In this document: one piece after another, positions 1 to 64,000 of the stretch | Layout of the letters: each line of letters begins with the position of its first letter | Position numbering within the stretch: position 1 is the stretch's first letter | Origin: Chiloscyllium plagiosum | Taxonomy: Eukaryota | Assembly (NCBI RefSeq): GCF_004010195.1 | Contig: NC_057718.1 | Coordinates: 104,162,342-104,226,341 of the forward strand | Direction: 5' to 3' | Length of the DNA: 64,000 nt | Translations under genes and position numbers: made by a program | The notes under the pieces: generated by a model | What the model was told of the DNA's origin: nothing | The model's database searches: none | The model's input: only the letters and a program-made list of their open reading frames with translations

Positions 1-107
1 GGTTCAGGTTCCACCTTCTCCAGAGCTATGTAATAATAACATCTCTGAACAAGTTGATTAAAAGATACTTATTTACAAAAGTCAAAAATTTGGATTCAAA
101 GACATTT

Positions 108-476
108 AGAGTCATACAGTTGTACAGTATGGAACCAGACCTTTCAGTCCAACTCGTCCATGCCGACCCCTAAATTAACCTTGTCCCATTTGCCAGCACT
201 CGGCCCATATCCCTCTAAACCCTTCCTATTCGGATACCCATCCAGAGTCCTTTTAAATGTTGTAATTGTAACAGCCTCCACCACTTCCTCTGGCAGCTCA
301 TTCCATACACGTACCACCCTCTGCATGGAAAAAGTTGCCCCTTAGGTCCCTTTTAAATTTTTCCCCTTAAATCTATGCCCCTCTAATTCTGGACTCCCTT
401 ACCACAGAAAAAAAAAAGACCTTCTCTATTTACCCTGTCCATGCCCCTCATGATTTTATAAACCTCTGTAAGGTTA
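108..476 (-). mobile_element. CR1 LINE 3' end fragment
   Basis: ORF 144..326(-) QRVVRVWNELPEEVVEA..TFKRTLD is the typical CR1 ORF2 C-terminus, followed by 3' UTR. Confidence 0.9.
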
Positions 477-824
477 AATTCTCACTGACTAGAGTTCTCT
501 TCGAGGGGTGTTTGGTAGTCTGCAGATCTCTGACAGAGCCAGGATCAGCAAGGGTAGTGAGAAATGTGGAGTTGGCTCCTAACGTGGGAAGTCGCAGCAG
601 AGTGGTATCTGACTGCAATTGCCTCTTCCTGAGGCTATCTGATTTAATTTCCCATCTCCTGCTTGTGGTTTCACTTGTGGCCCCAGTGTGTGGTAGCTGC
701 CTGACTGAGGACTGGTCTCACAAACACAGAAAGCTTTTTACATGGCTATTAGTCTTTATGCGCACTTATGCTAATTTTCTGCTCATGATTTTTATGAGGC
801 AAAAGAAGATTTTTTTTCAGTCTC

Positions 825-1090
825 TACTACCAGTGTGTGCATTAAGCACTCCCAGGTCAGATGTAACATGCATTAGATGAAGGATAAAGCTTCTTCTGCA
901 GAGTTCCAACAATATGCCTTAACCCCCCCCCCTCAACTCAGAGGATCATCCCTTACCACATCAATGTGACATTTCCAGCTCCTCACAGCACACATCCATA
1001 GCTCCTTTCTGAGGCAAACCTCCAATGTAGCACTAATTAGAGCTGAGTTATGGGCAGTTTTGTGCTGTGGTTCCATACCCACTAGAATCT
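825..1090 (-). mobile_element. LF-SINE-like ancient SINE fragment
   Basis: Minus strand ccacagcacaaaactgcccataactcagctctaattag...gggttaaggcatattg...gaagcttt is collinear with the LF-SINE body as recalled (CCACATCACAAAACC..GCACTAATTGG..GGGTTGAGGCACATTG..GAAGCTT). Confidence 0.55.
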
Positions 1091-1325
1091 TAACTGATAT
1101 GGCTCAATTAGATTGCACTTAGTGCAAGAACAGACACCAGTGGCACAATCATTTCACTCCAGCTCTTTAATCTGAGTTCCAGAATCATCATGTCTGTGTG
1201 CATATTACACAGAAATGTACACACCCACAGATGCACACCCAGATACATGCATACTCACATACACCCAGACATACACCCACACAGATACATTCACACACCC
1301 ATAGATACACATCCACACACAGACA

Positions 1326-1886
1326 GATTATGTGGCTTTAAGAGTTGTATTTCATCCTGTTTTTTTTATGAAGAAAGGTTGACACAGAGATCATAGAGCG
1401 ATCTGCTCAAAGCCAATAAAATAAACAGCTTGTGATGCCTTGGGTTTTTTTAAAAATTTGGAACAATAGAAGCAGTCTGAATGGGTGGGGTCAAGCTCCC
1501 AGAGAACCAGGATGTTTAGTTTTGGCTTTCTGCAATTGCTGGGGTCTTGAAGCTGGTTGTGGAAGCTCTTATTCCTCTCTGTTACAGCTAAAAGCTGGGG
1601 TTCTCTTCCTGCTGCTAGAATTGCATGTGAGACATCTATCTTACTGAATTCACCTTTGCCAAGGGTGTGTTTATGGGATGTTAATATATTGGAACAGTTA
1701 CTGTTTTGGAGTCAAATAATCTATTATTGTGTAAATTTTCCAATTGCGTTAAGTTATTCTAATTCTTTCTGGTAGTTTGACCAATCAGAATGCAACGTTT
1801 GGAACTTGCCTTTAAAATAAGTAAAAAGTTTCATGTCTAGGCTATCTCCCTGACATGGTTTGAGGGGTTTGCTCTGGTCTATAACA
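1326..1886 (+). mobile_element. Probable solo LTR inserted into a CA-rich repeat
   Basis: ~560 bp non-repetitive block splitting the CA-rich tract and ending in tataaca; 5' TG terminus degenerate and no clear TSD. Confidence 0.4.
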
Positions 1887-3245
1887 ATACCCACACACAT
1901 ATTTCCATATCCAGAGACTCATACCCAGACACACATACAAGCATACACCCATAGACACACACCCAGGTACACACCCACACGCATATACTCATACATCTGT
2001 GGACATGCACCCACACACGTGCACACTCATACACTCACACACGTGCACACTCATGCACCCACACACGTGCGCACTCATACACCCACACACATGCGCACTC
2101 ATACACGCACGCACTCATACACTCACACATGTGCACACTCATACACCCACACATGTGCGTGCACTCATGCACCCACACACATGCACACTCATGCACTCAC
2201 GCACGTGTGCACTCATGCACCCACACACATGCACACTCATGCACCCACACACATGCACACTCATGCACCCACACACGTGCGACTCATGCACCCACACACT
2301 CATACACCCACACACGTGCGCACTCATGCACCCACACACATGCACACTCATGCACTCACGCACGTGCGCACTCATGCACCCACACACGTACGCACTCATA
2401 CACACACACGTGCGCACTCATGCACCCACACGTGCGCACTCATGCACCCACACACGTGCGACTCATGCACCCACACACTCATACACCCACACACGTGCGC
2501 ACTCATGCACCCACACACGTGCACATTCATGCACCCACACACGTGCGCACTTATACACTCACACACTCACACACATGCGCAGTCATGTACCCACACACAT
2601 GCGCACTCATGCACCCACAAATGCACACTCATACACACAGACGTGCACACTCATGCACCCACACACGTGCGTACTCATGCACCCACACACGTGCGCACTC
2701 ATGCACCCACACGTGCACACTCATGCACCCACACACTCATACACCCACACATGTGCGCACTCATGCACCCACACACGTGCACATTCATGCACCCACACAC
2801 GTGCGCACTTATACACTCACACACTCATACACGTGCGCACTCATGCAACCACACACATGCACACTCATGCACCCACACACATGCACACTCGTGCACCCAC
2901 GCTCATACACTCACACACGTGCACACTCATGCACCCACACACTCATACACTCACACACGTGCGCACTCATACACCCATACACATGCACACTCATGCAACC
3001 ACACATGTGCACACTCATACCCACCCACACACGTGCACACTCATACACACACACTCATACACTCACACACGTGCGCGCTTATATACCCACACACTCACAC
3101 ACTCACACACGTGCGCACTCATGCATCCACACACATGCGCACTCATGCACCCATACACGTGCACACTCATACACTTACACTTGTGCACACTCATACACTT
3201 ACACATGTGCACACTTATACACCCATACTTGCACCCACACACACA
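1887..3245. repeat. CA-rich minisatellite, ~24-bp unit gcacccacacacgtgcacactcat (related tract at 1205-1325)
   Basis: Unit visible directly; 8-aa periodicity (MHPHTCTL) in all three + frames. Confidence 0.97.
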
Positions 3246-3529
3246 GAACATATTTCTCATTTTTCTTACAATGCATCAATGATTACACGTCAATAGTGTG
3301 TAAAGTGATTGGGGATGCTCTGGGATGGTGAAAGGTGCTTTATAAATGCATTTTATTTCTTTTCTCTGGAGCTAACCCCAGAATCCCCAACCAGCCTGTG
3401 AAGTCAGAGGTGATTGTGATCACCCAGTTAAAATGACAGTAGTTATTGCTTCAACCAGGATGGGGGTGTTTCAACACAGAACGTGGACCAAAGGAAACAA
3501 CACTCAGAGCTTCACGCCGAATTCTGTCC

Positions 3530-3670
3530 CTATTCCAAAGAAAAGACTGATCAGATCCAAAACATTAACTCTGTTTCTCTCTCCACAGATGCTGCCACAC
3601 CTGCTGAGTTTCTCCAGTACGTTCTGTTTTTATATCTGATCTCTAGCATCCATGATAATTTGTATTGCCT
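3530..3670 (+). mobile_element. PLE terminal-repeat fragment, family C (degenerate)
   Basis: aaacattaactctgtttctctctccacagatgctgcc..ctgctgagtttctccag shared with copies at 15214, 21088, 60445 and 62857. Confidence 0.7.
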
Positions 3671-4207
3671 GTGAACTACACTATAGGGACACTTTGACGA
3701 GTTTATTTCTCAAAAATGCATTTACCCAGCTGCTCTTATTTTATGGGACAAACAAAGGACTGTGTTTCAAACTTAGTTTTATTAAACTACCCACAAGGTG
3801 AAGAGACAAATTTTATACAAATTAAATTAACTTTCTCCAAACTCGGCTGATTGCCTGAAATACTTTGACGTCCTTCCGTGAACTTGTTTGAGCTCCATCA
3901 ACAGGGTGCTCAGGGTCTTCACAATACAAAGGTGGGTCTGACTCAGAGTCTTCACCGGCTGAGTCTTTGCTGAGGGAATGGCCGCCAGGTGCCCTCTCTG
4001 ATCTCCCTTTCTGAGCACATATGGAATCTTCTCTGACTTAAGCCAATAAGGTCACAGGGCAGTGGTCACAGTACCCAATGAGCTTAGGCCAGGTCATCCT
4101 ACCCATCCCCCTTCCCAAGATATGATTGCTCCTTTGTGCCAAGGGATCTGTCCAAAACTGGGCAATACAGGAACACAATGTCTCTCCCTGTTGTTCTGGC
4201 TGAGTAC

Positions 4208-4778
4208 TCAGGCAAAGGTGAGTACTGCAGATGCTGGAGATCAGAGTCAAGATTAGAGTGGGCCTGGCAAAGCACCGCAGGTCAGGCAGCATCTGAGGAG
4301 CAGGAAAATCGACGTTTCAGGCAAAAGCCCTTCATCAGGAATGAGGCTGGGAGCCTCGGAGGTGGAGAGATAAATGGGATGGAGGTGGGGCTGGGGGGGA
4401 AGGTAGCTGAGAGTGCAATAGGTGGATGGAGGAAGAGGTAAAGACGATAGGTTGGAGAGGAGGGTGGAGTGGATAGGTGGGAAGGAAGATTGACAGGTGG
4501 GACATGTCAAGAGGGTGGTGCTGAGCTGGAAGATTGGAACTGGGGTAAGGTGGGGGGAGGGGAAATGTGGAAACTGGTGAAGTCCATATTGATGCTCTGG
4601 GATTGGAGTGTCCCGTGGCGGAAGATGAGGTGTTCTTCCTCCAGGCGTTGGGTGGTGAGAGAGTGATGGTGGAGGAGTCCCAGGACCTGCATGTCCTCAG
4701 TAGAGTGGGAGGGGGAGTTGAAATGTTCAGCCATGGGGCAGTGTGGTCGATTGGTGCAGGTGTCCCGGGAATGTTCCC
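4208..4778 (-). mobile_element. Penelope-like element family A, 5'-truncated (GIY-YIG C-terminus plus terminal repeat)
   Basis: ORF 4507..4734(-) AEHFNSPSHS..LEEEHLIFRHGTLQSQSIN; TSD ggctgagtac at 4198-4207 and 4779-4788. Confidence 0.9.
4305..4342 (-). ncRNA. Minimal type I hammerhead ribozyme (PLE family A)
   Basis: Minus strand auuc-CUGAUGA-A-GGGC-uuuu-GCCU-GAA-ACGU-C-gauu: intact core, stem II, ACGU palindrome, GUC cleavage triplet. Confidence 0.8.
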
Positions 4779-5019
4779 GGCTGAGTACCTGTCAATGGGC
4801 TTCGGGTCATGCCGAGTCTCCCATTGTTCGATATGCAATCCAGGTCTGGGCTGGGCCCTGTTGGTCTCTGACCTGCAGTAACCCTGGTCTATTTGCAGTC
4901 CATCAGACCTTGCTTGCAGAAACTGTTCAGCCAATTTAATGTTGGGCCTGGCTGCTTAGGCCATTGGCCACATTTCCTTCCATTTAATTCTGCTCTTATG
5001 AACATTTCTAGCTTTTGTC

Positions 5020-5225
5020 ACTCTGCCTTTGGAGGATTTGACTTTCCCAAGTTACCCGGGCCCTAAACTCTGGAACTCCATCCATACACCTCTCCCTCTG
5101 TGATTAACACACTCATTAACACACACCTCTTTAACCAGGCTTTCACTCCCCTGCTCTGATATCACTTTATCTGAATCAGTGTTGAATTTATTTGAAGATT
5201 GTTCCTACTGAAGCACATTGGGAAT
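5020..5225 (+). mobile_element. L2 LINE 3' end fragment
   Basis: gccctaaactctggaactcc..cctctttaaccaggctttc motif, shared with 27370 and 41660. Confidence 0.65.
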
Positions 5226-7639
5226 ACAGGCACACTATCCCCCTCTTTATCCTTCTCCAACTTCCTTATAAAATTAACAAGACCTTTGGGCAGAGGGTCA
5301 AACAGGGGCTCACAGCTCCAACACCCTCAACCTGCTGGTAGACAATGTTCATGCCAATGTTGTATCAGGGCTTTAGGATTGTGGAGCATCTTTGCAATGA
5401 GGTCACAGAGCTATACATCAGAGTATAAATACCACAAAGTAGGCAGGGTTAGAACATTCACGAAGATGCAGACTATAACAGGGATATGACCAATACAAGG
5501 AAGGCAGATTAGTCCTTACTGAATATAACTGTAAGTAAGATCCTGCTACATATATTAAAAAAAACAGAGAATGCTGGGGAAACTCTATTGGTCAGGCAGT
5601 ATCTGCAGAGAGAGAAACAGACTTAACATTCGGACCCTATAGTTTAACTGCAGAAAATACATCATCCTGTTTATAAGCACTACAAATAATCAGACCCTAC
5701 TGTGCTCTGTTCATTCCCCACAATCACAGTCAATGAACACTCAGGGTCACTGGCACACCCATTGAAATAAAAGCAAAATACTGCAGATGTTGGAAATCTG
5801 AAATAAAATGAGGAAATGCTGGAGAAACTCAGAGTTAAAATTTCAAATCTAGTGACCTTTTTATCTATGTATAATTCTGATGATACATGTATATTTATAC
5901 AAATTTCAATGATACGGATATACTTTGATTGCCATGCAGAGCAAGATTTAATATTAACGTATATCTGTATTAGTATTACTTTGACATCTCGCCTGGGAGA
6001 CAGTTGTTAATTTTTCCTTTTCCTCAAAAAATCAATAAACAGCCCAAAATCACAGTACGACAATAAAACACACCCAACACACAGCCCTATCTGTGTTACA
6101 GAAATCAGAAGAGACTCCATCAGAGACGCTTACAGCCTGAGCTAGTGTCTCCCATACTGGGAGCCTGTGTGCTGCACAATCACCTCTGTGCTCTCTCCTG
6201 GGTTACCGGATACACTGGAACATTACTCCAATAGCAAGGAACAGATCCTATAATCCCATCAGTCACTGCAATGATAGCTCACTCCTGTAGGCCACACGGT
6301 GGACTTTGCTGAGCCATTGGGGATAGGTGTAAACACTGTGCAGGACAACATGGAGTTCAAACTCATCCAAGATTAAACTGTGAAACACAAAGCTCCACGG
6401 GAAGAGTGTTGCAAAATCAGAAAGCTAATAATGCTGTCAAAGACTAATAGATATTTAACATATATGTTCATAAAACAAAATCCATTGCCTCTTCAGTTCT
6501 GGTAATCTGATTATTTTGACAAGTGCAATTTTCTTTAGGTGGAAGTTAATGCTGGAGAGTGCAAGGACTAACAATCCTACCTGTTTAATTTTGCTTATTG
6601 CTTTTATGATAAAAGTGCTGATAACACTGTATATTATAATTACATGTTAATTATACTCAGGGGACTGTCTCTGTGGGGTGAAGGTGCTTTAGATGAAACC
6701 ACAGAAAAATCTTCAAACACTGCTGGGTGAGAGCAAGCGAAAAGCAAAGTGATCCTCATTTTCAATTTCTGGTCATTGTGAAGCCCTTTCAATAATTAAT
6801 GATCCTGTGTTCATGAGCTCATTAAAAACTAGTGTGGTCTCGATCACTGAGAAACCCACAATGGGATGTTTACAGTTCCTGAGTTTTCCTAGAAATCTCT
6901 GCTCGGGAAAGAACTCAATGTTTGATGTTTAATATACACTTTACTGATGTGAGGTTAAGTGAGATGACACAGAAGGAGGCCATGTTGCCCCTCATATTTG
7001 CTCCAAACAGCCCTGAAAAGAAATTCCATGGTCTGAAATCCCCCCTGTCTGCCCCACCTTGGGCAGTTATCAGGATCTGCACAGGGCAGCTTTAACCTGA
7101 CGACACCTGTTCGAGTGTACAACCGGCTTTTTAAAGATGGCCTGGGCTCGAGGGATGTCAGTGAACTTCAGGATCTCCACTGAATAGCAAGTTGTTCTCG
7201 GAACAGCACATGGTGAGAGGGGGCTAGAATCAGACCTGAGGGGTCCCTTCAGGGCAGTTTGGGTAGTTTTGAGACGGGTTCAGTCAGGTAGGGCAAGAAA
7301 CATCACACAGACTTGTGGTGGAAATCCATCCAAAAAGATTAACACACTCAGACCTGGCCAAGAAAAGGAAAGTTTCAGCCCAATGAAACCATCACCGATT
7401 GGTGTAAAAACCTATCTGATTTACTAACGCCCCTTAGGGATGGAATCTGTCATTGTCAATCAATATGGCTTACATGTAAATTCAAAGACAGCAATATGAA
7501 CTCAGTTCAACTGCATTTAGGAATCGGCAATAAATGATGGCTTAGCCAGCGGGGATGTGAAAGATAAAAATACATTTCTTCTGTCACATGATCACTTACA
7601 TCAGTGCTGATGTAGGCTGAACAGTTAGATACTTGAGTA

Positions 7640-7980
7640 TTAACCCTTTACCCTACAAGAGCCTTTGTAGTTGAAGGCTTAGTTGCCAATGATGAAGCGA
7701 CAGAGTTCAGGGGGAGTCAGAATGAGAGTAACACAAAGACCTCAGACATTTATGGGGCTGGGGGAGATTACAGAGACAGGGAGAGGTGAGGGCACAAAGG
7801 GATTTGAAACAGGGTTGGGAATTTTAAAGCTGATGCCAATGTAGGTCAGTGAGCACCACGGGAGCTGTGTGTACTGGAACTTGGTTCAGGTATATCCAAG
7901 AACTGAGTTCTGGATGAACTGTAGTTTTCAATCTTCAGATGCATTGTGGGAGGTCGGACTGGAGGAAGTACACTGAATAG
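7640..7980 (-). mobile_element. L2 LINE fragment
   Basis: Reverse complement of the L2 HITPVL/LHWLP region (ccaatgtaggtcagtgagcac), also seen at 41815. Confidence 0.65.
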
Positions 7981-7986
7981 CTTAAA

Positions 7987-9330
7987 ACCATATGACATAG
8001 GAGTAATGTAGGCCATTCAGCCCATCAAGTCTGTTCTTGCCATTCAGTCAGATCATGGCTGATCTGATATCCTCAATATCACTTTTCTGCCTTCTCCCCA
8101 AGATCCTTGCTTATCCCTTAATGATTTGAAATCTGTCTATCTCAGCCTTGAATACACTTAACAACTAAGCCTCAACAGTACTCTGAAGTAAATAATCCAC
8201 ATACTCAGCACCAGCATTGTGTACCTTTACTGCCTCCAATGCCAGTATATTTTCCCTTAGATAATGGGGACCAAACCGTTCACAGTATTCCAGTTGTGGT
8301 CAAACTAGTGCCCTGTATAGTTTTAGCAATAAACTGCCCTATGTCTATACTCCATTCCCTTTGAAATAAAGGCCAACATTCCATTTGCCTTCCCTATTAC
8401 CAGCTGAACTTGGATGTTAACTTTTTGTGGCTTATGCATGAGGATTCCCAAATTCCTCTGTTCTGCAGCTTTCTGCAGTCTGTCTCTATTTAAATAATAT
8501 TCACCTCCTTTGTTCTTCCAGCCAATGTGCATAACTTCACATTTCCCCACATAACAGTCCATCTATCAAGTTTTTACCCACTCTCTTCACAGTCTATATC
8601 CCACTGCAGATTCTTTGTGCAATCCTCACTATTAGCCTTACCACCTGTTTTACGTCATCCACAAACTGGCTCTACTACATTACTTTACAATATATATTAC
8701 TGACTTGGATGAGGAAACAATGGTGACCCCAGCACTGATCCCTGTGGTACTCCACCAGTAACAGATTGCCATCCCCCCTTATCCTAACTCTCTGTCTTCT
8801 ATTAGTTAGCCTATCCTCTATCCACTCTCTTATACTACTACATTACATCCACTACTCCCCTTTATCTGTCCTCCTGATGAGCTCCTCAAAGAATTCTAAT
8901 AGATTTGTCAGACATGTTTTCCCCTTCATGAATCCATGCTGACACTACATGACTATATTGTGTTTCTAACTGCTCTGCTATTACATCCTTTATAATAGAT
9001 TCCATCATTTTCCCAATAACAGATGTTAAGCCAATTGGCCTATAGTTACCTGTTCCTTTTGGAATAATGATATTACATTGGCAGTTTCCCAGTCCTCTGA
9101 GGATTCCTGGAAGATTACTACCAGTGCATCCACAATCTCTGTAACTATTTCCTTTAATATCCTACAACCCATCAGCTCCAGGGAACCTATCAGTCTTTAG
9201 CCCTATTAGTTTCTATGCCATATTTTCTCCACTAATTGTACTTATTTCATCTCCTCCCCTTGCTCTTTGATTATTTCATAATTTTGGAATGTTATTAATG
9301 TAACCAACTGTGAAGAATTTCTTCAATTCC
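7987..9330 (-). mobile_element. Decayed CR1 LINE with internal deletions
   Basis: ORF 8323..8562(-) VGKCEVMHIG..KANGMLAFISKGMEYR; CR1 3' tail at ~7990-8100. Confidence 0.88.
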
Positions 9331-10599
9331 TATGACAATTCATGTTCCCTAATTGTCTGAAGGTTCTGGAAAGCCAGGGAATGAAAGAGCATGCACTGTC
9401 CTTTTCAGTTCAATCGCACACCATCAGTCTACACAGAAACAGACTAGGTTCGAGGGTGCTGCATGTATAGATGTTCTAACCAACCTGCTCAGAAACGTTA
9501 TAACACACTCTCTGGAGACAACAGGTTGGAATTGAACCCCAAGCCTCCTGGTTCAAAGGTAGGTACATTACCACAACAGCCTCTATGTTCTTGTGTAAAC
9601 CAAATCAGAGGCAAGTACAATTAGTCAATGAATTGACTATTAATTGATTGCAGCTGTAATCAAATAAATGGAAAGTAGCTGATTAACTGAAAAATAATCA
9701 TTGGCAGTTCTTTAAAAAAAATCCCTATTCCAGAGCCACATTTGAGTCAATTTGCCATTATAACAATGCAAATTATATAGAATTTGCATAATATGCATGG
9801 TTGCAATCTTACAATGTAAACGGAATAATCCTCTCCAAACATATCAATAAAACACAGGAAATCAATGGGATGGGATGCAGTGTCACCAGCAATTTTTGAA
9901 ATTCCACCCCATTAGGATCTCCTTTGCTCAGACTTTGGCAAATGTCACAAGCCAGATTGTCACACAGCAAAACTAAAAATACAATCACAATGCTACAATT
10001 TATTTCCTGCATTAAAATGTCATGTTTTCAGGGATTTCTTTTCCAGACTGTCTGAATAATTCAGAATCTGCAATATTGACACACAAGTGCGAGGGTCCGT
10101 GACTCAGTATTGCTTTAATTTTCAGGATCTACATTTTTTAAATTAAATAACTGCTTTAGTTGTTTAAAGTATTATTGTGCATTAATCTCCTGTATTATCT
10201 TGTTCATTTAAGTAGAAAAGACTGTCATGTTGGATTTTCTGAAGTTCATTTAAAAATATATTTTCAAAGTGAGCCATCTATAAACTGTCACCTGGATTAC
10301 TGCATAAGAGTAGTTTGTCAGAGTTTAATACCATCCTCCACTTCTTGCTGTGATCCACAATAAGTCCAAAGTCTGGAGAGGTCATTAAGAATCCCTGCGA
10401 AGCATCATGTGCCCAACAAAGCTCACAGATGAAATGCTGGGCTACTCACTACCATTACAATTATGGCAGGAAAGAAATGAGATTCACGCCAAACAGGACA
10501 CAAAGTCAGCAAAGCATCCACCCCTCATGCTAGGTGTGAGTAGGCCAGAGAGCAGAGCGGACCAGGAAATGAGAAAGCTCAAGGCAGCCTGAAGCAGGT

Positions 10600-12430
10600 T
10601 TTGTCACAATGTTGAAGAATAACTATATTGTCAAAGTATAACTGTGTAACTGTATTATTGTATGGTATCAGGGTAATTATAATGGTACAGTGTAACAGTG
10701 TTGTCACAGTGTAACTATGTAATTGTAATAAAACAGTGTAATAGTATTGTCACAGTACAGTGTAACAGTATTTTCACAGTGTAACTGTGTAATTGTAATG
10801 GTACAGTGTAACAGTATGGTCAAAGTGTAACTGCGTAATTGTAATGGTACAGTGTAACAGCACTGCCAATGTGTAACTGTGTAACTGTAATGGTACAGTG
10901 TAACAGTATTGTCACAGTGTAACTGTGTAACTGTAATGGTGCATTGTAACAATATTAAACAGTGTAACTGTGTAAATGTAATGGTACAGTGTAACAGTAT
11001 TGTCAAAGTATAACTGCATAATTGTAATGGTAAGTGTAACAGCATTGTCAAAGTGTAACTGTGTAATTGTAATGGTACAGTGTAACAGTATTGTCAAAGT
11101 GTAACTGTGTAAATGTAATGGTACAGTGTAAAAGTATTGTAACAGTGTAACTGTGTAATTGTAGTAATACAGTGTAACAGTATTGTCACAGTGTAACTGT
11201 GTAATTGTAACAATACAGTGTAACAGTATTGTCGCAGTGTAACTGTAATTGTAATGGTACAGTGTAACAGCATTGTCAAAGTGTAACTGTGTAATTGTAA
11301 TAATACAGTGTAACAGTATTGTCGCAGTGTAACTGTAATTGTAATGGTACAGTGTAACAGCATTGTCAAAGTGTAACTGTGTAAATGTAATGGTACAGTG
11401 TAACAGTATAGTCAAAGTGTAACTGTGTAACTGTAATGGGACAGTGTAACAGCATTGTCACAGTATAGCAGTGTAACTGTAATGGCACAGTATAACAGTA
11501 CTGTCAAAGTTTAACTGTGTAATTGTAATGGTACAGTTTAACAGTATTGTCACTGTGTAACTGAGTAATTGTAACAATACAGTGTAACATTACAGTCACA
11601 GTGTAACTGTGTAATTGTAATAGTACAGTGTAATAGTATTGTCAAAGTGTAACTGTGTAACTGTAATGGTACAGTGTAACAGCATTGTCACAGTATAGCA
11701 GTGTAACTGTAATGGTACAGTATAACAGTACTGTCAAAGTTTAACTGTGTAATTGTAATGGTACAGTTTAACAGTATTGTCACTGTGTAACTGAGTAATT
11801 GTAACAATACAGTGTAACAGCATTGTCAAAGTGTAACTGTGTAATTGTAATAATACAGTGTAACAGTATTGTTGCAGTGTAACTGTAATTGTAATGGTAC
11901 AGTGTAACAGCATTGTCAAAGTGTAACTGTGTAATTGTAATAATACAGTGTAACAGTATTGTCGCAGTGTAACTGTAATTGTAATGGTACAGTGTAACAA
12001 TATTGTCACAGTGTAACTGTGTAAATGTAATAGTACAGTGTAACAGTATTGTCACAGTGTAACTGTGTAACTGTAATGGTACAGTGTAACGGTATTGTCC
12101 CAGTGTAACTGTTTAACTGTAATGGTACAGTGTAACAGCATTGTCACAGTGTAACTGTGTAATTGTAATAGTACAGTGTAACAATATTGTCACAGTGTAA
12201 CTGTGTAAATGCAATGGTACAGCATGACAGTATTGTCACAGTGTAACTGTGTAACTGTAATGGTACATTATAACAGTACTGTCAAAGTGTACCTGTGTAA
12301 TTGCAATGGTACAGTATAACAGTATTGTCACAGGGTAACTGTATAATTGTAATGGTACAGTGTAACAGCATTGTCACAGTGTAGCAGTGTAACTGTATTG
12401 TTGCAGACTAGCTGTATTATCACAGTGTCA
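10600..12430. repeat. Minisatellite, 46-bp unit gtaatggtacagtgtaacagtattgtcacagtgtaactgtgtaatt (~39 copies)
   Basis: Unit read directly; 44-bp variant units; internal tgtaa sub-repeats. Confidence 0.97.
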
Positions 12431-12683
12431 TAATTTTATTGCGTTATTACTGTATCAGAGGGTAACAGAATCTTACAATGCAAAGTTAATGTATTGTCAC
12501 AATATCACAGGAAAATTATATTGACATAATGTCATTCTAAACTGAGTTGGTACAGTGCCAGAATTGACAGCATTTTCACATCATGATGGTATTGTCATAA
12601 TAACCATCTTCACATTGATACAGTTTGATAGTAGTGCCATAGTGTAATTGTATTATACAGTGTCACAGGGTGAGAATACATTC

Positions 12684-12830
12684 AGGGTTAGAGATAAAGT
12701 TAGAGTTAGAGTTAGGGTTTGGGTTAGCATTGGAGTTAGAATTAGAGTTAGGGTTAGAGTTAGGAGTAGGGTTAGGGGTGAATGATGTGAAAGTGTAATG
12801 GGTGGTTTGAGGGGTAATGGGGTTAGGGTG
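12684..12830 (+). repeat. Degenerate telomere-like (TTAGGG/TTAGAG)n tract
   Basis: gttagagttagagttagggtttgggttag..gttagggttagagttaggagtagggttaggg. Confidence 0.8.
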
Positions 12831-12974
12831 CTGGGGTAATGCCAGTCAGAGGCAGGAGATCATGAGACCTTCAGGAATACATGCAGTCAGTGTTAGCAGA
12901 CATAATCAGACATCTTACAGTTTGATTTTGCCTCAGAGTCACAGATATTCAGCTATTGGTTGCACTTCAGTCTC

Positions 12975-13710
12975 ATAGAGTCATAGAGATGTACAGCATG
13001 GAAACAGACCTTTCAGTCCAACCCATCCATACTGACCAGATATCCCAACCCAATCTAGTCCCACCTGCCAGCACCCGGCCCATATCCCTCCAAACCCTTC
13101 CTATTCATATACCCATCCAGATGCCTCTTAAATGTTGCAATTGTACCAGCCTCCACCACATCCTCTGGCAGCTCATTCCATACACACACCACCCTCTGAG
13201 TGAAAAAGTTGCCCCTTAGGTCTCTTTTATGTCATTCCCCTCTCACCTTAAACCTATGCCCTCTAGTTCTGGACTCCCCAAACCCAGGGAAAAGACTTTG
13301 CCTACCCATCCTATCCATGCCCCTCATAATTTTATAAACCTCTACAAGGTCACCCCTCAGCCTCCGACGCTCCAGGGAAAACAGCCCCAGCCTGTTCAGC
13401 CTCTCCCTATAGCTCAAATCCCCCAACCCTGGCAACATCCTTGTAAATCTTTTCTGAACCCTTTCAAGTCCAAGGTGTTTTTGTTCAGCAACACTCCCTA
13501 GGACCTTACCATTAAGGGTATAAGTCCTGCTAAGATTTGCTTTCCCAAAATGCAGCACCTCGCATTTATCTGAATTAAACTCCATCTGCCACTTCTCAGC
13601 CCATTGGACCATCTGATCAAGATCCCATTGTAATCTGAGGTAACCCTCTTCGCTGTCCACTACACCTCCAATTTTGGTGTCATCTGCAAACTTACTAACT
13701 GCACCTCTTG
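12975..13710 (-). mobile_element. CR1 LINE 3' portion (RT C-terminus, internally deleted)
   Basis: ORF 13232..13717(-) SKFADDTKIGG..WQMEFNSDKCEVLHFG..LERRRLRGDLVEVYK. Confidence 0.95.
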
Positions 13711-14649
13711 ATGACAAAAAGTAGAGAAGGTCAAATTACGCACACTCGTCTCAACATTTAATTTTACAATGTTCTGATGTCTAAGCAGACCGAACCAATG
13801 TGCTGAGTATTCACAGTGGTGTTTCCCACCCTTCCACCCCCACCCTCACCCCCAACCCCCGTTTTGCTGAGTGTGTTATGATGGAATACTGGGCAGCATT
13901 ATCTTCCATCATCAGGCATTCCCACCTGCCCAGACAGATCCCAATCCCAGTGTCTCTGTAACCGCACAGAACCAAGAAATGTTGGGAAGTCAGAACACAA
14001 AATATGATAACATTGCAGTGACTTGAGAACAATGACACAATGATCCCTGAGAGACCATCAGGTAGCACACGGCAATTCACAATTAAATGCATTTACAGCA
14101 GGGTTGTGTACATTCTTGATAATTGGAGAGGGGATGGAAGGTTTTTGGGGATGGGGGGGGGTGATTTGGTGGAGTAATCAGGTGGAACAGGTTGACCAGG
14201 CAAAGTGGGGTTTTGAAGTTGATCCATTTACTGAATTCAAACCCAGAACTGAAACACAGAACACAGCAGCAAAGAAGGGGGATCATTCAGCCCATCATAT
14301 GATCATGACAAGTTCCTCAATCCCATGTTGCAGTATTTGATCCATCGCCCACAGGTTCTGGCATGGGGTGAGCAGGGGTGGTTCCTGCCTGCCTTTCCTC
14401 CCTGATTTCAGGCAGTGAGTCCCAGATGCCAACCACTCTCAGGATGAAAATAACTTTTCTTCATCTCCCTCCAATAATTCCAGGCTGCCTCCTCACTGGC
14501 CTCGCTGCTCAGGTAAACAAACCTTTCCCATCCATTTTACCCAGGCCCCTCACACCTTGATCAATTCTCCCCTTGACTCTAGGGAGAAAAGGCCCAGCCA
14601 ATCCAGCCTTTCCTCAAGTTTCCCCCATCCTGTGAATCCCCTCGGCACC

Positions 14650-15420
14650 AGTCCATAGATCCCTGAAGGTCCTCACTGGTGAAGGAGGCTTTTGAAATGC
14701 CTGCTTTCATCAGCCAGTGGAATATATGAGCAAGGAAGTCTTGGTCAGGTCACAGCTGGAGTACAGTTCGCAATTCTGGTCGCCACACTATTGGAAAGAC
14801 GGGATTGCGCTGGAGATGGTGCGGAGGAGTTTCACCAGGACATTGCCTGGGATGGAATGTCCCAGTTATGAGGAGAGACTGGACAGGTTGGATTTGTTTT
14901 CCCCAGAGCAGTGGATGCTGAGGGGTGGGAATCTGCTGGAGGTAGACAACATTAGGAGAGACACAGAGTGGATCGCGCGAATCTTTTCCCGCTGGCAGAT
15001 GTATCTAAGACCAGAGGACAGAGGTTTAAGGTGAGGAATAAGTTATTCAGAGGAATCTGAGGAAAGATTATTTCACTCAGAGGCTGCTAGAAATATGGAA
15101 GGTTGGGAAGGTACTCTCACACTATTTTAGAAGCAGCTGAATTTACCCTTAAAATGCCGGGGCATAGCAGGCAATAACCCAAGCGTAGGTAAGTGGGAAT
15201 AGTGTTGTTTGGTTCTGACAATGAGGCACTGCAATCAAAATGCTAACTCCATTTCTCCCTCCACAGATGCTGCCAGACCTGAGTTTCTCCAGCACTTTCT
15301 GATTTTGTTTCGGGTCTCCAGCATCTGCACAAATTTGTTTTATTTCAATGTAGTTTGGTGTTTGTTAGTCGGCATTGATGTGGTGGGCCGAAGGACCCAG
15401 TTCTGTGCTGTCTGACTCGA
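14650..15420 (+). mobile_element. CR1 LINE 3' portion interrupted by a PLE repeat; opposite-strand CR1 fragment at 14265-14650
   Basis: ORF 14717..15034 LVRSQLEYSSQFWSPHY..YEERLDRLDLFS. Confidence 0.88.
15214..15348 (+). mobile_element. Short PLE family C insertion with TSD
   Basis: TSD tgttgtttggt (15203-15213) / tgtagtttggt (15349-15359); starts at a degenerate CUGA core. Confidence 0.75.
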
Positions 15421-17484
15421 TGTGCCTGTCATCTCTCCTCCTTCCTCATCGTGTATGCCTTCTCTTCAGAGAAGATGTGCTACGAGCTGCCATTGGCTAT
15501 TTCACTATTAGTCTAACAATCCTCACTGCCTTCAAATAGCTACCCCCCAGGGTCTTCCCCAGCAGTTTTCCCCAAGCTTCATGAGAATGGAACAAGGGTT
15601 TGCAGTGACATCTGGACGATCTTAAAGCACTCAGATGTTCATGAGGATGTAATGACTGAGTGACTGAGCAGCAGGTTCTAAGGTTCATTGAGGAGTGTGG
15701 GGACCCTGTAGGTCAGGGGAGAGGAGTGAAGGAGAAAGGAGAAGGGACGGGGGGGAGAGGAGGGGAGGCGAGGGGAGGGGCAGCAGTAACCCAACAGTTC
15801 TTTCAAAGAGCCTTCACAGGCTTGATGGAATGAATGGCCTCCTCGTGTCCTGTATTGTACTGTCAATCTCCATTCCATACCTCAAACAACTCCTGACCCT
15901 GCCCCTTTCCAACACCTGCTCCCTCAAACCCCAACACAACCTTCCCAATTGGAACCAACACATCCTCCATTTATGACCCACCTCTGGATCAGGTGGGCCT
16001 TGAAGCCAGGCCTCCTGGCTCAGAGATAGGGACACTACCACTACAGCATGAAAACCGTTCGAGCTGAATGTGAAACAACCATGGGGAACTTTGGCTCCCA
16101 TTTATAAGAAGCCAGGTTGGAACTGCCTCAGCATGTTCTTGCAGCACTGAGAGTGAGAAAGACTTAGACATGCCTGTGTGGGTCTGAGAGGGAACGAGTC
16201 ACACTGAATATTTAAGTTTCTTTCCACACTTGAGTAATAACTGAGTGACCGTCCCTACCTGGGATCAGATCACTGAGTCACTGTCAAAGTGTTTCAATGT
16301 CAGCTGCCCCAGTCTGAATGAAGTCACAGTCAGCCTTACAGCTGAAAAACAGTTCAGTGAAAGATTGCTTTCGCTATCATATTTAAATAACAGCAGCACC
16401 CTGGCACCCGAGAGGAAAGTATTCTCCCTGTTACAAGAACCCACTTGGGAGAGACTGACAATTATTCCCCATGCCCTATCCTCTCAGCCCCAACCCTTCC
16501 CCCTTCGGGCTCTATCACACCCTTAATTCTACACCCTCCCCTGTGGCCAACCAGCTAATTAAGAGCAAAATCCATCTCTTGATTAAAGAATTGCACTGCC
16601 GCTGAAATGAATTGGCACAGTTTTATTTTAATTCTTAATCAGACTGGTGGAGGCAGCATCCCTAACACTGCCTTCATAAGCAAAGAGGACAGATCCATAA
16701 CCAGCAATTAATGATGATGAAAGGGGAGAACGAGTTTGAGCATATTGCTGTGACATTTTTATCTGTGTAAATGAGTTCACCAGGCACACAGCTACATATG
16801 CTGATTGTCAGTGAGTGTTTGAATGGTGCCACTTCGAGGTCTCCCTCCAGCACATGGTATTGGAAGGTGCTGAATTTAATAAGTAATTTTGACATGGGTG
16901 TGAAATGAGCAAATCTGCTGCACAAGCCGTGTATTCTCACTCTGAGTAGATAGGCGAACATTCTAAATATGTGAGGTGACACTAATCAGCAGGAAAAAAA
17001 TACGGAGAATTGCAAGTGAGCGAAAGAAAGCCATTCAATAAGTGGCAGAAACAGGAGTGGGCCACAAACCTTTCTCTGTGCCAGTCGATGAAAGGATTAC
17101 ATTAAAAAGTTATATTATTTTTCTAAATTTAAACACATGGAGAGACTTAGTTCTCCAGGATTGTATATCATCAGTGGTTTCATGGACCTGTACTTGGGAA
17201 TGTTGCCAATTGCATTTCCATAAGAATTGCCAAAGGAAGAAATTGGAGCCTTTCAAACTGCCCAGTGCAAACATGGCTAAACATCCACCTTTCCTGGATA
17301 TTTTGACAGAGGTGTTTCTCTGTTTGTTTTAGATTTGCACAATTAATTTCAAGGTCGTAACGTTTTAACACAAATCAATTGGATAATTTGTTTTTTGTTA
17401 AAGTTAATAAATTATTCACATATAATGCAAGTCATGAGATTTCTCTATAGAAATGGTGGGCAGATTATAATATGGAAATTCACC

Positions 17485-17760
17485 ACAGCACCTTCCAGCC
17501 ACTACTACCTTGGACAAGGGCAACAGCTACATGGGAACACCAAGCTCCCCTCCGAGCCACTCCCCATCCTGACTTGGAAATATATCACCGTTCCTTCAGT
17601 ATCACTGGGTCAAAATCCTGGAATTCCCTCCCTCAGGGTATTGTGGGTCTACCTACAGCACAGAGAAGGAAGCTCACCCCCATCTTCTCAGAGGTCAACT
17701 AGGGACGGGGCAATAAATGTTTGACTAGCTAATGATGCCCACATCCCATGAATGAGTAAA
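17485..17760 (+). mobile_element. 3' end of a CR1-group (Crack/Zenon-like) LINE
   Basis: catcctgacttggaaatatatc..gggtcaaaatcctggaattccc..ggcaataaatg..cccacatcccatgaatga; same tail on the minus strand at 61800. Confidence 0.75.
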
Positions 17761-18970
17761 AAGAGAGAAAAAAATTCTTGGGCATGTGTATGAATTGTGA
17801 AATTTAACAGGAAAAAGTCTTAGAACATAGAACATTATAGCGCAGTACAGGCCCTATGGTGCCCGATGTTACGCCGACCTGTCATACCAACCTAAAGCCC
17901 ATCTAACCTCCACTATTCCATGTACGTCTTAATGACACTGACGGCAAGTCTGTAATTTTGAGAATTTATTTTCTGACTTGTTGTATTTTAATTCTAACTG
18001 TTTGGTCTCGGATGGTTTTATACTGAATTTCATAGAAGCTATACACCTGTGGTGAAATGGTATTATGAAGCGATGTTACACATTCTGAATTGAACATGAA
18101 TGAGTCAGGTTCCTCCAGGAAGAAGGCTCTGTTGTGAAAGGGGAGAAAATCTGTTTTAACAAGAGATTACTTCATGACTCCATTTCCTTCCAGAAGTCCC
18201 TGGGTACCAAGAGACGAGAATATCTGGGCCACAGAATATTTGTATCTCTTCTCCTTGAATATTTCCTCTCATCTCCTTTCTGGGAAAGGCATAACTATCT
18301 CAACAAAACCTCTTTAACTCATGAAGTGATTTTGAGAAACGAGGAATTGTATGCCCAAGAACACTCCCTGTTCTTCGTGGGAGGGTGGATATCACTGTCT
18401 CAGACAGGATTTATTGCCCATCCCTAATTGCCCAGAGGGCAGCCATGTTACTGTGGGTCTGGAATCACAAACCAGCTAGTGATAGCTGACTCCTCCCCCT
18501 CCAATGGGCATAATAGAATCAGCTGGGTCTTTACAGCAATGATTATATATTCTTTTAATTCATTCATAGAATGAGGATAGGTCAGCATTTATTGCCCATC
18601 CCTGATGCCCAGAGGGCAGTCCAGAGTCAACCACATTGCTGTAGGTCTGGTGTCACTGGGTAAGGGTGGCAGTCAACAAACAGGTTAGGGCCTGTCAGAG
18701 GGACCAGACACTGGGAATGGTTTGGGATGCTGATGGTCAAGATGTGGAAGACATTAATCATTCTTGTAAATAAGTACACAGATCAAGAAATTTTATAGCA
18801 GATCCTCAAAACTCAAAACACATGTTAATACGGTTTCACCTCCTGTATACATTACTAATTGGAGCAGACATTTTGAAAAAGAAATACACTAGCAGGAAGT
18901 TTAACTTTAAAAGCTTGGACAAAATAAGAATCAACAATAGCCCACAACTCGATCCACATGTGACTCTGTG

Positions 18971-19345
18971 TTCATTAGGTTTCATATGTTTATAGAATAA
19001 GGAATCTGAAACTGATACCTAGACAATTCTGTTACATCATGTCAACGCAAGTTTATTTACCTGGATATATTAGCAATTAGGTATTTAGTTAAAGACTAAA
19101 TTTAGTTTAAGACTAAATTAATCCCAGGAATTTGGGCTATTAAGAATACTAGATGTGGAAACCTTGTCACCCTATAGCTCTGTTTCCTTGCCTGCAGTCA
19201 GAAGGAACGTAGAAAATGTGTCCGGTTTCTGATATTGTTTGAAATGCTATTTGGATATTTTAAGTAATTTCATTGTAACTAATTTCCTGGAAATCACTTG
19301 GCTGGACTGAGCTCTCATTTAGTAATAACTGTCCAGTTAGACTTC
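18971..19345. repeat. Source arm of a ~375-bp inverted duplication (partner 20046-20419)
   Basis: Reverse-complement alignment by eye, about 29 differences (~92% identity). Confidence 0.95.
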
Positions 19346-19759
19346 AAGAAGATCTGATACCTTCCATTGATCTGATAATCAGCAACTCCAGACACTGTTC
19401 TAAGGGAATTTAATATTCTGAGTATCTTACACAGCCATTATAGTAAAGAACAGCAGATACTTTATAAACTGATCCACCTGTTACCATAGAAATCCTGATA
19501 GCTCAAGCCTTCCCTCCTTATTGTTATGGATAATATTTTTCATTTTGCGTTTTTGAGAAATCTGCAAATAGACACATGTCCTTTCTGAACTATCAGCCCC
19601 TGCTCTGGGTTAATGATCCCTCTGGCAGTTGTGTTAATGTTCAGGATGGGAATATTTCTTGGGATTGATTTAATCTCAGTTCCTCTTCACACTGATCTGG
19701 TGACAATTCCACCACCGATTTTCTGGGTCTCTCTGTCCTTTCATTTCCTTCACTGCTTC

Positions 19760-21075
19760 ATGATGACTCTGTCAGGCCAACAGCAGCAGAATTGTTCTCC
19801 ATCACAATCTGTAGCCTCATGGCCCAGCATATCACCCACTCAACCATCACCATCAAGCCTGGGGATCAACCCTGGTTCAATGGAGAGTGCAGGAGGGCAA
19901 TGCCAGGAATAAGGTGGAGGTGGGTACTGCAGATGCTGGAGATCAGAGTCAAGATTAGAGTGGTGCTGGAAAAGCACAGCAGGTCAGGCAGCATCCGAGG
20001 AGCAGGAAAATCGAAAAACCCTTCGTCAGGAATGAGCCCTCATTCGAGGTCTAACTGACAGTTATTACTGAAGGAGGGCTCAGTCCAGCCAAGTGATTTC
20101 CAGGAAATTAGTTACAATGAAATTACCTAAAATATCCAAATAGCATTTCAAACAATATCAGAAACCGGACACATTCTCTACGTTACTCTCTGGCTGCAGG
20201 CAAGGAAACAGAGCTATAGGGTGACAACATTTCTGCATCTAATATTCTTAATAGCCCAAATTCCTGGGCTTAATTTGGTCTTAAACTAAATTTAGTCTTT
20301 AACTAAATACCTAATTGCTAATATATCCAGGTAATAAACATACATTAACATGATGTAAGAGAATTATCGAGGTATCAGTTTCAGATTCCTTGTCCTACAA
20401 ACATATAAAACCTAATGAAGAACCCAGATGCTGCCTGATCTGCTGTGCTTTTCCAGCACCACTCTAATGCCAGGAATAACATTGGGCATATCTAAAAATA
20501 AGGTATCCACCTGTTGAAGCTACCAAACAAGACCACTACTGTGTCAAACAGTATGAACAGCAAGTGATAGAGCTAAGTGATCCACATCCATGAATCAGAG
20601 CTAAGCTCTGCAGTCTGCCACAATGGTGGTTGACAATTAAACAACTGACTGGAGGAGTAGGCTCCACACACACCCCATCCTCAATGATGGAAGAGCCCAG
20701 TACATCAGGGCAAATGATAAAGCTGAACCTTTTGCAGCAATCTTCAGCCAGAAGTGCTGATTGGTTGATCCATCTCTGCCTCCTCCATTGGTCCCCAGCA
20801 TCTCAGATACAAATCTTCAGCCAATTCGATTCACTCCACATGATACCAATAAACGGTTGGAGACACTGGATACAGCAAAGGCTATGGGCCCTGACAATAT
20901 TCTGGCAATAGCACTGAAGGCTTGTGCTCCAGAACTTGCAGCTCCCCGAGCCAAGCTGTTCCAGTACAGTTACATCACTGGCACCTACCCAGCATTATGG
21001 AAAATTACCCAGCTATGTCCTGTACATAAAAAGCAAGACAAATCCAACCCGGCCAATTACCTCCCCATCAGTCTA
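19760..21075 (+). mobile_element. CR1-group (Crack/Zenon-like) LINE ORF2 fragment, interrupted
   Basis: TITIKPGDQPWFNGECRRA before the insertion; LDTAKAMGPDNI..APELAAP..PVHKKQDKSNPANYLPISL after it. Confidence 0.88.
19913..20465. mobile_element. Composite PLE family A insertion: terminal repeat + captured local DNA + inverted terminal-repeat fragment
   Basis: TSD aatgccaggaataa at 19899-19912 and 20466-20479; PLE repeat 19921-20036, inverted repeat fragment 20426-20468. Confidence 0.9.
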
Positions 21076-21087
21076 CAATTTAAGGCT

Positions 21088-21178
21088 TCTGCAGAAGGGT
21101 CAGACTGGACTTGAAACGTTAACTCAGTTTGTCTCTCCACAAATGCTGCCAGACTTGCTGAGTTTTTGTAGCATTCTA
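21088..21178 (+). mobile_element. PLE family C terminal repeat with degenerate hammerhead
   Basis: tctgcagaagggtcagactggacttgaaacgttaactc. Confidence 0.7.
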
Positions 21179-21345
21179 TGTGACATAACGTAATTATGTC
21201 CTAATAACTTCCAATAGGAGATATTTTTACATGAAATAAGTTCATAGGAACAGGAGGAGGCCATTCAGCCCCTTAATCCTGTTCTACAATTCAATGAGAT
21301 CATGCTTGATCTGTAACCCCAACTCTGTATACCCACCATAATACC

Positions 21346-21930
21346 CGTGGCACAATTAAGCACTATGATATATGAATGCCAGGTATATTGCCAGCGTATC
21401 CTAATACCAACCAGACTGTATCAAGCAGCATATCCCACTGACTATTACCCAGAGGCACCAGCAGCACATGCTCAGCCAGCCCATGCTTGTAAGCCTCAGA
21501 GTAACATACCCATCATTAGAAATGATTCTGCTACTGGACGTCACTTATTAGTAATCCAGACTGTGCTAGGAGTTTCATTGGAAACCATGTAAGATCATCT
21601 ATTGAGCTCAGAGTGCACTGGCTAGTGGAAGCTAGAAGCTACACTTGTTAATATACGGGGCCTGTTTCATGAAGCCAAAAATAATTGTTCATACTTTGCA
21701 CCTTCTAATTTGGAAATAAAGGTTATGGAGACAGTCAATCCCCTCTGCATTAAACTGGTAACACCCTGACCAATCAAGTTCGACCTGCCTGGTCTGAGAA
21801 TGAAGATTGACAGTTCACTGTTCTTGCTGCAATGCCATGCCATTGATGTCCTCTTCTCCCGCTGTGTAAAACGGTGTCACTTTGTTCAAGTCTGTTTCTT
21901 GTTTCCTAGACCTGATGGGGGCAAAACGAA
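21346..21930 (+). mobile_element. Old Penelope-like GIY-YIG C-terminal fragment (distinct family)
   Basis: Frameshifted MIYEC..DSATGRHLL..PDCA..LEAT..GPV; degenerate core cctgatgggggcaaaacgaaa at ~21911. Confidence 0.6.
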
Positions 21931-22159
21931 ATGTTTCCCCTTCTTATTTCCTTTTCACAATGTTTACATTCCATAGACAGTTTCAAAATTCAACTCACTT
22001 TGTGTGAGAAAATATTTCCTAATTCCACTCCTAAAGTGATTGGCGCTAACAGAAGATTGATTCACGACAACTGGAAAAGATTAAGTTGTGCATTTCTCCG
22101 CATCTTTATATGATGCAAAGCAATGTCATTAGTGATCGTCTGCGGGCTGTGTCCATCAG

Positions 22160-23000
22160 AGCAGGAGCAGGCCATTCAATGCCATGTATCTGCTCATGGC
22201 TGATCATTCAACTCAATACCCAACTTCTCCCCATTCCCTTTCATCCCTTTAGCCCTAAGAACAAGTGCTGGTCCCCAGGACTTGGCATCGTACATTTATT
22301 GTACAAATGTATAGTTAGACAATAGACAATAGGTGCAGGAGTAGGCCATTCTGCCCTTCGAGCCTGCACCACCATTCAATATGATCATGGCTGATCATTC
22401 CTAATCAGTATCCTCTTCCTGCCTTATCTCCATAACCCTTGATTCCACTATCTTTGAGAGCTCTATCCAATTCTTTCTTAAATGAATCCAGAGACTGGGC
22501 CTCCACTGCCCTCTGGGGCAGAGCATTCCACACAGCCACCACTCTCTGGGTGAACAAGTTTCTCCTCATCTCTGTCCTAAAATCCTGTCCTCTGTCCTTT
22601 GAATCCTGGCCCACCTGCCAGTGGGAACTGTCTCTTCCTGTTTCCTTGTCAAAACCCTCGGAACAACTCCGTGAAGTCTCCCCTTAACCTTCTCCGTCTG
22701 AGGAGAAAAGCTCTAGTTTTTTCAGTCCCTCCGTGGAACTGTAAGCCCGTCATCACTTCCTCCACTTTAATAAATCTCTTTCCAAGGCTTTGACGTCTTC
22801 CCTAGAATGTGGGCACAGTACTCCAACTCATGATGGGCAGTGATAGGCAAAGTTTTAGCACAATTTCTTTGGCTTTATGGATGATGCCTATTTTGTAAAC
22901 TCAACGGATCCTGAACGCTTATATTTGAAAAGCCTACTGAATTCCTCTCGTCACCATCACAGAGATACGTGCCCTTGCTCCCCTCGGTATCTGAGTGCTT
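22160..23000 (-). mobile_element. Nested CR1 3' fragments
   Basis: ORF 22405..22614(-) FRTEMRRNLFTQRVVAVWNALPQRAVEAQSL; tail tagacaatagacaatagg. Confidence 0.85.
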
Positions 23001-23254
23001 CTTAGAATTGTGCTGACATTCCCATTCTTGCTCAGCTTCCAGGAAGCACCACCAGAATTGCATGTGAGGATGTTAACATTAAGATATAATAAAGCTTGAT
23101 CACAGTGCACCCATAGATAAATAGCCATCAGATGCTGCCTACCACAGCTCAACTTAATGCCATTGAGCTGAAATACCAGGCACTAGCTGGTTCTTGTAAG
23201 GTTGGACTCTATTCAGGAGGAAGATGATGAGAGGATGCTTCAGCCTTTCATATT

Positions 23255-23810
23255 AGAATCATAGAATCCCTACAGTGTGGAAGCAGACCATTCGGCCCAT
23301 TACATCCACACTGCCCCTCTGAAGAGCTTCCCACCCAATCCTTGAAACCCCGCATTTCCCATGGTTAATCTATCTATCCTTGGACACCATGGGCAATTTA
23401 GCATGCCCTATCCTGCACTGCTGTAATTTCATCCTTTATAATAGACTTCAGCATCTTTCCCACCACTGAGGTCAGACTAACTGGTCTATAATTCCCTGCT
23501 TTCTCTCTTCCACCTTTCTTAAAAAGTGGTATAATCTATCGAACTCTGGAAAATAATCACCAACGCATCCACGATTTCCCGAGCCACCTCCTTCAGTACC
23601 CTGGGATACAGACCATCAGGCCCTGGAGACTTATCAACCTTCAGACCTAACAGTCTCTCCAACACCAAATCCTGGCAAATATAAATTCCCTTAAGTTCAG
23701 GTCCTTCAGCCACTGTTACCTCAGGGAGATTGCTTGTGTCTTCCCCAGTGAACACAGATCTGAAGTACCCATTTAATTCCTCTGCCATTTCTTTGTTCCC
23801 CGTAATATAT
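23255..23810 (-). mobile_element. HE1 SINE 3' fragment (23255-23420) plus CR1 ORF2 fragment
   Basis: gggcaatttagcatg motif; ORF 23519..23788(-) LKVDKSPGPDGLYPRVLKEVA. Confidence 0.85.
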
Positions 23811-24485
23811 GAAAAGATGAGAATCTGTGGTCTCTTTTTGGTGCACCTAATTCAAGTATGTATATCGTATTGTCAATTTTAAACAAAGGTTACCACTGCT
23901 GACCTTAAAAGATTTAAAAAGATAATTCTCAAAAGGTCCCTGTCTCTTTAATTTTTTTTTACAAGGGGAGTTTGATATTATTTCACTCACATTGGTAATT
24001 GCATCTTGGTCAGGTTCAACGTTGCAGAAAATTAGTGAAATGCTGAGGGAATAATGAAGGTGATGGTGTTCATTACAGTGCAGCAATAAATAGCAGCCTT
24101 TATTGTTAACGTACTTATAAAACCGGGAGTCTTAATCAAATCACTAGATGTTCTCCTCAACCTTGACAATAGAATTTACAATGCTAATCGTTGCAGAACC
24201 ACCAGAGTTTGCAAATTGGTGGCTAGCGTGCAGAGTAGTTTTAAAACATTAAAATAAACTGAGGGTGGAACGGTGCATTTGAGTATGGTGGGCTTTAGCA
24301 TCTGTCCTCAGCCTTGTGGGGTTTTTTGTTTGTTTGTTAGTTCGTTACAAAACTGACAATGCATGCTCACCCACTTTGTGATGCTGTCCAAGGGGAATGA
24401 GCATGCCACTGAGGCTATTGCTGTCCTGTTGCCCTGAATAATCCCCTGACTCAAGTCAGAATACCGGCGAAAGTGATTACTGCCC

Positions 24486-24572
24486 TTCCTGATGAACAGC
24501 TTTTAACCGAAATGTCGATTTTCCTGCTCCTCGGATGCTGCCTGACCTGCTGTGCTTTCCCAGCAACACACT
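24486..24572 (+). mobile_element. PLE family A terminal-repeat fragment (hammerhead stem II disrupted)
   Basis: cctgatgaacagcttttaaccgaaatgtcgattttcctgctcctcggatgctgcctgacc. Confidence 0.85.
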
Positions 24573-25239
24573 CACCCCCACCACCCCTCATCCCAAATCT
24601 GAATCTGTGTAAATGCCCCCACTAGTGTTTACTTTGGTCATGTAGAATGCATCCATTAACCCGTCAGGTCACACATCCCAGATAAACCCCTCCCCCCTTC
24701 TGAATTTCCTACTTACTCTCATAAATCGTTTTTGTTGCCATTTGAATTTTACTTTTGTTATCCCCCTCATTTTGTTGTTGTTTCTTTATTTATGGTGTAA
24801 ACCCACATTTCTACATGAGGGCTGGATTTCCCCAGCTTCTCGGTGATGGTACAGGGGACAGGGCAGCTGGGGATGTGGAGGTTGGGGGAAAGGGGGGGAA
24901 AGGTGCTGAGAGGAGACTGCTGTTATCAGCAGTGGGTACCCTCATGGCAACAAGACCCAATACGTGTCTAATTGAGCCACTGAAATGCCCAATTAAGGGC
25001 CTGTTTGCCTAGTTCAGGAGGTCCTGCCTTTGTACCAATGCACCACAACCACTTCCTCTCCTGCCTCCAATTGCCAGTCTCTACTCTGATTAAACATGGA
25101 AATATAGAGGGGGCCACTCGGCCCATCAAACCCACTCCACCATTCAACATTATCAAGGCACACATGACATGGGTGGAGAAAAATATCCTGGGGAAACACA
25201 GTCCAATAGCACCAGTCTGCAGTATTCAATGAAGTGCCC

Positions 25240-25410
25240 TTTAGCTCAGGTAATAGAGCGGCAGGTTTGCAATGCAGATTGATGCCAACAGTGTGGGTTC
25301 AATACCTGATGCACATTGACCCTCAGGTTAAACCACTGCCAGTCACCTCTCTCTCTCTAATGAGACAGCAGCCCTATGGTCCAGTGGCACTATGGTAACT
25401 TTACCTGTCC
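25240..25410 (+). mobile_element. tRNA-derived SINE fragment
   Basis: A-box-like ttagctcagg, B-box-like gggttcaatacc, followed by a non-tRNA body. Confidence 0.55.
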
Positions 25411-25479
25411 TCTCAGTTAGATGTGAAAGTTCCTGGGGTATTATTTTGCAGGAGGAGAGAGATTTACAAAAGACATGGG

Positions 25480-25715
25480 GGGCAAGTTGTTTATACAGAG
25501 GTTCGTGTGTGGTATGATCTTCCAGAGGAATTGGTGGATGCAGGTCAAATATCAACCTTTAAAAGACATTTGGATGGATTCATGAAGTGGAAAGGTTTGG
25601 AGGGATATGGGCCTGGAGAAGGAAGGTGGGACTGGTTTGGTTTGGGATTATATTTAGTATGGACTGGTTGGACCAAAGGATCCGTTTCTGCACTGTATGC
25701 CTTTAAGACTCTGTA
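25480..25715 (+). mobile_element. CR1 3' end; 25508-25669 is duplicated in inverted orientation at 25919-26080
   Basis: VRVWYDLPEELVDAGQ..TFKRHLD on both strands; about 5 mismatches in 162 bp. Confidence 0.92.
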
Positions 25716-25719
25716 AGAG

Positions 25720-25910
25720 CAGGGCAGTTGTCCCTAGTTTCCTGATACATCCCTCAATAATAATCACACAAAAAAATACAACTTTTCTGTACATTATCTC
25801 ATTGCTGCTTTTAGAATCTTACTGAGTGCAATTGCCTGCCATGTTTCTGACAGTACAATAATGACCACACTTCAAAAATATTTGTATCTGAGGCATCTAG
25901 TGGTCCTTTG
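25720..25910 (+). mobile_element. Deu-domain SINE (AmnSINE1/SacSINE1-like) fragment
   Basis: cattatctcattgctgct..gtgcaattgcctgccatgtttctgacagtacaataatgaccacacttcaaaa matches the Deu domain as recalled. Confidence 0.7.
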
Positions 25911-27316
25911 GATATTGAAACCAGTCCATGCTGAATATAATCCCAAACCAAACCAGTCCCACCTTCCTGCTCCAGGCCCATATCCCTCCAAACCTTTCCA
26001 CTTCATGAATCCATCCAAATGTCTTTTAAAGGTTGTAATTTGACCTGCATCCACCAATTCCTCTGGAAGATCATACCACATGTGTATGTGTGAATGCCCT
26101 AATTTGGTGTTCCCTGAGACCATTATCCCATTGGGGGAGAGGGGAGGGGTGGGGTCAGCAAACTAACAGTGTGGTGCTAGAAATGAAGTGGGGGGGGGGG
26201 GGTAAGGCAATCACCCAGCCGTGGAGAAACAGCCAACAGATTCCCAAGGAGCACAGTCAGGCAGGGGCTGCTTCATTATTCCCTAATCACTGCCACTCTC
26301 ACTTCATCCTGAGTCTCCATTTTTGGTATTTTTATCCCAGTGTGGAAGATTAATGTCTCAGCAAACATTTCTTACAAAGTTTAAATTTGACCCCGTTTTG
26401 CATTTTCGCAGTATGGTCAATTTAACTGTTATTTTTTGCACAGTAGTATAAATACAGCATTCCAATGTCTTCCCAAATTAATGTAACGGTGAGTAACACT
26501 CTGCCATGTAACCTTAGTTGGGAAGACCTTCTTTTGCCAATATAAATATCAAAGGTTGTTTGGGCTGTTAGACGCTCAGTAACATGACGTGATACTTTTT
26601 TATTTTAGTACGTCAGTCCCTCTCCAGTGAAGGCCCAATTGTAAACTCCTAAAATGAAGTGAATTGCAGAAGTCTAGACTGTTCAGTTCCGTGCAATGTT
26701 GTAATAACTGCTCCCTGTTTTTGGCAAGTTTTTTGCCTCGCAGTTCTCAAGAGACTGCGGTATAAATTAATCCGTGTGTTGATCTGAATTGTGCATTTTC
26801 TGCATGATTAGGGTTTGGCTTCAGTACGGCACTGTTATCCTTCCACTGCAGAAACGCTTTGGAAATCATTGTGAGCTCCAACCTTGCCAAGTAAGGCTAT
26901 TAAGAGGTGACAGGCAGCATGTTTTATTTCACAACACATATAAATATCCATTTAATGTTTTGTATTTTTTTTTTCAGATCGGCCCACAGTTCCCACACAG
27001 AGAATGTTCGAGTGCACTGTAATATTCAAAAACACAACACAAGAATCCGAGAGGCTGCAAGTTGCAGATGAGAGCCTTGTATGGAGGCGAAGACTGACAT
27101 TATTGTGACTCATTTAGTTTGCCCTCATTCCTGGTTAAATCCAGGGGGACTCGCCAGGCACTGCCCCAATCGTCTCCATGTATCCATGTTTATCTGGGTA
27201 ATTGAATTTTCAGAACAGCTGCCATCCATCAACCACTTAAGTGAGATCTGCTAATGTTCATTTGTTGTGGGCTGGAAGAAGGATCCAATCACAGGAATGT
27301 GGAGACAGAGATGCAA

Positions 27317-27352
27317 TGATGCTGATGCTGATGCTGATGCTGATGCTGATGC
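27317..27352. repeat. (TGATGC)6 microsatellite
   Basis: Seen directly. Confidence 0.95.
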
Positions 27353-27369
27353 GTACTCAGCATTGAGCA

Positions 27370-27720
27370 TGTGTGTACCCTATCCTTCTCTCTCTGTAAA
27401 CTCCCCCACAGTCTAGAAACCTCTGAGATAGGTGACCTCTGTAATCCTCCAGTTCTGCACTCTTACACATCTCTAACTTTAAACACTCTGCCATTACTGG
27501 CTGTGGCCTTCAGCTACCTGGATCCGAAGCTCTGGAATTCCGTTCCTAAACCTCTCCACCTCTCCTGCCATTCTTTCACCTTGTAACCTGCCTCCTCAAC
27601 CACCTGTCCTGATAGCTCCCCATCTGGTTCAGTTTCAAAGTTTGACTGTCACTGTTGTGAAGGGTCTTGAGCTGTTGAACTGCCTTTAAGATGCGATATA
27701 AATGCAAGCGGTTGTTGTTG
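27370..27720 (+). mobile_element. L2 LINE 3' end
   Basis: AFSYLDPKLWNSVPKPL motif; tail gcgatataaatgcaag-(gtt)n. Confidence 0.75.
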
Positions 27721-28029
27721 ATTATTGTAACAGCTATGGACATCCCGAAGCCAAGGATGTTTGGCTCTCCATTCATCTGTATAGTCAGCAGCAGACTGCT
27801 CAGTGTCAGAGGAATGTTTTGGCAGAATGTCGAATGAATAGGTTTCACCAGCCATGCAGTTTTTAACAATAAAGGATTAGCATTCCAAACCTTCATGTTG
27901 TTCAATCCATTTATTTCAATAGTTTGATATTTTCTCTCTTTATTGAGTACTAACCTGAGGAGAGATCTCCACCTATATCAGTGAACATCAGGAATCATTG
28001 CGATGGATAAATTCTATAAATAGTAGACA

Positions 28030-29110
28030 GTGAGAAATGGACATTTTGGGAACTTGGAAGAGACCACTTTCTTTTTCATTTTGAACTACAAACTGGAAAA
28101 TGGGAAGTGGGAAACTGCTTGGAAGCCAAAAAAAAAACACCAGGAGAGATTTTTTTTTCCCTGCAACTTGAAGATCGAGTTGGATTGCGTGGGGGAATCT
28201 CTTGAATTAGTCAGGATTCAATTATAGTTCAACATGATGAGGAACAAAGCAGCTTGAGATTGGGAAGGAAATTTTAAAGGTGGAGATGGAGAGAAAAAGA
28301 TTTGAGCTTGAGTGAAAATAGACAGATAAATTATGGACATTTCACAGAGAGGAAAGCACAAGAAAGCTGATGTGAGAGCTAGAACCAGAGATCCTGCAAA
28401 GAGAGAAGAATAGTGAAAGGGGAGAAATGGAGAAAGATAGGGAATACCAGGTTGAAATGATGGAGATCAAATTCAAGACCTCCTGTCCCAAGGAAAGCTC
28501 TGATCAGGAAAAACTAGTCATCATCTAAAGGCTAATTCAGGAAAGTTTACATTTTTGCAGGCCCTACCAAAATTTGGGTAAAGGATGTGGACTCATTGTT
28601 ACGGCTTTTGAGAAAATAGCAGAGTAAATAGAATGGTTGTAGGGGAACTGAACACAGCCGCTGCAGAGTAGGTTGGTAGGTGGAGCACCGGAATTTTCTG
28701 CAGCACCGGAATTTTCTGCAGCACTGGGAGAAGATGTTTCAATGGACCATGAGTTTGAAATAAAGGCTTCGTTGGATGTTTATATGACAGTTCCTGAAAC
28801 AGTTTTGGAATTTAAGGTAACAGCCTGGCAAATGTGCATTGAATTTGAAAGGGTAAAGTGAGGTATTGTGTCGGGTGTGATACAGGTATTAGGAGTAAAT
28901 ACCTCCCTCCCCCCCATTTATTAAAGGTCATTCTGAAACAGGTCATTCTCTTCAAAGAATTTAACGCCTTTCATAATGAGAGGCCGTGTTGAAGACAAAA
29001 AGGTGGCAGCTGAGAGACAGGCAGCAGAAATGGTTAATGATTCTGAGCTGGTCCATAAAACTAGGTTTTCTTTTCTGTCCCTCTCCCATAAACTCACAAC
29101 AAGGGGCGCC
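28030..29110 (+). mobile_element. Decayed Ty3/Gypsy gag (SCAN-like capsid C-terminus)
   Basis: Hand translation across frameshifts: ESLELVRIQL, coiled-coil stretch, FLQALPKF/KDVD/AFEKIAE*IEW, CIEFERVK, LKQVILFKEF, VEDKKVAAERQAAEMVNDSELVHK. Confidence 0.75.
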
Positions 29111-29159
29111 AATGAAAGGAAGGGAAAGGAGAGGCAGACTGCAATTCCTCCAGATGTTA

Positions 29160-29445
29160 TAGAGTAATGGAATCCCACAGCATGGAGAGCAGCCCTTTGG
29201 CACAAACTGGTCCGTGCTGAACCAAAATGTCTCTCCACGCTAACCCAATTTCCCTGCACTTGGCCCATACCCTTCTAATCATTTCCTATCCATGTATTTG
29301 CCTAAATGCCTTTTAAATATTGTTAATGTACCCACCTCAATGACTTCCGCCTGGAGCTCATTCCACCACCCTCTGCGTAAAAAGGTTGCCTCTCGGGTTC
29401 CCTTTTATTCTTTCCCCTCTCACCTTAAACCGATGTCCTCTAGTC
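29160..29445 (-). mobile_element. CR1 3' end
   Basis: Same family as 108-476 and 12975-13710. Confidence 0.85.
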
Positions 29446-30249
29446 TTCCTCCTCAGATCCAGAAAAGGAGATGCTGAGGGTGGAGTTTACAATCGAGGGC
29501 TAGGTGTTTCTATCATCACAAGGTGAGACCTTCCCACTCAGAATGCTGGGAGTTGCAAGGGAAGCCCATTGGACCTTTTTGGGGTTCATCAGAGAAAGTC
29601 CAAAACAAAAAGGAACTCACAAGAAAAATACCATGGGTCAAATAAAGGCTTTCACTAGAACCAGGAGACTAGAGGTAAGCTTTGCTGTTACTGCCCGAGA
29701 GATGAGGAAGGTAGATAAGAGATAGCAAGGGTTTTTGTCAAGAGGAAAGATAACATCTTTCCTTCACATGATACAGGTAAACCTACTCAAAGCTTACAGG
29801 TAAAGCTCCTGAACTCTTTTGTTGGAGATGTAGATAGATCTTCCTCCAGAGAGAGCTAAGAAAGCCAATCTGTTAATAATCAGTATCAGTGGAGAGCGCA
29901 TCCCCATCCTGTTGTATAAAGAGCATGGCTTGTGATTGGGAATAGTGACACAAATCATTAAGAACGTACCTGTGAACAAATTTGACTTATTCCTAACTAA
30001 TGATTTGACTGGAGTGAAAGTTACAACTTTGCCTTTAATCAAAAGCTGAAAGGCTTTTATCTGTGTGTAAAAACCCAACGAAAGAAAGTAAGGTTAAAGA
30101 GTCAGATGGTGTACAGCAATAAGTTGCAGGCACTTCTCCATCATATGTGGGGACCAGAGCAATGGCTAAACAATATCATTCTCCAGAGGCCACAGTGATA
30201 CCACAAGTAGATATTAGTGTAACCAAACCTTTCTCTAATGATCGTGGAG

Positions 30250-30480
30250 TGAAATAACTCAGAAACCCCAAATGGAAAGGAACAATGTTTAATGTTGAGC
30301 ACCAAAATAGAGGCTCTACTCATGTCATATATTGACAAGTTCCAGGCCAAGACAGAGAGTCCTGCAGCTCAATCCCTGGGGCTGCTTTATAAAGGGCTCC
30401 AGTGATGAGTTCCATTGCCTTTTACTCAGGGAACTCATACTCAACAAACTCCATGAGGAGATTAATTAGTGATTCCCTAG
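30250..30480 (-). mobile_element. Possible decayed solo LTR
   Basis: Begins tgaaataactc and contains cagggaactcata, as in the solo LTR at 38060. Confidence 0.4.
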
Positions 30481-30699
30481 AAACCTTGAAGGGGTTAGCA
30501 CAGGGATAATTCATAGGAAGTGTTTAGGATGCCTTCAATAACTGAAGCTCAGAAACCAGATCCAGAGGTAAACAGGTTAACATGAGCAGCTCATACTGTA
30601 GCTGAGGCAGAAGGAGTTCCACAGTGTTATTGCATGAAAGACAGAATCACGTGTGTGGGTGAGGAATGAACAATTGTTTACCAGACAGAGGTGTCACTC

Positions 30700-31120
30700 A
30701 AAGATACAAACAAGAGCAGGCCATTCGACACTTTGAGCCTGCTCTCCCATTCAATAAGGTCATGGCTGATCTGATTTTAATCTCAACGCTACATTCCTGC
30801 ACTTGCCCCGATAATCTTTCATCCCCTTGGTCATCGCAAATCTATCTACCTCTGCCTCAAAACATTCCACATCCTCTGCCTTTTGAGGAAGGGAATTCTA
30901 AAGACTCACAACCTTCTGAGAGAGAAAAAAAAAGTTTCCTTATCTCTGTCTTAAACGGGTGGTCTTTATTTTTAAACTATTTCTCGATTCTCCTTTCTGC
31001 ATCCCCCGCCCAGTCTAGTCCCCTCTGCATCTTAAACGTTTCAATTAACGTCCCCTTTGACTCTTTGAACCTCCAGTGGGTACAGACCAAGCCTTTCCTC
31101 ACCAGGCAATCTGCTCAGTC
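30700..31120 (-). mobile_element. CR1 3' fragment
   Basis: gcaggccattcga..ccattcaataaggtcatggctgatc tail. Confidence 0.8.
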
Positions 31121-32178
31121 CCAATGGAGGTGTCAAAGGAGGCCTTTCTCTCCAGTGGGAGGCGCTGTATCACCCTCCTTCTGTCTGGACTGGGTTTCTG
31201 GGGTAGTGTTCAATAACCTGGGAGACTAAGCCATTTGGGAGCAACATGCCTGCCTTTAAGTAGCTCTACAGACACAAAATTCCATCCCTCCTTCCAGCCT
31301 CACCCCTACACAGGGATGGAGCTGTGAGGCTTCATTGTCTGCAGGTCTCACTGATTATAATTTTACACAGTCTCTGCACCTGCATGAATATGTGGTGCAT
31401 TACTTTGACCATCAGCTCCCAAACTTTTCAATATGCAGACTTCTAGACAAAAATGTTCATGTAGTAAGTCTACAGTAGAACCTTCAGAGACAGGTCCCCT
31501 CAGGGGAATCACATGCATCGGATTAAGACACACACTTGAGGAACGAGCAATGGTTCTGAACTGTTTGATGTTTCTTGCAAAGTAACCTGGTGAGTGAGAG
31601 TACTTTGCATTCCATAATGTGCAAGGACCTTCCGATTCACTAGGCCAGGACTGAGCCACGACCAACAGCAAAATCCTGCATGGGTCCAGCTGCCTTCATG
31701 TTGGCTTGGCTTGTGACAGGGCCTATTGTGTGGTGAATGAACACTCCTGCATTAACCCAATGCAGACTCAATACTACAGAGCTAATGGGATCAAGTGGTT
31801 CCTCAATGCAAACAAAGCCATGACCTGTCAGAAGACCTTTGAAGTTGTTTCGACATCACTTGCATTGAGGAAAGCAAATACCATAACATGGGGCTTTAGA
31901 GGCAGAAAAATACTTGAATGAGATCAATTAAGCAGTTTTAATATTGAAGGTGTGGGGATGTATTTCTAATTATCGAATGGAAACCATGAATCTTGTTTAA
32001 AATTGTGTATTTATTGGCCATCTTCAATGGACTGTTTTACAGATTATTTGACTTCTCCAGAAGACGCTGAGCTTCCACCGCATCACCCAGGGGAACTGGC
32101 AAACCAGCCGGCTTCTGTTGCTGAGCAACAGTCGGGTTCGCCCAGCAACCTGGCTACTTCCATATTTTGTAAAATTGC

Positions 32179-32302
32179 TGAAAAATTTGTGGGTGGAAAA
32201 GGGCTTATGCCCGAAACGTCGATTCTCCTGTTCCTTGGATGCTGCCTGACCTGCTGCGCTTTTCCAGCAACACATTTTCAGCAGTCCTCACTTTCTCCTC
32301 GA
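32179..32302 (+). mobile_element. Short PLE family A insertion with 17-bp TSD
   Basis: TSD atattttgtaaaattgc at 32162-32178 and 32303-32319; contains aagggcttatgcccgaaacgtcga without CUGAUGA. Confidence 0.9.
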
Positions 32303-32376
32303 ATATTTTGTAAAATTGCCAGTTTCACTTTACAAACAGACAAAACAGGAGCAGGAGTGGACCACTTAGCCTCTCA

Positions 32377-32468
32377 AGGCGAAAGTAAGCACTGCAGATG
32401 CTGGAGATCAGAGTCAAGATTAGAGTGGTGCTGGAAAAGCACAGCAGGTCAGGCAGCATCCGGGGAGC
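32377..32468 (-). mobile_element. PLE family A terminal-repeat fragment inside a CR1 tail
   Basis: ctgcagatgctggagatcagagtcaagattagagtggtgctgg; flanking degenerate duplication ggagtggacca/ggagtagacca. Confidence 0.85.
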
Positions 32469-33334
32469 TGGAGTAGACCATTCAGGCCCTCCAACCTGCT
32501 GCACCGTTCAAGAAGATCATGGCTGATCCACTTACATTTCAAATTCCCGATAGTTTCTGATCCTTCTGCCAAACAAGATTCTATCCGCTGCTGTGTTAAA
32601 AATATTGACCCTGATGGATTATCCCCTACAACATGAGATCTTATCTTCCTCAGTAAGGCACCTTATTAAGTGCCTACTAGAAATCCAAGTAAATATTCCT
32701 CCTTTACCAACAATGCATTCCTTCAAAGAACTCCAATGAAATATGATATCCTTTGAGAAAACCAGGTAGATCCTGAGATCTTGAGCTTTTCTAAGTGTAT
32801 AATTTCTTTCGAACTCAATTCTAACCCCTTTCCCATGACAAATGTTGTTGTGAACGGCTGTGATGGGATTTGAACTCAGGTTTGAGAAAGGATTGAGGCC
32901 AGTGAGCTGAGAAATACAGTGTTACTCCAACCCCAAAGGACAATCCAACATGCAGTCAACTTCAACTCAAAGCTTCGGGGATTCAGGATAAATCCAGGGG
33001 CATTAATAACAAAGGTGACTGAAGGAGACAAAATGACAGGGGGAGAAATTGAACCACCTCATGCTTGTTTATTGGACATAAGAATAGCGTTGAGGTAGTA
33101 AACCCCACCAAACATGACTAATTCCTAAATCTGACCTATCCACAAAACAAAACCCCCTCAGAAATAATATTACACATTGCTGGTACAGCTGGAACGTCAA
33201 CCCAGGTCCCTGGCTCAGAGGTAGGGACACTACCACTGTGCCACAAGATTTCCTATGTCTGTACCAGTCCCACACTAAGTAACCCCCCATCTTGATAAAG
33301 GTGCTCCCACAGCCACTCACGCAGTGACCTAGCT

Positions 33335-33705
33335 GCTCATTCTCTCTCTCTCACACACACACACACTCATTCACTCACTCATACCCTTATTCATTCATTC
33401 ATACACACACATGCTCACACACAAAAAACTCTCTCTCACTCACTGACTCATTCCCCTATCTCTCTCTCACACACAGACACAGACACACACACACACACAC
33501 TTATTCACTGACTGACTCATTCCCCTATTCATCACTCTCTCTCACACACACACATACACACACACACTCACTGACTCATTCCCCATTCACTCATTCACAC
33601 ACAACTCTCTTACTCACTCTGACTCATTCCCTTATTCACTCACTCACACAGCCACACATTTACTCACACACTCACTGACTCATTCCTCTATTCACTCGCA
33701 CACAC
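33335..33705. repeat. CA/CT-rich low-complexity repeat
   Basis: Repeated cactgactcattccc units with (ca)n and (ct)n runs. Confidence 0.9.
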
Positions 33706-34320
33706 CTGAGGTCTGCATGTTAGGTTGATACCTATATACTGGATCGCAACACATTGTGATGCTATCTAGTTGTCTTGCTGACACACTGCCTGCAGTAAAT
33801 GCAAAATAGAAACCTCTCTGATGAGCACTTTAAGTCTGAAAACCGAAGTAGCAAGTACAGCAGCCAACCTGAATCCCTTAATTTATGTTTTGAAAATCCT
33901 ATTTTCTCAAACAATTCAAGAATATCAGGAATGAGGAGGAGCCCCATGAAGAACATAAATCCCTGCACAGATCTGGAGGGCTGGTTGAGTTGTTCCTGTG
34001 TTTGGGATTAGATCCCGGGAAAGGACAGTTGGTGCAATACCCAGCAGATATAAACCCTGTCACCTTTTCAAATCAATATAATCTAGGGGAATTGAAAATA
34101 AGCTGATGATTTTCCACTGTTTGCATATTTAAATACCATCATTCAGTTTTTTTCTGAGCTGCCTAGTTTAAAGTGTTGCACTACACAATTTATTACAGGC
34201 TGCAAGAGCACAGTGTTTGCCAAAGTAATGCAGGACATGAGAAATGTGAACACAGTAGGATGTTAGTGAGTTTCATAAGAGTTGTCTCAGTTTAATGTAA
34301 TGATTGAAAAGTGAAAAAGG

Positions 34321-34550
34321 GTGGCTCAGTGCTTACCACGGGTGCCTCAAAGCACCAGCGACCCTGGTTTGATTCCACCCTCAGTATACGTGGAGTTTGT
34401 CTGTATGAGTTTCCTTCCACAGTCCAAAGATGTGCAAGTTAGCTGGACTGGCTACAGGAAATGCAGGGATAGGGAAGGGGTGGGAATGCTCTTCGGAGAA
34501 CCACTTGAAGGCCTGATGGCCTGCTTGCAGGCTGTAGGAATTCTATGGAA
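34321..34550 (+). mobile_element. Degenerate HE1/V-SINE
   Basis: gtggctcagtg..gtggagtttg..ttccttccacagtccaaagatgtgca. Confidence 0.8.
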
Positions 34551-35434
34551 ATAAAATCATTCGGGGGCAATAGCTGAGGGTTTAAAACGATAACAGATAT
34601 GCTTTCCCTTTCATACCTGTTCAGCTTTTTAATCCTTGCTCAGACAAGTTTTATTGGCAAATTAAACTTGACCACTGCATGTTGTTGTTTGCTCTGTTTT
34701 GTTTCTCACTGTAATATTCTCAAACCCCATACATCTGCTGGTGCAGACTATAAAGGCTGTAAATACATCAGAAGCATTAAGATGGACTGAATGCAAAGGC
34801 ATGGAGAAAGCATGCAGACGACAAAATAAATGGAACATGAAGAGAGACAGACAAGTGAATCTAAAACAGACACAGAAAGTGCTGGAGAAACTGACAAGGT
34901 GTCTGCAGAGAAAGAAACAAGAGTTAATGTTTCAAACCCAGTGACTCTTTGTCAGAACACAAACTGAAACAGCGAAAGTCACTCTCCAAACCAGAGGCCT
35001 TATATGATGCTAAATGTTTGATGTCAAAACTGTGTCTAATTTTAGATACAACATGTGAATTGGAATGTCTGAACGAAAAAGGATTGTATTGGAATTGTAT
35101 TTAATCAGGAAAAACATACAATCCCACTTGACCAACGTGTGTTGTAGACTAAACAATTACAACCGTGTGTATGGCCTGTGAGGATTCCCAAAAGAGCTGA
35201 AAGTCAAGATGAGGGGATAGTGCTCAAACTATTACGTGTTACTACAAGCATGTGAATGACATTTTTTGAATCCCAGCCAAATCCTGCTGTTTTATATGAA
35301 AGCAGTTTCCTCAGAAATTGACAGAGAATATGATACTTTTTCTTTTCATGTCAAGCTATGTCATGGAACATTGTAAAAAGATCAGGTGAAGCTGGTGACC
35401 TAGGCTGGACTACTGTGAGCGTTGTCAGAGATTA

Positions 35435-35652
35435 CAGGCGGGATGGCAATAACGCAGTAGTTCTGTTCTTGTGCAATCTCACATTAGAGGAAAATCGTGC
35501 AATTGCTGCACCATTTAAACTAATGGGGCTGGAATCACGATACAGCCAATACACGTTTTAAAAGTTTATGTTTTAGAAACAGTGTCCCAAATCTATCAAT
35601 CGTATTACAGTGAATTTGTTTTACAAAACGCTTATTATAGCGGAATGACCTA
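35435..35652. mobile_element. Tc1/mariner-type MITE with TA flanks
   Basis: TA-cagg..aataacgc ... ttatagcggaatgaccta-TA; homologous to 63733-63940. Confidence 0.65.
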
Positions 35653-35940
35653 TATGTGGAGTTTGACAATAAATCCCACCTTTCAAGAGTTATGGGGTTA
35701 ATGGATGTGCCAGGAACTTCAATTCAGATTAAGTATTCATTTATATAGCGATTAAAATAACATTCACTGGATTTCCACTAAGTTGGGGTCGCTTTGGAGC
35801 ACTTCAGAAATTATGGATAAGTGCCAATTCCAGGATTCCTGACCGCATTCCTGATTTTCATAAGGACTAGGGAAGGGTGCAATGAGGTTCAGGTCATGTG
35901 TCTCGACCCTGCATTCCTGACCTTAGCAGCTCCTTTATGC

Positions 35941-36103
35941 AGGAGAAAGTGAGGACTGCAGATGCTGAACAGTCAGAGTTGAAAAGTGTGGCGCTGGAAA
36001 AGCACAGCAGGTCAGGCAGCATCCGAGGAGCAGGAAAGTCGACATTTCAGGCATAAGCCCTTCATCACCTTCCTGTGCTTTTCCAGCGCCACACTTATCG
36101 ACT
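35941..36103 (-). mobile_element. Short fold-back PLE family A insertion with TSD
   Basis: TSD cagctcctttatgc (35927-35940) / cagctcccttatgc (36104-36117); internal inverted gtgtggcgctggaaaagcacag / ctgtgcttttccagcgccacac. Confidence 0.9.
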
Positions 36104-36353
36104 CAGCTCCCTTATGCCGATAGGTAAGGTCCACTCCTCTGATCCAGCATGGAGTTAGACCAGGTTTTCAGAGCCTCATGGTTCAGGGCATGTCGGAGAT
36201 GATTGCATGAGGGAAGCTTACCCCAAAGAGTCCACCTCATGGCACCCGTGCCCTTCCACCCACATCTTCTGGTACTTGATGTCCCTGCAATGAACAGCTC
36301 ACCCCCTTCCTCCATACCACGTTTCTGCCCATTTGCTGATATGAACCCTATTG

Positions 36354-36639
36354 ATTAGATTAGATTCCCTACAGTGTGGAAACAGACTCTTCAGATCAAT
36401 AAGTCCACACCAACCCTCCGAAGAGTAACCCACCCTGACCCATTTCCCTCTGACTAACGCACCTAACACTATGGTTGTTTTAGCATGGCCAATTCATCTG
36501 ACCTGTCGTCTTTGGATTGTGGGAGGAAACTGGAACACCCGGAGGAAACACATACAGACAGTTGCCCGGGGCTGGAATCGAACCTGGGTCCCTGGTGCTG
36601 TGAAGCAGCAGTGCTAACCACTGAGCCTCCGTGCCGCCC
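36354..36639 (-). mobile_element. HE1 (V-SINE) element
   Basis: Minus strand gggcggcacggaggctcagtggttagcactgctgc tRNA head, V domain with a deletion, CR1-like tail. Confidence 0.92.
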
Positions 36640-37062
36640 ATATAGTGACCATTGGACGTTTAAAAATGGCTTTTAAAAAATTCAGGTGTTCAGTATTTTC
36701 CATTTGCTCCATGCCAATAAAAGTGTGTATCACGCTCTCCCTTTGAAATGTCAATATCCCTCAGCTTGTATAAAGAAACATTGTGCACACAACAAAAGAG
36801 ATCAGGGGACAGAGATGTCAATCAAAGTGACATTTTCTCTTCAAATTCGGCTTTTTGAGTAAATCTATCACTTTCTGGGCTCTCAGCCAAGAATTCAGAA
36901 TTAATATTCTCACTGTCACTGTCCAGCTTCAGGACAAAAGTCAGCTTTTCTCTCCAAATATACCCCCTGACCTATCAGCATTTTCTGCTCTGACTTCAGA
37001 TTGCCAATATCTACAGTAAGTTGCTTTTGTATTGATCTTTGCTAACTGTACTTTTTTTTTAA

Positions 37063-37409
37063 TTTGAATCCTTACAGTGTGGAAACAGGCCCTTCAGCCC
37101 AACAAGGCCATACCGACTTTCCAAAGAGTAACCCACCCCGACCCATTCTCCCTCCCTATTATGCTATATATGCTGCTGACTAATGCGCCTAACCTACACA
37201 TTCCTGAACACTCTGGGCAATTTTAGCATGGCCAATTCACCTAACCTGGACACCCTTTAGATTGTGGGAGGAAACTGGAACACCCGGAGGAAACCCACAC
37301 AGACACAGGGAGAATGTGCAAACTCCACACAGACAGTCACCCGAGGCTGGAATCGAACCCGGGTCCCTGGCGCTGTGAGGCAGCAGTGCTAACCACTGAG
37401 CCACCATGT
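37063..37409 (-). mobile_element. HE1 (V-SINE) element, near full length
   Basis: ggtggctcagtggttagcactgctgcctcacagcgccagggacccgggttcgattcc..gtctgtgtggagtttgcacattctcc. Confidence 0.95.
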
Positions 37410-37456
37410 CACTTTATTATATTCTTTAAGCCAATTGTTAACTAGGGGCATTCTTC

Positions 37457-37781
37457 ATAGAACCCCTACTGTATGGAAGCAGGCCATTTGGCCCATTGAG
37501 TCCACACCAATCCTCCAGAGAGCATCCCATTTCAACCCAACCTCCACTTCTCCTCCCCCAGCCTATCCCTGTAACCCCTGCATTTCCCATGGGTAATCCA
37601 CCTAGCCTGCACACCATGGACAACTTAGCATGGCCAATCCACCCTAACCTATATATCTTTTGGATTGTGGTAAGAAACCGGAGCACCCAGAGGAAACCCA
37701 CGCAGACACGGGGAGAATGTGCAAACTCCACACAGACAGTTGCCCAAGGCTGGAATCGAACCTGGGGTCCCTGGTGCTGCC
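37457..37781 (-). mobile_element. HE1 (V-SINE) element
   Basis: V domain gtctgtgtggagtttgcacattctccccgtgtctgcgtgggtttcc. Confidence 0.92.
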
Positions 37782-37925
37782 TCCTGGTCATAGAGATAGC
37801 AGTCTGAAACTTCTCGTATCTGCATATACAGTGTTCCTATGACTGCTTACTCTTATCTCTGAGGAAGGCACTTCAACTCCTTACGTTGTTTAACACTCCT
37901 TTATTTGTATTGTTACTGAGCAGGA

Positions 37926-38515
37926 GGCAATGGTAATGTTACTGAACAAGTAATTCACAGGCCCAGGCCTAATCTTCTGAATATATCGGTCCAAATTCCA
38001 TCATGGCAGTCATTTAAATGAATAATTCTTGCTTTTAAAGATCTCTCAGCAATGGGCAGTGAAATAACTCGACAGAGGCTGATATCCTGTCACCAAGTCA
38101 CTCTTTATTTACGTGAGAACCCCTGACACTGACCCAGCTCCCTCAGAGCCAGCTCTCAGAGTGAACAGAATCTCTGACACTCCTGCTTCTATCTGTCAGC
38201 CAGGGCTCCCTGATTCGACCAGACTAACAGCCCCCATCAGGGAACCCCTATTCAATGAGGTCCACCTAGCTGACCTCATTACAATCGCTACAGGTAGCAT
38301 TAAGCGAACATGAAAACCGATCTATCTGTCAGAAAAGGCCAACTGGTTCACTATTGTCCTTCAGGGAAGGAAATCTGTCATCCTCACCTGGTCTCGCCTA
38401 CATGTGACTCCAGACCCACAGCAATGTGGTTGGTCCTTACTGCTCTCTGAAATGTCCTAGAAAGTCACTTAGTTTATGGGCAATAAATGCTGACCCATAT
38501 CATTGAAAGAATAAA
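37926..38515 (+). mobile_element. tRNA-head SINE sharing its 3' tail with the Crack-like LINE, split by a solo LTR
   Basis: ggtaatgttactg..ctggttcacta..gggaaggaaatctg..catgtgactccagacccacagcaatgtgg..gggcaataaatgc; other copies at 7390, 18370, 39398, 40185 and 52897. Confidence 0.8.
38060..38292 (-). mobile_element. Solo LTR (233 bp)
   Basis: TG..CA termini, 5-bp TSD ggcag/ggtag, AATAAA on the minus strand; interrupts a SINE. Confidence 0.85.
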
Positions 38516-39397
38516 CAAATATAAACAGTTAACTATCAAATAAAGCTCCCTAGTGCAATGCCCAATTCTTCTCTCTTCACAAGTTCTTTCTGGCCTGGGG
38601 TCTCCTCTCTTACTGATGCCAGAGACACATGATCAGTTGCATCATCACAGTTTACATGAATCTCTGCACCACAGAACCGAGAGCCCATGGGTATGTTACT
38701 AAAGGTAACACAGGGAATTCCCACCAATCAAAGGAAGAAGCTGTGCAGCATGGACTGAACCATAGTCGCTCTAACAGAATGATTCAATTCCATGGTGGCA
38801 GCGTGACTAATGGGAACTGATTGTATTTGTGATGTCTGTCTAACTGTTGCCATATTTACATACTCACTGCAGGGACAGTTTAAAGTTTAGTACCAAACCA
38901 AATACAACAAGTTATTGTAATTGTCTGCTTTTTTTTCTAAAATGTATCACAATTACATGGTCTGCCTTTTTTTTAAAAAGTTAAGCCAAAATATTTTGGC
39001 AATAAATGGTTATTTGCATCATCCTAAACTTCTCCACTTGGATATTTTTATTAACAATGGCATTTTCTAAGGATGACTCCAACATTCTCGTATTCCTTTA
39101 AAGTGAAGAGAGTTCAATAGATCACAAACAAGAATGAGAAAAATGCAGATATTTATGAAGTGAAGATATCTCTGCCCCTGAAATATTGAAGACAGCCTGT
39201 TGAGACAGATGGAGAGATGTGGAACAGCTATGGTCTCAGCTGTCATTGATGAAGAGCTACATTCATATCTCAATAAAACATTTGTAAGTTAATTTTAAAA
39301 ATTGCAAAGAAAATCATGTCAAAGCCATTTTTTTTAACAAGGCAATAAATCCACCTAATTTTATGCGACTACTATTTACCTCTCCCCTAATTGGGGG

Positions 39398-39760
39398 AAG
39401 CGGTGGGACAGTGGTAATGTCCTCAGCTTTTTTTTAGGAATCGAGATTAAAGTCTTGGGAATATGGGTTGAAATCCTACCACAGCAAATCATTGAAATTC
39501 AATCTTAAAGAACCTAGAATTACAAACTAATCAGACAACAATCATGTAACAACCATCAGATGTCATAATAACCATCAGATTCACCAATAACATTCAGGGA
39601 GGGAAATCTAATGTCCTCCCCTGCTCTGAGCAGCATGTAAGTCCAGGGCCACAGCAATGTGGCCTAGTGAGCCACTCAGCTCAGGGGTAATTAGGGATGG
39701 GCAACACGTGCTGGACCAGAGAGGGATGCTCTTGTCCCAGGGGCAAGATTTTAAATAAAA
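39398..39760 (+). mobile_element. tRNA-head SINE (same family as 37926)
   Basis: cagtggtaatgtc..gggttgaaatcc..ggtaattagggatgggcaac. Confidence 0.8.
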
Positions 39761-40184
39761 ATGTGAAAGACCTGCTGAATGTGAAGCAGCTGGTGGATGA
39801 GGGAAGGGAGTGGGCAGGAGCTGCTGGTGTTTAAGACCTATGCAGTCAATCACAGACCCAAGAGGCACTCAATCTGGAGTGCAGCAGAGATAGTGTCCAT
39901 TTCAGCCAAGCGGAGTGAATTGGCAACTGCAGATGCAAGGTGAGATTCCAAGTGTGAGCACCCAGTCTGCAGGGTTACCCCGAAATTTCTGAAATACTGC
40001 CATCCAAAACCAAAGTCCTAATGGACAGCAGTGACAAGCCTGCTAGATCTAGCACCACTCCACCACCCAAACTACTTGCGAACTGCAGATCGATCAAGAT
40101 CTTGCAATGAGTCTGAACGATGGTCAGGGATGCAGTGATCTTGGCAAAGCAGATCCCTGTATTAGAAGTTTTTTTTGAAAAGTT

Positions 40185-40500
40185 AACTCCTGCGATGTTG
40201 GCGTCGCTGGCTAGGCCAGTATGTATTGCCCCTCCCTAATTGCCCAGAGGGCAGTTAAGAGTCAAGCACATCGCTGTGGGTCTGGAGTCATGGGTAAGGT
40301 CGGCAGATTTCCTACCCTAAAGGACATGTGAACCAGATGGGTTTTTACAAAAATCAACAATGGTTCCTAGTCCCTATTAGGCCAGCTGTTTACTCCAGAT
40401 TGTATTGAATTCAAATTTCACCATCTAACATGATGGGACACAAACCCATGTTCCCAAATAATTTGTCTGGATTTGTTAGTCCAGTGAGAGAATGCCAGTT
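40185..40500 (-). mobile_element. tRNA-head SINE (same family as 37926)
   Basis: Reverse complement of the same body and tail. Confidence 0.8.
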
Positions 40501-41659
40501 GGGATGTGTTTCCATCACTTGATGCAGGTCCATGGAGACCAACAACATGAGGCATCAGTATCAGATAGCATTTCATTTCCTTGGCCTCCATCCTCCACAT
40601 CAGATTCATTCTCTTCCTCAGTTTTACTGAAGGAATTGAATTCCTGTCAAATGTCTATATTATGAATTTTTGAACAATCTGAGCCAACTCGCTTAGCCTG
40701 AAATCTACAGAATACCGAGTATCAAAAGAAGCTGCCAACATAAACATGAACTAAGAGAGAAATTTAGAATTCCACGCCAAGGCAGCATATAGAGCATGAA
40801 AGTTTCTCAGTGATGTAATTAATATTGCTATTAGCCATTAGCTGTTGGCTATCCGGTGTAGTTCCAGAATCCGTGGGGATTAATTATGGTTTTGGGCGAT
40901 GGAATGAAACTAACAACTTGAATTCAGGCACATATCAAACATCTCTCGTGAATGAAATGGAAATCAGGAAAGATGTATAACAGGCAACTAAGTCAACACA
41001 GTCCATTTTTACCTTGTTGTTCAAAGCCTTACTGGCCCCACATGGATTAATGCCGGCACCATCCGAGCCACTTTTCCTGTTACTGCACCTGTGACAACAA
41101 CAGGACAGCATCAAATTGGAGAAAGTTACAAATGCTGATCCAGGAACTTCAGCCTATGGACACACAGGGATCAGGAAATTCTGATGGGTCCTTCCACCCA
41201 AGAAGTGCATATGACTTTATGTCCAAATATATCTATTTATTGTCCATGTCTCACTTCAACATGAGCATAAAGATTGTGATCTGGATCCATTCGGAGAAAT
41301 TGCTCTCCAAGTAGAACTCAAAACACCATTTCTTCAGTCATCCAGAACACCCTGGGGAGTAAGCAGTAAGCAGCTCTCACAAGTGGATCTTCACTTTATA
41401 GATCCTCGAGTATTACAGCCCAGAAGGAGATCATTCAGCCTAACAACTTTGTGCTGACTCTTCTAAAGTGTAACCTAGTTATTCCCATTGTCCTACTCTT
41501 TTCCCTTATCCCTACAATCTTTTTCCTCTTTCAATTATTTATCCAATTCCCTTTCAAAGATCAGCATTGAATTTGTATCCACTGCCCTATTGGGCATCAC
41601 ATTCCAAATCCTGACCACTCACTGCTTTTCCTCATGTCACCTCTTTGATCCTACACCCA

Positions 41660-42102
41660 AGCTTGCTCTTCCTTGACTCTATCTCACTCATGTCTTTGTG
41701 AATTCTTGATTGGACTGTTCCTTTGCACGCCTGTTGATTGGACTGTTCCAGTGCACGCCTGACTGGCCTCATCCTCTGTAAAACTTTGAAATCATTCTAA
41801 TCTTGCTTCAGCCCTGTGCTCACTGACCTACACTGACTCCTGGTCAAGCAACATCACAATTTTAAAATTTACACCTTTGTTTTCAAATCCCTTTGTAGTC
41901 TCACTCACTTAATTCTCTGTAATCTCCTCCAGCCCTATAACCCCCCAAGATATCTGTGCTTCCCTTCTTCTGACACACCTCCAAATTTAAATGACTCCTC
42001 CATTGGGGTCCATGCCTTGTTTTGTCTGAGCCCTAATCTCTGGAATTTCCTCTCTAAACCTCAACACTCTTTGAGCTCCCTTTCTTCTTTAAGATGTTCC
42101 TT
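41660..42102 (+). mobile_element. L2 LINE 3' end, with a 28-bp tandem duplication at 41706-41761
   Basis: SPVLTDLH*LLVKQHHNFKI..VFKSL motif; resumes after the L1 insertion. Confidence 0.8.
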
Positions 42103-43860
42103 CCGAATATCTCTGATTAAGATGAATGTTCTTCCTCGTTTGCTTTATCCCATGCGTATGCTCCCTATAATGTTTCCCAGATCAACGCTGCGGAAGCTTA
42201 TGGGATGGTTTGGTTCCTTTGTCTGGCATCGTGGGCATCTCCACATCAAACTTACTAAATTGCAGTTGCCTCAAGGAGGGGGAGGAGTTGATTTCCCAGA
42301 CATCAGGAGGTATCAGTTGAGTTTCCTGCTGTCCTTTATCTGTGATGGGTGGGTAACGATCCAAACTCAATATGGCTGGATATTGACGCCTGCCAGGCAA
42401 AGTGCCCTCTTATTAACCTGTTGTTCATGGATAAGATGAGGACAGTTATGGACCACTGCCGGAACCCCATGTCATTAGTACAGTCAAGGCATGGAGGGTG
42501 ATGCATCAGAGCGAGGGTTGTTTATCCAAGACTTCGCCACTTACACCTATAGTTGGCATTCCAGGGTTCCGACCAGGGATGATGGACTCAGGGTTCAAAC
42601 TATGGGCAACGAGAGGAATTTCTAGTTTGGGAGATTTGTTTGAGGTGGAGGTTATGATGTCTTTTGAGCAACTGAGCTGCAAATACGGGTTACCCAGCAG
42701 AGATCTTTTCCATTTTTCTTCAGGTTAGGGATTTCATCCAGAAGAAGACTACGCTTCTCACTAAGCTCTATAAGCCCGAGACAGAGAGGTTGTTGCTATG
42801 TTCCACAAGCACCCTCTCAGTTCCTGCCCTCTATCACCTGCTGGGTTGCAGGGCCTGGCAGGACATTAACCGGCTATGTGAGGTCTGGGAGCAAGAGCTG
42901 GGAGTGGAGATCTCTTCTGAAACGTGGGAGAACATGTGGGAGAATACTCGAAAGATCTCAATCTGTAATAGGACATGTGCTACGCAGCTAAAAGTTCTGC
43001 ACAGGGTTCATCTGGCACCAGACCATCTGGCAAAGTTTAAAAAAGGGGCATCTTCAGTGTGCCCAAATGTAAAATAAGGGTAGGTACTCTTATCCATTGC
43101 TTCTGGACATGCCACAGGCTCCGTGTTTATTGGAGCGCTGTGGCGGGAGAGATAGGGAGGGTATTGAGGACTGAAGTCAAAGTAGACCCAATATCTCTCC
43201 TCTTATGTCTACTGAATTTACCATCTTTAGACGGGCATGGGAAGAAACTATTTAATATTCTTGCATACTGTGCACAGAAGAATATTCTGATGAACTGGGT
43301 GTCTGAGAACCCGCCGGGCTTGCTGGGATGGCAGACATTAATTTTGGAGCACAGTCCCTTGGATTGTTTTTACAAACATGGTGCACCACACAACAGACCA
43401 TTTTTATTAGATATGGCAGCTCTACTTCAGTTATTTGAATATAGATTTGTCAACTATCTTAACTAGGACATTTGGTTAACCAGGATGGTTAGGTTTGTCA
43501 AGCCTTGGAGCCCTGAAGAGGGGTCTCCTGAGTTCATGCGGGTACATATACAATGGTCACATTCTTTTGTTTGGGAGCTTTGTGCCGGTCATAGCTGTTC
43601 TGTATCCTGTGGGTTTTTCTTTACTTTTCCTTTTTTTTGATCTATTAGTTATTTACTTATTTATTGGTGTTGCTTTGCACAGTGTTAAGGTTTGTTTTGT
43701 ATTATAGGGTAGGTTAGTATTTAGAAATAGTAGTTGTATTGTAATTTGTGCTTTTTTTCTTTTTATTATATTGACATTTGTTATTGATTGTATTTTTCAA
43801 TAATTTTAAATGTTTGTACAGTTAAAAAAATTTGCTAATAAATATATTTACAAAAAAAAA
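42103..43860 (+). mobile_element. 5'-truncated L1-clade LINE (ORF2 C-terminus, 3' UTR, polyA)
   Basis: RISLIKMNVLPRLLYPM..LPQGGGGVDFPD; Cys/His motif CPKC..HCFWTC; AATAAA near 43837 and A-tail; TSD gttcctt/gctcctt. Confidence 0.93.
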
Positions 43861-44199
43861 GCTCCTTAAAAATTAAAACGAGTTATTGTTGCAGGTATCT
43901 CGTTTCTTCATGGTTCTAGTCACTGCCATCAAACCTCATCTTAGACTTTTCTGCTCTTAGAAAATAATGCTCTAATTACTTGATTCACGTATTTAAAGCA
44001 TAATCCTAACACTTTAATTCAATCACTTCCTAACCTTTTATACTTCAGGAATGCCAACATCCTGTTTATAATCTCACTAAATGACTTCACTCTCAGAGGC
44101 TGGGAGTTGAGCACAGTCGGGAAAATATCTTACTTCAATTTAATGGATCACTGGGGAGACTGTGCCTGGAATATTATGTCCCATTCCAGTCTCTTTACT

Positions 44200-44815
44200 C
44201 CAGGAAGAATAGACTTATTGCAGGGGGAGTGCAGGTTCACCATCAGATTCCTGGGATGGTGGGACAGTTCTGTAAGGGCAATGGGCCTGTGTTCTCTAGA
44301 GTTAGAGAAATGAGAGGTGAAGGACATGGAGCATTTGTAAAGGAATGGGTGGGGTACATGTATTCATACAAACATACAGATCCGAAGCAGGTGTCAACCA
44401 TGCAGCTCCTTAAGACTGCTTCACTTCAACAGGATGGCGGCTGATCTAATTGACCCACAATCCTGCCTGTTCATCATCACCTTCAAAAAGGTCGTTGCCC
44501 CAGACTGTGGGGTTTAGAACCGGAGGGACAGCCTCAGAATAAGAGGCAAGTCATTCAGGACCCAGGTGAGGAGGAACCTCTTCACTCAGAGGGCAGTGAA
44601 CCTTCAGAATTCAGACACCCCTCACCCCCGCCACGGACTGTGGAAGCTGAGTCATTGAGTAGATTCCAAGTAGAGATCAACACATACTAGTTACTAATGA
44701 TTTCAAGGGATATCGGGATACAGTGGCTTTGAGGGAGATGATCAGCCATGATCTAGAATAGTGAAACAGGTTTGAGGGGCTGAATGGCCTCCTCTTGCTC
44801 CTATGTTCCTATGGT
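44200..44815 (+). mobile_element. CR1 3' fragments
   Basis: gaggaacctcttcactcagagggcagtgaacc..gggctgaatggcctcctcttgctcctatgttcctatg. Confidence 0.8.
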
Positions 44816-44912
44816 CTCCTCCTTCCAAGGCTAATGGATCCATCCTAAGGATAAGCTTAACAGTGAGTTCCTTCACCATTCCTTCCAAATTTCAGATGCA
44901 ATGTCTCTTTCA

Positions 44913-44977
44913 GTGATGAGATTCTGTGATGAGATTCTGTGATGAGATTCTGTGATGAGATTCTGTGATGAGATTCT
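44913..44977. repeat. Perfect 13-bp tandem repeat (gtgatgagattct)5
   Basis: Seen directly. Confidence 0.97.
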
Positions 44978-45999
44978 GTGCTGTGATAACTCAGTGATTT
45001 CTGGAGAAGTCTGACAGGCCACTGCAAGGCTTTGGTGAAGAAAAAAAATCCCTTAAAGTATTCTTGGCCATTCTCAGCGCTTCATGTATCCTTCAAACCC
45101 ACAGCATGGGACAAACACGTCAACAGGGTGTTTGCATTATTGCAGTTTGAGTCTCAGATGGTCGTTCTCAAACATGCTGGTGCTTGTCTTTTTCAGGACA
45201 TGATTGCTAAACTCACTGGCAATTTCTAATGGGGAACAGGGGTGTCTGGGAGACAGTTATTGAGCCCTGGTCCTTGGTGAAGATATTGAAATGGCTGTGA
45301 GTAATTGTACCTAGGCCAAGAATTTGGACAATGAGAATGATCAGATTATTCTGAGTGAGACACCAGCACCTCCTTGACTCACCAGGGCCAGTGTTACTTG
45401 GGCAGAAAGCATGGGAGCTGTTGATTCAAGTTTGGACAGATGCTTTCAGCAAACCTGGGTCATAGGATATGGGTTTCAACAATCGCCCCTCCTTGCATCA
45501 ATTCAATATCTTGTGTGCTTTTCTCATATGCAATGTTGAGGCTGCAATAGTGATGTCAAGGTTTAAATAAAGCAATCTGCTAAAGTACTGCCAGATCGTA
45601 AGAGTCATACAGAGTTCCAGCGCAGAAAAAGGCCCTTCAGCTCATCTGTGCCAGTCAAAAACAATCACCTATTTATTCTAATTCCATTTCCCAGCACTTG
45701 TCCCAAAGCCTTGCATTCCTTGGCATCAGAATGCACATCAAAATATTTCTTAAGATTTCAAAGGTAGAATTCATGAGTCAAAACGTTAATACCAAATGAA
45801 ATCATCTTCTACATGAATGCACTTCCTATCTGTATCACCTGACCACTTGCCATTTAACCATCCCCAGGATGTTACTTTTGGAAACTTTTCTGTTTGAGAT
45901 TCCATTTCCACATTCAGTGTGAACCGTGCAAATGGAAACTTACTGCATTCTAGTTTCACACACCAGCTACGTGACAATATCAGACCACTTTGATTTTAG

Positions 46000-46665
46000 C
46001 ACTCGCCCCTCTGAGTCATAATGCCAAATGTTCACATCTCACACCAAACCCAAGGTGAGTACTGATGGAGGGAATAGTAGAGGTTGGCTCCTCTCAATCA
46101 GAGGTTAAATCAAAGCTCACTCTGCACTGTGGGTGAAAGACTCCCAGAAATGCTCGTAGAATAACGGGTACATTGTCCTGGGGGGTAAATTATCCTTCAA
46201 CCACTACTATTACAAAAAGAAGACCATGAGACACGGGGGTAGAATTAAGCCAATCAGCTCATTGTGTCTCAATGAGATCATCACGGGTCTATTATTCATC
46301 TATCGTTGCCCCATAATCATCAATTCCCTGTCTGATGAAGAATCTGTCTGTTTCAGCCTTGAATATCCTTAATGACCCATCCTTGACAATTCTCTGTGAT
46401 AAAGAATTCCAGCCATCCATTAGCCTCTGAAAGAGGAAATTCCTCCTCATCTTTGTCTTAAATGGATGACCCCTTACTCTGAGATGATGTGCGCAGCTTA
46501 CCTGTATGTTTTACCTTTTCATGGCACCTTGTCCAGCACTCAGTTGTTGCAGCATCTCTCCTCATGGTGACAATAGCTTGGCTTCAGATGTACACCATTG
46601 GCTGTGAAGTTCCTCAGGAAACCCCGAGATTATCAATGGCATTATGTGAATTAAGATTTTCCTTT
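46000..46665 (+). mobile_element. Degenerate Deu-type SINE interrupted by a CR1 tail (46225-46490, minus)
   Basis: gaggttaaatcaaagc..attatccttcaacc before, cttcagatgtacaccattggctgtgaag after. Confidence 0.5.
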
Positions 46666-48419
46666 GTGTACAACACACACGATGCATAAATACAAAGCCT
46701 TTTACAAAGGGAGCATCAAAAACATTTGGGACTTTTCTTTCTCTTTAATCTTAGCAAGTTAAGACTCTGTTCACCCTTCTGGTTACTAGAATGGGTCAAC
46801 CAGGCAAGTAATGTCCAGTCCTGACTCAACAGCAGCAGGAATTCGCAACTCCAGTATCACCTTATCTCATCAGAGAAGGAAAGGCAACAAAATGGAATTG
46901 GCCTACGAAAACACTTGAGGAACACATCCATGTCCGGCACTTCTGATGGTTTAATTGCCTTACTGTTGGTTTATTCTGGATATCAATAACCTGGGCAGTT
47001 CTAACAATAAAACAAACACAATGACGTTTGTTAATACAAATATCACCCACACGGTGCCTGCAATCACAGGTGAACCCTAACTGCTGAGTTAAACACTGGA
47101 TTTAAACAAGCACACACATTCCTTCATCCTGACACAAACATTTCAAAAACCCATGACATTTCTAACTATTAGGTCATTCCTGGGTTTCTCATGCTTTCTC
47201 CTCCTCATTTCATTTATCGCATTTCAGCTAAACCTGCAAACTCCAGGTTAGTATCTACAACGCCCAGCTCTAGTAAAGGTCCAGAAGTGTTGAACATTCT
47301 TACTCCTGTCCTGCATTCAGGGTCTTCCAACAGCTTGTAACTTTACAGTTCTAATCTCGCAACATCACAAGTTGTAATGTTAGAGCTCTGCACGTTCTCA
47401 GGAGTAGAGTTATGGTCTGTGTGTGAGGTTCAGAGCACAGGCCAAAACTCTACAAGCTGCTAATTAATGGCCCCAACAGAAGGAGCAGGAAGCAACTTAA
47501 ATATTGGCAGAGTATCACTCTTCCCATTTACCCCTGCTTCTCAAGTATGGCAGCTTATCTCTAAGGGAGTAAAGATATTAAAATAAGTGAAATTTCTCAG
47601 CAATTAAAATTATTGATTGCCTCCATTAACTTCTATAATTTCTTTACTTATTACAATGTAAGGTATATAATGTTCACTATGTGATCATATAATTATTGCA
47701 GCTTAGTGGCAATTATAATAATTCACTGGGAACAGGAGCGGAGAGTTGGCACAATGACAAGTCTGTGACATTTCTTCACAAATGCCCCTTCAACTCAATG
47801 GAAACCTTGACATTTAAATCCTGCTGGAATGAGACACTGCTTTGAATCGTTTGATGAGGTTTCTTTATGGTTTTGCTGATAGACTGGATTTTTTTTTAAC
47901 ACTTGCTCCAGTAAATTTCCTCTGGTCTTCACTGTGAAAGATGGCCAGTGAACAGACTATAACGTGTCCATCCCTCTCACAAGAAAAGCCCACCACTCTC
48001 CATTCTCCCATTTCACTGTGGCCTTCCCTCATTCCTATTTTAGTCCCAATCCCATCCACAATCCCTCTCTTTGGCCCCCTCACTCAACTTTATCAAAGGC
48101 TACTGCTGTGGATACTGGAAACCCAAACTAAAGAGAAACTGGCAGTGGCTACGGACAGGGAAACAGACTTGACATTTCCAGTCAAAGAAATATCACAAAA
48201 GGAAGCCTTCCAGCCCATCATCTTGACTTTTGACTATATAAAGGTCAAGGTTTCACACAAAACTTCTACATAGAACCATCTGTCAGTCAGACTGGTTGCC
48301 CTGTGATCTTGCATCACTGGTGATGTAAATTAACTTATTTACGTACTTCACATACAGACTGGATGCACATGAGGTTAGAAACCGTAGACTATAAAGGACC
48401 ACTGGCATTAATCTCTCTT

Positions 48420-49470
48420 TTTCATAGATTCATACAGCGCGGAAAATGCCTTCAGCCCATTGAGTCTGCACCGACATAACCACCACTAAAAGGGCACTAA
48501 TCCCAATTTCCTGCACTTGTCCCGTATCCTTGAACATTATGATATTCAAAGTCCTCATCCAAATATCTTTTAAAGGTTGTAAGGTTTTCAGCCTCCACTA
48601 CTTTCCCAGGCAGTGCATTCCAGATTTGCGTGACCCCCTGAGTGAAAACGCTTTTCCCCAAATCCCCTCTGAAGCTTACCCTAAAAGTATGCCCTCTTGT
48701 GGTTGACCGTCCAACAAGGGGGAGCAGCTGCTCTCTACTCACACTGTCCGTACCCCTCAATCTGAGACACTTCAATCATGTCCCCACTCAGTCTTCTCTA
48801 CTCTAAAGAAAACAATCTGAGCCTGTCTAGTCTCTCCTTATAGCTCAGTGTCTCCATCCGAGGCAACATCCTGGTGAACCTCCTCTGAACCCCCTCTAGA
48901 GCTATCACATCCTTACTGTTGTGAGGTGACCAGAACTGCACACAGTACTCCAGCTCGGACCTGACCAACACACTGTACAATTCCAACATTACCTCCTTGT
49001 TCTTATACTCTATGCCACACTGATGAAAGCAGGTGTCCCATATGCCTTCTGAACTACTATATTCATGTGTTTTGCTGACTTCAGGAATCTATGAATAATT
49101 ACCCCAAGATCCCGCTGTTCCCCTGAGCTACCCAGTGTCCTGCCATTTATTAAATATTCCCTCACCTTGTTTCTTCTTCCAAAGTGCATCACCTCACACT
49201 TACCAATGAAATAGCAGCTGTCACTAGCCTGCCCATCTGACCAACCCATCTATGTCTTTGTGTAATCTATAATCTTTTAAAGAGAGAAAGAATTAGTTAG
49301 GCACAATAGACAATAGGTGCAGGAGTAGGCCATTTGGCCCTTTGAGCCAGAACCACCATTCATTATGATCATGGCTGATCATCCTCAATCAGTATCCTGT
49401 TCCTGCCTTATCCCCATAACCCTTAATTCCACTATCTTTAAGAGCTCTATGCATCTCTTTCTTGAAAGTA
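48420..49470 (-). mobile_element. CR1 LINE 3' portion plus a second CR1 tail
   Basis: ORFs 49010(-) GKCEVMHFGRRN, 48798(-) LVRSELEYCVQFWSPH, 48497(-) IWNALPGKVVEA. Confidence 0.93.
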
Positions 49471-50974
49471 TCCAGAAACTTGCCACAGCTTGAGGGTAAC
49501 CACTCCAAAGTCCGGGGGAAGGTGATGAGGCACTGTCTTCCTGATTGACCATAGCGGGTTCTGGGGATTGAATCCACACTTGTTGGTTTTATCCTGCACC
49601 GCACGCCAGTCACCCAGCTGATCCCCACAGTTAGAGGATAATCTTCAATAAAAGGTCATCTTTACTGACAGGTTGACCTCCTGCAGTCACAAAGAATCCA
49701 AACCCCAGGCACACCAAACTAACACCATTGGTAATGTTGATAAATATTTTAATCCAACATCTGCATGCCCAAGGGAAACCCCAGGCCTTGATTAAACAGA
49801 TGCAGCATTAGAGGTAGAGTTTTTGATAATCAGTGGTAGAATTGTTTGCCACTCTTTCCCATAACTGGGCACAGCACTGCATCCAAATACTCAATTCACA
49901 TTCTGCAGCTGCTCACTCTACACTTGTTCACAATCTATAATTCTATGAATCTATGATATACAATCATATCTGATGATATGATATACAATTCAATGAATCT
50001 GCTCACTGATGTTCACTTAGGTTCTGCTAGGTCCACTCACCTCCTAATATCTCTTTGCAGCCTTGGTCTGTACATGGATAGAAAGTCTAAACTCCAGAGG
50101 TGTAGTGATTGTCCCTGACTTTGCAGTACCACCTGACCGAGTGTGACATCAAGGGTGCCTGACAAAATTGACGTCAATGTGAATAGGGGTAAAAATTCCA
50201 CTGGTTTGAGTCATAGTCATCCCAAAGAAAGATGGTTCTGGTTGTACAAAGTTAATAATCTCAGGCCCAGGGCATCCTCACAGGAGTTCCTTAGAGTACG
50301 CCAATCATCTTCCTCAGTGACCTCCAACGTAAGATCAGAAGTGGGGTTCAGCACCATTCACATCCCCATTGCAGGGTAGGGTTTCCCAACAGTAGGTGAT
50401 GTCAGGTTCCACAAACTACTTCTTTGTCATCTATCCAATAACTGCTGCCTCAAGCAGATCCCTGAGAGCCATTTGTCTCTTTGTAACCTCTAAGGGAGAA
50501 AAGAAATTTCAGATCTGTGATCTTTCATCACCAACCATCCTGATAAAAGATTACAGACCTGAGATCTAGGAGCAGGAATAAGGACAGGGAAAGAAATCCT
50601 CCCTTAAGTCTGGAGGCCAGAACTGTTAGCAGGCATTCCAGGCATGACCTCACCGAACCCCAGCCAAATATAGCAGCACCTCTGCACTCTTGCACACCAA
50701 TCCCTCTGTTTCTGACCCCAAGGAGACTGCCTAGCCCATTGAGGATTTGCAGCACTCACACATTTCCATTATCCATAATATTCTCCATGTTTTTACGTTA
50801 TGGAGCTCCCTTGTACAATGATAGCTGCTGACTATTGACCCTTCAAAGGGAAGTGGAGCTGTCTGGTACCACTCCTTTCAGTCACTGAAACAACAAAATG
50901 TCACAACATGTCAGACCTTTGCAGTTAAAGTCAGTTCCATGTATTGAAAAATGACAAATAATCACAGAATCTCA

Positions 50975-51113
50975 AAGTTAAAAATCACACAACACCAGGT
51001 TAGAGTCCAACAGGTTTATTTGGAAGCACTAACTTTCAGAGCGCTGCTCCTTCATCAGGTGGTTGTAACTTTGTACACCCCAGTCCAACACCGGCACCTC
51101 CAAATCATGACAG
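50975..51113 (-). mobile_element. PLE family B terminal-repeat insertion with hammerhead
   Basis: Minus strand cac-CUGAUGA-A-GGAGC-agc-GCUCU-GAA-AGUU-A-gug; TSD agaatctca on both sides. Confidence 0.85.
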
Positions 51114-51470
51114 ATAGAATCTCAGGATTGTTAAGGTGCAAAAGAAAACAGTTGGCCCATCATTCTGCATTGGATAGCACCTGATTGCCTGTCCAGCCCA
51201 GTTATGGCGGTATTGAACTGTGTAATTTTGATTCTCAAGGAGCAGGAAGATCAGACGATGGCTAGCTCTGCTGCACTTGTAAATCATTCAAGTAACTGGT
51301 TTTTAAAATTCCCATATTCCCCCATGTGATGGAAAATAAAATTCACATGTGGAGATGGTTTCAATCGATTGCAACGTGTCCCATGTAAAGTCCCATGAGT
51401 ACGATGTGGTAGCCACATCTGCCCACTGCCCTAGCAGGGCTCAAATGAAGTGTGGACATGGTAAAGGGGC

Positions 51471-51670
51471 CAGCAGGTCAGGTAGCATCAGAGGAGCAGG
51501 AGAGTCAACGTTTCGGACAGGATCCTTCATCAGGAGTGAAAGAATCCTGATGAAAGGTTCCAACCTGAAACACTGACTCTCCTGCTCCTCTGATCTTACC
51601 TGACCTGTGCTTTTTCCAGCTCAACACTTTATTTACTCTGACTTTCCAGCACCTGCAGTCCTCACTACCT
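51471..51670. mobile_element. Fold-back PLE family A-like insertion with two opposed hammerhead cores
   Basis: ..tttcggacaggatccttcatcagga gtgaaagaa tcctgatgaaaggttccaacctgaaac..; degenerate flanking duplication agggctca(a/g)atgaa. Confidence 0.85.
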
Positions 51671-52082
51671 GCAAGGGCTCAGATGAATGTAACATGAGAA
51701 TATGTTCCTCACTCATCGAAAAGCGGAATACTGCAGCCACTGGACATTGGAAGTAAAAACAGGAAAAGAACAGCTCAATGAGACACGCAGCATCTGCACA
51801 GAGAGAGAAGCAGACTCCATGTTTCAGCTCTTTGCTCTGTCATCAGGGCCAGGAGGTTTTCGAGGTGTAACAGATTTTGAGCAAGACGTGGTGAAGGGGT
51901 AACAGGAAGCTCTGTGATAGGGTGAAAGACAGCAGAGAGTGAATGACAGAAGTCTTCATTGGTCAGGGCCAAAGGAATAGAAGATGAGGTGAGAAAGGTA
52001 GACAGCTTCCTGCTTGGCAAGAGAGTCAAAGATGATCAATGGGTTAGACAGGAATGTGGAGTTGAGGCCACAGTTGGTTAGA

Positions 52083-52230
52083 GAGAAAGTGAAGGCTGCA
52101 GATGCTGGAGATCAGAGCTGAAAATGTGTTGCTGGAAAAGCGCAGCAGGTCAGGCAGCATCCAGGGAACAGGAGAATCGACGTTTCGGGCATAAGCCCTT
52201 CTTCAGGAATTTCGGGCATTAGCCCTTCTT
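52083..52230 (-). mobile_element. Short PLE family A insertion, intact hammerhead at 52175-52210 plus a tandem second core
   Basis: TSD cacagttggttaga (52069-52082) / cacaattggttaga (52231-52244); minus strand CUGAAGA-A-GGGC-uuau-GCCC-GAA-ACGU-C. Confidence 0.92.
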
Positions 52231-53043
52231 CACAATTGGTTAGACCATGATCTTATTAAATGGCAGGGGGGCTGAATGGCCTACTCCTACCCTCAGTTTG
52301 TATGTTCATGTCTGCATCAAAGACACAAAAAATGCACCTACGGCCGATGTGTAGCTGTCTGAAAATGAAATCAAAACAAGCAGGATAAAGGAGTCAACAA
52401 AGGGCCAGAGAGTACAGGCTGAAACCTGTTGTAGCTGGTGGTGTTAAGTTCAGAATGCTGTGAAGTGCCTGGCTGATAGCTGAACTGATGACATTGTCTT
52501 TGTTGCAAAGTCCCCAGCTCCCATTGTACAAATCAAACAGCAATTCTGCCGTGCAATCAATGCTGAGGAAACACACACAATATTTCACCTTATGTGCAAG
52601 TTGTATAGCCTAAGGCAAGAAACAGATGAGCTGGTTTCATTGAGCTCAATACAGAGATGAACCTGGATGAACCAAACAGCCTCGCTGCAGCTAGCTTTTA
52701 TTCCGATTAGTCTATGTACAGAGTCGCTTGTGCAGCATAAACTTTGCATTTTAGGAAGAAATGTTGTACAAAAATTGTCATTAATCTGAAGAACTACATT
52801 CATGAATGAGGCAACGGATAGATTTTTCACGTGAGCAAGCACTTCAAACAGTGCAAAAAGCAAACTTAACCGAGGTGGGTGTTGTTGATTCGAGAGTAGC
52901 ATGGTGATAATGTCACTGGACTAGTGATCCATATGTGCTTGGGAATGTGGGTTCAAATCCTCACATACCAACTGGCAGAATTTAACTTCAATTAAAAATC
53001 TGGAATTGAAAGCTAGCTTCAATGATTGCAGCCACAAAATTGA

Positions 53044-54085
53044 TTGATTTGATTTATTGTCATGTGAACCTAAGTACAGCAAAAAGCTTTGTTTGCACAC
53101 AATACAGGCAGATCATAGGATCAGGAAAATCCTGGATAGAGTAAGGCATACAAGTCACACCACACACAGGGCATACATGAGGCAAGATCAAGATTAACAA
53201 AATCAGCATTATTTGAAGTTAGAGAGTCCATTCATCAGTCTAATAACAGCCAGGAAGAAGCTGTTCTTGAATCTGTGTTTGTGTGTGTTCAGACTTCTGT
53301 ATCTTCTGCCTGATGGAAGAGGTTACCGGGGTTGGAGGGGTCTTTGATGTTGGCAGCCTGACCACGGCAATGAGCTGTGTAAATGGAGGCCGTGGATGGA
53401 AGATTGGTTTCCGGGATGGTCCGGGCTGTGCACACCATCTTCTGTAGTTCCTTATGGTCCTGGGCAGAGCAGTTGCCATATGAGACCGTTATACACCAGG
53501 ACTATATGCTCTCAATGGTGCATCTGTAAAGGTTGGTGAGAGTCCTGTGGGCATGCTGAATTTCCTGAGTGGCCTGAGGAAGTAGAGGTGTTGTTGTGCC
53601 TTCCTGACTGCCGCATCTCCGTGGGAGTCTAGGACAGGTTGTCAGCTATTGTCACTCCGAAGAACTGGACACTGTCCACCCACTCAACCTCCGCTCCATT
53701 GATGTAAATGGGGTGTGTTCTCATTCTTTCTTTCTGAAGTCAATGATCATTTCTTCAGTTTTGCCAACATTGAGAGAGATTGTTATTGTTGCACCACATC
53801 ACCAAGCCCTCTGTCTCCAGTCTGTATTTTGACTCGTCATTGTTAGACATCCATCCTACCAGAATGATGTTGTCATCAAACTTGTAGATGCCGTTTGTCT
53901 GGGATTTGGCTGCACAGGGAGTACAGGTGGGGGCTGAGAACGCATCCTTGGTGGGGGGAGGGGGGTCCAGTGTTGAGGGTTATCATGGAGGAGGTCCTGA
54001 TTGCAGTCGATGGGTCAGGAAGCTGAGGATCCAGTTGCAGAGAGCAGAGCTGAGACCAAGGTCTCGGAGTTGGGAGATCAGTCTG
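53044..54085 (-). mobile_element. Rex1/Babar-type LINE 3' portion
   Basis: KAQQHLYFLRPLRKF and PSGRRYRSLNTHKHRFKNSFFLAVIRL motifs; inserted in a SINE. Confidence 0.85.
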
Positions 54086-54134
54086 TCATTGTCGGGAAAA
54101 CCCCATCTGACTCACTAATGCCCTTCAAGTGAGG

Positions 54135-54915
54135 AACAGAAGTAGGTCATTGGGTCCTCTATCTTGCATTGTCCTTCAATCGGATCATGTTTGATTCCTC
54201 CCCATTTCTATTAACTCTAAGAACTCTAACTAACTCCTTCTTGAAAACATTCAATGTTCTGGTTTCAGCCACTTTCTATGGCAGAGAATTCCACAGGCTC
54301 CCCATCAGGGGATTGACAAAGTAGACATGGAGAGGATGTTTCCCCTTCTGAGGCAATCGAGAACAAGAGTTCATCGTTTTCGGATAAGGGGTGGCAGGTT
54401 TAAAACAGTGATGAGGAGAAATCACTTCTCTCAAAGGGTCCTGAACCTGTGGAATTCACTTCCCCAGAATGCGGTTGGATGCTGCAACTTTGAGTAAATT
54501 AAAGGAGAAGACAGACAAAATTTTAATTAGTAATGGGATGAAGTGTTATGGAGAGCCGGCACAAAAGTGGAGTTGAGGCCAAGGTGAGATCAGTCAAGAA
54601 TGTAGATCCAAGGGGCTGAATGGCCTACTCCTGCTCCTAGCTCCTATGTTCTCTGGGAGAAGACATTTCTCCCCAACACAGTTCTAATTGGTATCCTTAA
54701 ACTGTGACCTCTGGTTCGAGACTCCCCAGTCATTAGGAATATCTTTCCTACATTGACCCTGTCTCATCCATTATCTGCCTTCCAATCCATAGGAGCTGCT
54801 CCAGAGTCTGTAAAATCGCTGAAGATGACCCACTAGTGCTTCCACTATTTTCAGGGCCACCTCCTTAAGTACTCTGGGAAGGAGATTATTGGGCCCCAGG
54901 GATTCCATCAATTTC
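54135..54915. mobile_element. CR1 fragment (minus) interrupted by another CR1 3' end (plus, 54305-54652)
   Basis: gatgaggagaaatcacttctctcaaagggtc..ctcctagctcctatgttc nested in an opposite-strand CR1. Confidence 0.8.
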
Positions 54916-55544
54916 CCCAAATCTGCCTTCCTTACCCAGTCTAGCCTTCATGTGACTCCAGGTCCACAACAACACGGTTGACACTTAATTGCCCTCTGAA
55001 ATGGCCTCAGGAGATACTCAGTTCAAGGGTAATTAGGAATGGGATAATAAGCACCAGCCTTCCCAGTGATGTCGATGTCCCATGAATGAATAAAGAAAAA
55101 GACACATTCATCTTACAGGATTCTTCAGAAACAGGGAGAATAATTGAATTCTGTCACAGTCTGATTTAGGATTCAGATTCTATGGAAAGTTTAGACAATG
55201 CCTTTCTGAAATAGCATCAATGTCCTCTGTATTCACAACTGCTACCTCTTAGCAATTCTTTTTGAAATGCCAGGAATGAATTGTATCTGGAACAGATATC
55301 ACTTTGTTAGAAAGCTGCCACAAATCTCAAACTAAACACTGATGTGGGACTGCAGGATATTTTACCTGATGTGGCAATGTTTATGTTACCCTCATAACTG
55401 GGGGTGGATAAGGTCAAACTGAAAAATCTGATGACTCTTATAGCTCTATTACAGTCTATTCCAGTAATGTTTTCAGTAATGGGACATATATGTCCTTGAA
55501 CTGTTCTGATGTACCACATTTCTCTGCATGGTCAGAATAAATGA

Positions 55545-56310
55545 ATCTTCTCAGGTGTTTCTTTAATACCATCAGGTCATTCCAGGATAATGGCTTTTTG
55601 TAATTCCTATAGTTGGCCTTGTTCGTCAGTGGCCAATTGGAACTGCTCCCACTGGCACTAGCCAAAGTGTAACAGATCAACTTTGAGAATGTCTTCACCT
55701 TCACAGTCAAGAGCATCACTGTGTAGATCAACTGTGTATTCATCTCGGTCTTTGTGGGATTTGTGTAATGTGCTCCATGCCTCAGACATAATCATCCTGG
55801 TACCCGGACTTATATCTCACTTCAGAGTCATATCCTTGCAGATATGGTTATGTCACATATAGTCGCTTCTCCAGTAGTGAGTGAGGTTTGAATCACATGG
55901 ATTGTGGTGAAGGTCTGTGGACCCTGGGGGTTCCGCCATTGTTGGACAGTTGGTATCTACCTAGGTGAGCTTGTGTACAGGAACTACAATGTGATTCTTC
56001 CATTGCACAGAATTGTCTAATGAATCTTACCTAAAGACCTTAATTGCTGTAGCAACGATGAGAATTCAATGAGACTCTCTGACAGTTCCTCGTCAGAAAA
56101 GTCACACACATGTGCTGTGCTGCAACACCTTCTGACAAACTGGTCAATAGATTTCCAGGAGTTCTTATCTGTTAGAGACTATTAATCCTGAAGATAATTC
56201 CTACCTTGAGATGGTCTTCAAGAACTTTCCAGATCTCTCTGAACCTTTCTGATTGCTGATGGAACAACCAGATATGTTAATTCTGTGAAGTTCTTCTTTG
56301 CTTTTCTACT
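55545..56310 (-). mobile_element. Decayed Ty3/Gypsy relic: gag close to RNase H end/integrase start
   Basis: gag 56035-56310: KEELHRINISG, IWKVLEDHLKVGIIFRI, SIDQFVRRCCSTAHVCDFSDEELSESLIE; pol 55545-55845: LQGYDSEVRYK/PGTRMIMSEAWSTL, QL*ELQKAIILE*PD. Confidence 0.8.
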
Positions 56311-58555
56311 TGGGAATACCTATCGCTAGGTTCTATAAATTTTTCAGCACCACACTCTTCGACTCTATAAAATAAAACTTGGACGTTCTTTCAAAAGATG
56401 TCATTCAGTAAGGCTGTTACAGAATGCGCAGTCCATAAGTAAGTGTTTGCCTTCCATTTGTCTTTAGAGGTATCAGGTGAAAACCTAACACAACTCTCCT
56501 TATTACATAAGAAATTAGGCATTGGTAACCTGGTATTGAAGAATCCAACAGACATTTATTATGGTTCACTTATACACACAAACATTACGTCTGAGCTAAA
56601 GTTAAGTTAGTAAATTACACAGAACAGCATTCTTCAAGAAATGTGTCATGCTTCAGGATTCCTCGTAAGATGAGGTCCATGATCTTTACACCCTTAGATC
56701 ACACGCAGGCATATACTGACGATATTATGAATATGTCTCTTACAGGTATGCAGCACCAAGTGACCATGAGGCAGAACACAATAGACTCTCTTTCAGGCAA
56801 CACATAAATGTCAAGACTAAACCCAATTTGGGAATATTGTGGCATTACACTCAAAGATAGTTTGCTGTGAAATGCAATCAGAAAATAAAGTGATGAATTG
56901 CTCCTTGATTTTGGCCTGTTTTAAATAACTAGCAATATTCATAAATGTTATTCATTAACTGTGTTACTACATTCAGAAATACTGACAAGATTAATAACTA
57001 GGTATGGGGTCCTAATAAACTGCACATGTTAAGTGTAAACATTGAGAAATCTTCACTTCAGAAATTAAAGGGAACCCCTTGGCCAGGAACCTCAACAACA
57101 AACCAGTCTCCCGTATCATGTGATAGCTTCAGGTAACCAAATTAATGGGATGCAAGTGACACTGGGATTCGAGGATGCCGCTGTGATCGAATACTGAAGC
57201 ACAGCAAAGAGCTGAGTTAAACTCTACAGAGTGATTTCTTTGTGGCATTGGGGGAAGCAGGTGTTATCTTCTGGGGTCTTCCCAAAGGCTGCTCACTTCA
57301 AACCTTCCAGTTACTTCAGAGGAAAAAAATCCTGATTGATTTCTCCAATTTATGAAAGGCTGTACTCTTCAATAAAACACGGTTTACATATTCAAACACT
57401 GAGGAGAATACACTCAGCATGCCGTTAAACTCTCCTTTTGACAACCAATAGTAACAGACCAACCCTAACTAACAATGATTGCGAACCTTTTTAAATCAGG
57501 GGATATTGTACAGAGTTACTCTCTGAGCCACAGGAGAATCCTTTGTTTTCACAATCAGTCATCTGCATCTCTTCTAAGTCATTCCATATCACAAATTATT
57601 CTTCGAATGGAGCAAGCAAACTGTCAACTTGAATCTAATGTCAAACTGGAAGAATAATCAGCAGAAGAGAGTCCACAAAAGAGCTCCCAGAGTAATTTTT
57701 TAAATTTTGTATAATCAACAACAGATGACAAACATTAAAAATGTTCTCAGATTCGAAATAAGCATCTGTTCTGTTGCTTCCCTGATTAAAACTGAAAAGC
57801 TGTTCCTTTAGTTTCTCTCCTCATCTCATCCATGTCCTCTCATTTCATCTTAAAACCAATCTACTCTGTCCTTGATCATATTCCAAATAAACTGATAATC
57901 ATAACCCTCTCTTCCCTGGCCCTCATGTTAACATCCGAAGTAATTCTCTCAACACAGCTACTGTCCCCGGTCCTTCCCAAACAGCCCTATCCTCACTCAC
58001 CACAGTTACTGTCTCCTTGCTGCTATCATCCCATCACCAAACTTCAACCCCTGGTTATCTCAAAGGTCCTCACCTCCAGCCTTTGATCTCTATGTCGTCA
58101 TTGTCCACAGGAATAGTGCCAGAAGACTGAAGGATAGCAAATGTTGTCCCTTTGTTCAAGAAGGGGACTAGAGACAACCCTGGTAATTATAGACCAGTGA
58201 GCCTTACTTCGGTTGTGGGTAAAGTATTGGAAAAGGTCATAAGAGATAGGATATATAATCATCTTGAGAGGAATAAGTTGATCAGGGATAGTCAACATGG
58301 TTTTGTGAAGGGTAGGTTGTGCCTCACAAACCTGATTGAGTTTTTTGAGATGGTGACCAAATAGGTGTTTGAGAGTAAAGTTGTTAATGTGGTATATGGA
58401 TTTCAGTAAAGCATTTGATGAGGCTTCCCACGTTTGGCTATTGCACAAAATATGGAGGCATGGGATTCAGGATGATTTAGCGGTTTGGATCAGAAATTGG
58501 CTAGCTGAATGAAAACAGAGGGTAGTGGTTGATGGGAAATGTCATCCTGGAGTTC

Positions 58556-58776
58556 TGATTTGGAGATGCCGGTGTTGGACTGGGGTGTACAAAGTTAAAA
58601 ATCACACAACACCAGGTTATCGTCCAACAGGTTTAATTAGAAGCACACTAGCTTTCGGAGCGACACTCCTTCATCAGGTTATTGTCACAATCACCTGATG
58701 AAGGAGCGACACTCCGAAAGCTAGTGTGCTTCCAATTAAACCTGTTGGACTATAACCTGGTGTTGTGTGATTTTTA
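58556..58776. mobile_element. Palindromic PLE family B insertion with a hammerhead on each strand
   Basis: TSD atcctggagttc at 58544-58555 and 58777-58788; 90-bp inverted arms centred on 58686. Confidence 0.93.
58692..58726 (+). ncRNA. Minimal type I hammerhead ribozyme (PLE family B)
   Basis: CAC-CUGAUGA-A-GGAG-cgaca-CUCC-GAA-AGCU-A-GUG: stem I CAC/GUG, AGCU palindrome, CUA triplet. Confidence 0.8.
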
Positions 58777-58893
58777 ATCCTGGAGTTCAGTTACTACTGG
58801 TGTACCGCAAGGATCTGTTTTTGGGCCACTGCTGTCTATCATTTTTATAAATAACCTAGATGAGGGCATAGAAGGATGGGATCGTAAATTTGC

Positions 58894-60324
58894 CAGGAGA
58901 AAGTGAGGACTGCAGATGCTGGAGATCAGAGTCAAGAGTGTGTTGCTGGAAAAGCACAGCAGCTCAGGCAGAGGGCGGTGCTGAGCTGGAATGTTGGAAC
59001 TGGGGTAAGGTGGGGGGAGGGGAAATGAGGAAGCTGGTGAAGTCTACCTTGATGCCCTGGGGTTGAAGTGTTCCGAGGCAGATGATGAGGTGCTCTTCCT
59101 CCAGGCTAGCTGGTGGTGAGGAGTGGTGATGGAGGAAGCCCAGGGCCTGCATGTGTTCAGCCACGGAGCGACGGGGTTGATTGGTGCGGGTGTCCCAGAG
59201 ATATTCTCTGAAGCACTCTGCGAGAAGGTGTCTTGTCTCCCCAATGTAGAGGAGACCACATCGGGAGAAACGGATACAATAAACAACATTTGTGGAAGCG
59301 CAAGTAAAGCTCTGATGGATATGGAAGGTTCCTTTGGGGTCTTAGATGGAGGTGAGAGGGGAGGTGTGGGCGCAGGTTTTGTGATTCCTGCGGTGGCAGG
59401 GGAAGGTGCCAGGATGTGTGGGCTGATGGTGGGGTCCATTTGTGGTTGGTGGAAACGGCAGAGAATGATGTAATGTATACAGCTTTGCTTGTAGAGAGAG
59501 GAGGAGAACTTCTTCAAGGTAGGCATCTGTATACATCGTGTCACCCACTGCCATTTCTGACACCTATAAACGGACCCCACCACCAGAGGTATATTTCCCT
59601 CCCCAACCCTATCCGCTGTCTGTAAAGACCATTCCCTCCGAGGTTCCCCGTCAGATCCACACCCTCCCCCACCCAACCCACCCTCCCCTCCCAGCACCTT
59701 TCTCTGCCACCTCAGGAATTGTATCCGTTGCTCCCAATGTGGTCTCCGCTACGTTAGGGAGACAGGATGCCTACTCTCAGAGCGCTTCAGAGAATATCTC
59801 CAGTATACCTGCGCCAACCAACCCCATCGCCCCGTGGCCGAACACTTCAATTTCCCCTCCCGCTCCACCAAGGACACACAGGTGCTGCACCTCCTCCATG
59901 GCCATACCCTAACCACCTAATGCCTGGAGGAAAAACACATCATCATCTGCCTTTGAACCCTCCAACCTCAGGGCATCAATGTGGATTTCACCATTTTCCT
60001 CATCTCCCCTCCCCTCACCTTGTCCCAGATCCAACCCTCCAGCTCAGCACCACCCTCATGACCTCTCCTACCTGTCCATCTTCCTTCCCACCTATCCACT
60101 CCACCCTCCCCTCTGACCTATCACCTTCACCCCCACCTCCTCCACCTATTGTACTCTCAGCTACCTCGGCCCCCCCCCCAGCTCCACCCCTCTACCATTT
60201 ATCTCTCCACCCCCGAGGCTCCCAGCCTCTTTCCTAATGAAGGGCTTTTGCCTGAAACATTGATTTTCTGCTCCTTGGATGCTGCCTGACCTGTTGTGCC
60301 TTTCCAACACCACACTCTTGACCA
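58894..60324. mobile_element. Inverted two-arm Penelope family A insertion with GIY-YIG remnants
   Basis: Minus arm FTCASTNVVYCIRFSRCGLLYIGETRHLLAECFREY; plus arm CIRCSQCGLRYVRETGCLLSERFREY; terminal repeats at both ends; TSD gtaaatttgc 58884-58893 / 60325-60334. Confidence 0.92.
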
Positions 60325-60365
60325 GTAAATTTGCGGATGACACTAAGGTGAGTGGAGGTGTGGGT

Positions 60366-60525
60366 AGGTCTGGCAGCATCTGTGGCAAGAAATCAGAGTT
60401 AACGTTTCAGGTCAAGTGACCCTTAATCAGAACTTGCTTGAACTCAAAATGTTAACTCTGTTTCTCTCTCCACAGATGCTGCCCGACTTGCAAAGGTACC
60501 TCAGTATTCTCTGGTTTTGTGTGTT
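60366..60525. mobile_element. Fold-back PLE family C repeat
   Basis: ggcagcatctgtgg..cagagttaacgtttc versus aaaatgttaactctg..ccacagatgctgcc. Confidence 0.75.
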
Positions 60526-60584
60526 TCAAACTAAGTACAGTCAGTTTTTCTCTAATGCAATGTCTGTGTTCTCGTGCTGCATCC

Positions 60585-60910
60585 AAAACGCCCCTCACTC
60601 AAAACCATCTCCCTCCTGCCATCTGACAGAAGATACCAGAGCATTCGGTCTCTCTCAGCCAGACTGTGCAACAGTTTCTCCACCCAAGCCATCAGGCTCC
60701 TTAACACAATATAATTGGGCTTTTTCCCATCTGAAATTCTTTGATTTGCTGGTAGAACAATGTCTATTAATTAACATTCTTTTATTTTACTGTACTTTGC
60801 TTGTTTTGCACTTCTTATGCACTTTCTGCCGCCTGTGTAGTTTGCGCTGTCTGTGTAGTATTTGATCCTGGAGGAACGCGGTCTCATTTTTACCATAGAA
60901 ATGACAAATA
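60585..60910 (+). mobile_element. Rex1/Babar LINE 3' end
   Basis: LLPSDRRYQSIRSLSARLCNSFSTQAIRLLN. Confidence 0.85.
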
Positions 60911-61799
60911 ACATCTGCTTATTACTCTAGCTCGACTATTCATGGATAGAGTAATCTTTGCTCTCTCTATGGGAATGGTAATCCTGTTTCAGACTCGATA
61001 GAATTCATTTGCTTTTTATGTCTTCCTCAATAATGAGCCCATTTTCTGCATTGTAAAGTTTTGATCGTGCTGCTCCATATACAGTTTGGACAGGGATTTG
61101 AGCCTCCCATCAGTTCACAGGAAACATGCCTGATCTTTACAAACCTAGGGGTGACACTCAGATTGTTGAGAAAACTGGCAACGTAAACTGTTTATGACAT
61201 TCTGTGCAAAGTGACCCCATCCCAGCTCAATTACGTTATAACTTATTTACAAGCGAAGTATAAGCCAGGTAATTGGAGGTAAGTCAAAGTCATTCAGATG
61301 TATTACACTGATAACTAGTAACGAACAACCTGACCTACAGAGGGAGAGAATGAGGTACCAACAGCATAGAGTACCATGATCAGCTGGTCACAGTCCAACA
61401 TGTCAGTCTCAACGCTATGATGGCAGCTCCTCACTGTTATACCCCACATAAATAATATCTGTTAGAGATTAACAAGGTCAGAAAAGCAGCACACAGAAAG
61501 TAATAGGCATCATAATCGTAATTAGCAAATTGTTACATTCCCCAAGTAATTTGTGCCTTTAATGTAATAAAACGACACAAGGCACTTCCTAGAAGTGTTA
61601 TCGAACAAAGTTAGACAGCAAGTCATGATAAATAAAAGTGAAAAATGCTGGAAAAACCTAGCAGGTCTGGCAGCACCTGCAGAGAGAAAAACACTTAATT
61701 GTTTCAGTCAGCTGCCGAAAAATTGAAAAAAGAATCAGTTTTAAGGAGCATCTTAAAGGAAAAAAGGATGGTGCAAAGGCAGAGAGTAACGGGAGGGAG

Positions 61800-63630
61800 T
61801 TTTATTCATTCATGGGGCGTGGGCTGGCAGGGTCAGCATTTATTACCCATCCCTAGTTGCCCCTTGAGAAGGTGGGGGTGAGCTGCCTTCTTGAACCACT
61901 GCAGTCCATGTGCTGTAGATAGACCCACAATGCCCCTTAGGGAGGGAATTCCAGGATATTGACCCAGCGACACTCAAGGAAGGTTGATATATTTCCAAGT
62001 CAGGATGGTGACTGGCTTGGAGGAAAACTTACAGGTGCAGGTGTTCCCATGTATCTGCTTCTAGATTAGAGTGGTGCTGGAAAAGCACAGCAGGTCAGGC
62101 AGCATCCGAGGAGCAGTAAAATCGACCTTTCGGGCAAAAGCCCTTCATCAGGAATACAGGCAGAGAGCCTGAAGAGTGGAGAGATAAATGAGACTGGGGT
62201 TGAAGTGTTCCGAGGTGGAAGATGAGATGTTCTTCCTCCAGGCGTCTGGTGGTGAGGGAGGCCCAGGACCTTCATGTCCTCGGCAGAGTGGGAGAGGGAG
62301 TTGAAATGTTGGACCACAGGGCGGTGGGGTTGATTGGTGCAGGTGTCCCAGAGATGTTCCCTAAAGCGCTCTGCTAGTTTTTACCATGTATTTGTTTCCC
62401 CTGTCCTTCTGGATGGAAGGAGTTGTGGGTTTGGAAGGTGCTGTCTGAGGATCTTTGGTGATTTCTGCAGAGCCTCTTGTAGATAGCACACACTGCTATG
62501 TCGATGGTGAAGGGAGTGGATGTTTGTGGATTTGGTGCTAATCAAATGGGCCGCTTTGTCCTGGATGAGCTTCTTGAGTGTTGTTAGACCTGCACCCATC
62601 CAGGCACCCTGTGCCTTGTAGATGGTGGACAGGCTTTGGTGAGTCCGGAGGTGAGTTACTCACAGCAGTATTCCCAGACTCTGACCTACTCTTGTAGCCC
62701 CTGTGTTTATATAGCTGGGTCCAATTGAGTTTCAATGATAACCTCCAGCACTTTGATAGTTAGGGATTCAGTGATATTCTCTCGTATTGGAGGTGGTCTT
62801 TGCCTGATATTTGTGTGGCATGGGTGTTCAGTCAGCTGTTCTCCATTTGTAGCTCATCCTGAAGAAGGGTCACAGGACTCAAAACATTAATTCTGCTTTC
62901 TCTTTACAGACTTTGCCAAGTCTGATTAGTTTCTCCAGCAATTTCTGTTCCTGTTCCAGATTTTCATCATCTGCAGTACTTCAATTTATTTTACTGGATA
63001 ATGTTCATTTCTTGTTAGATTTGGACTTCTCTACCTGAGGAGTGGCGAATGGTGTGAACATTGTAATCATCAGCGAACATCCCTACTTCAGTCCTTATGA
63101 TAGAGAGAAGGTCATTGATGAAGCAGCTGAAGATGGTTGGGCCGAGGACACTATCCTGAGGAACTCCTGCAGAGATGTCCTGGAGCTGAGATGACTGACC
63201 CTCCAACAACCACAACCATCTTCCTATGTGCCAGGTATGATTCCGACCAGTGAAGAAGACCCAGTGGCTCCAATACCCACTGATTTCAGTTTTGCCAGGG
63301 CTCTGTGATGCCATACTCAGTCAAATGTAGCCGAAATGTCAAGGGCTTACCCTCTCTCTTTCCCTCTGGAATTCAGCTCTTTTGTCCATGTTGGGATGAA
63401 GGGTGTAATGAGGTCAGGAGCTGAATGGCCCTGGTGGAACCCAAACTGGGTGTCACTGAGCAGGTGCTGCTTGATAGCCCCTGTGGATGACCCCTTCCAT
63501 CACGTTACTGATGATTGAGATTAGACTGATGGGGCGGTAATTGGCTGGGTTGGGTTTATGCTGCTTTTTGGGTACAGGACATACCTGGGCAATTTTCCAC
63601 ATTGTCAGGTAGATGCCTGTGATGTTGCTG
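61800..63630 (-). mobile_element. CR1-group (Crack/Zenon-like) LINE, interrupted by PLE copies at 62062-62378 and ~62850-62993
   Basis: WKIAQVCPVPKKQHKPNPANYRPISL; AGVPQDSVLGPTIFSCFINDL..GMFADD. Confidence 0.9.
62062..62378 (-). mobile_element. PLE family A fragment with hammerhead core (62117-62155)
   Basis: VQHFNSLSHSAEDMKVLGL; minus strand CUGAUGA-A-GGGC-uuuu-GCCC-GAAAGGUC. Confidence 0.88.
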
Positions 63631-63732
63631 CAGACCCCATTGCAAAATGGTTGAATCTTAACGGCCCTCTGAAATGGCTGAGCAATCCACACTGTCATAT
63701 CAGTCTGACATAGTAATACCCATGGATTCATA

Positions 63733-63940
63733 CAGTCAGCTCTTCTATAATGTGATGGTTGTGTTCTTATTCAACCCCACATTCTAGAAAAATCACGCTT
63801 TAGAAACAGCGCTTAAAGTGTTGGTACTGTATTCGCGTTATGGCCAACACCCGTTTCATAAGTTTGCACTTTAGAAAGCGCACCCCCAATTTGTCAGTGG
63901 ATTCGCGTTGACAAAATGCATGTCATAACAGAATGACCTA
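63733..63940. mobile_element. Tc1/mariner-type MITE (same family as 35435)
   Basis: TA-cag..tataat ... cataacagaatgaccta; shared internal ccaa(t/c)acacgttt..aagttt..tttagaaa. Confidence 0.6.
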
Positions 63941-64000
63941 ACAGACAATGCCCTTGGCATACCATCGCCACCCCTGGGTAAGTCCTGCTCAACTGGTAAG

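Follow-up and report, generated by a model that had tools for sequence, protein, structure and literature searches.

Hammerhead-bearing repeats in the window

The window analysed here, a 64-kb stretch of Chiloscyllium plagiosum genomic DNA, contained 25 fragments of hammerhead-bearing repeats. Unit-level BLAST recovered 24 of these (36 clusters minus 12 opposite-strand artefacts of the family C reference), and one was found by covariance model only; the figure of about 20 copies given in an initial annotation is a fair one when tail-only and degenerate pieces are included. A recognisable hammerhead region was kept in 15 fragments, equivalent to a hammerhead region every 4.3 kb and a fragment every 2.6 kb. 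The catalytic core (C3 U4 G5 A6 N7 G8 A9 ... G12 A13 A14) was intact at eight window sites. Core, stem II and 4-nt palindrome were all intact in five of the 15 regions (4338-, 51533-, 52206-, 58677- and 58695+), while the remaining ten were mutated, deleted or truncated. CpG loss contributed in part to the decay of most window cores.

The core pattern matched 15 times in the window against 4.27 expected, a number that none of 100 shuffles reached. A descriptor including stem II produced 11 matches (shuffle mean 2.0, maximum 7; 100 shuffles), and one including both stem II and the palindrome produced five (0.09 in shuffles, maximum 1). On this excess, chance motifs were rejected as an explanation. 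A covariance model, R1, trained on genome copies lying outside the window, detected 12 window sites at E<1e-3 and 121 matches across 87 loci genome-wide; family B, which is invisible to R1, contributed three further window sites. Recognition by hammerhead models, which had been proposed as a check, could be obtained with R1 but not with Rfam, which gave no match in the window at the gathering score and, at E<=10, 25 matches of which none was to any hammerhead family. Weak miRNA-like Rfam matches at 51500-51581 and 58644-58727 were rejected as miRNAs; they are head-to-head hammerhead pairs folding as hairpins.

All five cores that had been named as best preserved could be found. Four of them, at 4301-4345(-), 52169-52213(-), 58639-58685(-) and 58687-58733(+), showed CUGANGA, an unpaired A, a stem II of 4-5 bp, GAA, a 4-nt palindrome and H, and the fifth, at 51022-51066(-), carried AGUU instead of AGCU. 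The three families described earlier are real, with family C present at 60391-60437(-) and 62852-62898(+), each core-mutated. To these a fourth family, D, was added at 51497-51540(-) and 51540-51584(+). The four families are distinguished by stem II, which reads GGGC/GCCC in A, GGAG(C)/(G)CUCC in B, GGGUC/GACCU in C and AGGU/ACCU in D.

Family A units and A-lineage copies

The A1 unit at 4209-4345(-) consisted of a hammerhead and a tail of approximately 111 nt (R1 67.0 bits, E 1.9e-16). Its hammerhead, at 4301-4345(-), had an intact core, a stem II (GGGC/GCCU) containing one G-U pair, and the site ACGU-C, and its 3' end, '...CACCTTTGCCT', was common to genome copies. Upstream, the same A-lineage copy of a Penelope-like element (PLE) continued into a 3'UTR and a broken GIY-YIG endonuclease remnant (4346-4779, -). 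This region was 81% identical to 59830-60322, and aa 87-189 of the endonuclease frame of genome copy L024 matched it by tblastn at 4469-4779.

Between this copy and the next intact A hammerhead lay a series of damaged units. The A1 unit at 19918-20036(-) had lost GAAACGUC and the 3' half of stem II through an internal deletion (R1 25.7 bits; BLAST), and an A-type tail fragment without a hammerhead was matched by BLAST at 20425-20468(+). At 24482-24573(+), an A-type unit retained the core with a degenerate stem II (CAGC/AACC) and the site AUGU (R1 35.7 bits). The A2 unit at 32194-32308(+), truncated inside the hammerhead and lacking CUGANGA (R1 34.9 bits), was flanked by a 17-nt target-site duplication, ATATTTTGTAAAATTGC. 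An A-type fragment at 32377-32487(-) ran from within stem II to the tail end (BLAST), and an A2-type unit at 35940-36075(-) had a mutated core (GGUGAUGA, C3 lost) and the site AUGU (R1 41 bits).

The A2 unit at 52083-52235(-) contained a fully intact hammerhead at 52169-52213 (CUGAAGA, GGGC/GCCC, ACGU-C; R1 67.1 bits), preceded upstream by a partial direct copy of its own 5' half; the unit showed a 14-nt target-site duplication, TCTAACCAAYTGTG. Two further A-lineage PLE copies formed the left and right arms of a large head-to-head pair. The left arm, 58894-59356(-), retained an endonuclease remnant (tblastn match to endonuclease aa 38-190) and a tail, with the hammerhead region deleted (BLAST gap over q230-449). 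The right arm, 59696-60322(+), also had an endonuclease remnant (R1 41.9 bits), and its hammerhead at 60227-60270 was mutated to CCUAAUGA (G5 lost) with ACAU. An A1 copy with an endonuclease remnant at 62060-62377(-) (R1 59 bits) carried a hammerhead at 62114-62158 with an intact core, GGGC/GCCC and AGGU, which is not palindromic.

Family B, C and D units

The B2 unit at 50975-51108(-), located by descriptor and BLAST, contained the hammerhead at 51022-51066 (GGAGC/GCUCU, AGUU-A) and an AAUAAA at 51015-51020. A 46-nt stretch ahead of it (51063-51108) repeats the end of the B tail in inverted orientation, an arrangement also seen in genome copy L077. The B1 units formed an inverted arm with a 37-nt tail extension at 58556-58685(-), with an intact hammerhead at 58639-58685 (GGAG/CUCC, AGCU-A), and a direct arm with a short 3' end at 58686-58780(+), with an intact hammerhead at 58687-58733 and an AUUAAA at 58734-58739. 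The B1 pair as a whole (58556-58780) was flanked by CCTGGAGTTC.

The D units were likewise arranged head to head. In the left arm, 51443-51540(-) (R1 46.4 bits), the hammerhead at 51497-51540(-) had GGAU/GUCC, ACGU-U and an intact core; in the right arm, 51540-51666(+) (R1 53.6 bits), that at 51540-51584(+) had AGGU/ACCU and ACAC-U, with the palindrome lost. The pair (51443-51666) was flanked by the target-site duplication AGGGCTCARATGAA. Family C was represented by a head-to-head pair on both strands at 60391-60487 (R1 28.8 bits), consisting of 60391-60445(-), with GGGUC/GACCU, ACGU-U and a mutated core (CUGAUUA), and a partial arm at 60437-60487(+). A degenerate C-type hammerhead region (G12 to A; ACAU) was present at 62852-62898(+) (R1 23.2 bits, E 3.5e-4), and a weak C-type fragment was matched by BLAST at 21087-21154(+) (R1 11.7 bits at 21082-21130). 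BLAST to the unit references revealed similar weak fragments at 3560-3602(+), 34912-34958(-), 15238-15329(+) and 61646-61675(-).

Stem pairing and core conservation

Across 121 model-aligned copies, whose alignment is fitted to the model and leans towards the structure, stem II was paired at 94.4%; pair 17-31 was GC in 60, AU in 28 and GU in 28 copies, pair 20-28 was CG in 81 and UA in 35, and double-sided changes at two stem II pairs were seen in 29 and 35 sequences. Pair counts were taken from the model-fitted alignment of A and D and from a register-based table across families; a joint MAFFT alignment of all families, in which family B lay off register by one column, was left out of them. 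The stem II pairs of family A are G-C/G-C/G-C/C-G, those of B G-C/G-C/A-U/G-C and those of D A-U/G-C/G-C/U-A; three of the four pairs differ among A, B and D by double changes. The helices covary: the check on genome-wide copies that had been suggested with the first description gave a score of 0.232, whereas 500 shuffles averaged 0.159 and never reached that value, and sliding the partners gave no more than 0.082.

Helix I was paired at 56.7% overall. Pairs 2.1-1.1, 2.2-1.2 and 2.4-1.4 were kept at 80-97%, and the two outer pairs were mostly unpaired. Pair 2.2-1.2 was U-A in A and D and A-U in B, and pair 2.3-1.3 was U-A in A3, C-G in B and G-C in D, with a U-U mismatch in A1 (11% paired). 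At 15.2-16.2 family A has the palindrome ACGU and family B AGCU, while family D has ACAU, the CpG-decayed form of ACGU, and helix III had no stable pairing. The extra nucleotide between 9 and 10.1 was most often A in all families.

Intact cores were present in 23/35 A1, 12/14 A2, 5/6 A3, 6/7 A4, 36/44 B1, 8/11 B2 and 14/24 D genome copies. At non-CpG positions, conservation of the core exceeded that of the rest in A (0.977 vs 0.905), D (0.955 vs 0.833) and B1 (0.986 vs 0.948), contrary to the outcome, core nucleotides no more conserved than flanks, that would have spoken against a ribozyme.

Relationship to Penelope-like elements

The window motifs are best explained as minimal type I hammerheads at the 3' ends of PLEs. 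In genome copies, reverse transcriptase (RT) and GIY-YIG ORFs lie upstream of the motif in the same orientation. In L024, RVT_1 (E 5.9e-6) and GIY-YIG (24 bits, cut-off 22.6) frames are situated directly upstream of an A hammerhead. In the B lineage, one copy (L120) has YIDD RT and endonuclease frames and another (L115) has the endonuclease end approximately 1 kb upstream of a B hammerhead; RVT_1 scores in the L024 and B-lineage frames were below the Pfam cut-off. The A and B lineages are 32% identical in RT and 30% in endonuclease. An RT was also sought upstream of two B copies, which proved to be truncated with unrelated flanks.

Within the window, tblastn revealed endonuclease remnants at four copies and no other PLE coding part. 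A Pfam search of 148 window ORFs of at least 75 aa gave no PLE domains, just four weak RVT_1 fragments, which were rejected as PLE RT as they had no tblastn match to the PLE RT frames. The genome copies showed a constant 3' end, target-site duplications, 5' truncation and head-to-head inverted 5'-truncated arms, and family B an optional 37-nt tail; 5' truncation, inverted arms, a tail and target-site duplications are listed for PLEs (PMC8557442, PMC4209133). The motif was seen at 3' ends only, with no 5' copy in the readable parts of four long copies that contain N stretches of 1.3-2.9 kb. Long 'open frames' in these A-lineage loci were discarded as an effect of N. Identity among full-length matches was 97-100% for B, 88-96% for A and 83-88% for D, from which the copies can be seen to stem from families of different ages, as judged by sequence. 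A first look at the genome gave at least 1145 to at least 2508 candidates per unit query and at least 54,655 for RT.

The description as type I minimal hammerheads in PLE terminal regions, with a palindromic helix III and families whose helices differ and still pair, was right as to identity. The window motifs are relics of a well-described retroelement class, most of them broken, and match minimal PLE hammerheads (PMC4209133, PMC8557442). They share with the minimal hammerheads of metazoan PLEs (Cervera & de la Peña 2014, PMC4209133) a G10.1-C11.1 pair (here in families A, B and C), palindromic positions 15.2-16.2 that form no real helix III, several consensus families per genome with compensatory changes, and mostly single, truncated copies with close opposite-strand pairs; the short helix I reported for those motifs fits the short helix I found here. 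They differ in being new sequence families, from a genome not named in that report, in the A-U at 10.1-11.1 of family D, and in that the motif could be shown here at 3' ends only. Heavy 5' truncation and an abutting inverted 5'-truncated copy are likewise features of canonical EN+ PLEs (Craig et al. 2021, PMC8557442; Frangieh et al. 2024, PMC11167929), as are a 'tail' of 30-40 bp that one end may carry (here in family B), a hammerhead close to the 3' end, and an RT with a GIY-YIG domain C-terminal to it. By way of difference, no partial-tandem pLTR was seen in the readable copies here, and the 5' ends of the sampled copies cluster strongly at the 5' edge of the hammerhead.

Evidence on cleavage

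The initial annotation regarded the motifs as capable of acting on whatever transcript crosses the locus. This is unsupported, because most hammerhead regions are mutated, deleted or truncated and just five of 15 keep core, stem II and palindrome. For such motifs, activity was reported as undetectable in monomers and low in dimers (PMC4209133). RNA reads crossed a B-type hammerhead at a depth of 243-352 without a pile of ends, a weak point given the poly(A) library, and no pile at cleavage sites reached a fifth of the depth or more. Such a library would lose both the cut 3' product (approximately 30 nt plus tail) and the 5' product, which has no poly(A), so the absent pile is no test of cutting. 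The reads came from run X5; run X6 yielded none, and none of the database entries listed as containing the stretch was recorded as RNA. Poly(A) followed position 58755 in 350 RNA reads, pooled from all copies of at least 90% likeness; the poly(A) signal carried by B units is thus used in RNA reads.

Outside the window, all of the pattern matches (7/7) showed the U6 snRNA 3' end fused to a tail of type A or B, with the junction precisely at the bond where cleavage is predicted. The joint lay exactly at G1.1 in 6/6 A-type pattern matches, in a search that admitted joints anywhere between -43 and +7, as well as in 1/1 B-type match, and reversed-pattern controls gave 0 matches. One variant U6-joint copy (L127) is additional to these seven. 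Target-site duplications enclosed several complete U6-PLE insertions, and the inverted arm of one copied the joint itself. A comparable case is that of the U6/LINE-1 chimeras formed via RtcB ligation (Moldovan et al. 2019, PMC6789731), in which a retroelement RNA is attached by its 5' end to the U6 3' end and the chimera inserted as one unit with target-site duplications; L1 joints are variable, whereas all joints found here, outside the window, lie at one predicted hammerhead bond. The predicted cut would supply the 5'-OH needed by the ligase: the 5'-OH product of the ribozyme would be ligated to the cyclic-phosphate end of U6, and the chimera would then be reverse-transcribed. These joints, none of which comes from this window, may be read as an indirect record of cutting in vivo, and the balance leans slightly towards weak, dimer-dependent PLE hammerheads cutting in living germ-line cells. 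A literature search found no report of a U6 3' end joined to a PLE tail at the hammerhead scissile bond.

Interpretation and alternative explanations

The window is most probably (probability about 0.85) populated by PLE insertions of four families and at least two lineages, 5'-truncated and inverted head to head, whose 3' minimal type I hammerheads likely self-cleave inefficiently as dimers in the element's own RNA. The elements would be copied from the 3' end by target-primed reverse transcription. The hammerhead would act on PLE transcripts as two sense copies pair through the palindrome, and the genomic copies would then be inert relics. Against this stand the lack of an Rfam hammerhead match even at E<=10, the short helix I, the RVT_1 scores below cut-off, the lack of a 5' copy of the motif in the readable parts of long copies, the RNA reads that cross the site, the low in-vitro activity published for such motifs (PMC4209133) and the anole PLE whose insertion in vitro was unaffected by hammerhead mutants (PMC11167929). 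Just 3/53 unselected copies start within 5 nt of the cleavage site, so that cleaved RNA was rarely the template, which also counts against it.

The starts of the copies suggest a refinement of this explanation rather than a replacement. In an unselected sample of 53 A-type copies, 29 ended within reference positions 445-470, with a mode at 459-461 and CTGATGA starting at 463; several such ends were bounded by target-site duplications, and head-to-head arms joined there too. The units of approximately 90-136 nt could then, tentatively, be copies of a discrete RNA with its 5' end 2-4 nt upstream of CUGANGA, not plain 5' truncations. That end might equally tentatively be a transcription start in the terminal repeat, reached via a jump between repeated ends, or belong to a short transcript mobilised in trans; promoters and start sites have been placed in PLE terminal repeats (PMC8557442, PMC6765202). 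The boundary may, however, partly be lost subfamily homology upstream of the conserved hammerhead and not a true end, no extra non-templated G was present in the few joints read by eye, and 11/53 copies are long, continuing into the 3'UTR and ORF.

It is improbable that the motif is kept for another role, for example as a structure that the PLE protein binds or recognises, with no cutting in vivo. Low or absent activity in vitro (PMC4209133) would suit such a role, as would the anole PLE, in which hammerhead mutants left insertion in vitro unaffected and the cut site showed no read ends (PMC11167929), and Naiad elements, which proliferate without a hammerhead (PMC8557442). Yet it is precisely the catalytic nucleotides that are fixed across families with otherwise unrelated helices and tails, and in two unrelated families the U6 joints coincide with the bond predicted to be cut. 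A still smaller probability attaches to non-LTR retrozymes, tandem hammerhead repeats making circular RNAs. Animal non-LTR retrozymes have the same type I hammerhead and kinship to PLE terminal repeats (Cervera & de la Peña 2020, PMC7229834; Li et al. 2026, bioRxiv 10.64898/2026.07.22.740005), and the copy at 52083-52235 has the partial direct duplication mentioned above. None of six tandem-array rows in the window (periods 24/40/48, 46, 69/104 bp) holds a hammerhead unit, however, and retrozyme arrays were rejected for this region; the 3' end shared by the copies, the variation in where they begin and the coding remnants that precede them also oppose this reading.

Significance

For host transcripts, the poly(A) signal of the B units is more likely than ribozyme cleavage to be a source of disturbance. 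The wider value of these repeats lies in the data set that they form, with very many copies in the genome and families of different ages, which allows natural covariation tests of the minimal hammerhead and a census of copy start points. The U6 joints provide an indirect test of in vivo cutting, a point that the literature cited here leaves open.

Hammerhead motifs and families in the window

The core pattern CTGANGA...GAAA was found 15 times in the window (positions 104,162,342–104,226,341 of its contig) against 4.27 expected, a count reached by none of 100 dinucleotide shuffles. When a stem II of at least 3 bp was added to the descriptor, 11 matches were obtained (mean 2.0 and maximum 7 in 100 shuffles), and a 4-nt palindrome followed GAA in 5 of the 11, compared with 0.09 in the shuffles (maximum 1). 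All cores cited in the initial annotation could be read in the window sequence, and the one at 4301–4345(-) reads CUGAUGA-A-GGGCUUUUGCCU-GAA-ACGU-C. Rfam returned no match at the gathering score, and hammerhead families were absent among its 25 matches at E ≤ 10. R1, a covariance model of Penelope-like element (PLE) hammerheads trained on families A and D (38 genome copies, none from the window) and run without filters, detected 12 sites in the window at E < 1e-3. These were located at 52169, 4301, 62114, 51497, 36031, 60391, and 20003 on the minus strand and at 51540, 60227, 24482, 32194, and 62852 on the plus strand. The weak miRNA-like Rfam matches at 51500–51581 and 58644–58727 proved to be two head-to-head hammerhead pairs.

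Family B was invisible to R1, and its hammerheads at 58687(+), 58639(-), and 51022(-) brought the total to 15 hammerhead regions. A BLAST search with the unit references as queries produced 36 clusters, which left 24 fragments after removal of 12 opposite-strand artefacts of the family C reference; one further site was found by R1 alone. The core, stem II, and palindrome were all kept at 4338(-), 51533(-), 52206(-), 58677(-), and 58695(+), and near-intact motifs were present at 62151(-) (AGGU), 51058(-) (AGUU), and 51547(+) (ACAC), while the remaining regions showed core mutations, internal deletion, or truncation. The copies in the window are relics. The three families initially recognized, A, B, and C, could be confirmed, family C being mutated in both of its copies, at 60391–60437(-) and 62852–62898(+). 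A fourth family, D, was represented by the pair at 51.5 kb (AGGU/ACCU and GGAU/GUCC).

RNA structure and core conservation

Covariation was assessed in genome-wide copies using a model-fitted alignment of 121 copies from 87 loci, a fitting that favours the structure. The score of 0.232 exceeded all 500 shuffles (mean 0.159), and slid partners gave at most 0.082. In the same 121 model-fitted copies, stem II was 94.4% paired and two of its pairs varied on both sides (GC 60, AU 28, and GU 28; CG 81 and UA 35). A register-based table was compiled from 153 copies outside the window picked by homology (184 rows minus 12 from the window and 19 with an indel or another register). The stem II pairs were G-C/G-C/G-C/C-G in family A, G-C/G-C/A-U/G-C in family B, and A-U/G-C/G-C/U-A in family D. 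Helix I pair 2.2–1.2 was U-A in families A and D and A-U in family B, and pair 2.3–1.3 was U-A in subfamily A3, a U-U mismatch in A1, C-G in B, and G-C in D. In the A2/A3 motif, helix I amounts to 6 bp. At non-CpG sites, conservation of core versus other positions was 0.977 versus 0.905 in family A, 0.955 versus 0.833 in family D, and 0.986 versus 0.948 in subfamily B1, so that core nucleotides were more fixed than their surroundings in all three. The most decayed positions were CpG positions, including C11.1–G12 and the ACGU palindrome. Across families, conservation was higher in the core than in the flanks, and the hammerhead reading therefore stands.

Identity of the hammerhead-bearing repeats

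The search of the 3.56 Gb genome (101,977 contigs) revealed at least 1145 candidate copies of family A with 88–96% identity, at least 1637 of family B with full-length matches 97–100% identical, and at least 2508 of family D with 83–88% identity. Family A copies aligned with their flanks shared a fixed 3' end (...CACCTTTGCCT), and their 5' side was of three kinds: running on into a conserved upstream region, stopping a few bases upstream of CUGANGA, in many cases with an 8–17 bp target-site duplication, or joined head-to-head at the hammerhead to an inverted partial copy. The conserved upstream region is the end of a PLE ORF. At one locus elsewhere in the genome (L024), a reverse transcriptase (RT) frame with a sub-threshold RVT_1 match (E 5.9e-6) lies together with a GIY-YIG frame scoring 24 bits (cut-off 22.6) directly 5' of the hammerhead; at least 54,655 genome candidates belong to the RT family of this lineage. 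Approximately 0.65–1 kb upstream of the family B hammerhead lies a second PLE lineage, only distantly related to that of family A, as seen from a locus with YIDD RT and endonuclease frames (L120) and another in which the endonuclease end is followed by the B hammerhead (L115). Identity between the B and A lineages was 32% for the RT and 30% for the endonuclease. Family B copies had two alternative 3' ends, ...GATTTTTAA or 37 nt beyond, the extension corresponding to the 30–40 bp 'tail' known as an optional feature of PLEs. The B-lineage 3'UTR (family B loci L053–L078) contains, downstream of the stop codon, a long CA/GACA microsatellite that lies about 150–700 nt upstream of the hammerhead.

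Within the window, endonuclease remnants were retained in four A-lineage copies, at 4469–4779(-), 58935–59356(-), 59696–60105(+), and 62195–62377(-), and no PLE RT was left. Target-site duplications could be read at 32194(+), at 52083(-), and around the D and B pairs. Ahead of the intact unit of subfamily A2, and inside its target-site duplication, the 5' half of the hammerhead is partly repeated in direct orientation (GAAGAAGGGCUAAUGCCCGAAA) at 52214–52235(-), an arrangement resembling the product of a template jump inside the motif. The upstream RT and GIY-YIG frames, target-site duplications, inverted arms, and optional tail bear out the proposed Penelope-like identity and match the PLE hallmarks given in PMC8557442 and PMC4209133. 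The motifs are thus of a known kind, minimal hammerheads of PLEs with a known insertion architecture, and the families themselves are new members.

Other features of the window

None of the tandem arrays in the window carried a hammerhead. A 46-bp array at 10755–12428 (36.6 copies, 85% matches) accounted for repeated weak mir-33 and mir-4703 Rfam matches in E-value mode, and a CA/GT-rich 24/48-bp array at 2004–3225 for long spurious plus-strand ORFs and weak snoRNA and mir-297 matches. The ORF at 31655–31918(+) weakly matched the third domain of TRIP4 (E 5.4e-4, 20.7 bits, cut-off 27.7) and may be an exon, which would put the repeats in introns. Weak RVT_1 fragments at 8889–9161(-), 13235–13735(-), 58131–58361(+), and 63018–63320(-) gave no tblastn match at 1e-4 to either PLE RT lineage and are probably remnants of other retroelements.

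Ends of PLE copies and U6 snRNA joints

According to PMC4209133 and PMC6765202, cleavage by such motifs requires dimerization via the palindrome and is weak in vitro, and processing of PLE transcripts has been proposed as their role. In an unselected set of 53 tail-bearing A-type copies, 29 began within reference positions 445–470 (CTGATGA starts at 463), 11 further upstream, 6 inside the hammerhead, 3 at most 5 nt from the cleavage site, and 4 in the tail. This distribution indicates that most templates had not been cleaved at this hammerhead; where the motif begins on its 5' side, there could be a discrete end of an RNA or else a stop.

Outside the window, 2 of the best 30 U6 matches (L127, L144) passed directly into the family A tail at G1.1, the first nucleotide 3' of the predicted cleavage bond. 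A pattern permitting the joint anywhere from -43 to +7 revealed six places on six contigs with six tail variants, all six joined at G1.1, and the reversed-pattern control found none; the corresponding B pattern found one place, likewise joined at G1.1. The U6 3' end thus meets the PLE tail at the predicted bond at L127, L144/L153, L151, L152, L154, L155, L156, and L157. In several of these insertions the target-site duplications enclose the whole insertion, some include an inverted PLE arm, and at L153 the joint itself is copied by the arm, which argues that the template was a chimeric RNA or its equivalent. The joints fit ligation in which a 5'-OH end would be joined to the cyclic-phosphate end of U6, as shown for U6/L1 in PMC6789731. 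The joints would be equally compatible with template switching at the 5' end of an RNA, and a further alternative is transcription starting exactly at the scissile bond in two unrelated families. No report of U6–PLE joints was found in the literature searched. These joints are the most interesting by-product of the analysis.

Judged by eye, approximately 11 of the best 30 U6 matches, also outside the window (L125, L132, L133, L137, L142, and L145–L150), ran directly into the beginning of a single tRNA-like SINE-type repeat (GGGTGGCACGGTGGCTCAGTGG...), and at L139 and L143 the sequence after U6 was PLE endonuclease coding sequence. Chimeras involving U6 thus seem to be common in the genome.

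Polyadenylation at family B units

The RNA data were a single-cell poly(A) run with the same species label, and its reads are drawn from all genome copies rather than from this locus alone. Reads crossed the B hammerhead at a depth of 243–352 and no pile of ends was present. B units carry AUUAAA or AAUAAA approximately 10–15 nt past the hammerhead cut site. In the B unit of L057, poly(A) followed positions 1567 (107 reads) and 1570 (149 reads), 28–31 nt past the cleavage site, and in the window copies 350 reads had poly(A) after 58755(+) and 296 had it after 51004(-). The spans from signal to end were 58734–58755(+) and 51004–51020(-) in the window and 1549–1570 in L057, the ends lying 11–19 nt after the signal (11–16 nt in the window copies). 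A genomic A run at this point was present in none of 50 genomic B copies. Reads ending in poly(A) downstream of the signal indicate that, at some genomic location, sense B units are used for polyadenylation. The suggestion that the hammerheads could affect any transcript crossing the locus was unsupported, the copies here being relics; sense B units, whose poly(A) signal is in use, offer a more concrete route to transcript effects.

What the first reader, a model, noticed from the sequence alone, without database searches (positions are those of the whole stretch)
18971..20479. Penelope insertion that captured an inverted copy of neighbouring genomic DNA
Seen: within a perfect 14-bp TSD (aatgccaggaataa) lie, in order, a PLE repeat (19921-20036), a tiny fold-back gaatgag-cc-ctcattc, an inverted ~92%-identical copy (20046-20419) of DNA from 18971-19345, and an inverted PLE repeat fragment. 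The hammerhead region is deleted and replaced. The host LINE resumes after the TSD. Inference: during integration, synthesis switched template onto a locus 0.55-0.95 kb away (DNA or nascent RNA) and back. That would be a PLE-driven route to local inverted duplications and to ~375-bp dsRNA hairpins.
Basis: partly seen in the sequence, partly recalled or inferred. Interest (0 to 1): 0.85.

Follow-up and report, generated by a model that had tools for sequence, protein, structure and literature searches.

The report
Penelope insertion copied nearby host DNA
A short, two-armed insertion of a Penelope-like jumping gene carries in its middle a backwards 374-base copy of unique DNA from 0.55-0.93 kb away, and about one in ten of the longer such insertions sampled in this genome holds a similar local copy, likely made when a loose DNA end borrowed neighbouring DNA as a template while the insertion was being sealed.

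Summary
Inside a 14-bp target-site duplication in a LINE lie a Penelope-like arm with its tail, a 9-nt patch, a 92%-identical inverted copy of 18971-19345, and a second, inverted, tail-less arm. The donor has only these two matches in the genome, and the junction is also in independent runs of two organisms, so it is not an assembly error. The hammerhead is broken by a 10-nt deletion, not replaced by the filler. The event recurs: 14 of 141 TSD-bounded long two-armed insertions held a 40-320-bp copy of their own flank (13/114, then 1/27 in a second sample; control 2 of 26,220 foreign pairings). Donors lie on either side and in either orientation, mostly within 1 kb. Some copies run through the new element-flank junction, which points to DNA templates. 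Best reading: both ends of the cut are primed, and a free cDNA end switches onto local DNA before the arms join; the polymerase is unknown. Inverted arms, captured host DNA and L1 templated insertions are published; the local origin, geometry and rate in Penelope elements were not found in my searches. This scan noted single cases elsewhere in this genome. A dsRNA hairpin is untested.

The parts
18971..19345 (+). Donor: unique host DNA, 553-928 bp left of the insertion; no TSD or element arms of its own
   Evidence: contigs of organism B cross both of its borders (records 25 and 26)
19771..19898 (+). Host LINE ORF2 remnant, part before the insertion (family label CR1/L2-like is recalled, not from a call)
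   Evidence: translation; collinearity with paralogues
19899..19912 (+). Left TSD copy (14 bp; 13 if the first A is not counted)
19913..20036 (-). Arm 1: Penelope-like end with the 41-44-nt tail; element sense is the minus strand; hammerhead broken by a 10-nt deletion at 20014/20015
20037..20045 (+). 9-nt junction patch: either a fold-back on the arm's last 7 nt, or a short copy of donor 19312-19320; the 13-mer 20033-20045 equals donor or filler letter at every position of 19308-19320
   Evidence: sequence with the difference list; reading is inference
20046..20419 (-). Filler: inverted copy of 18971-19345, 92.3% identical
20420..20426 (.). 7-nt linker: a 3-nt repeat of the filler's end, then the donor's continuation with one mismatch, sharing 2-3 nt with arm 2
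   Evidence: junction print; reading is inference
20427..20465 (+). Arm 2: short inverted Penelope-like end without tail; its outer 3 nt overlap the TSD
20466..20479 (+). Right TSD copy
20480..21075 (+). Host LINE ORF2 remnant resumes

Best explanation
This is a two-armed Penelope-like insertion whose central junction holds an inverted copy of unique DNA from 0.55-0.93 kb upstream, likely made by a DNA-templated switch of a free cDNA end before the two arms were joined. Inferred steps: (1) the element's nuclease cut both strands 13-14 nt apart; (2) each 3' end primed a short cDNA on element RNA, one from the outer start site (arm 1, with tail) and one from the inner site (arm 2); (3) the cDNAs are the same strand of the element and cannot anneal, so the break had to be closed by end joining; (4) arm 1's end, after a 9-nt patch, primed on the exposed top strand near 19345 and was extended 374 nt leftwards (arm 2 copying the other strand gives the same product); (5) it let go and joined arm 2 through 2-3 nt of microhomology; fill-in made the TSD. 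Shown: the anatomy, the single local donor, recurrence and the four geometries. Not shown: the order of events and the polymerase (host repair polymerase or the element's own RT).
For: Two-armed layout is the family norm: 27 convergent against 6 divergent stub pairs in 444 kb; TSD mode 14 bp, 76 of 120 loci, control 0 of 60. A lizard Penelope-like protein cuts and extends both strands and has two RT start sites (PMC11167929, parts 1-2 of 4 read). Local copies in 13 of 114 TSD-bounded unbiased loci against 2 of 26,220 foreign pairings; 1 of 27 in a second sample. All four geometries occur (left or right, direct or inverted), as two loose ends predict. L314 and L362 fold back through arm 1 and the TSD into 68 and 202 bp of flank, and L161, L207, L323 copy flank plus TSD plus arm: these templates did not exist before the insertion. 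Nearest donor edges of 16 non-abutting cases are 60-874 bp, skewed to the site; none at 1-3 kb in 40 loci with 3-kb flanks; one clear case at 1.8-2.0 kb among 9 loci read to 10 kb. Of 32 junctions, 17 have no added bases (12 of them with 2 nt or more of microhomology) and 15 have 1-13 added bases, several repeating adjacent sequence.
Against: The second sample gave 0 of 26 by script and 1 of 27 after a missed TSD was seen by eye, and that one abuts the site; the rate is loosely known (Wilson interval 7-19% for 13/114). The rate holds only for long inserts (270-570 bp) with exact motifs; 24 of 27 pairs in 444 kb have under 100 bp between arms, so the share of all insertions is lower. Polymerase-theta insertions are generally under 25 bp (PMC12426944, passages), so theta alone fits the long tracts badly. 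Many fillers are not local: one comes from another chromosome (99%) and some begin with another retroelement's repeat tail (L148, L332), which looks like RNA capture. At this locus the first junction has no plain microhomology, and the filler is 7.7% from its donor while the arms differ at 1 of 39 sites. The microhomology measure is lenient and its null (0.156) is my own estimate. Abutting direct copies could be later tandem duplications.
Confidence: 0.63

Rival explanations
1. The element's reverse transcriptase jumped from element RNA to a nascent transcript of the neighbouring DNA and back.
For: Fillers from another chromosome and fillers that start at a retroelement tail suggest RNA capture does occur. 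One L1 case of co-inserted local pre-mRNA is reported (PMC10191854, passage). Orientation cannot exclude it: either arm may have copied.
Against: Fold-backs through the new arm-TSD-flank junction (L314, L362) need a template that arose with the insertion. Donors cluster within 1 kb, while a transcript should offer many kb.
Confidence: 0.15
2. The element first landed as a flush palindrome; the palindrome later broke at its centre and repair pasted in local DNA (centre-break revision; mechanism recalled, one search listing only).
For: Most pairs are near-flush palindromes. In 14 young cases filler-donor divergence (13 of 1,995) is lower than arm-arm divergence (23 of 1,090), which a later capture would give.
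Against: Arms can come from different source RNAs (L036 has two subfamilies), which inflates arm-arm divergence. At this locus the filler is more diverged than the arms. Arm 2 is only 39 bp, a weak hairpin.
Confidence: 0.14
3. Unrelated events: two independent stubs, or a later inverted duplication or gene conversion that happened to land in the element.
For: 2 of the 5 local inverted duplications in 444 kb have no element arm of this kind nearby, so other routes exist.
Against: One TSD encloses both arms and the filler, and LINE paralogues are collinear across it; own-flank matches exceed foreign ones about a thousandfold; in the surveyed cases the filler mostly sits between the arms.
Confidence: 0.06
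4. Assembly artefact.
For: Inverted repeats confuse assemblers; one X1 contig passes from filler into the donor's left flank.
Against: 29 differences between the copies; the junction is in X1 and in organism B.
Confidence: 0.02

Closest known systems
Insertion unit of endonuclease-bearing Penelope-like elements (Arkhipova et al. 2013, PMC3846280, passages; Craig et al. 2021, PMC8557442, passages)
   Same: [quoted passage not shown]
   Different: The passages read do not trace captured DNA to the flank of the insertion, and give no rate or geometry; they explain inverted junctions by self-priming and capture by read-through transcripts.
PAc (Poseidon, Anolis) in vitro mechanism (Frangieh et al. 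2024, PMC11167929; parts 1-2 of 4 read)
   Same: Both strands cut and extended; two internal RT start sites that bracket the tail; predicted dimer. This accounts for the two arms.
   Different: Steps after priming are stated to be unvalidated; no fillers are described in the parts read. Different clade label.
L1 templated insertions and 5' fold-back inversions (Nam et al. 2023, PMC10191854, passage; bioRxiv 10.1101/2024.08.27.596794, passages; PMC11702581, passages)
   Same: Genomic DNA near the target copied into a retrotransposon insertion; fold-backs of 52-220 bp (3 cases, 0.3%, plus 1 with both features); 22 templated insertions attributed to cDNA pairing with nearby DNA.
   Different: L1 templates are typically under 250 bp and within 15 bp of the site, somatic, with one poly-A-primed end. 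Here the donors start 60-1,800 bp away on either side, in germline copies with two arms. The L1 authors say their count is a lower bound.
Templated insertions at double-strand breaks: polymerase-theta end joining (PMC12426944, passages) and yeast fold-back insertions (PMC11724301, abstract)
   Same: Microhomology, short iterated patches, direct and inverted copies of flank, and distant donors.
   Different: Those local insertions are mostly under 25-34 bp and next to the break; tracts here are 40-376 bp.

Membership tests
Endonuclease-bearing Penelope-like element | C-terminal GIY-YIG endonuclease in the family's ORF | tested here: inconclusive
   Longer copies give only weak Pfam GIY-YIG hits (E 0.008 and 0.074, below the curated cut-off). 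In L220 that ORF end lies about 100 bp from a stub 78% like arm 1. The insertion itself has no nuclease sequence.
Endonuclease-bearing Penelope-like element | Telomerase-like RT upstream of the nuclease | not tested
   The one long frame fetched was an assembly gap; no full-length copy was read.
Endonuclease-bearing Penelope-like element | Inverted 5'-truncated copy with a 30-40-bp tail on one end only | tested here: met
   Arm 1 starts 41-44 nt outside the point where arm 2 starts; same offset in many relatives.
Endonuclease-bearing Penelope-like element | Hammerhead motif in the pseudo-LTR | tested here: inconclusive
   Relatives show CTGAWGA..GAAAC by eye (motif recalled); this copy has lost 10 nt of it; Rfam gave no hammerhead in 18900-20600.
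Endonuclease-bearing Penelope-like element | Target-site duplication | tested here: met
   14 bp here; family mode 14 bp, control 0 of 60.
Neptune clade | CX2-5CxxC motif upstream of GIY-YIG | tested here: inconclusive
   CxxC is present right after the gap in L220; the first cysteine would lie in the gap. No tree was built.
L1-type templated insertion | Neighbouring genomic DNA copied inside the TSD | tested here: met
L1-type templated insertion | Template under 250 bp within 15 bp of the site; L1 body with poly-A | tested here: not met
   374 bp, 553 bp away, no poly-A. It works like one but is not one.
Polymerase-theta templated insertion | Insert generally under 25 bp from the immediate flank | tested here: not met
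   Main tract 374 bp; only the 9-nt and 7-nt patches fit.
Polymerase-theta templated insertion | Genetic dependence on POLQ | not testable with these tools
   Needs de novo insertions in mutant cells.

The most novel reading that the evidence does not exclude
Penelope-like integration is a double-strand break with two separately reverse-transcribed ends that cannot anneal, and the element's own telomerase-related RT (or a long-tract host pathway it recruits) closes the gap by copying hundreds of bases of resected flank. The fillers would then be a fossil record of end processing in the germline, and these elements a major maker of sub-kilobase direct and inverted duplications: hundreds of young cases in this genome alone.
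Probability: 0.3. Interest if true: 0.72.

Novelty: new variant of a known kind. Interest (0 to 1): 0.5.

Why it matters
How Penelope-like insertions are finished after priming is an open step (PMC11167929 says so). Fillers with a traceable local donor constrain it: both ends stay loose, and up to about 1-2 kb of flank is available as template. The pattern gives a cheap genome-wide read-out (donor side, orientation, distance, junction) and a clear test in the in vitro system. It also makes local duplications; 3 of the 5 clear local inverted duplications in 444 kb came from such elements (one host capture, two pairs of element arms). The single locus alone is an old, probably neutral scar.

Tried and rejected
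Empty orthologous site: none seen; the one read-laying run showed the junction in organisms A and B, and organism C is inconclusive (the extra G at 20056 is the donor's letter). Polarising donor against filler with other species' alleles was dropped because the contigs may be donor-filler chimeras. One X1 contig joins the filler to the donor's left flank; it may be an assembly-graph chimera through the 57-bp identical stretch or an inversion allele, and cannot be told apart. The arms can pair in principle (duplex -557 kcal/mol, longest perfect stretch 57 bp), which says nothing on expression. A full-length element was sought and turned out to be a gap. Masking by cross-locus hits was imperfect (it hid L134 and L303 fillers), so captures were called on own-versus-foreign identity instead. 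Five same-site duplicate loci were dropped before counting. The 40 loci picked for visible fillers are not in the rate. Four list entries were skipped in the second sample because they were already in that picked set; none had a local donor, three had a TSD (14 of 144 if added); one entry of another family was skipped. Non-TSD loci with local matches (L103, L108, L133, L305, L317, L322, L380) were not counted. Literature: searches found no paper that describes locally templated fillers in Penelope-like insertions; the library lacks most subscription papers, no paper was read whole and no supplements were read, so such a description could have been missed.

Full report
What is there. Between two copies of a 14-bp duplication (19899-19912, 20466-20479) lie 553 bp: arm 1 (19913-20036), a 9-nt patch, the filler (20046-20419), a 7-nt linker and arm 2 (20427-20465). 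The filler is the reverse complement of 18971-19345 at 92.3%, 29 differences in 376 columns. The donor has two matches in the 3.56-Gb assembly, itself and the filler, and no match to longer copies of the element. The host is a LINE ORF2 remnant; paralogues align across the site without offset in 6 of 7 rows, from 4 places, and lack one A, so the duplication is 13 or 14 bp. Contigs from an independent run of organism A and from organism B, about 4-5% diverged here, carry the arm-patch-filler junction, so the structure is real and older than that split. The hammerhead is damaged by a 10-nt deletion inside arm 1; the filler begins about 30 nt further on.

The element. The arms are the end of a very abundant repeat (2,516 candidates; 111 stub hits in 444 kb). 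Longer copies end in a frame with weak GIY-YIG similarity preceded by CxxC. With the hammerhead-like motif, the one-sided tail and the TSD, this fits an endonuclease-bearing Penelope-like element, probably Neptune-type; the RT was not seen. Two arms facing each other are normal for this family: 27 convergent against 6 divergent pairs within 700 bp, and this layout is published. A lizard element's protein cuts and extends both strands from two RNA start sites, which explains one long and one short arm. So the unusual part is only the filler.

Does it recur? Pattern searches for two arms at set distances gave 358, 297, 393, 482, 577, 356 and 615 whole-genome hits per 31-bp window. I examined the first listed loci: 190 after dropping 5 duplicates, 114 with a TSD. 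Thirteen of the 114 hold 40 bp or more at 95% or better matching their own 1.5-kb flanks better than anything foreign; the same rule passed 2 of 26,220 foreign pairings. Three of the 13 abut the site; of the other 10, five are inverted and five direct. A further case has its donor 1.8-2.0 kb away (L130). A second sample of 40 gave 0 of 26 by script and one fold-back, L362, whose 14-bp TSD the script's filter missed: 1 of 27. Pooled, 14 of 141. This is a rate for long, young inserts; most pairs are near-flush (24 of 27 under 100 bp), so the share of all insertions is lower. Scaling the hit counts gives a few hundred young captures in the genome (inference). Close structural twins of this finding include L111 (318 bp, 100%, inverted, 60-377 bp left), L177, L329 and L307.

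Template. Donors lie left or right, direct or inverted. Two loose 3' ends give exactly these four products: each end can fold back on its own side (inverted) or invade the other side (direct). L314 and L362 copy arm 1 backwards through the TSD into the flank and then join arm 2; that template did not exist before the insertion, which argues for DNA. Nearest donor edges in 16 non-abutting cases (10 unbiased, 5 picked, this locus) run from 60 to 874 bp, skewed to the site; 40 loci with 3-kb flanks showed none at 1-3 kb. Junctions show short microhomology (12 of 17 without added bases have 2 nt or more) or 1-13 added bases (15 of 32), several repeating adjacent sequence; the measure is lenient. 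Young fillers are nearly exact (13 differences in 1,995 bp), so the 7.7% here reflects age, not sloppy copying. Against a single story: many fillers are not local; L131's comes from another chromosome, five (L036, L131, L143, L145, L165) had no donor within 10 kb, and some start at another retroelement's tail.

Why this donor. The 13 nt at 20033-20045 equal the donor's or the filler's letter at every position of 19308-19320. If that was the ancestral sequence, the donor held a 7-nt complement of arm 1's end, 25 nt inside the copied tract, and the 'tiny fold-back' may be a first short patch from the same donor. This is inference.

What is known. Host DNA between Penelope repeats within a TSD is described in a rotifer. 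L1 insertions with copied target-flank DNA are described in tumours and normal tissue at 0.3-0.6%, with templates next to the site. Repair-made templated insertions are usually under 25-34 bp. My nine literature searches found no account of local donors in Penelope-like insertions. Earlier notes of this scan record four single cases in the same genome; they are unchecked and are not counted as support.

Verdict. Real, recurring, a new variant of a known kind. The mechanism most likely is a DNA-templated switch during closure of a doubly primed break (0.63); RT jumping to nascent RNA (0.15) and later repair of a palindrome (0.14) remain open. The dsRNA consequence is untested. Interest 0.5.

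Noticed in passing
L273, L290, L294, L354 (1,470 bp to the locus edge), L302, L285, L280, L139, L281, L288, L291, L369, L275, L121: A young family: one fixed palindromic two-armed stub followed by the same non-coding-looking flank, 100% identical, cut at 68 to over 1,470 bp, at 14 held loci with different outer flanks; some are closed by a further arm and a TSD. It looks like a single source locus whose read-in transcript is being retrotransposed with its host flank. Roughly a third of the 100 rows listed share its 396-bp length. Source locus and full length not found.
   Followed up: partly
L131:1620-1853 and L240: A 234-bp filler between two arms, 99% identical to a single site on another chromosome with no element arm within 150 bp of it: capture in trans.
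   Followed up: partly
L148, L332: Fillers that begin with the short-repeat tail of another retroelement, as if reverse transcription jumped to that RNA's 3' end.
   Followed up: no
window 25508-25669 and 25919-26080: A 162-bp local inverted duplication (96.9%) of a common repeat fragment, 249 bp apart, with no Penelope arm or TSD found.
   Followed up: partly
window 35940-36104, 51443-51634, 58555-58777, 60368-60487: Further palindromic two-armed insertions, of this and apparently other Penelope-like families.
   Followed up: no
L036: The two arms of one insertion appear to come from different subfamilies, suggesting two RNA molecules per event; no TSD was found by script.
   Followed up: no
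window 18627-20176, run X1 record 2: A contig that runs from the filler into the donor's left flank: assembly-graph chimera or an inversion allele between the two inverted copies.
   Followed up: no
window 1906-3245 and 10601-12428: Two arrays of diverged tandem repeats.
   Followed up: no
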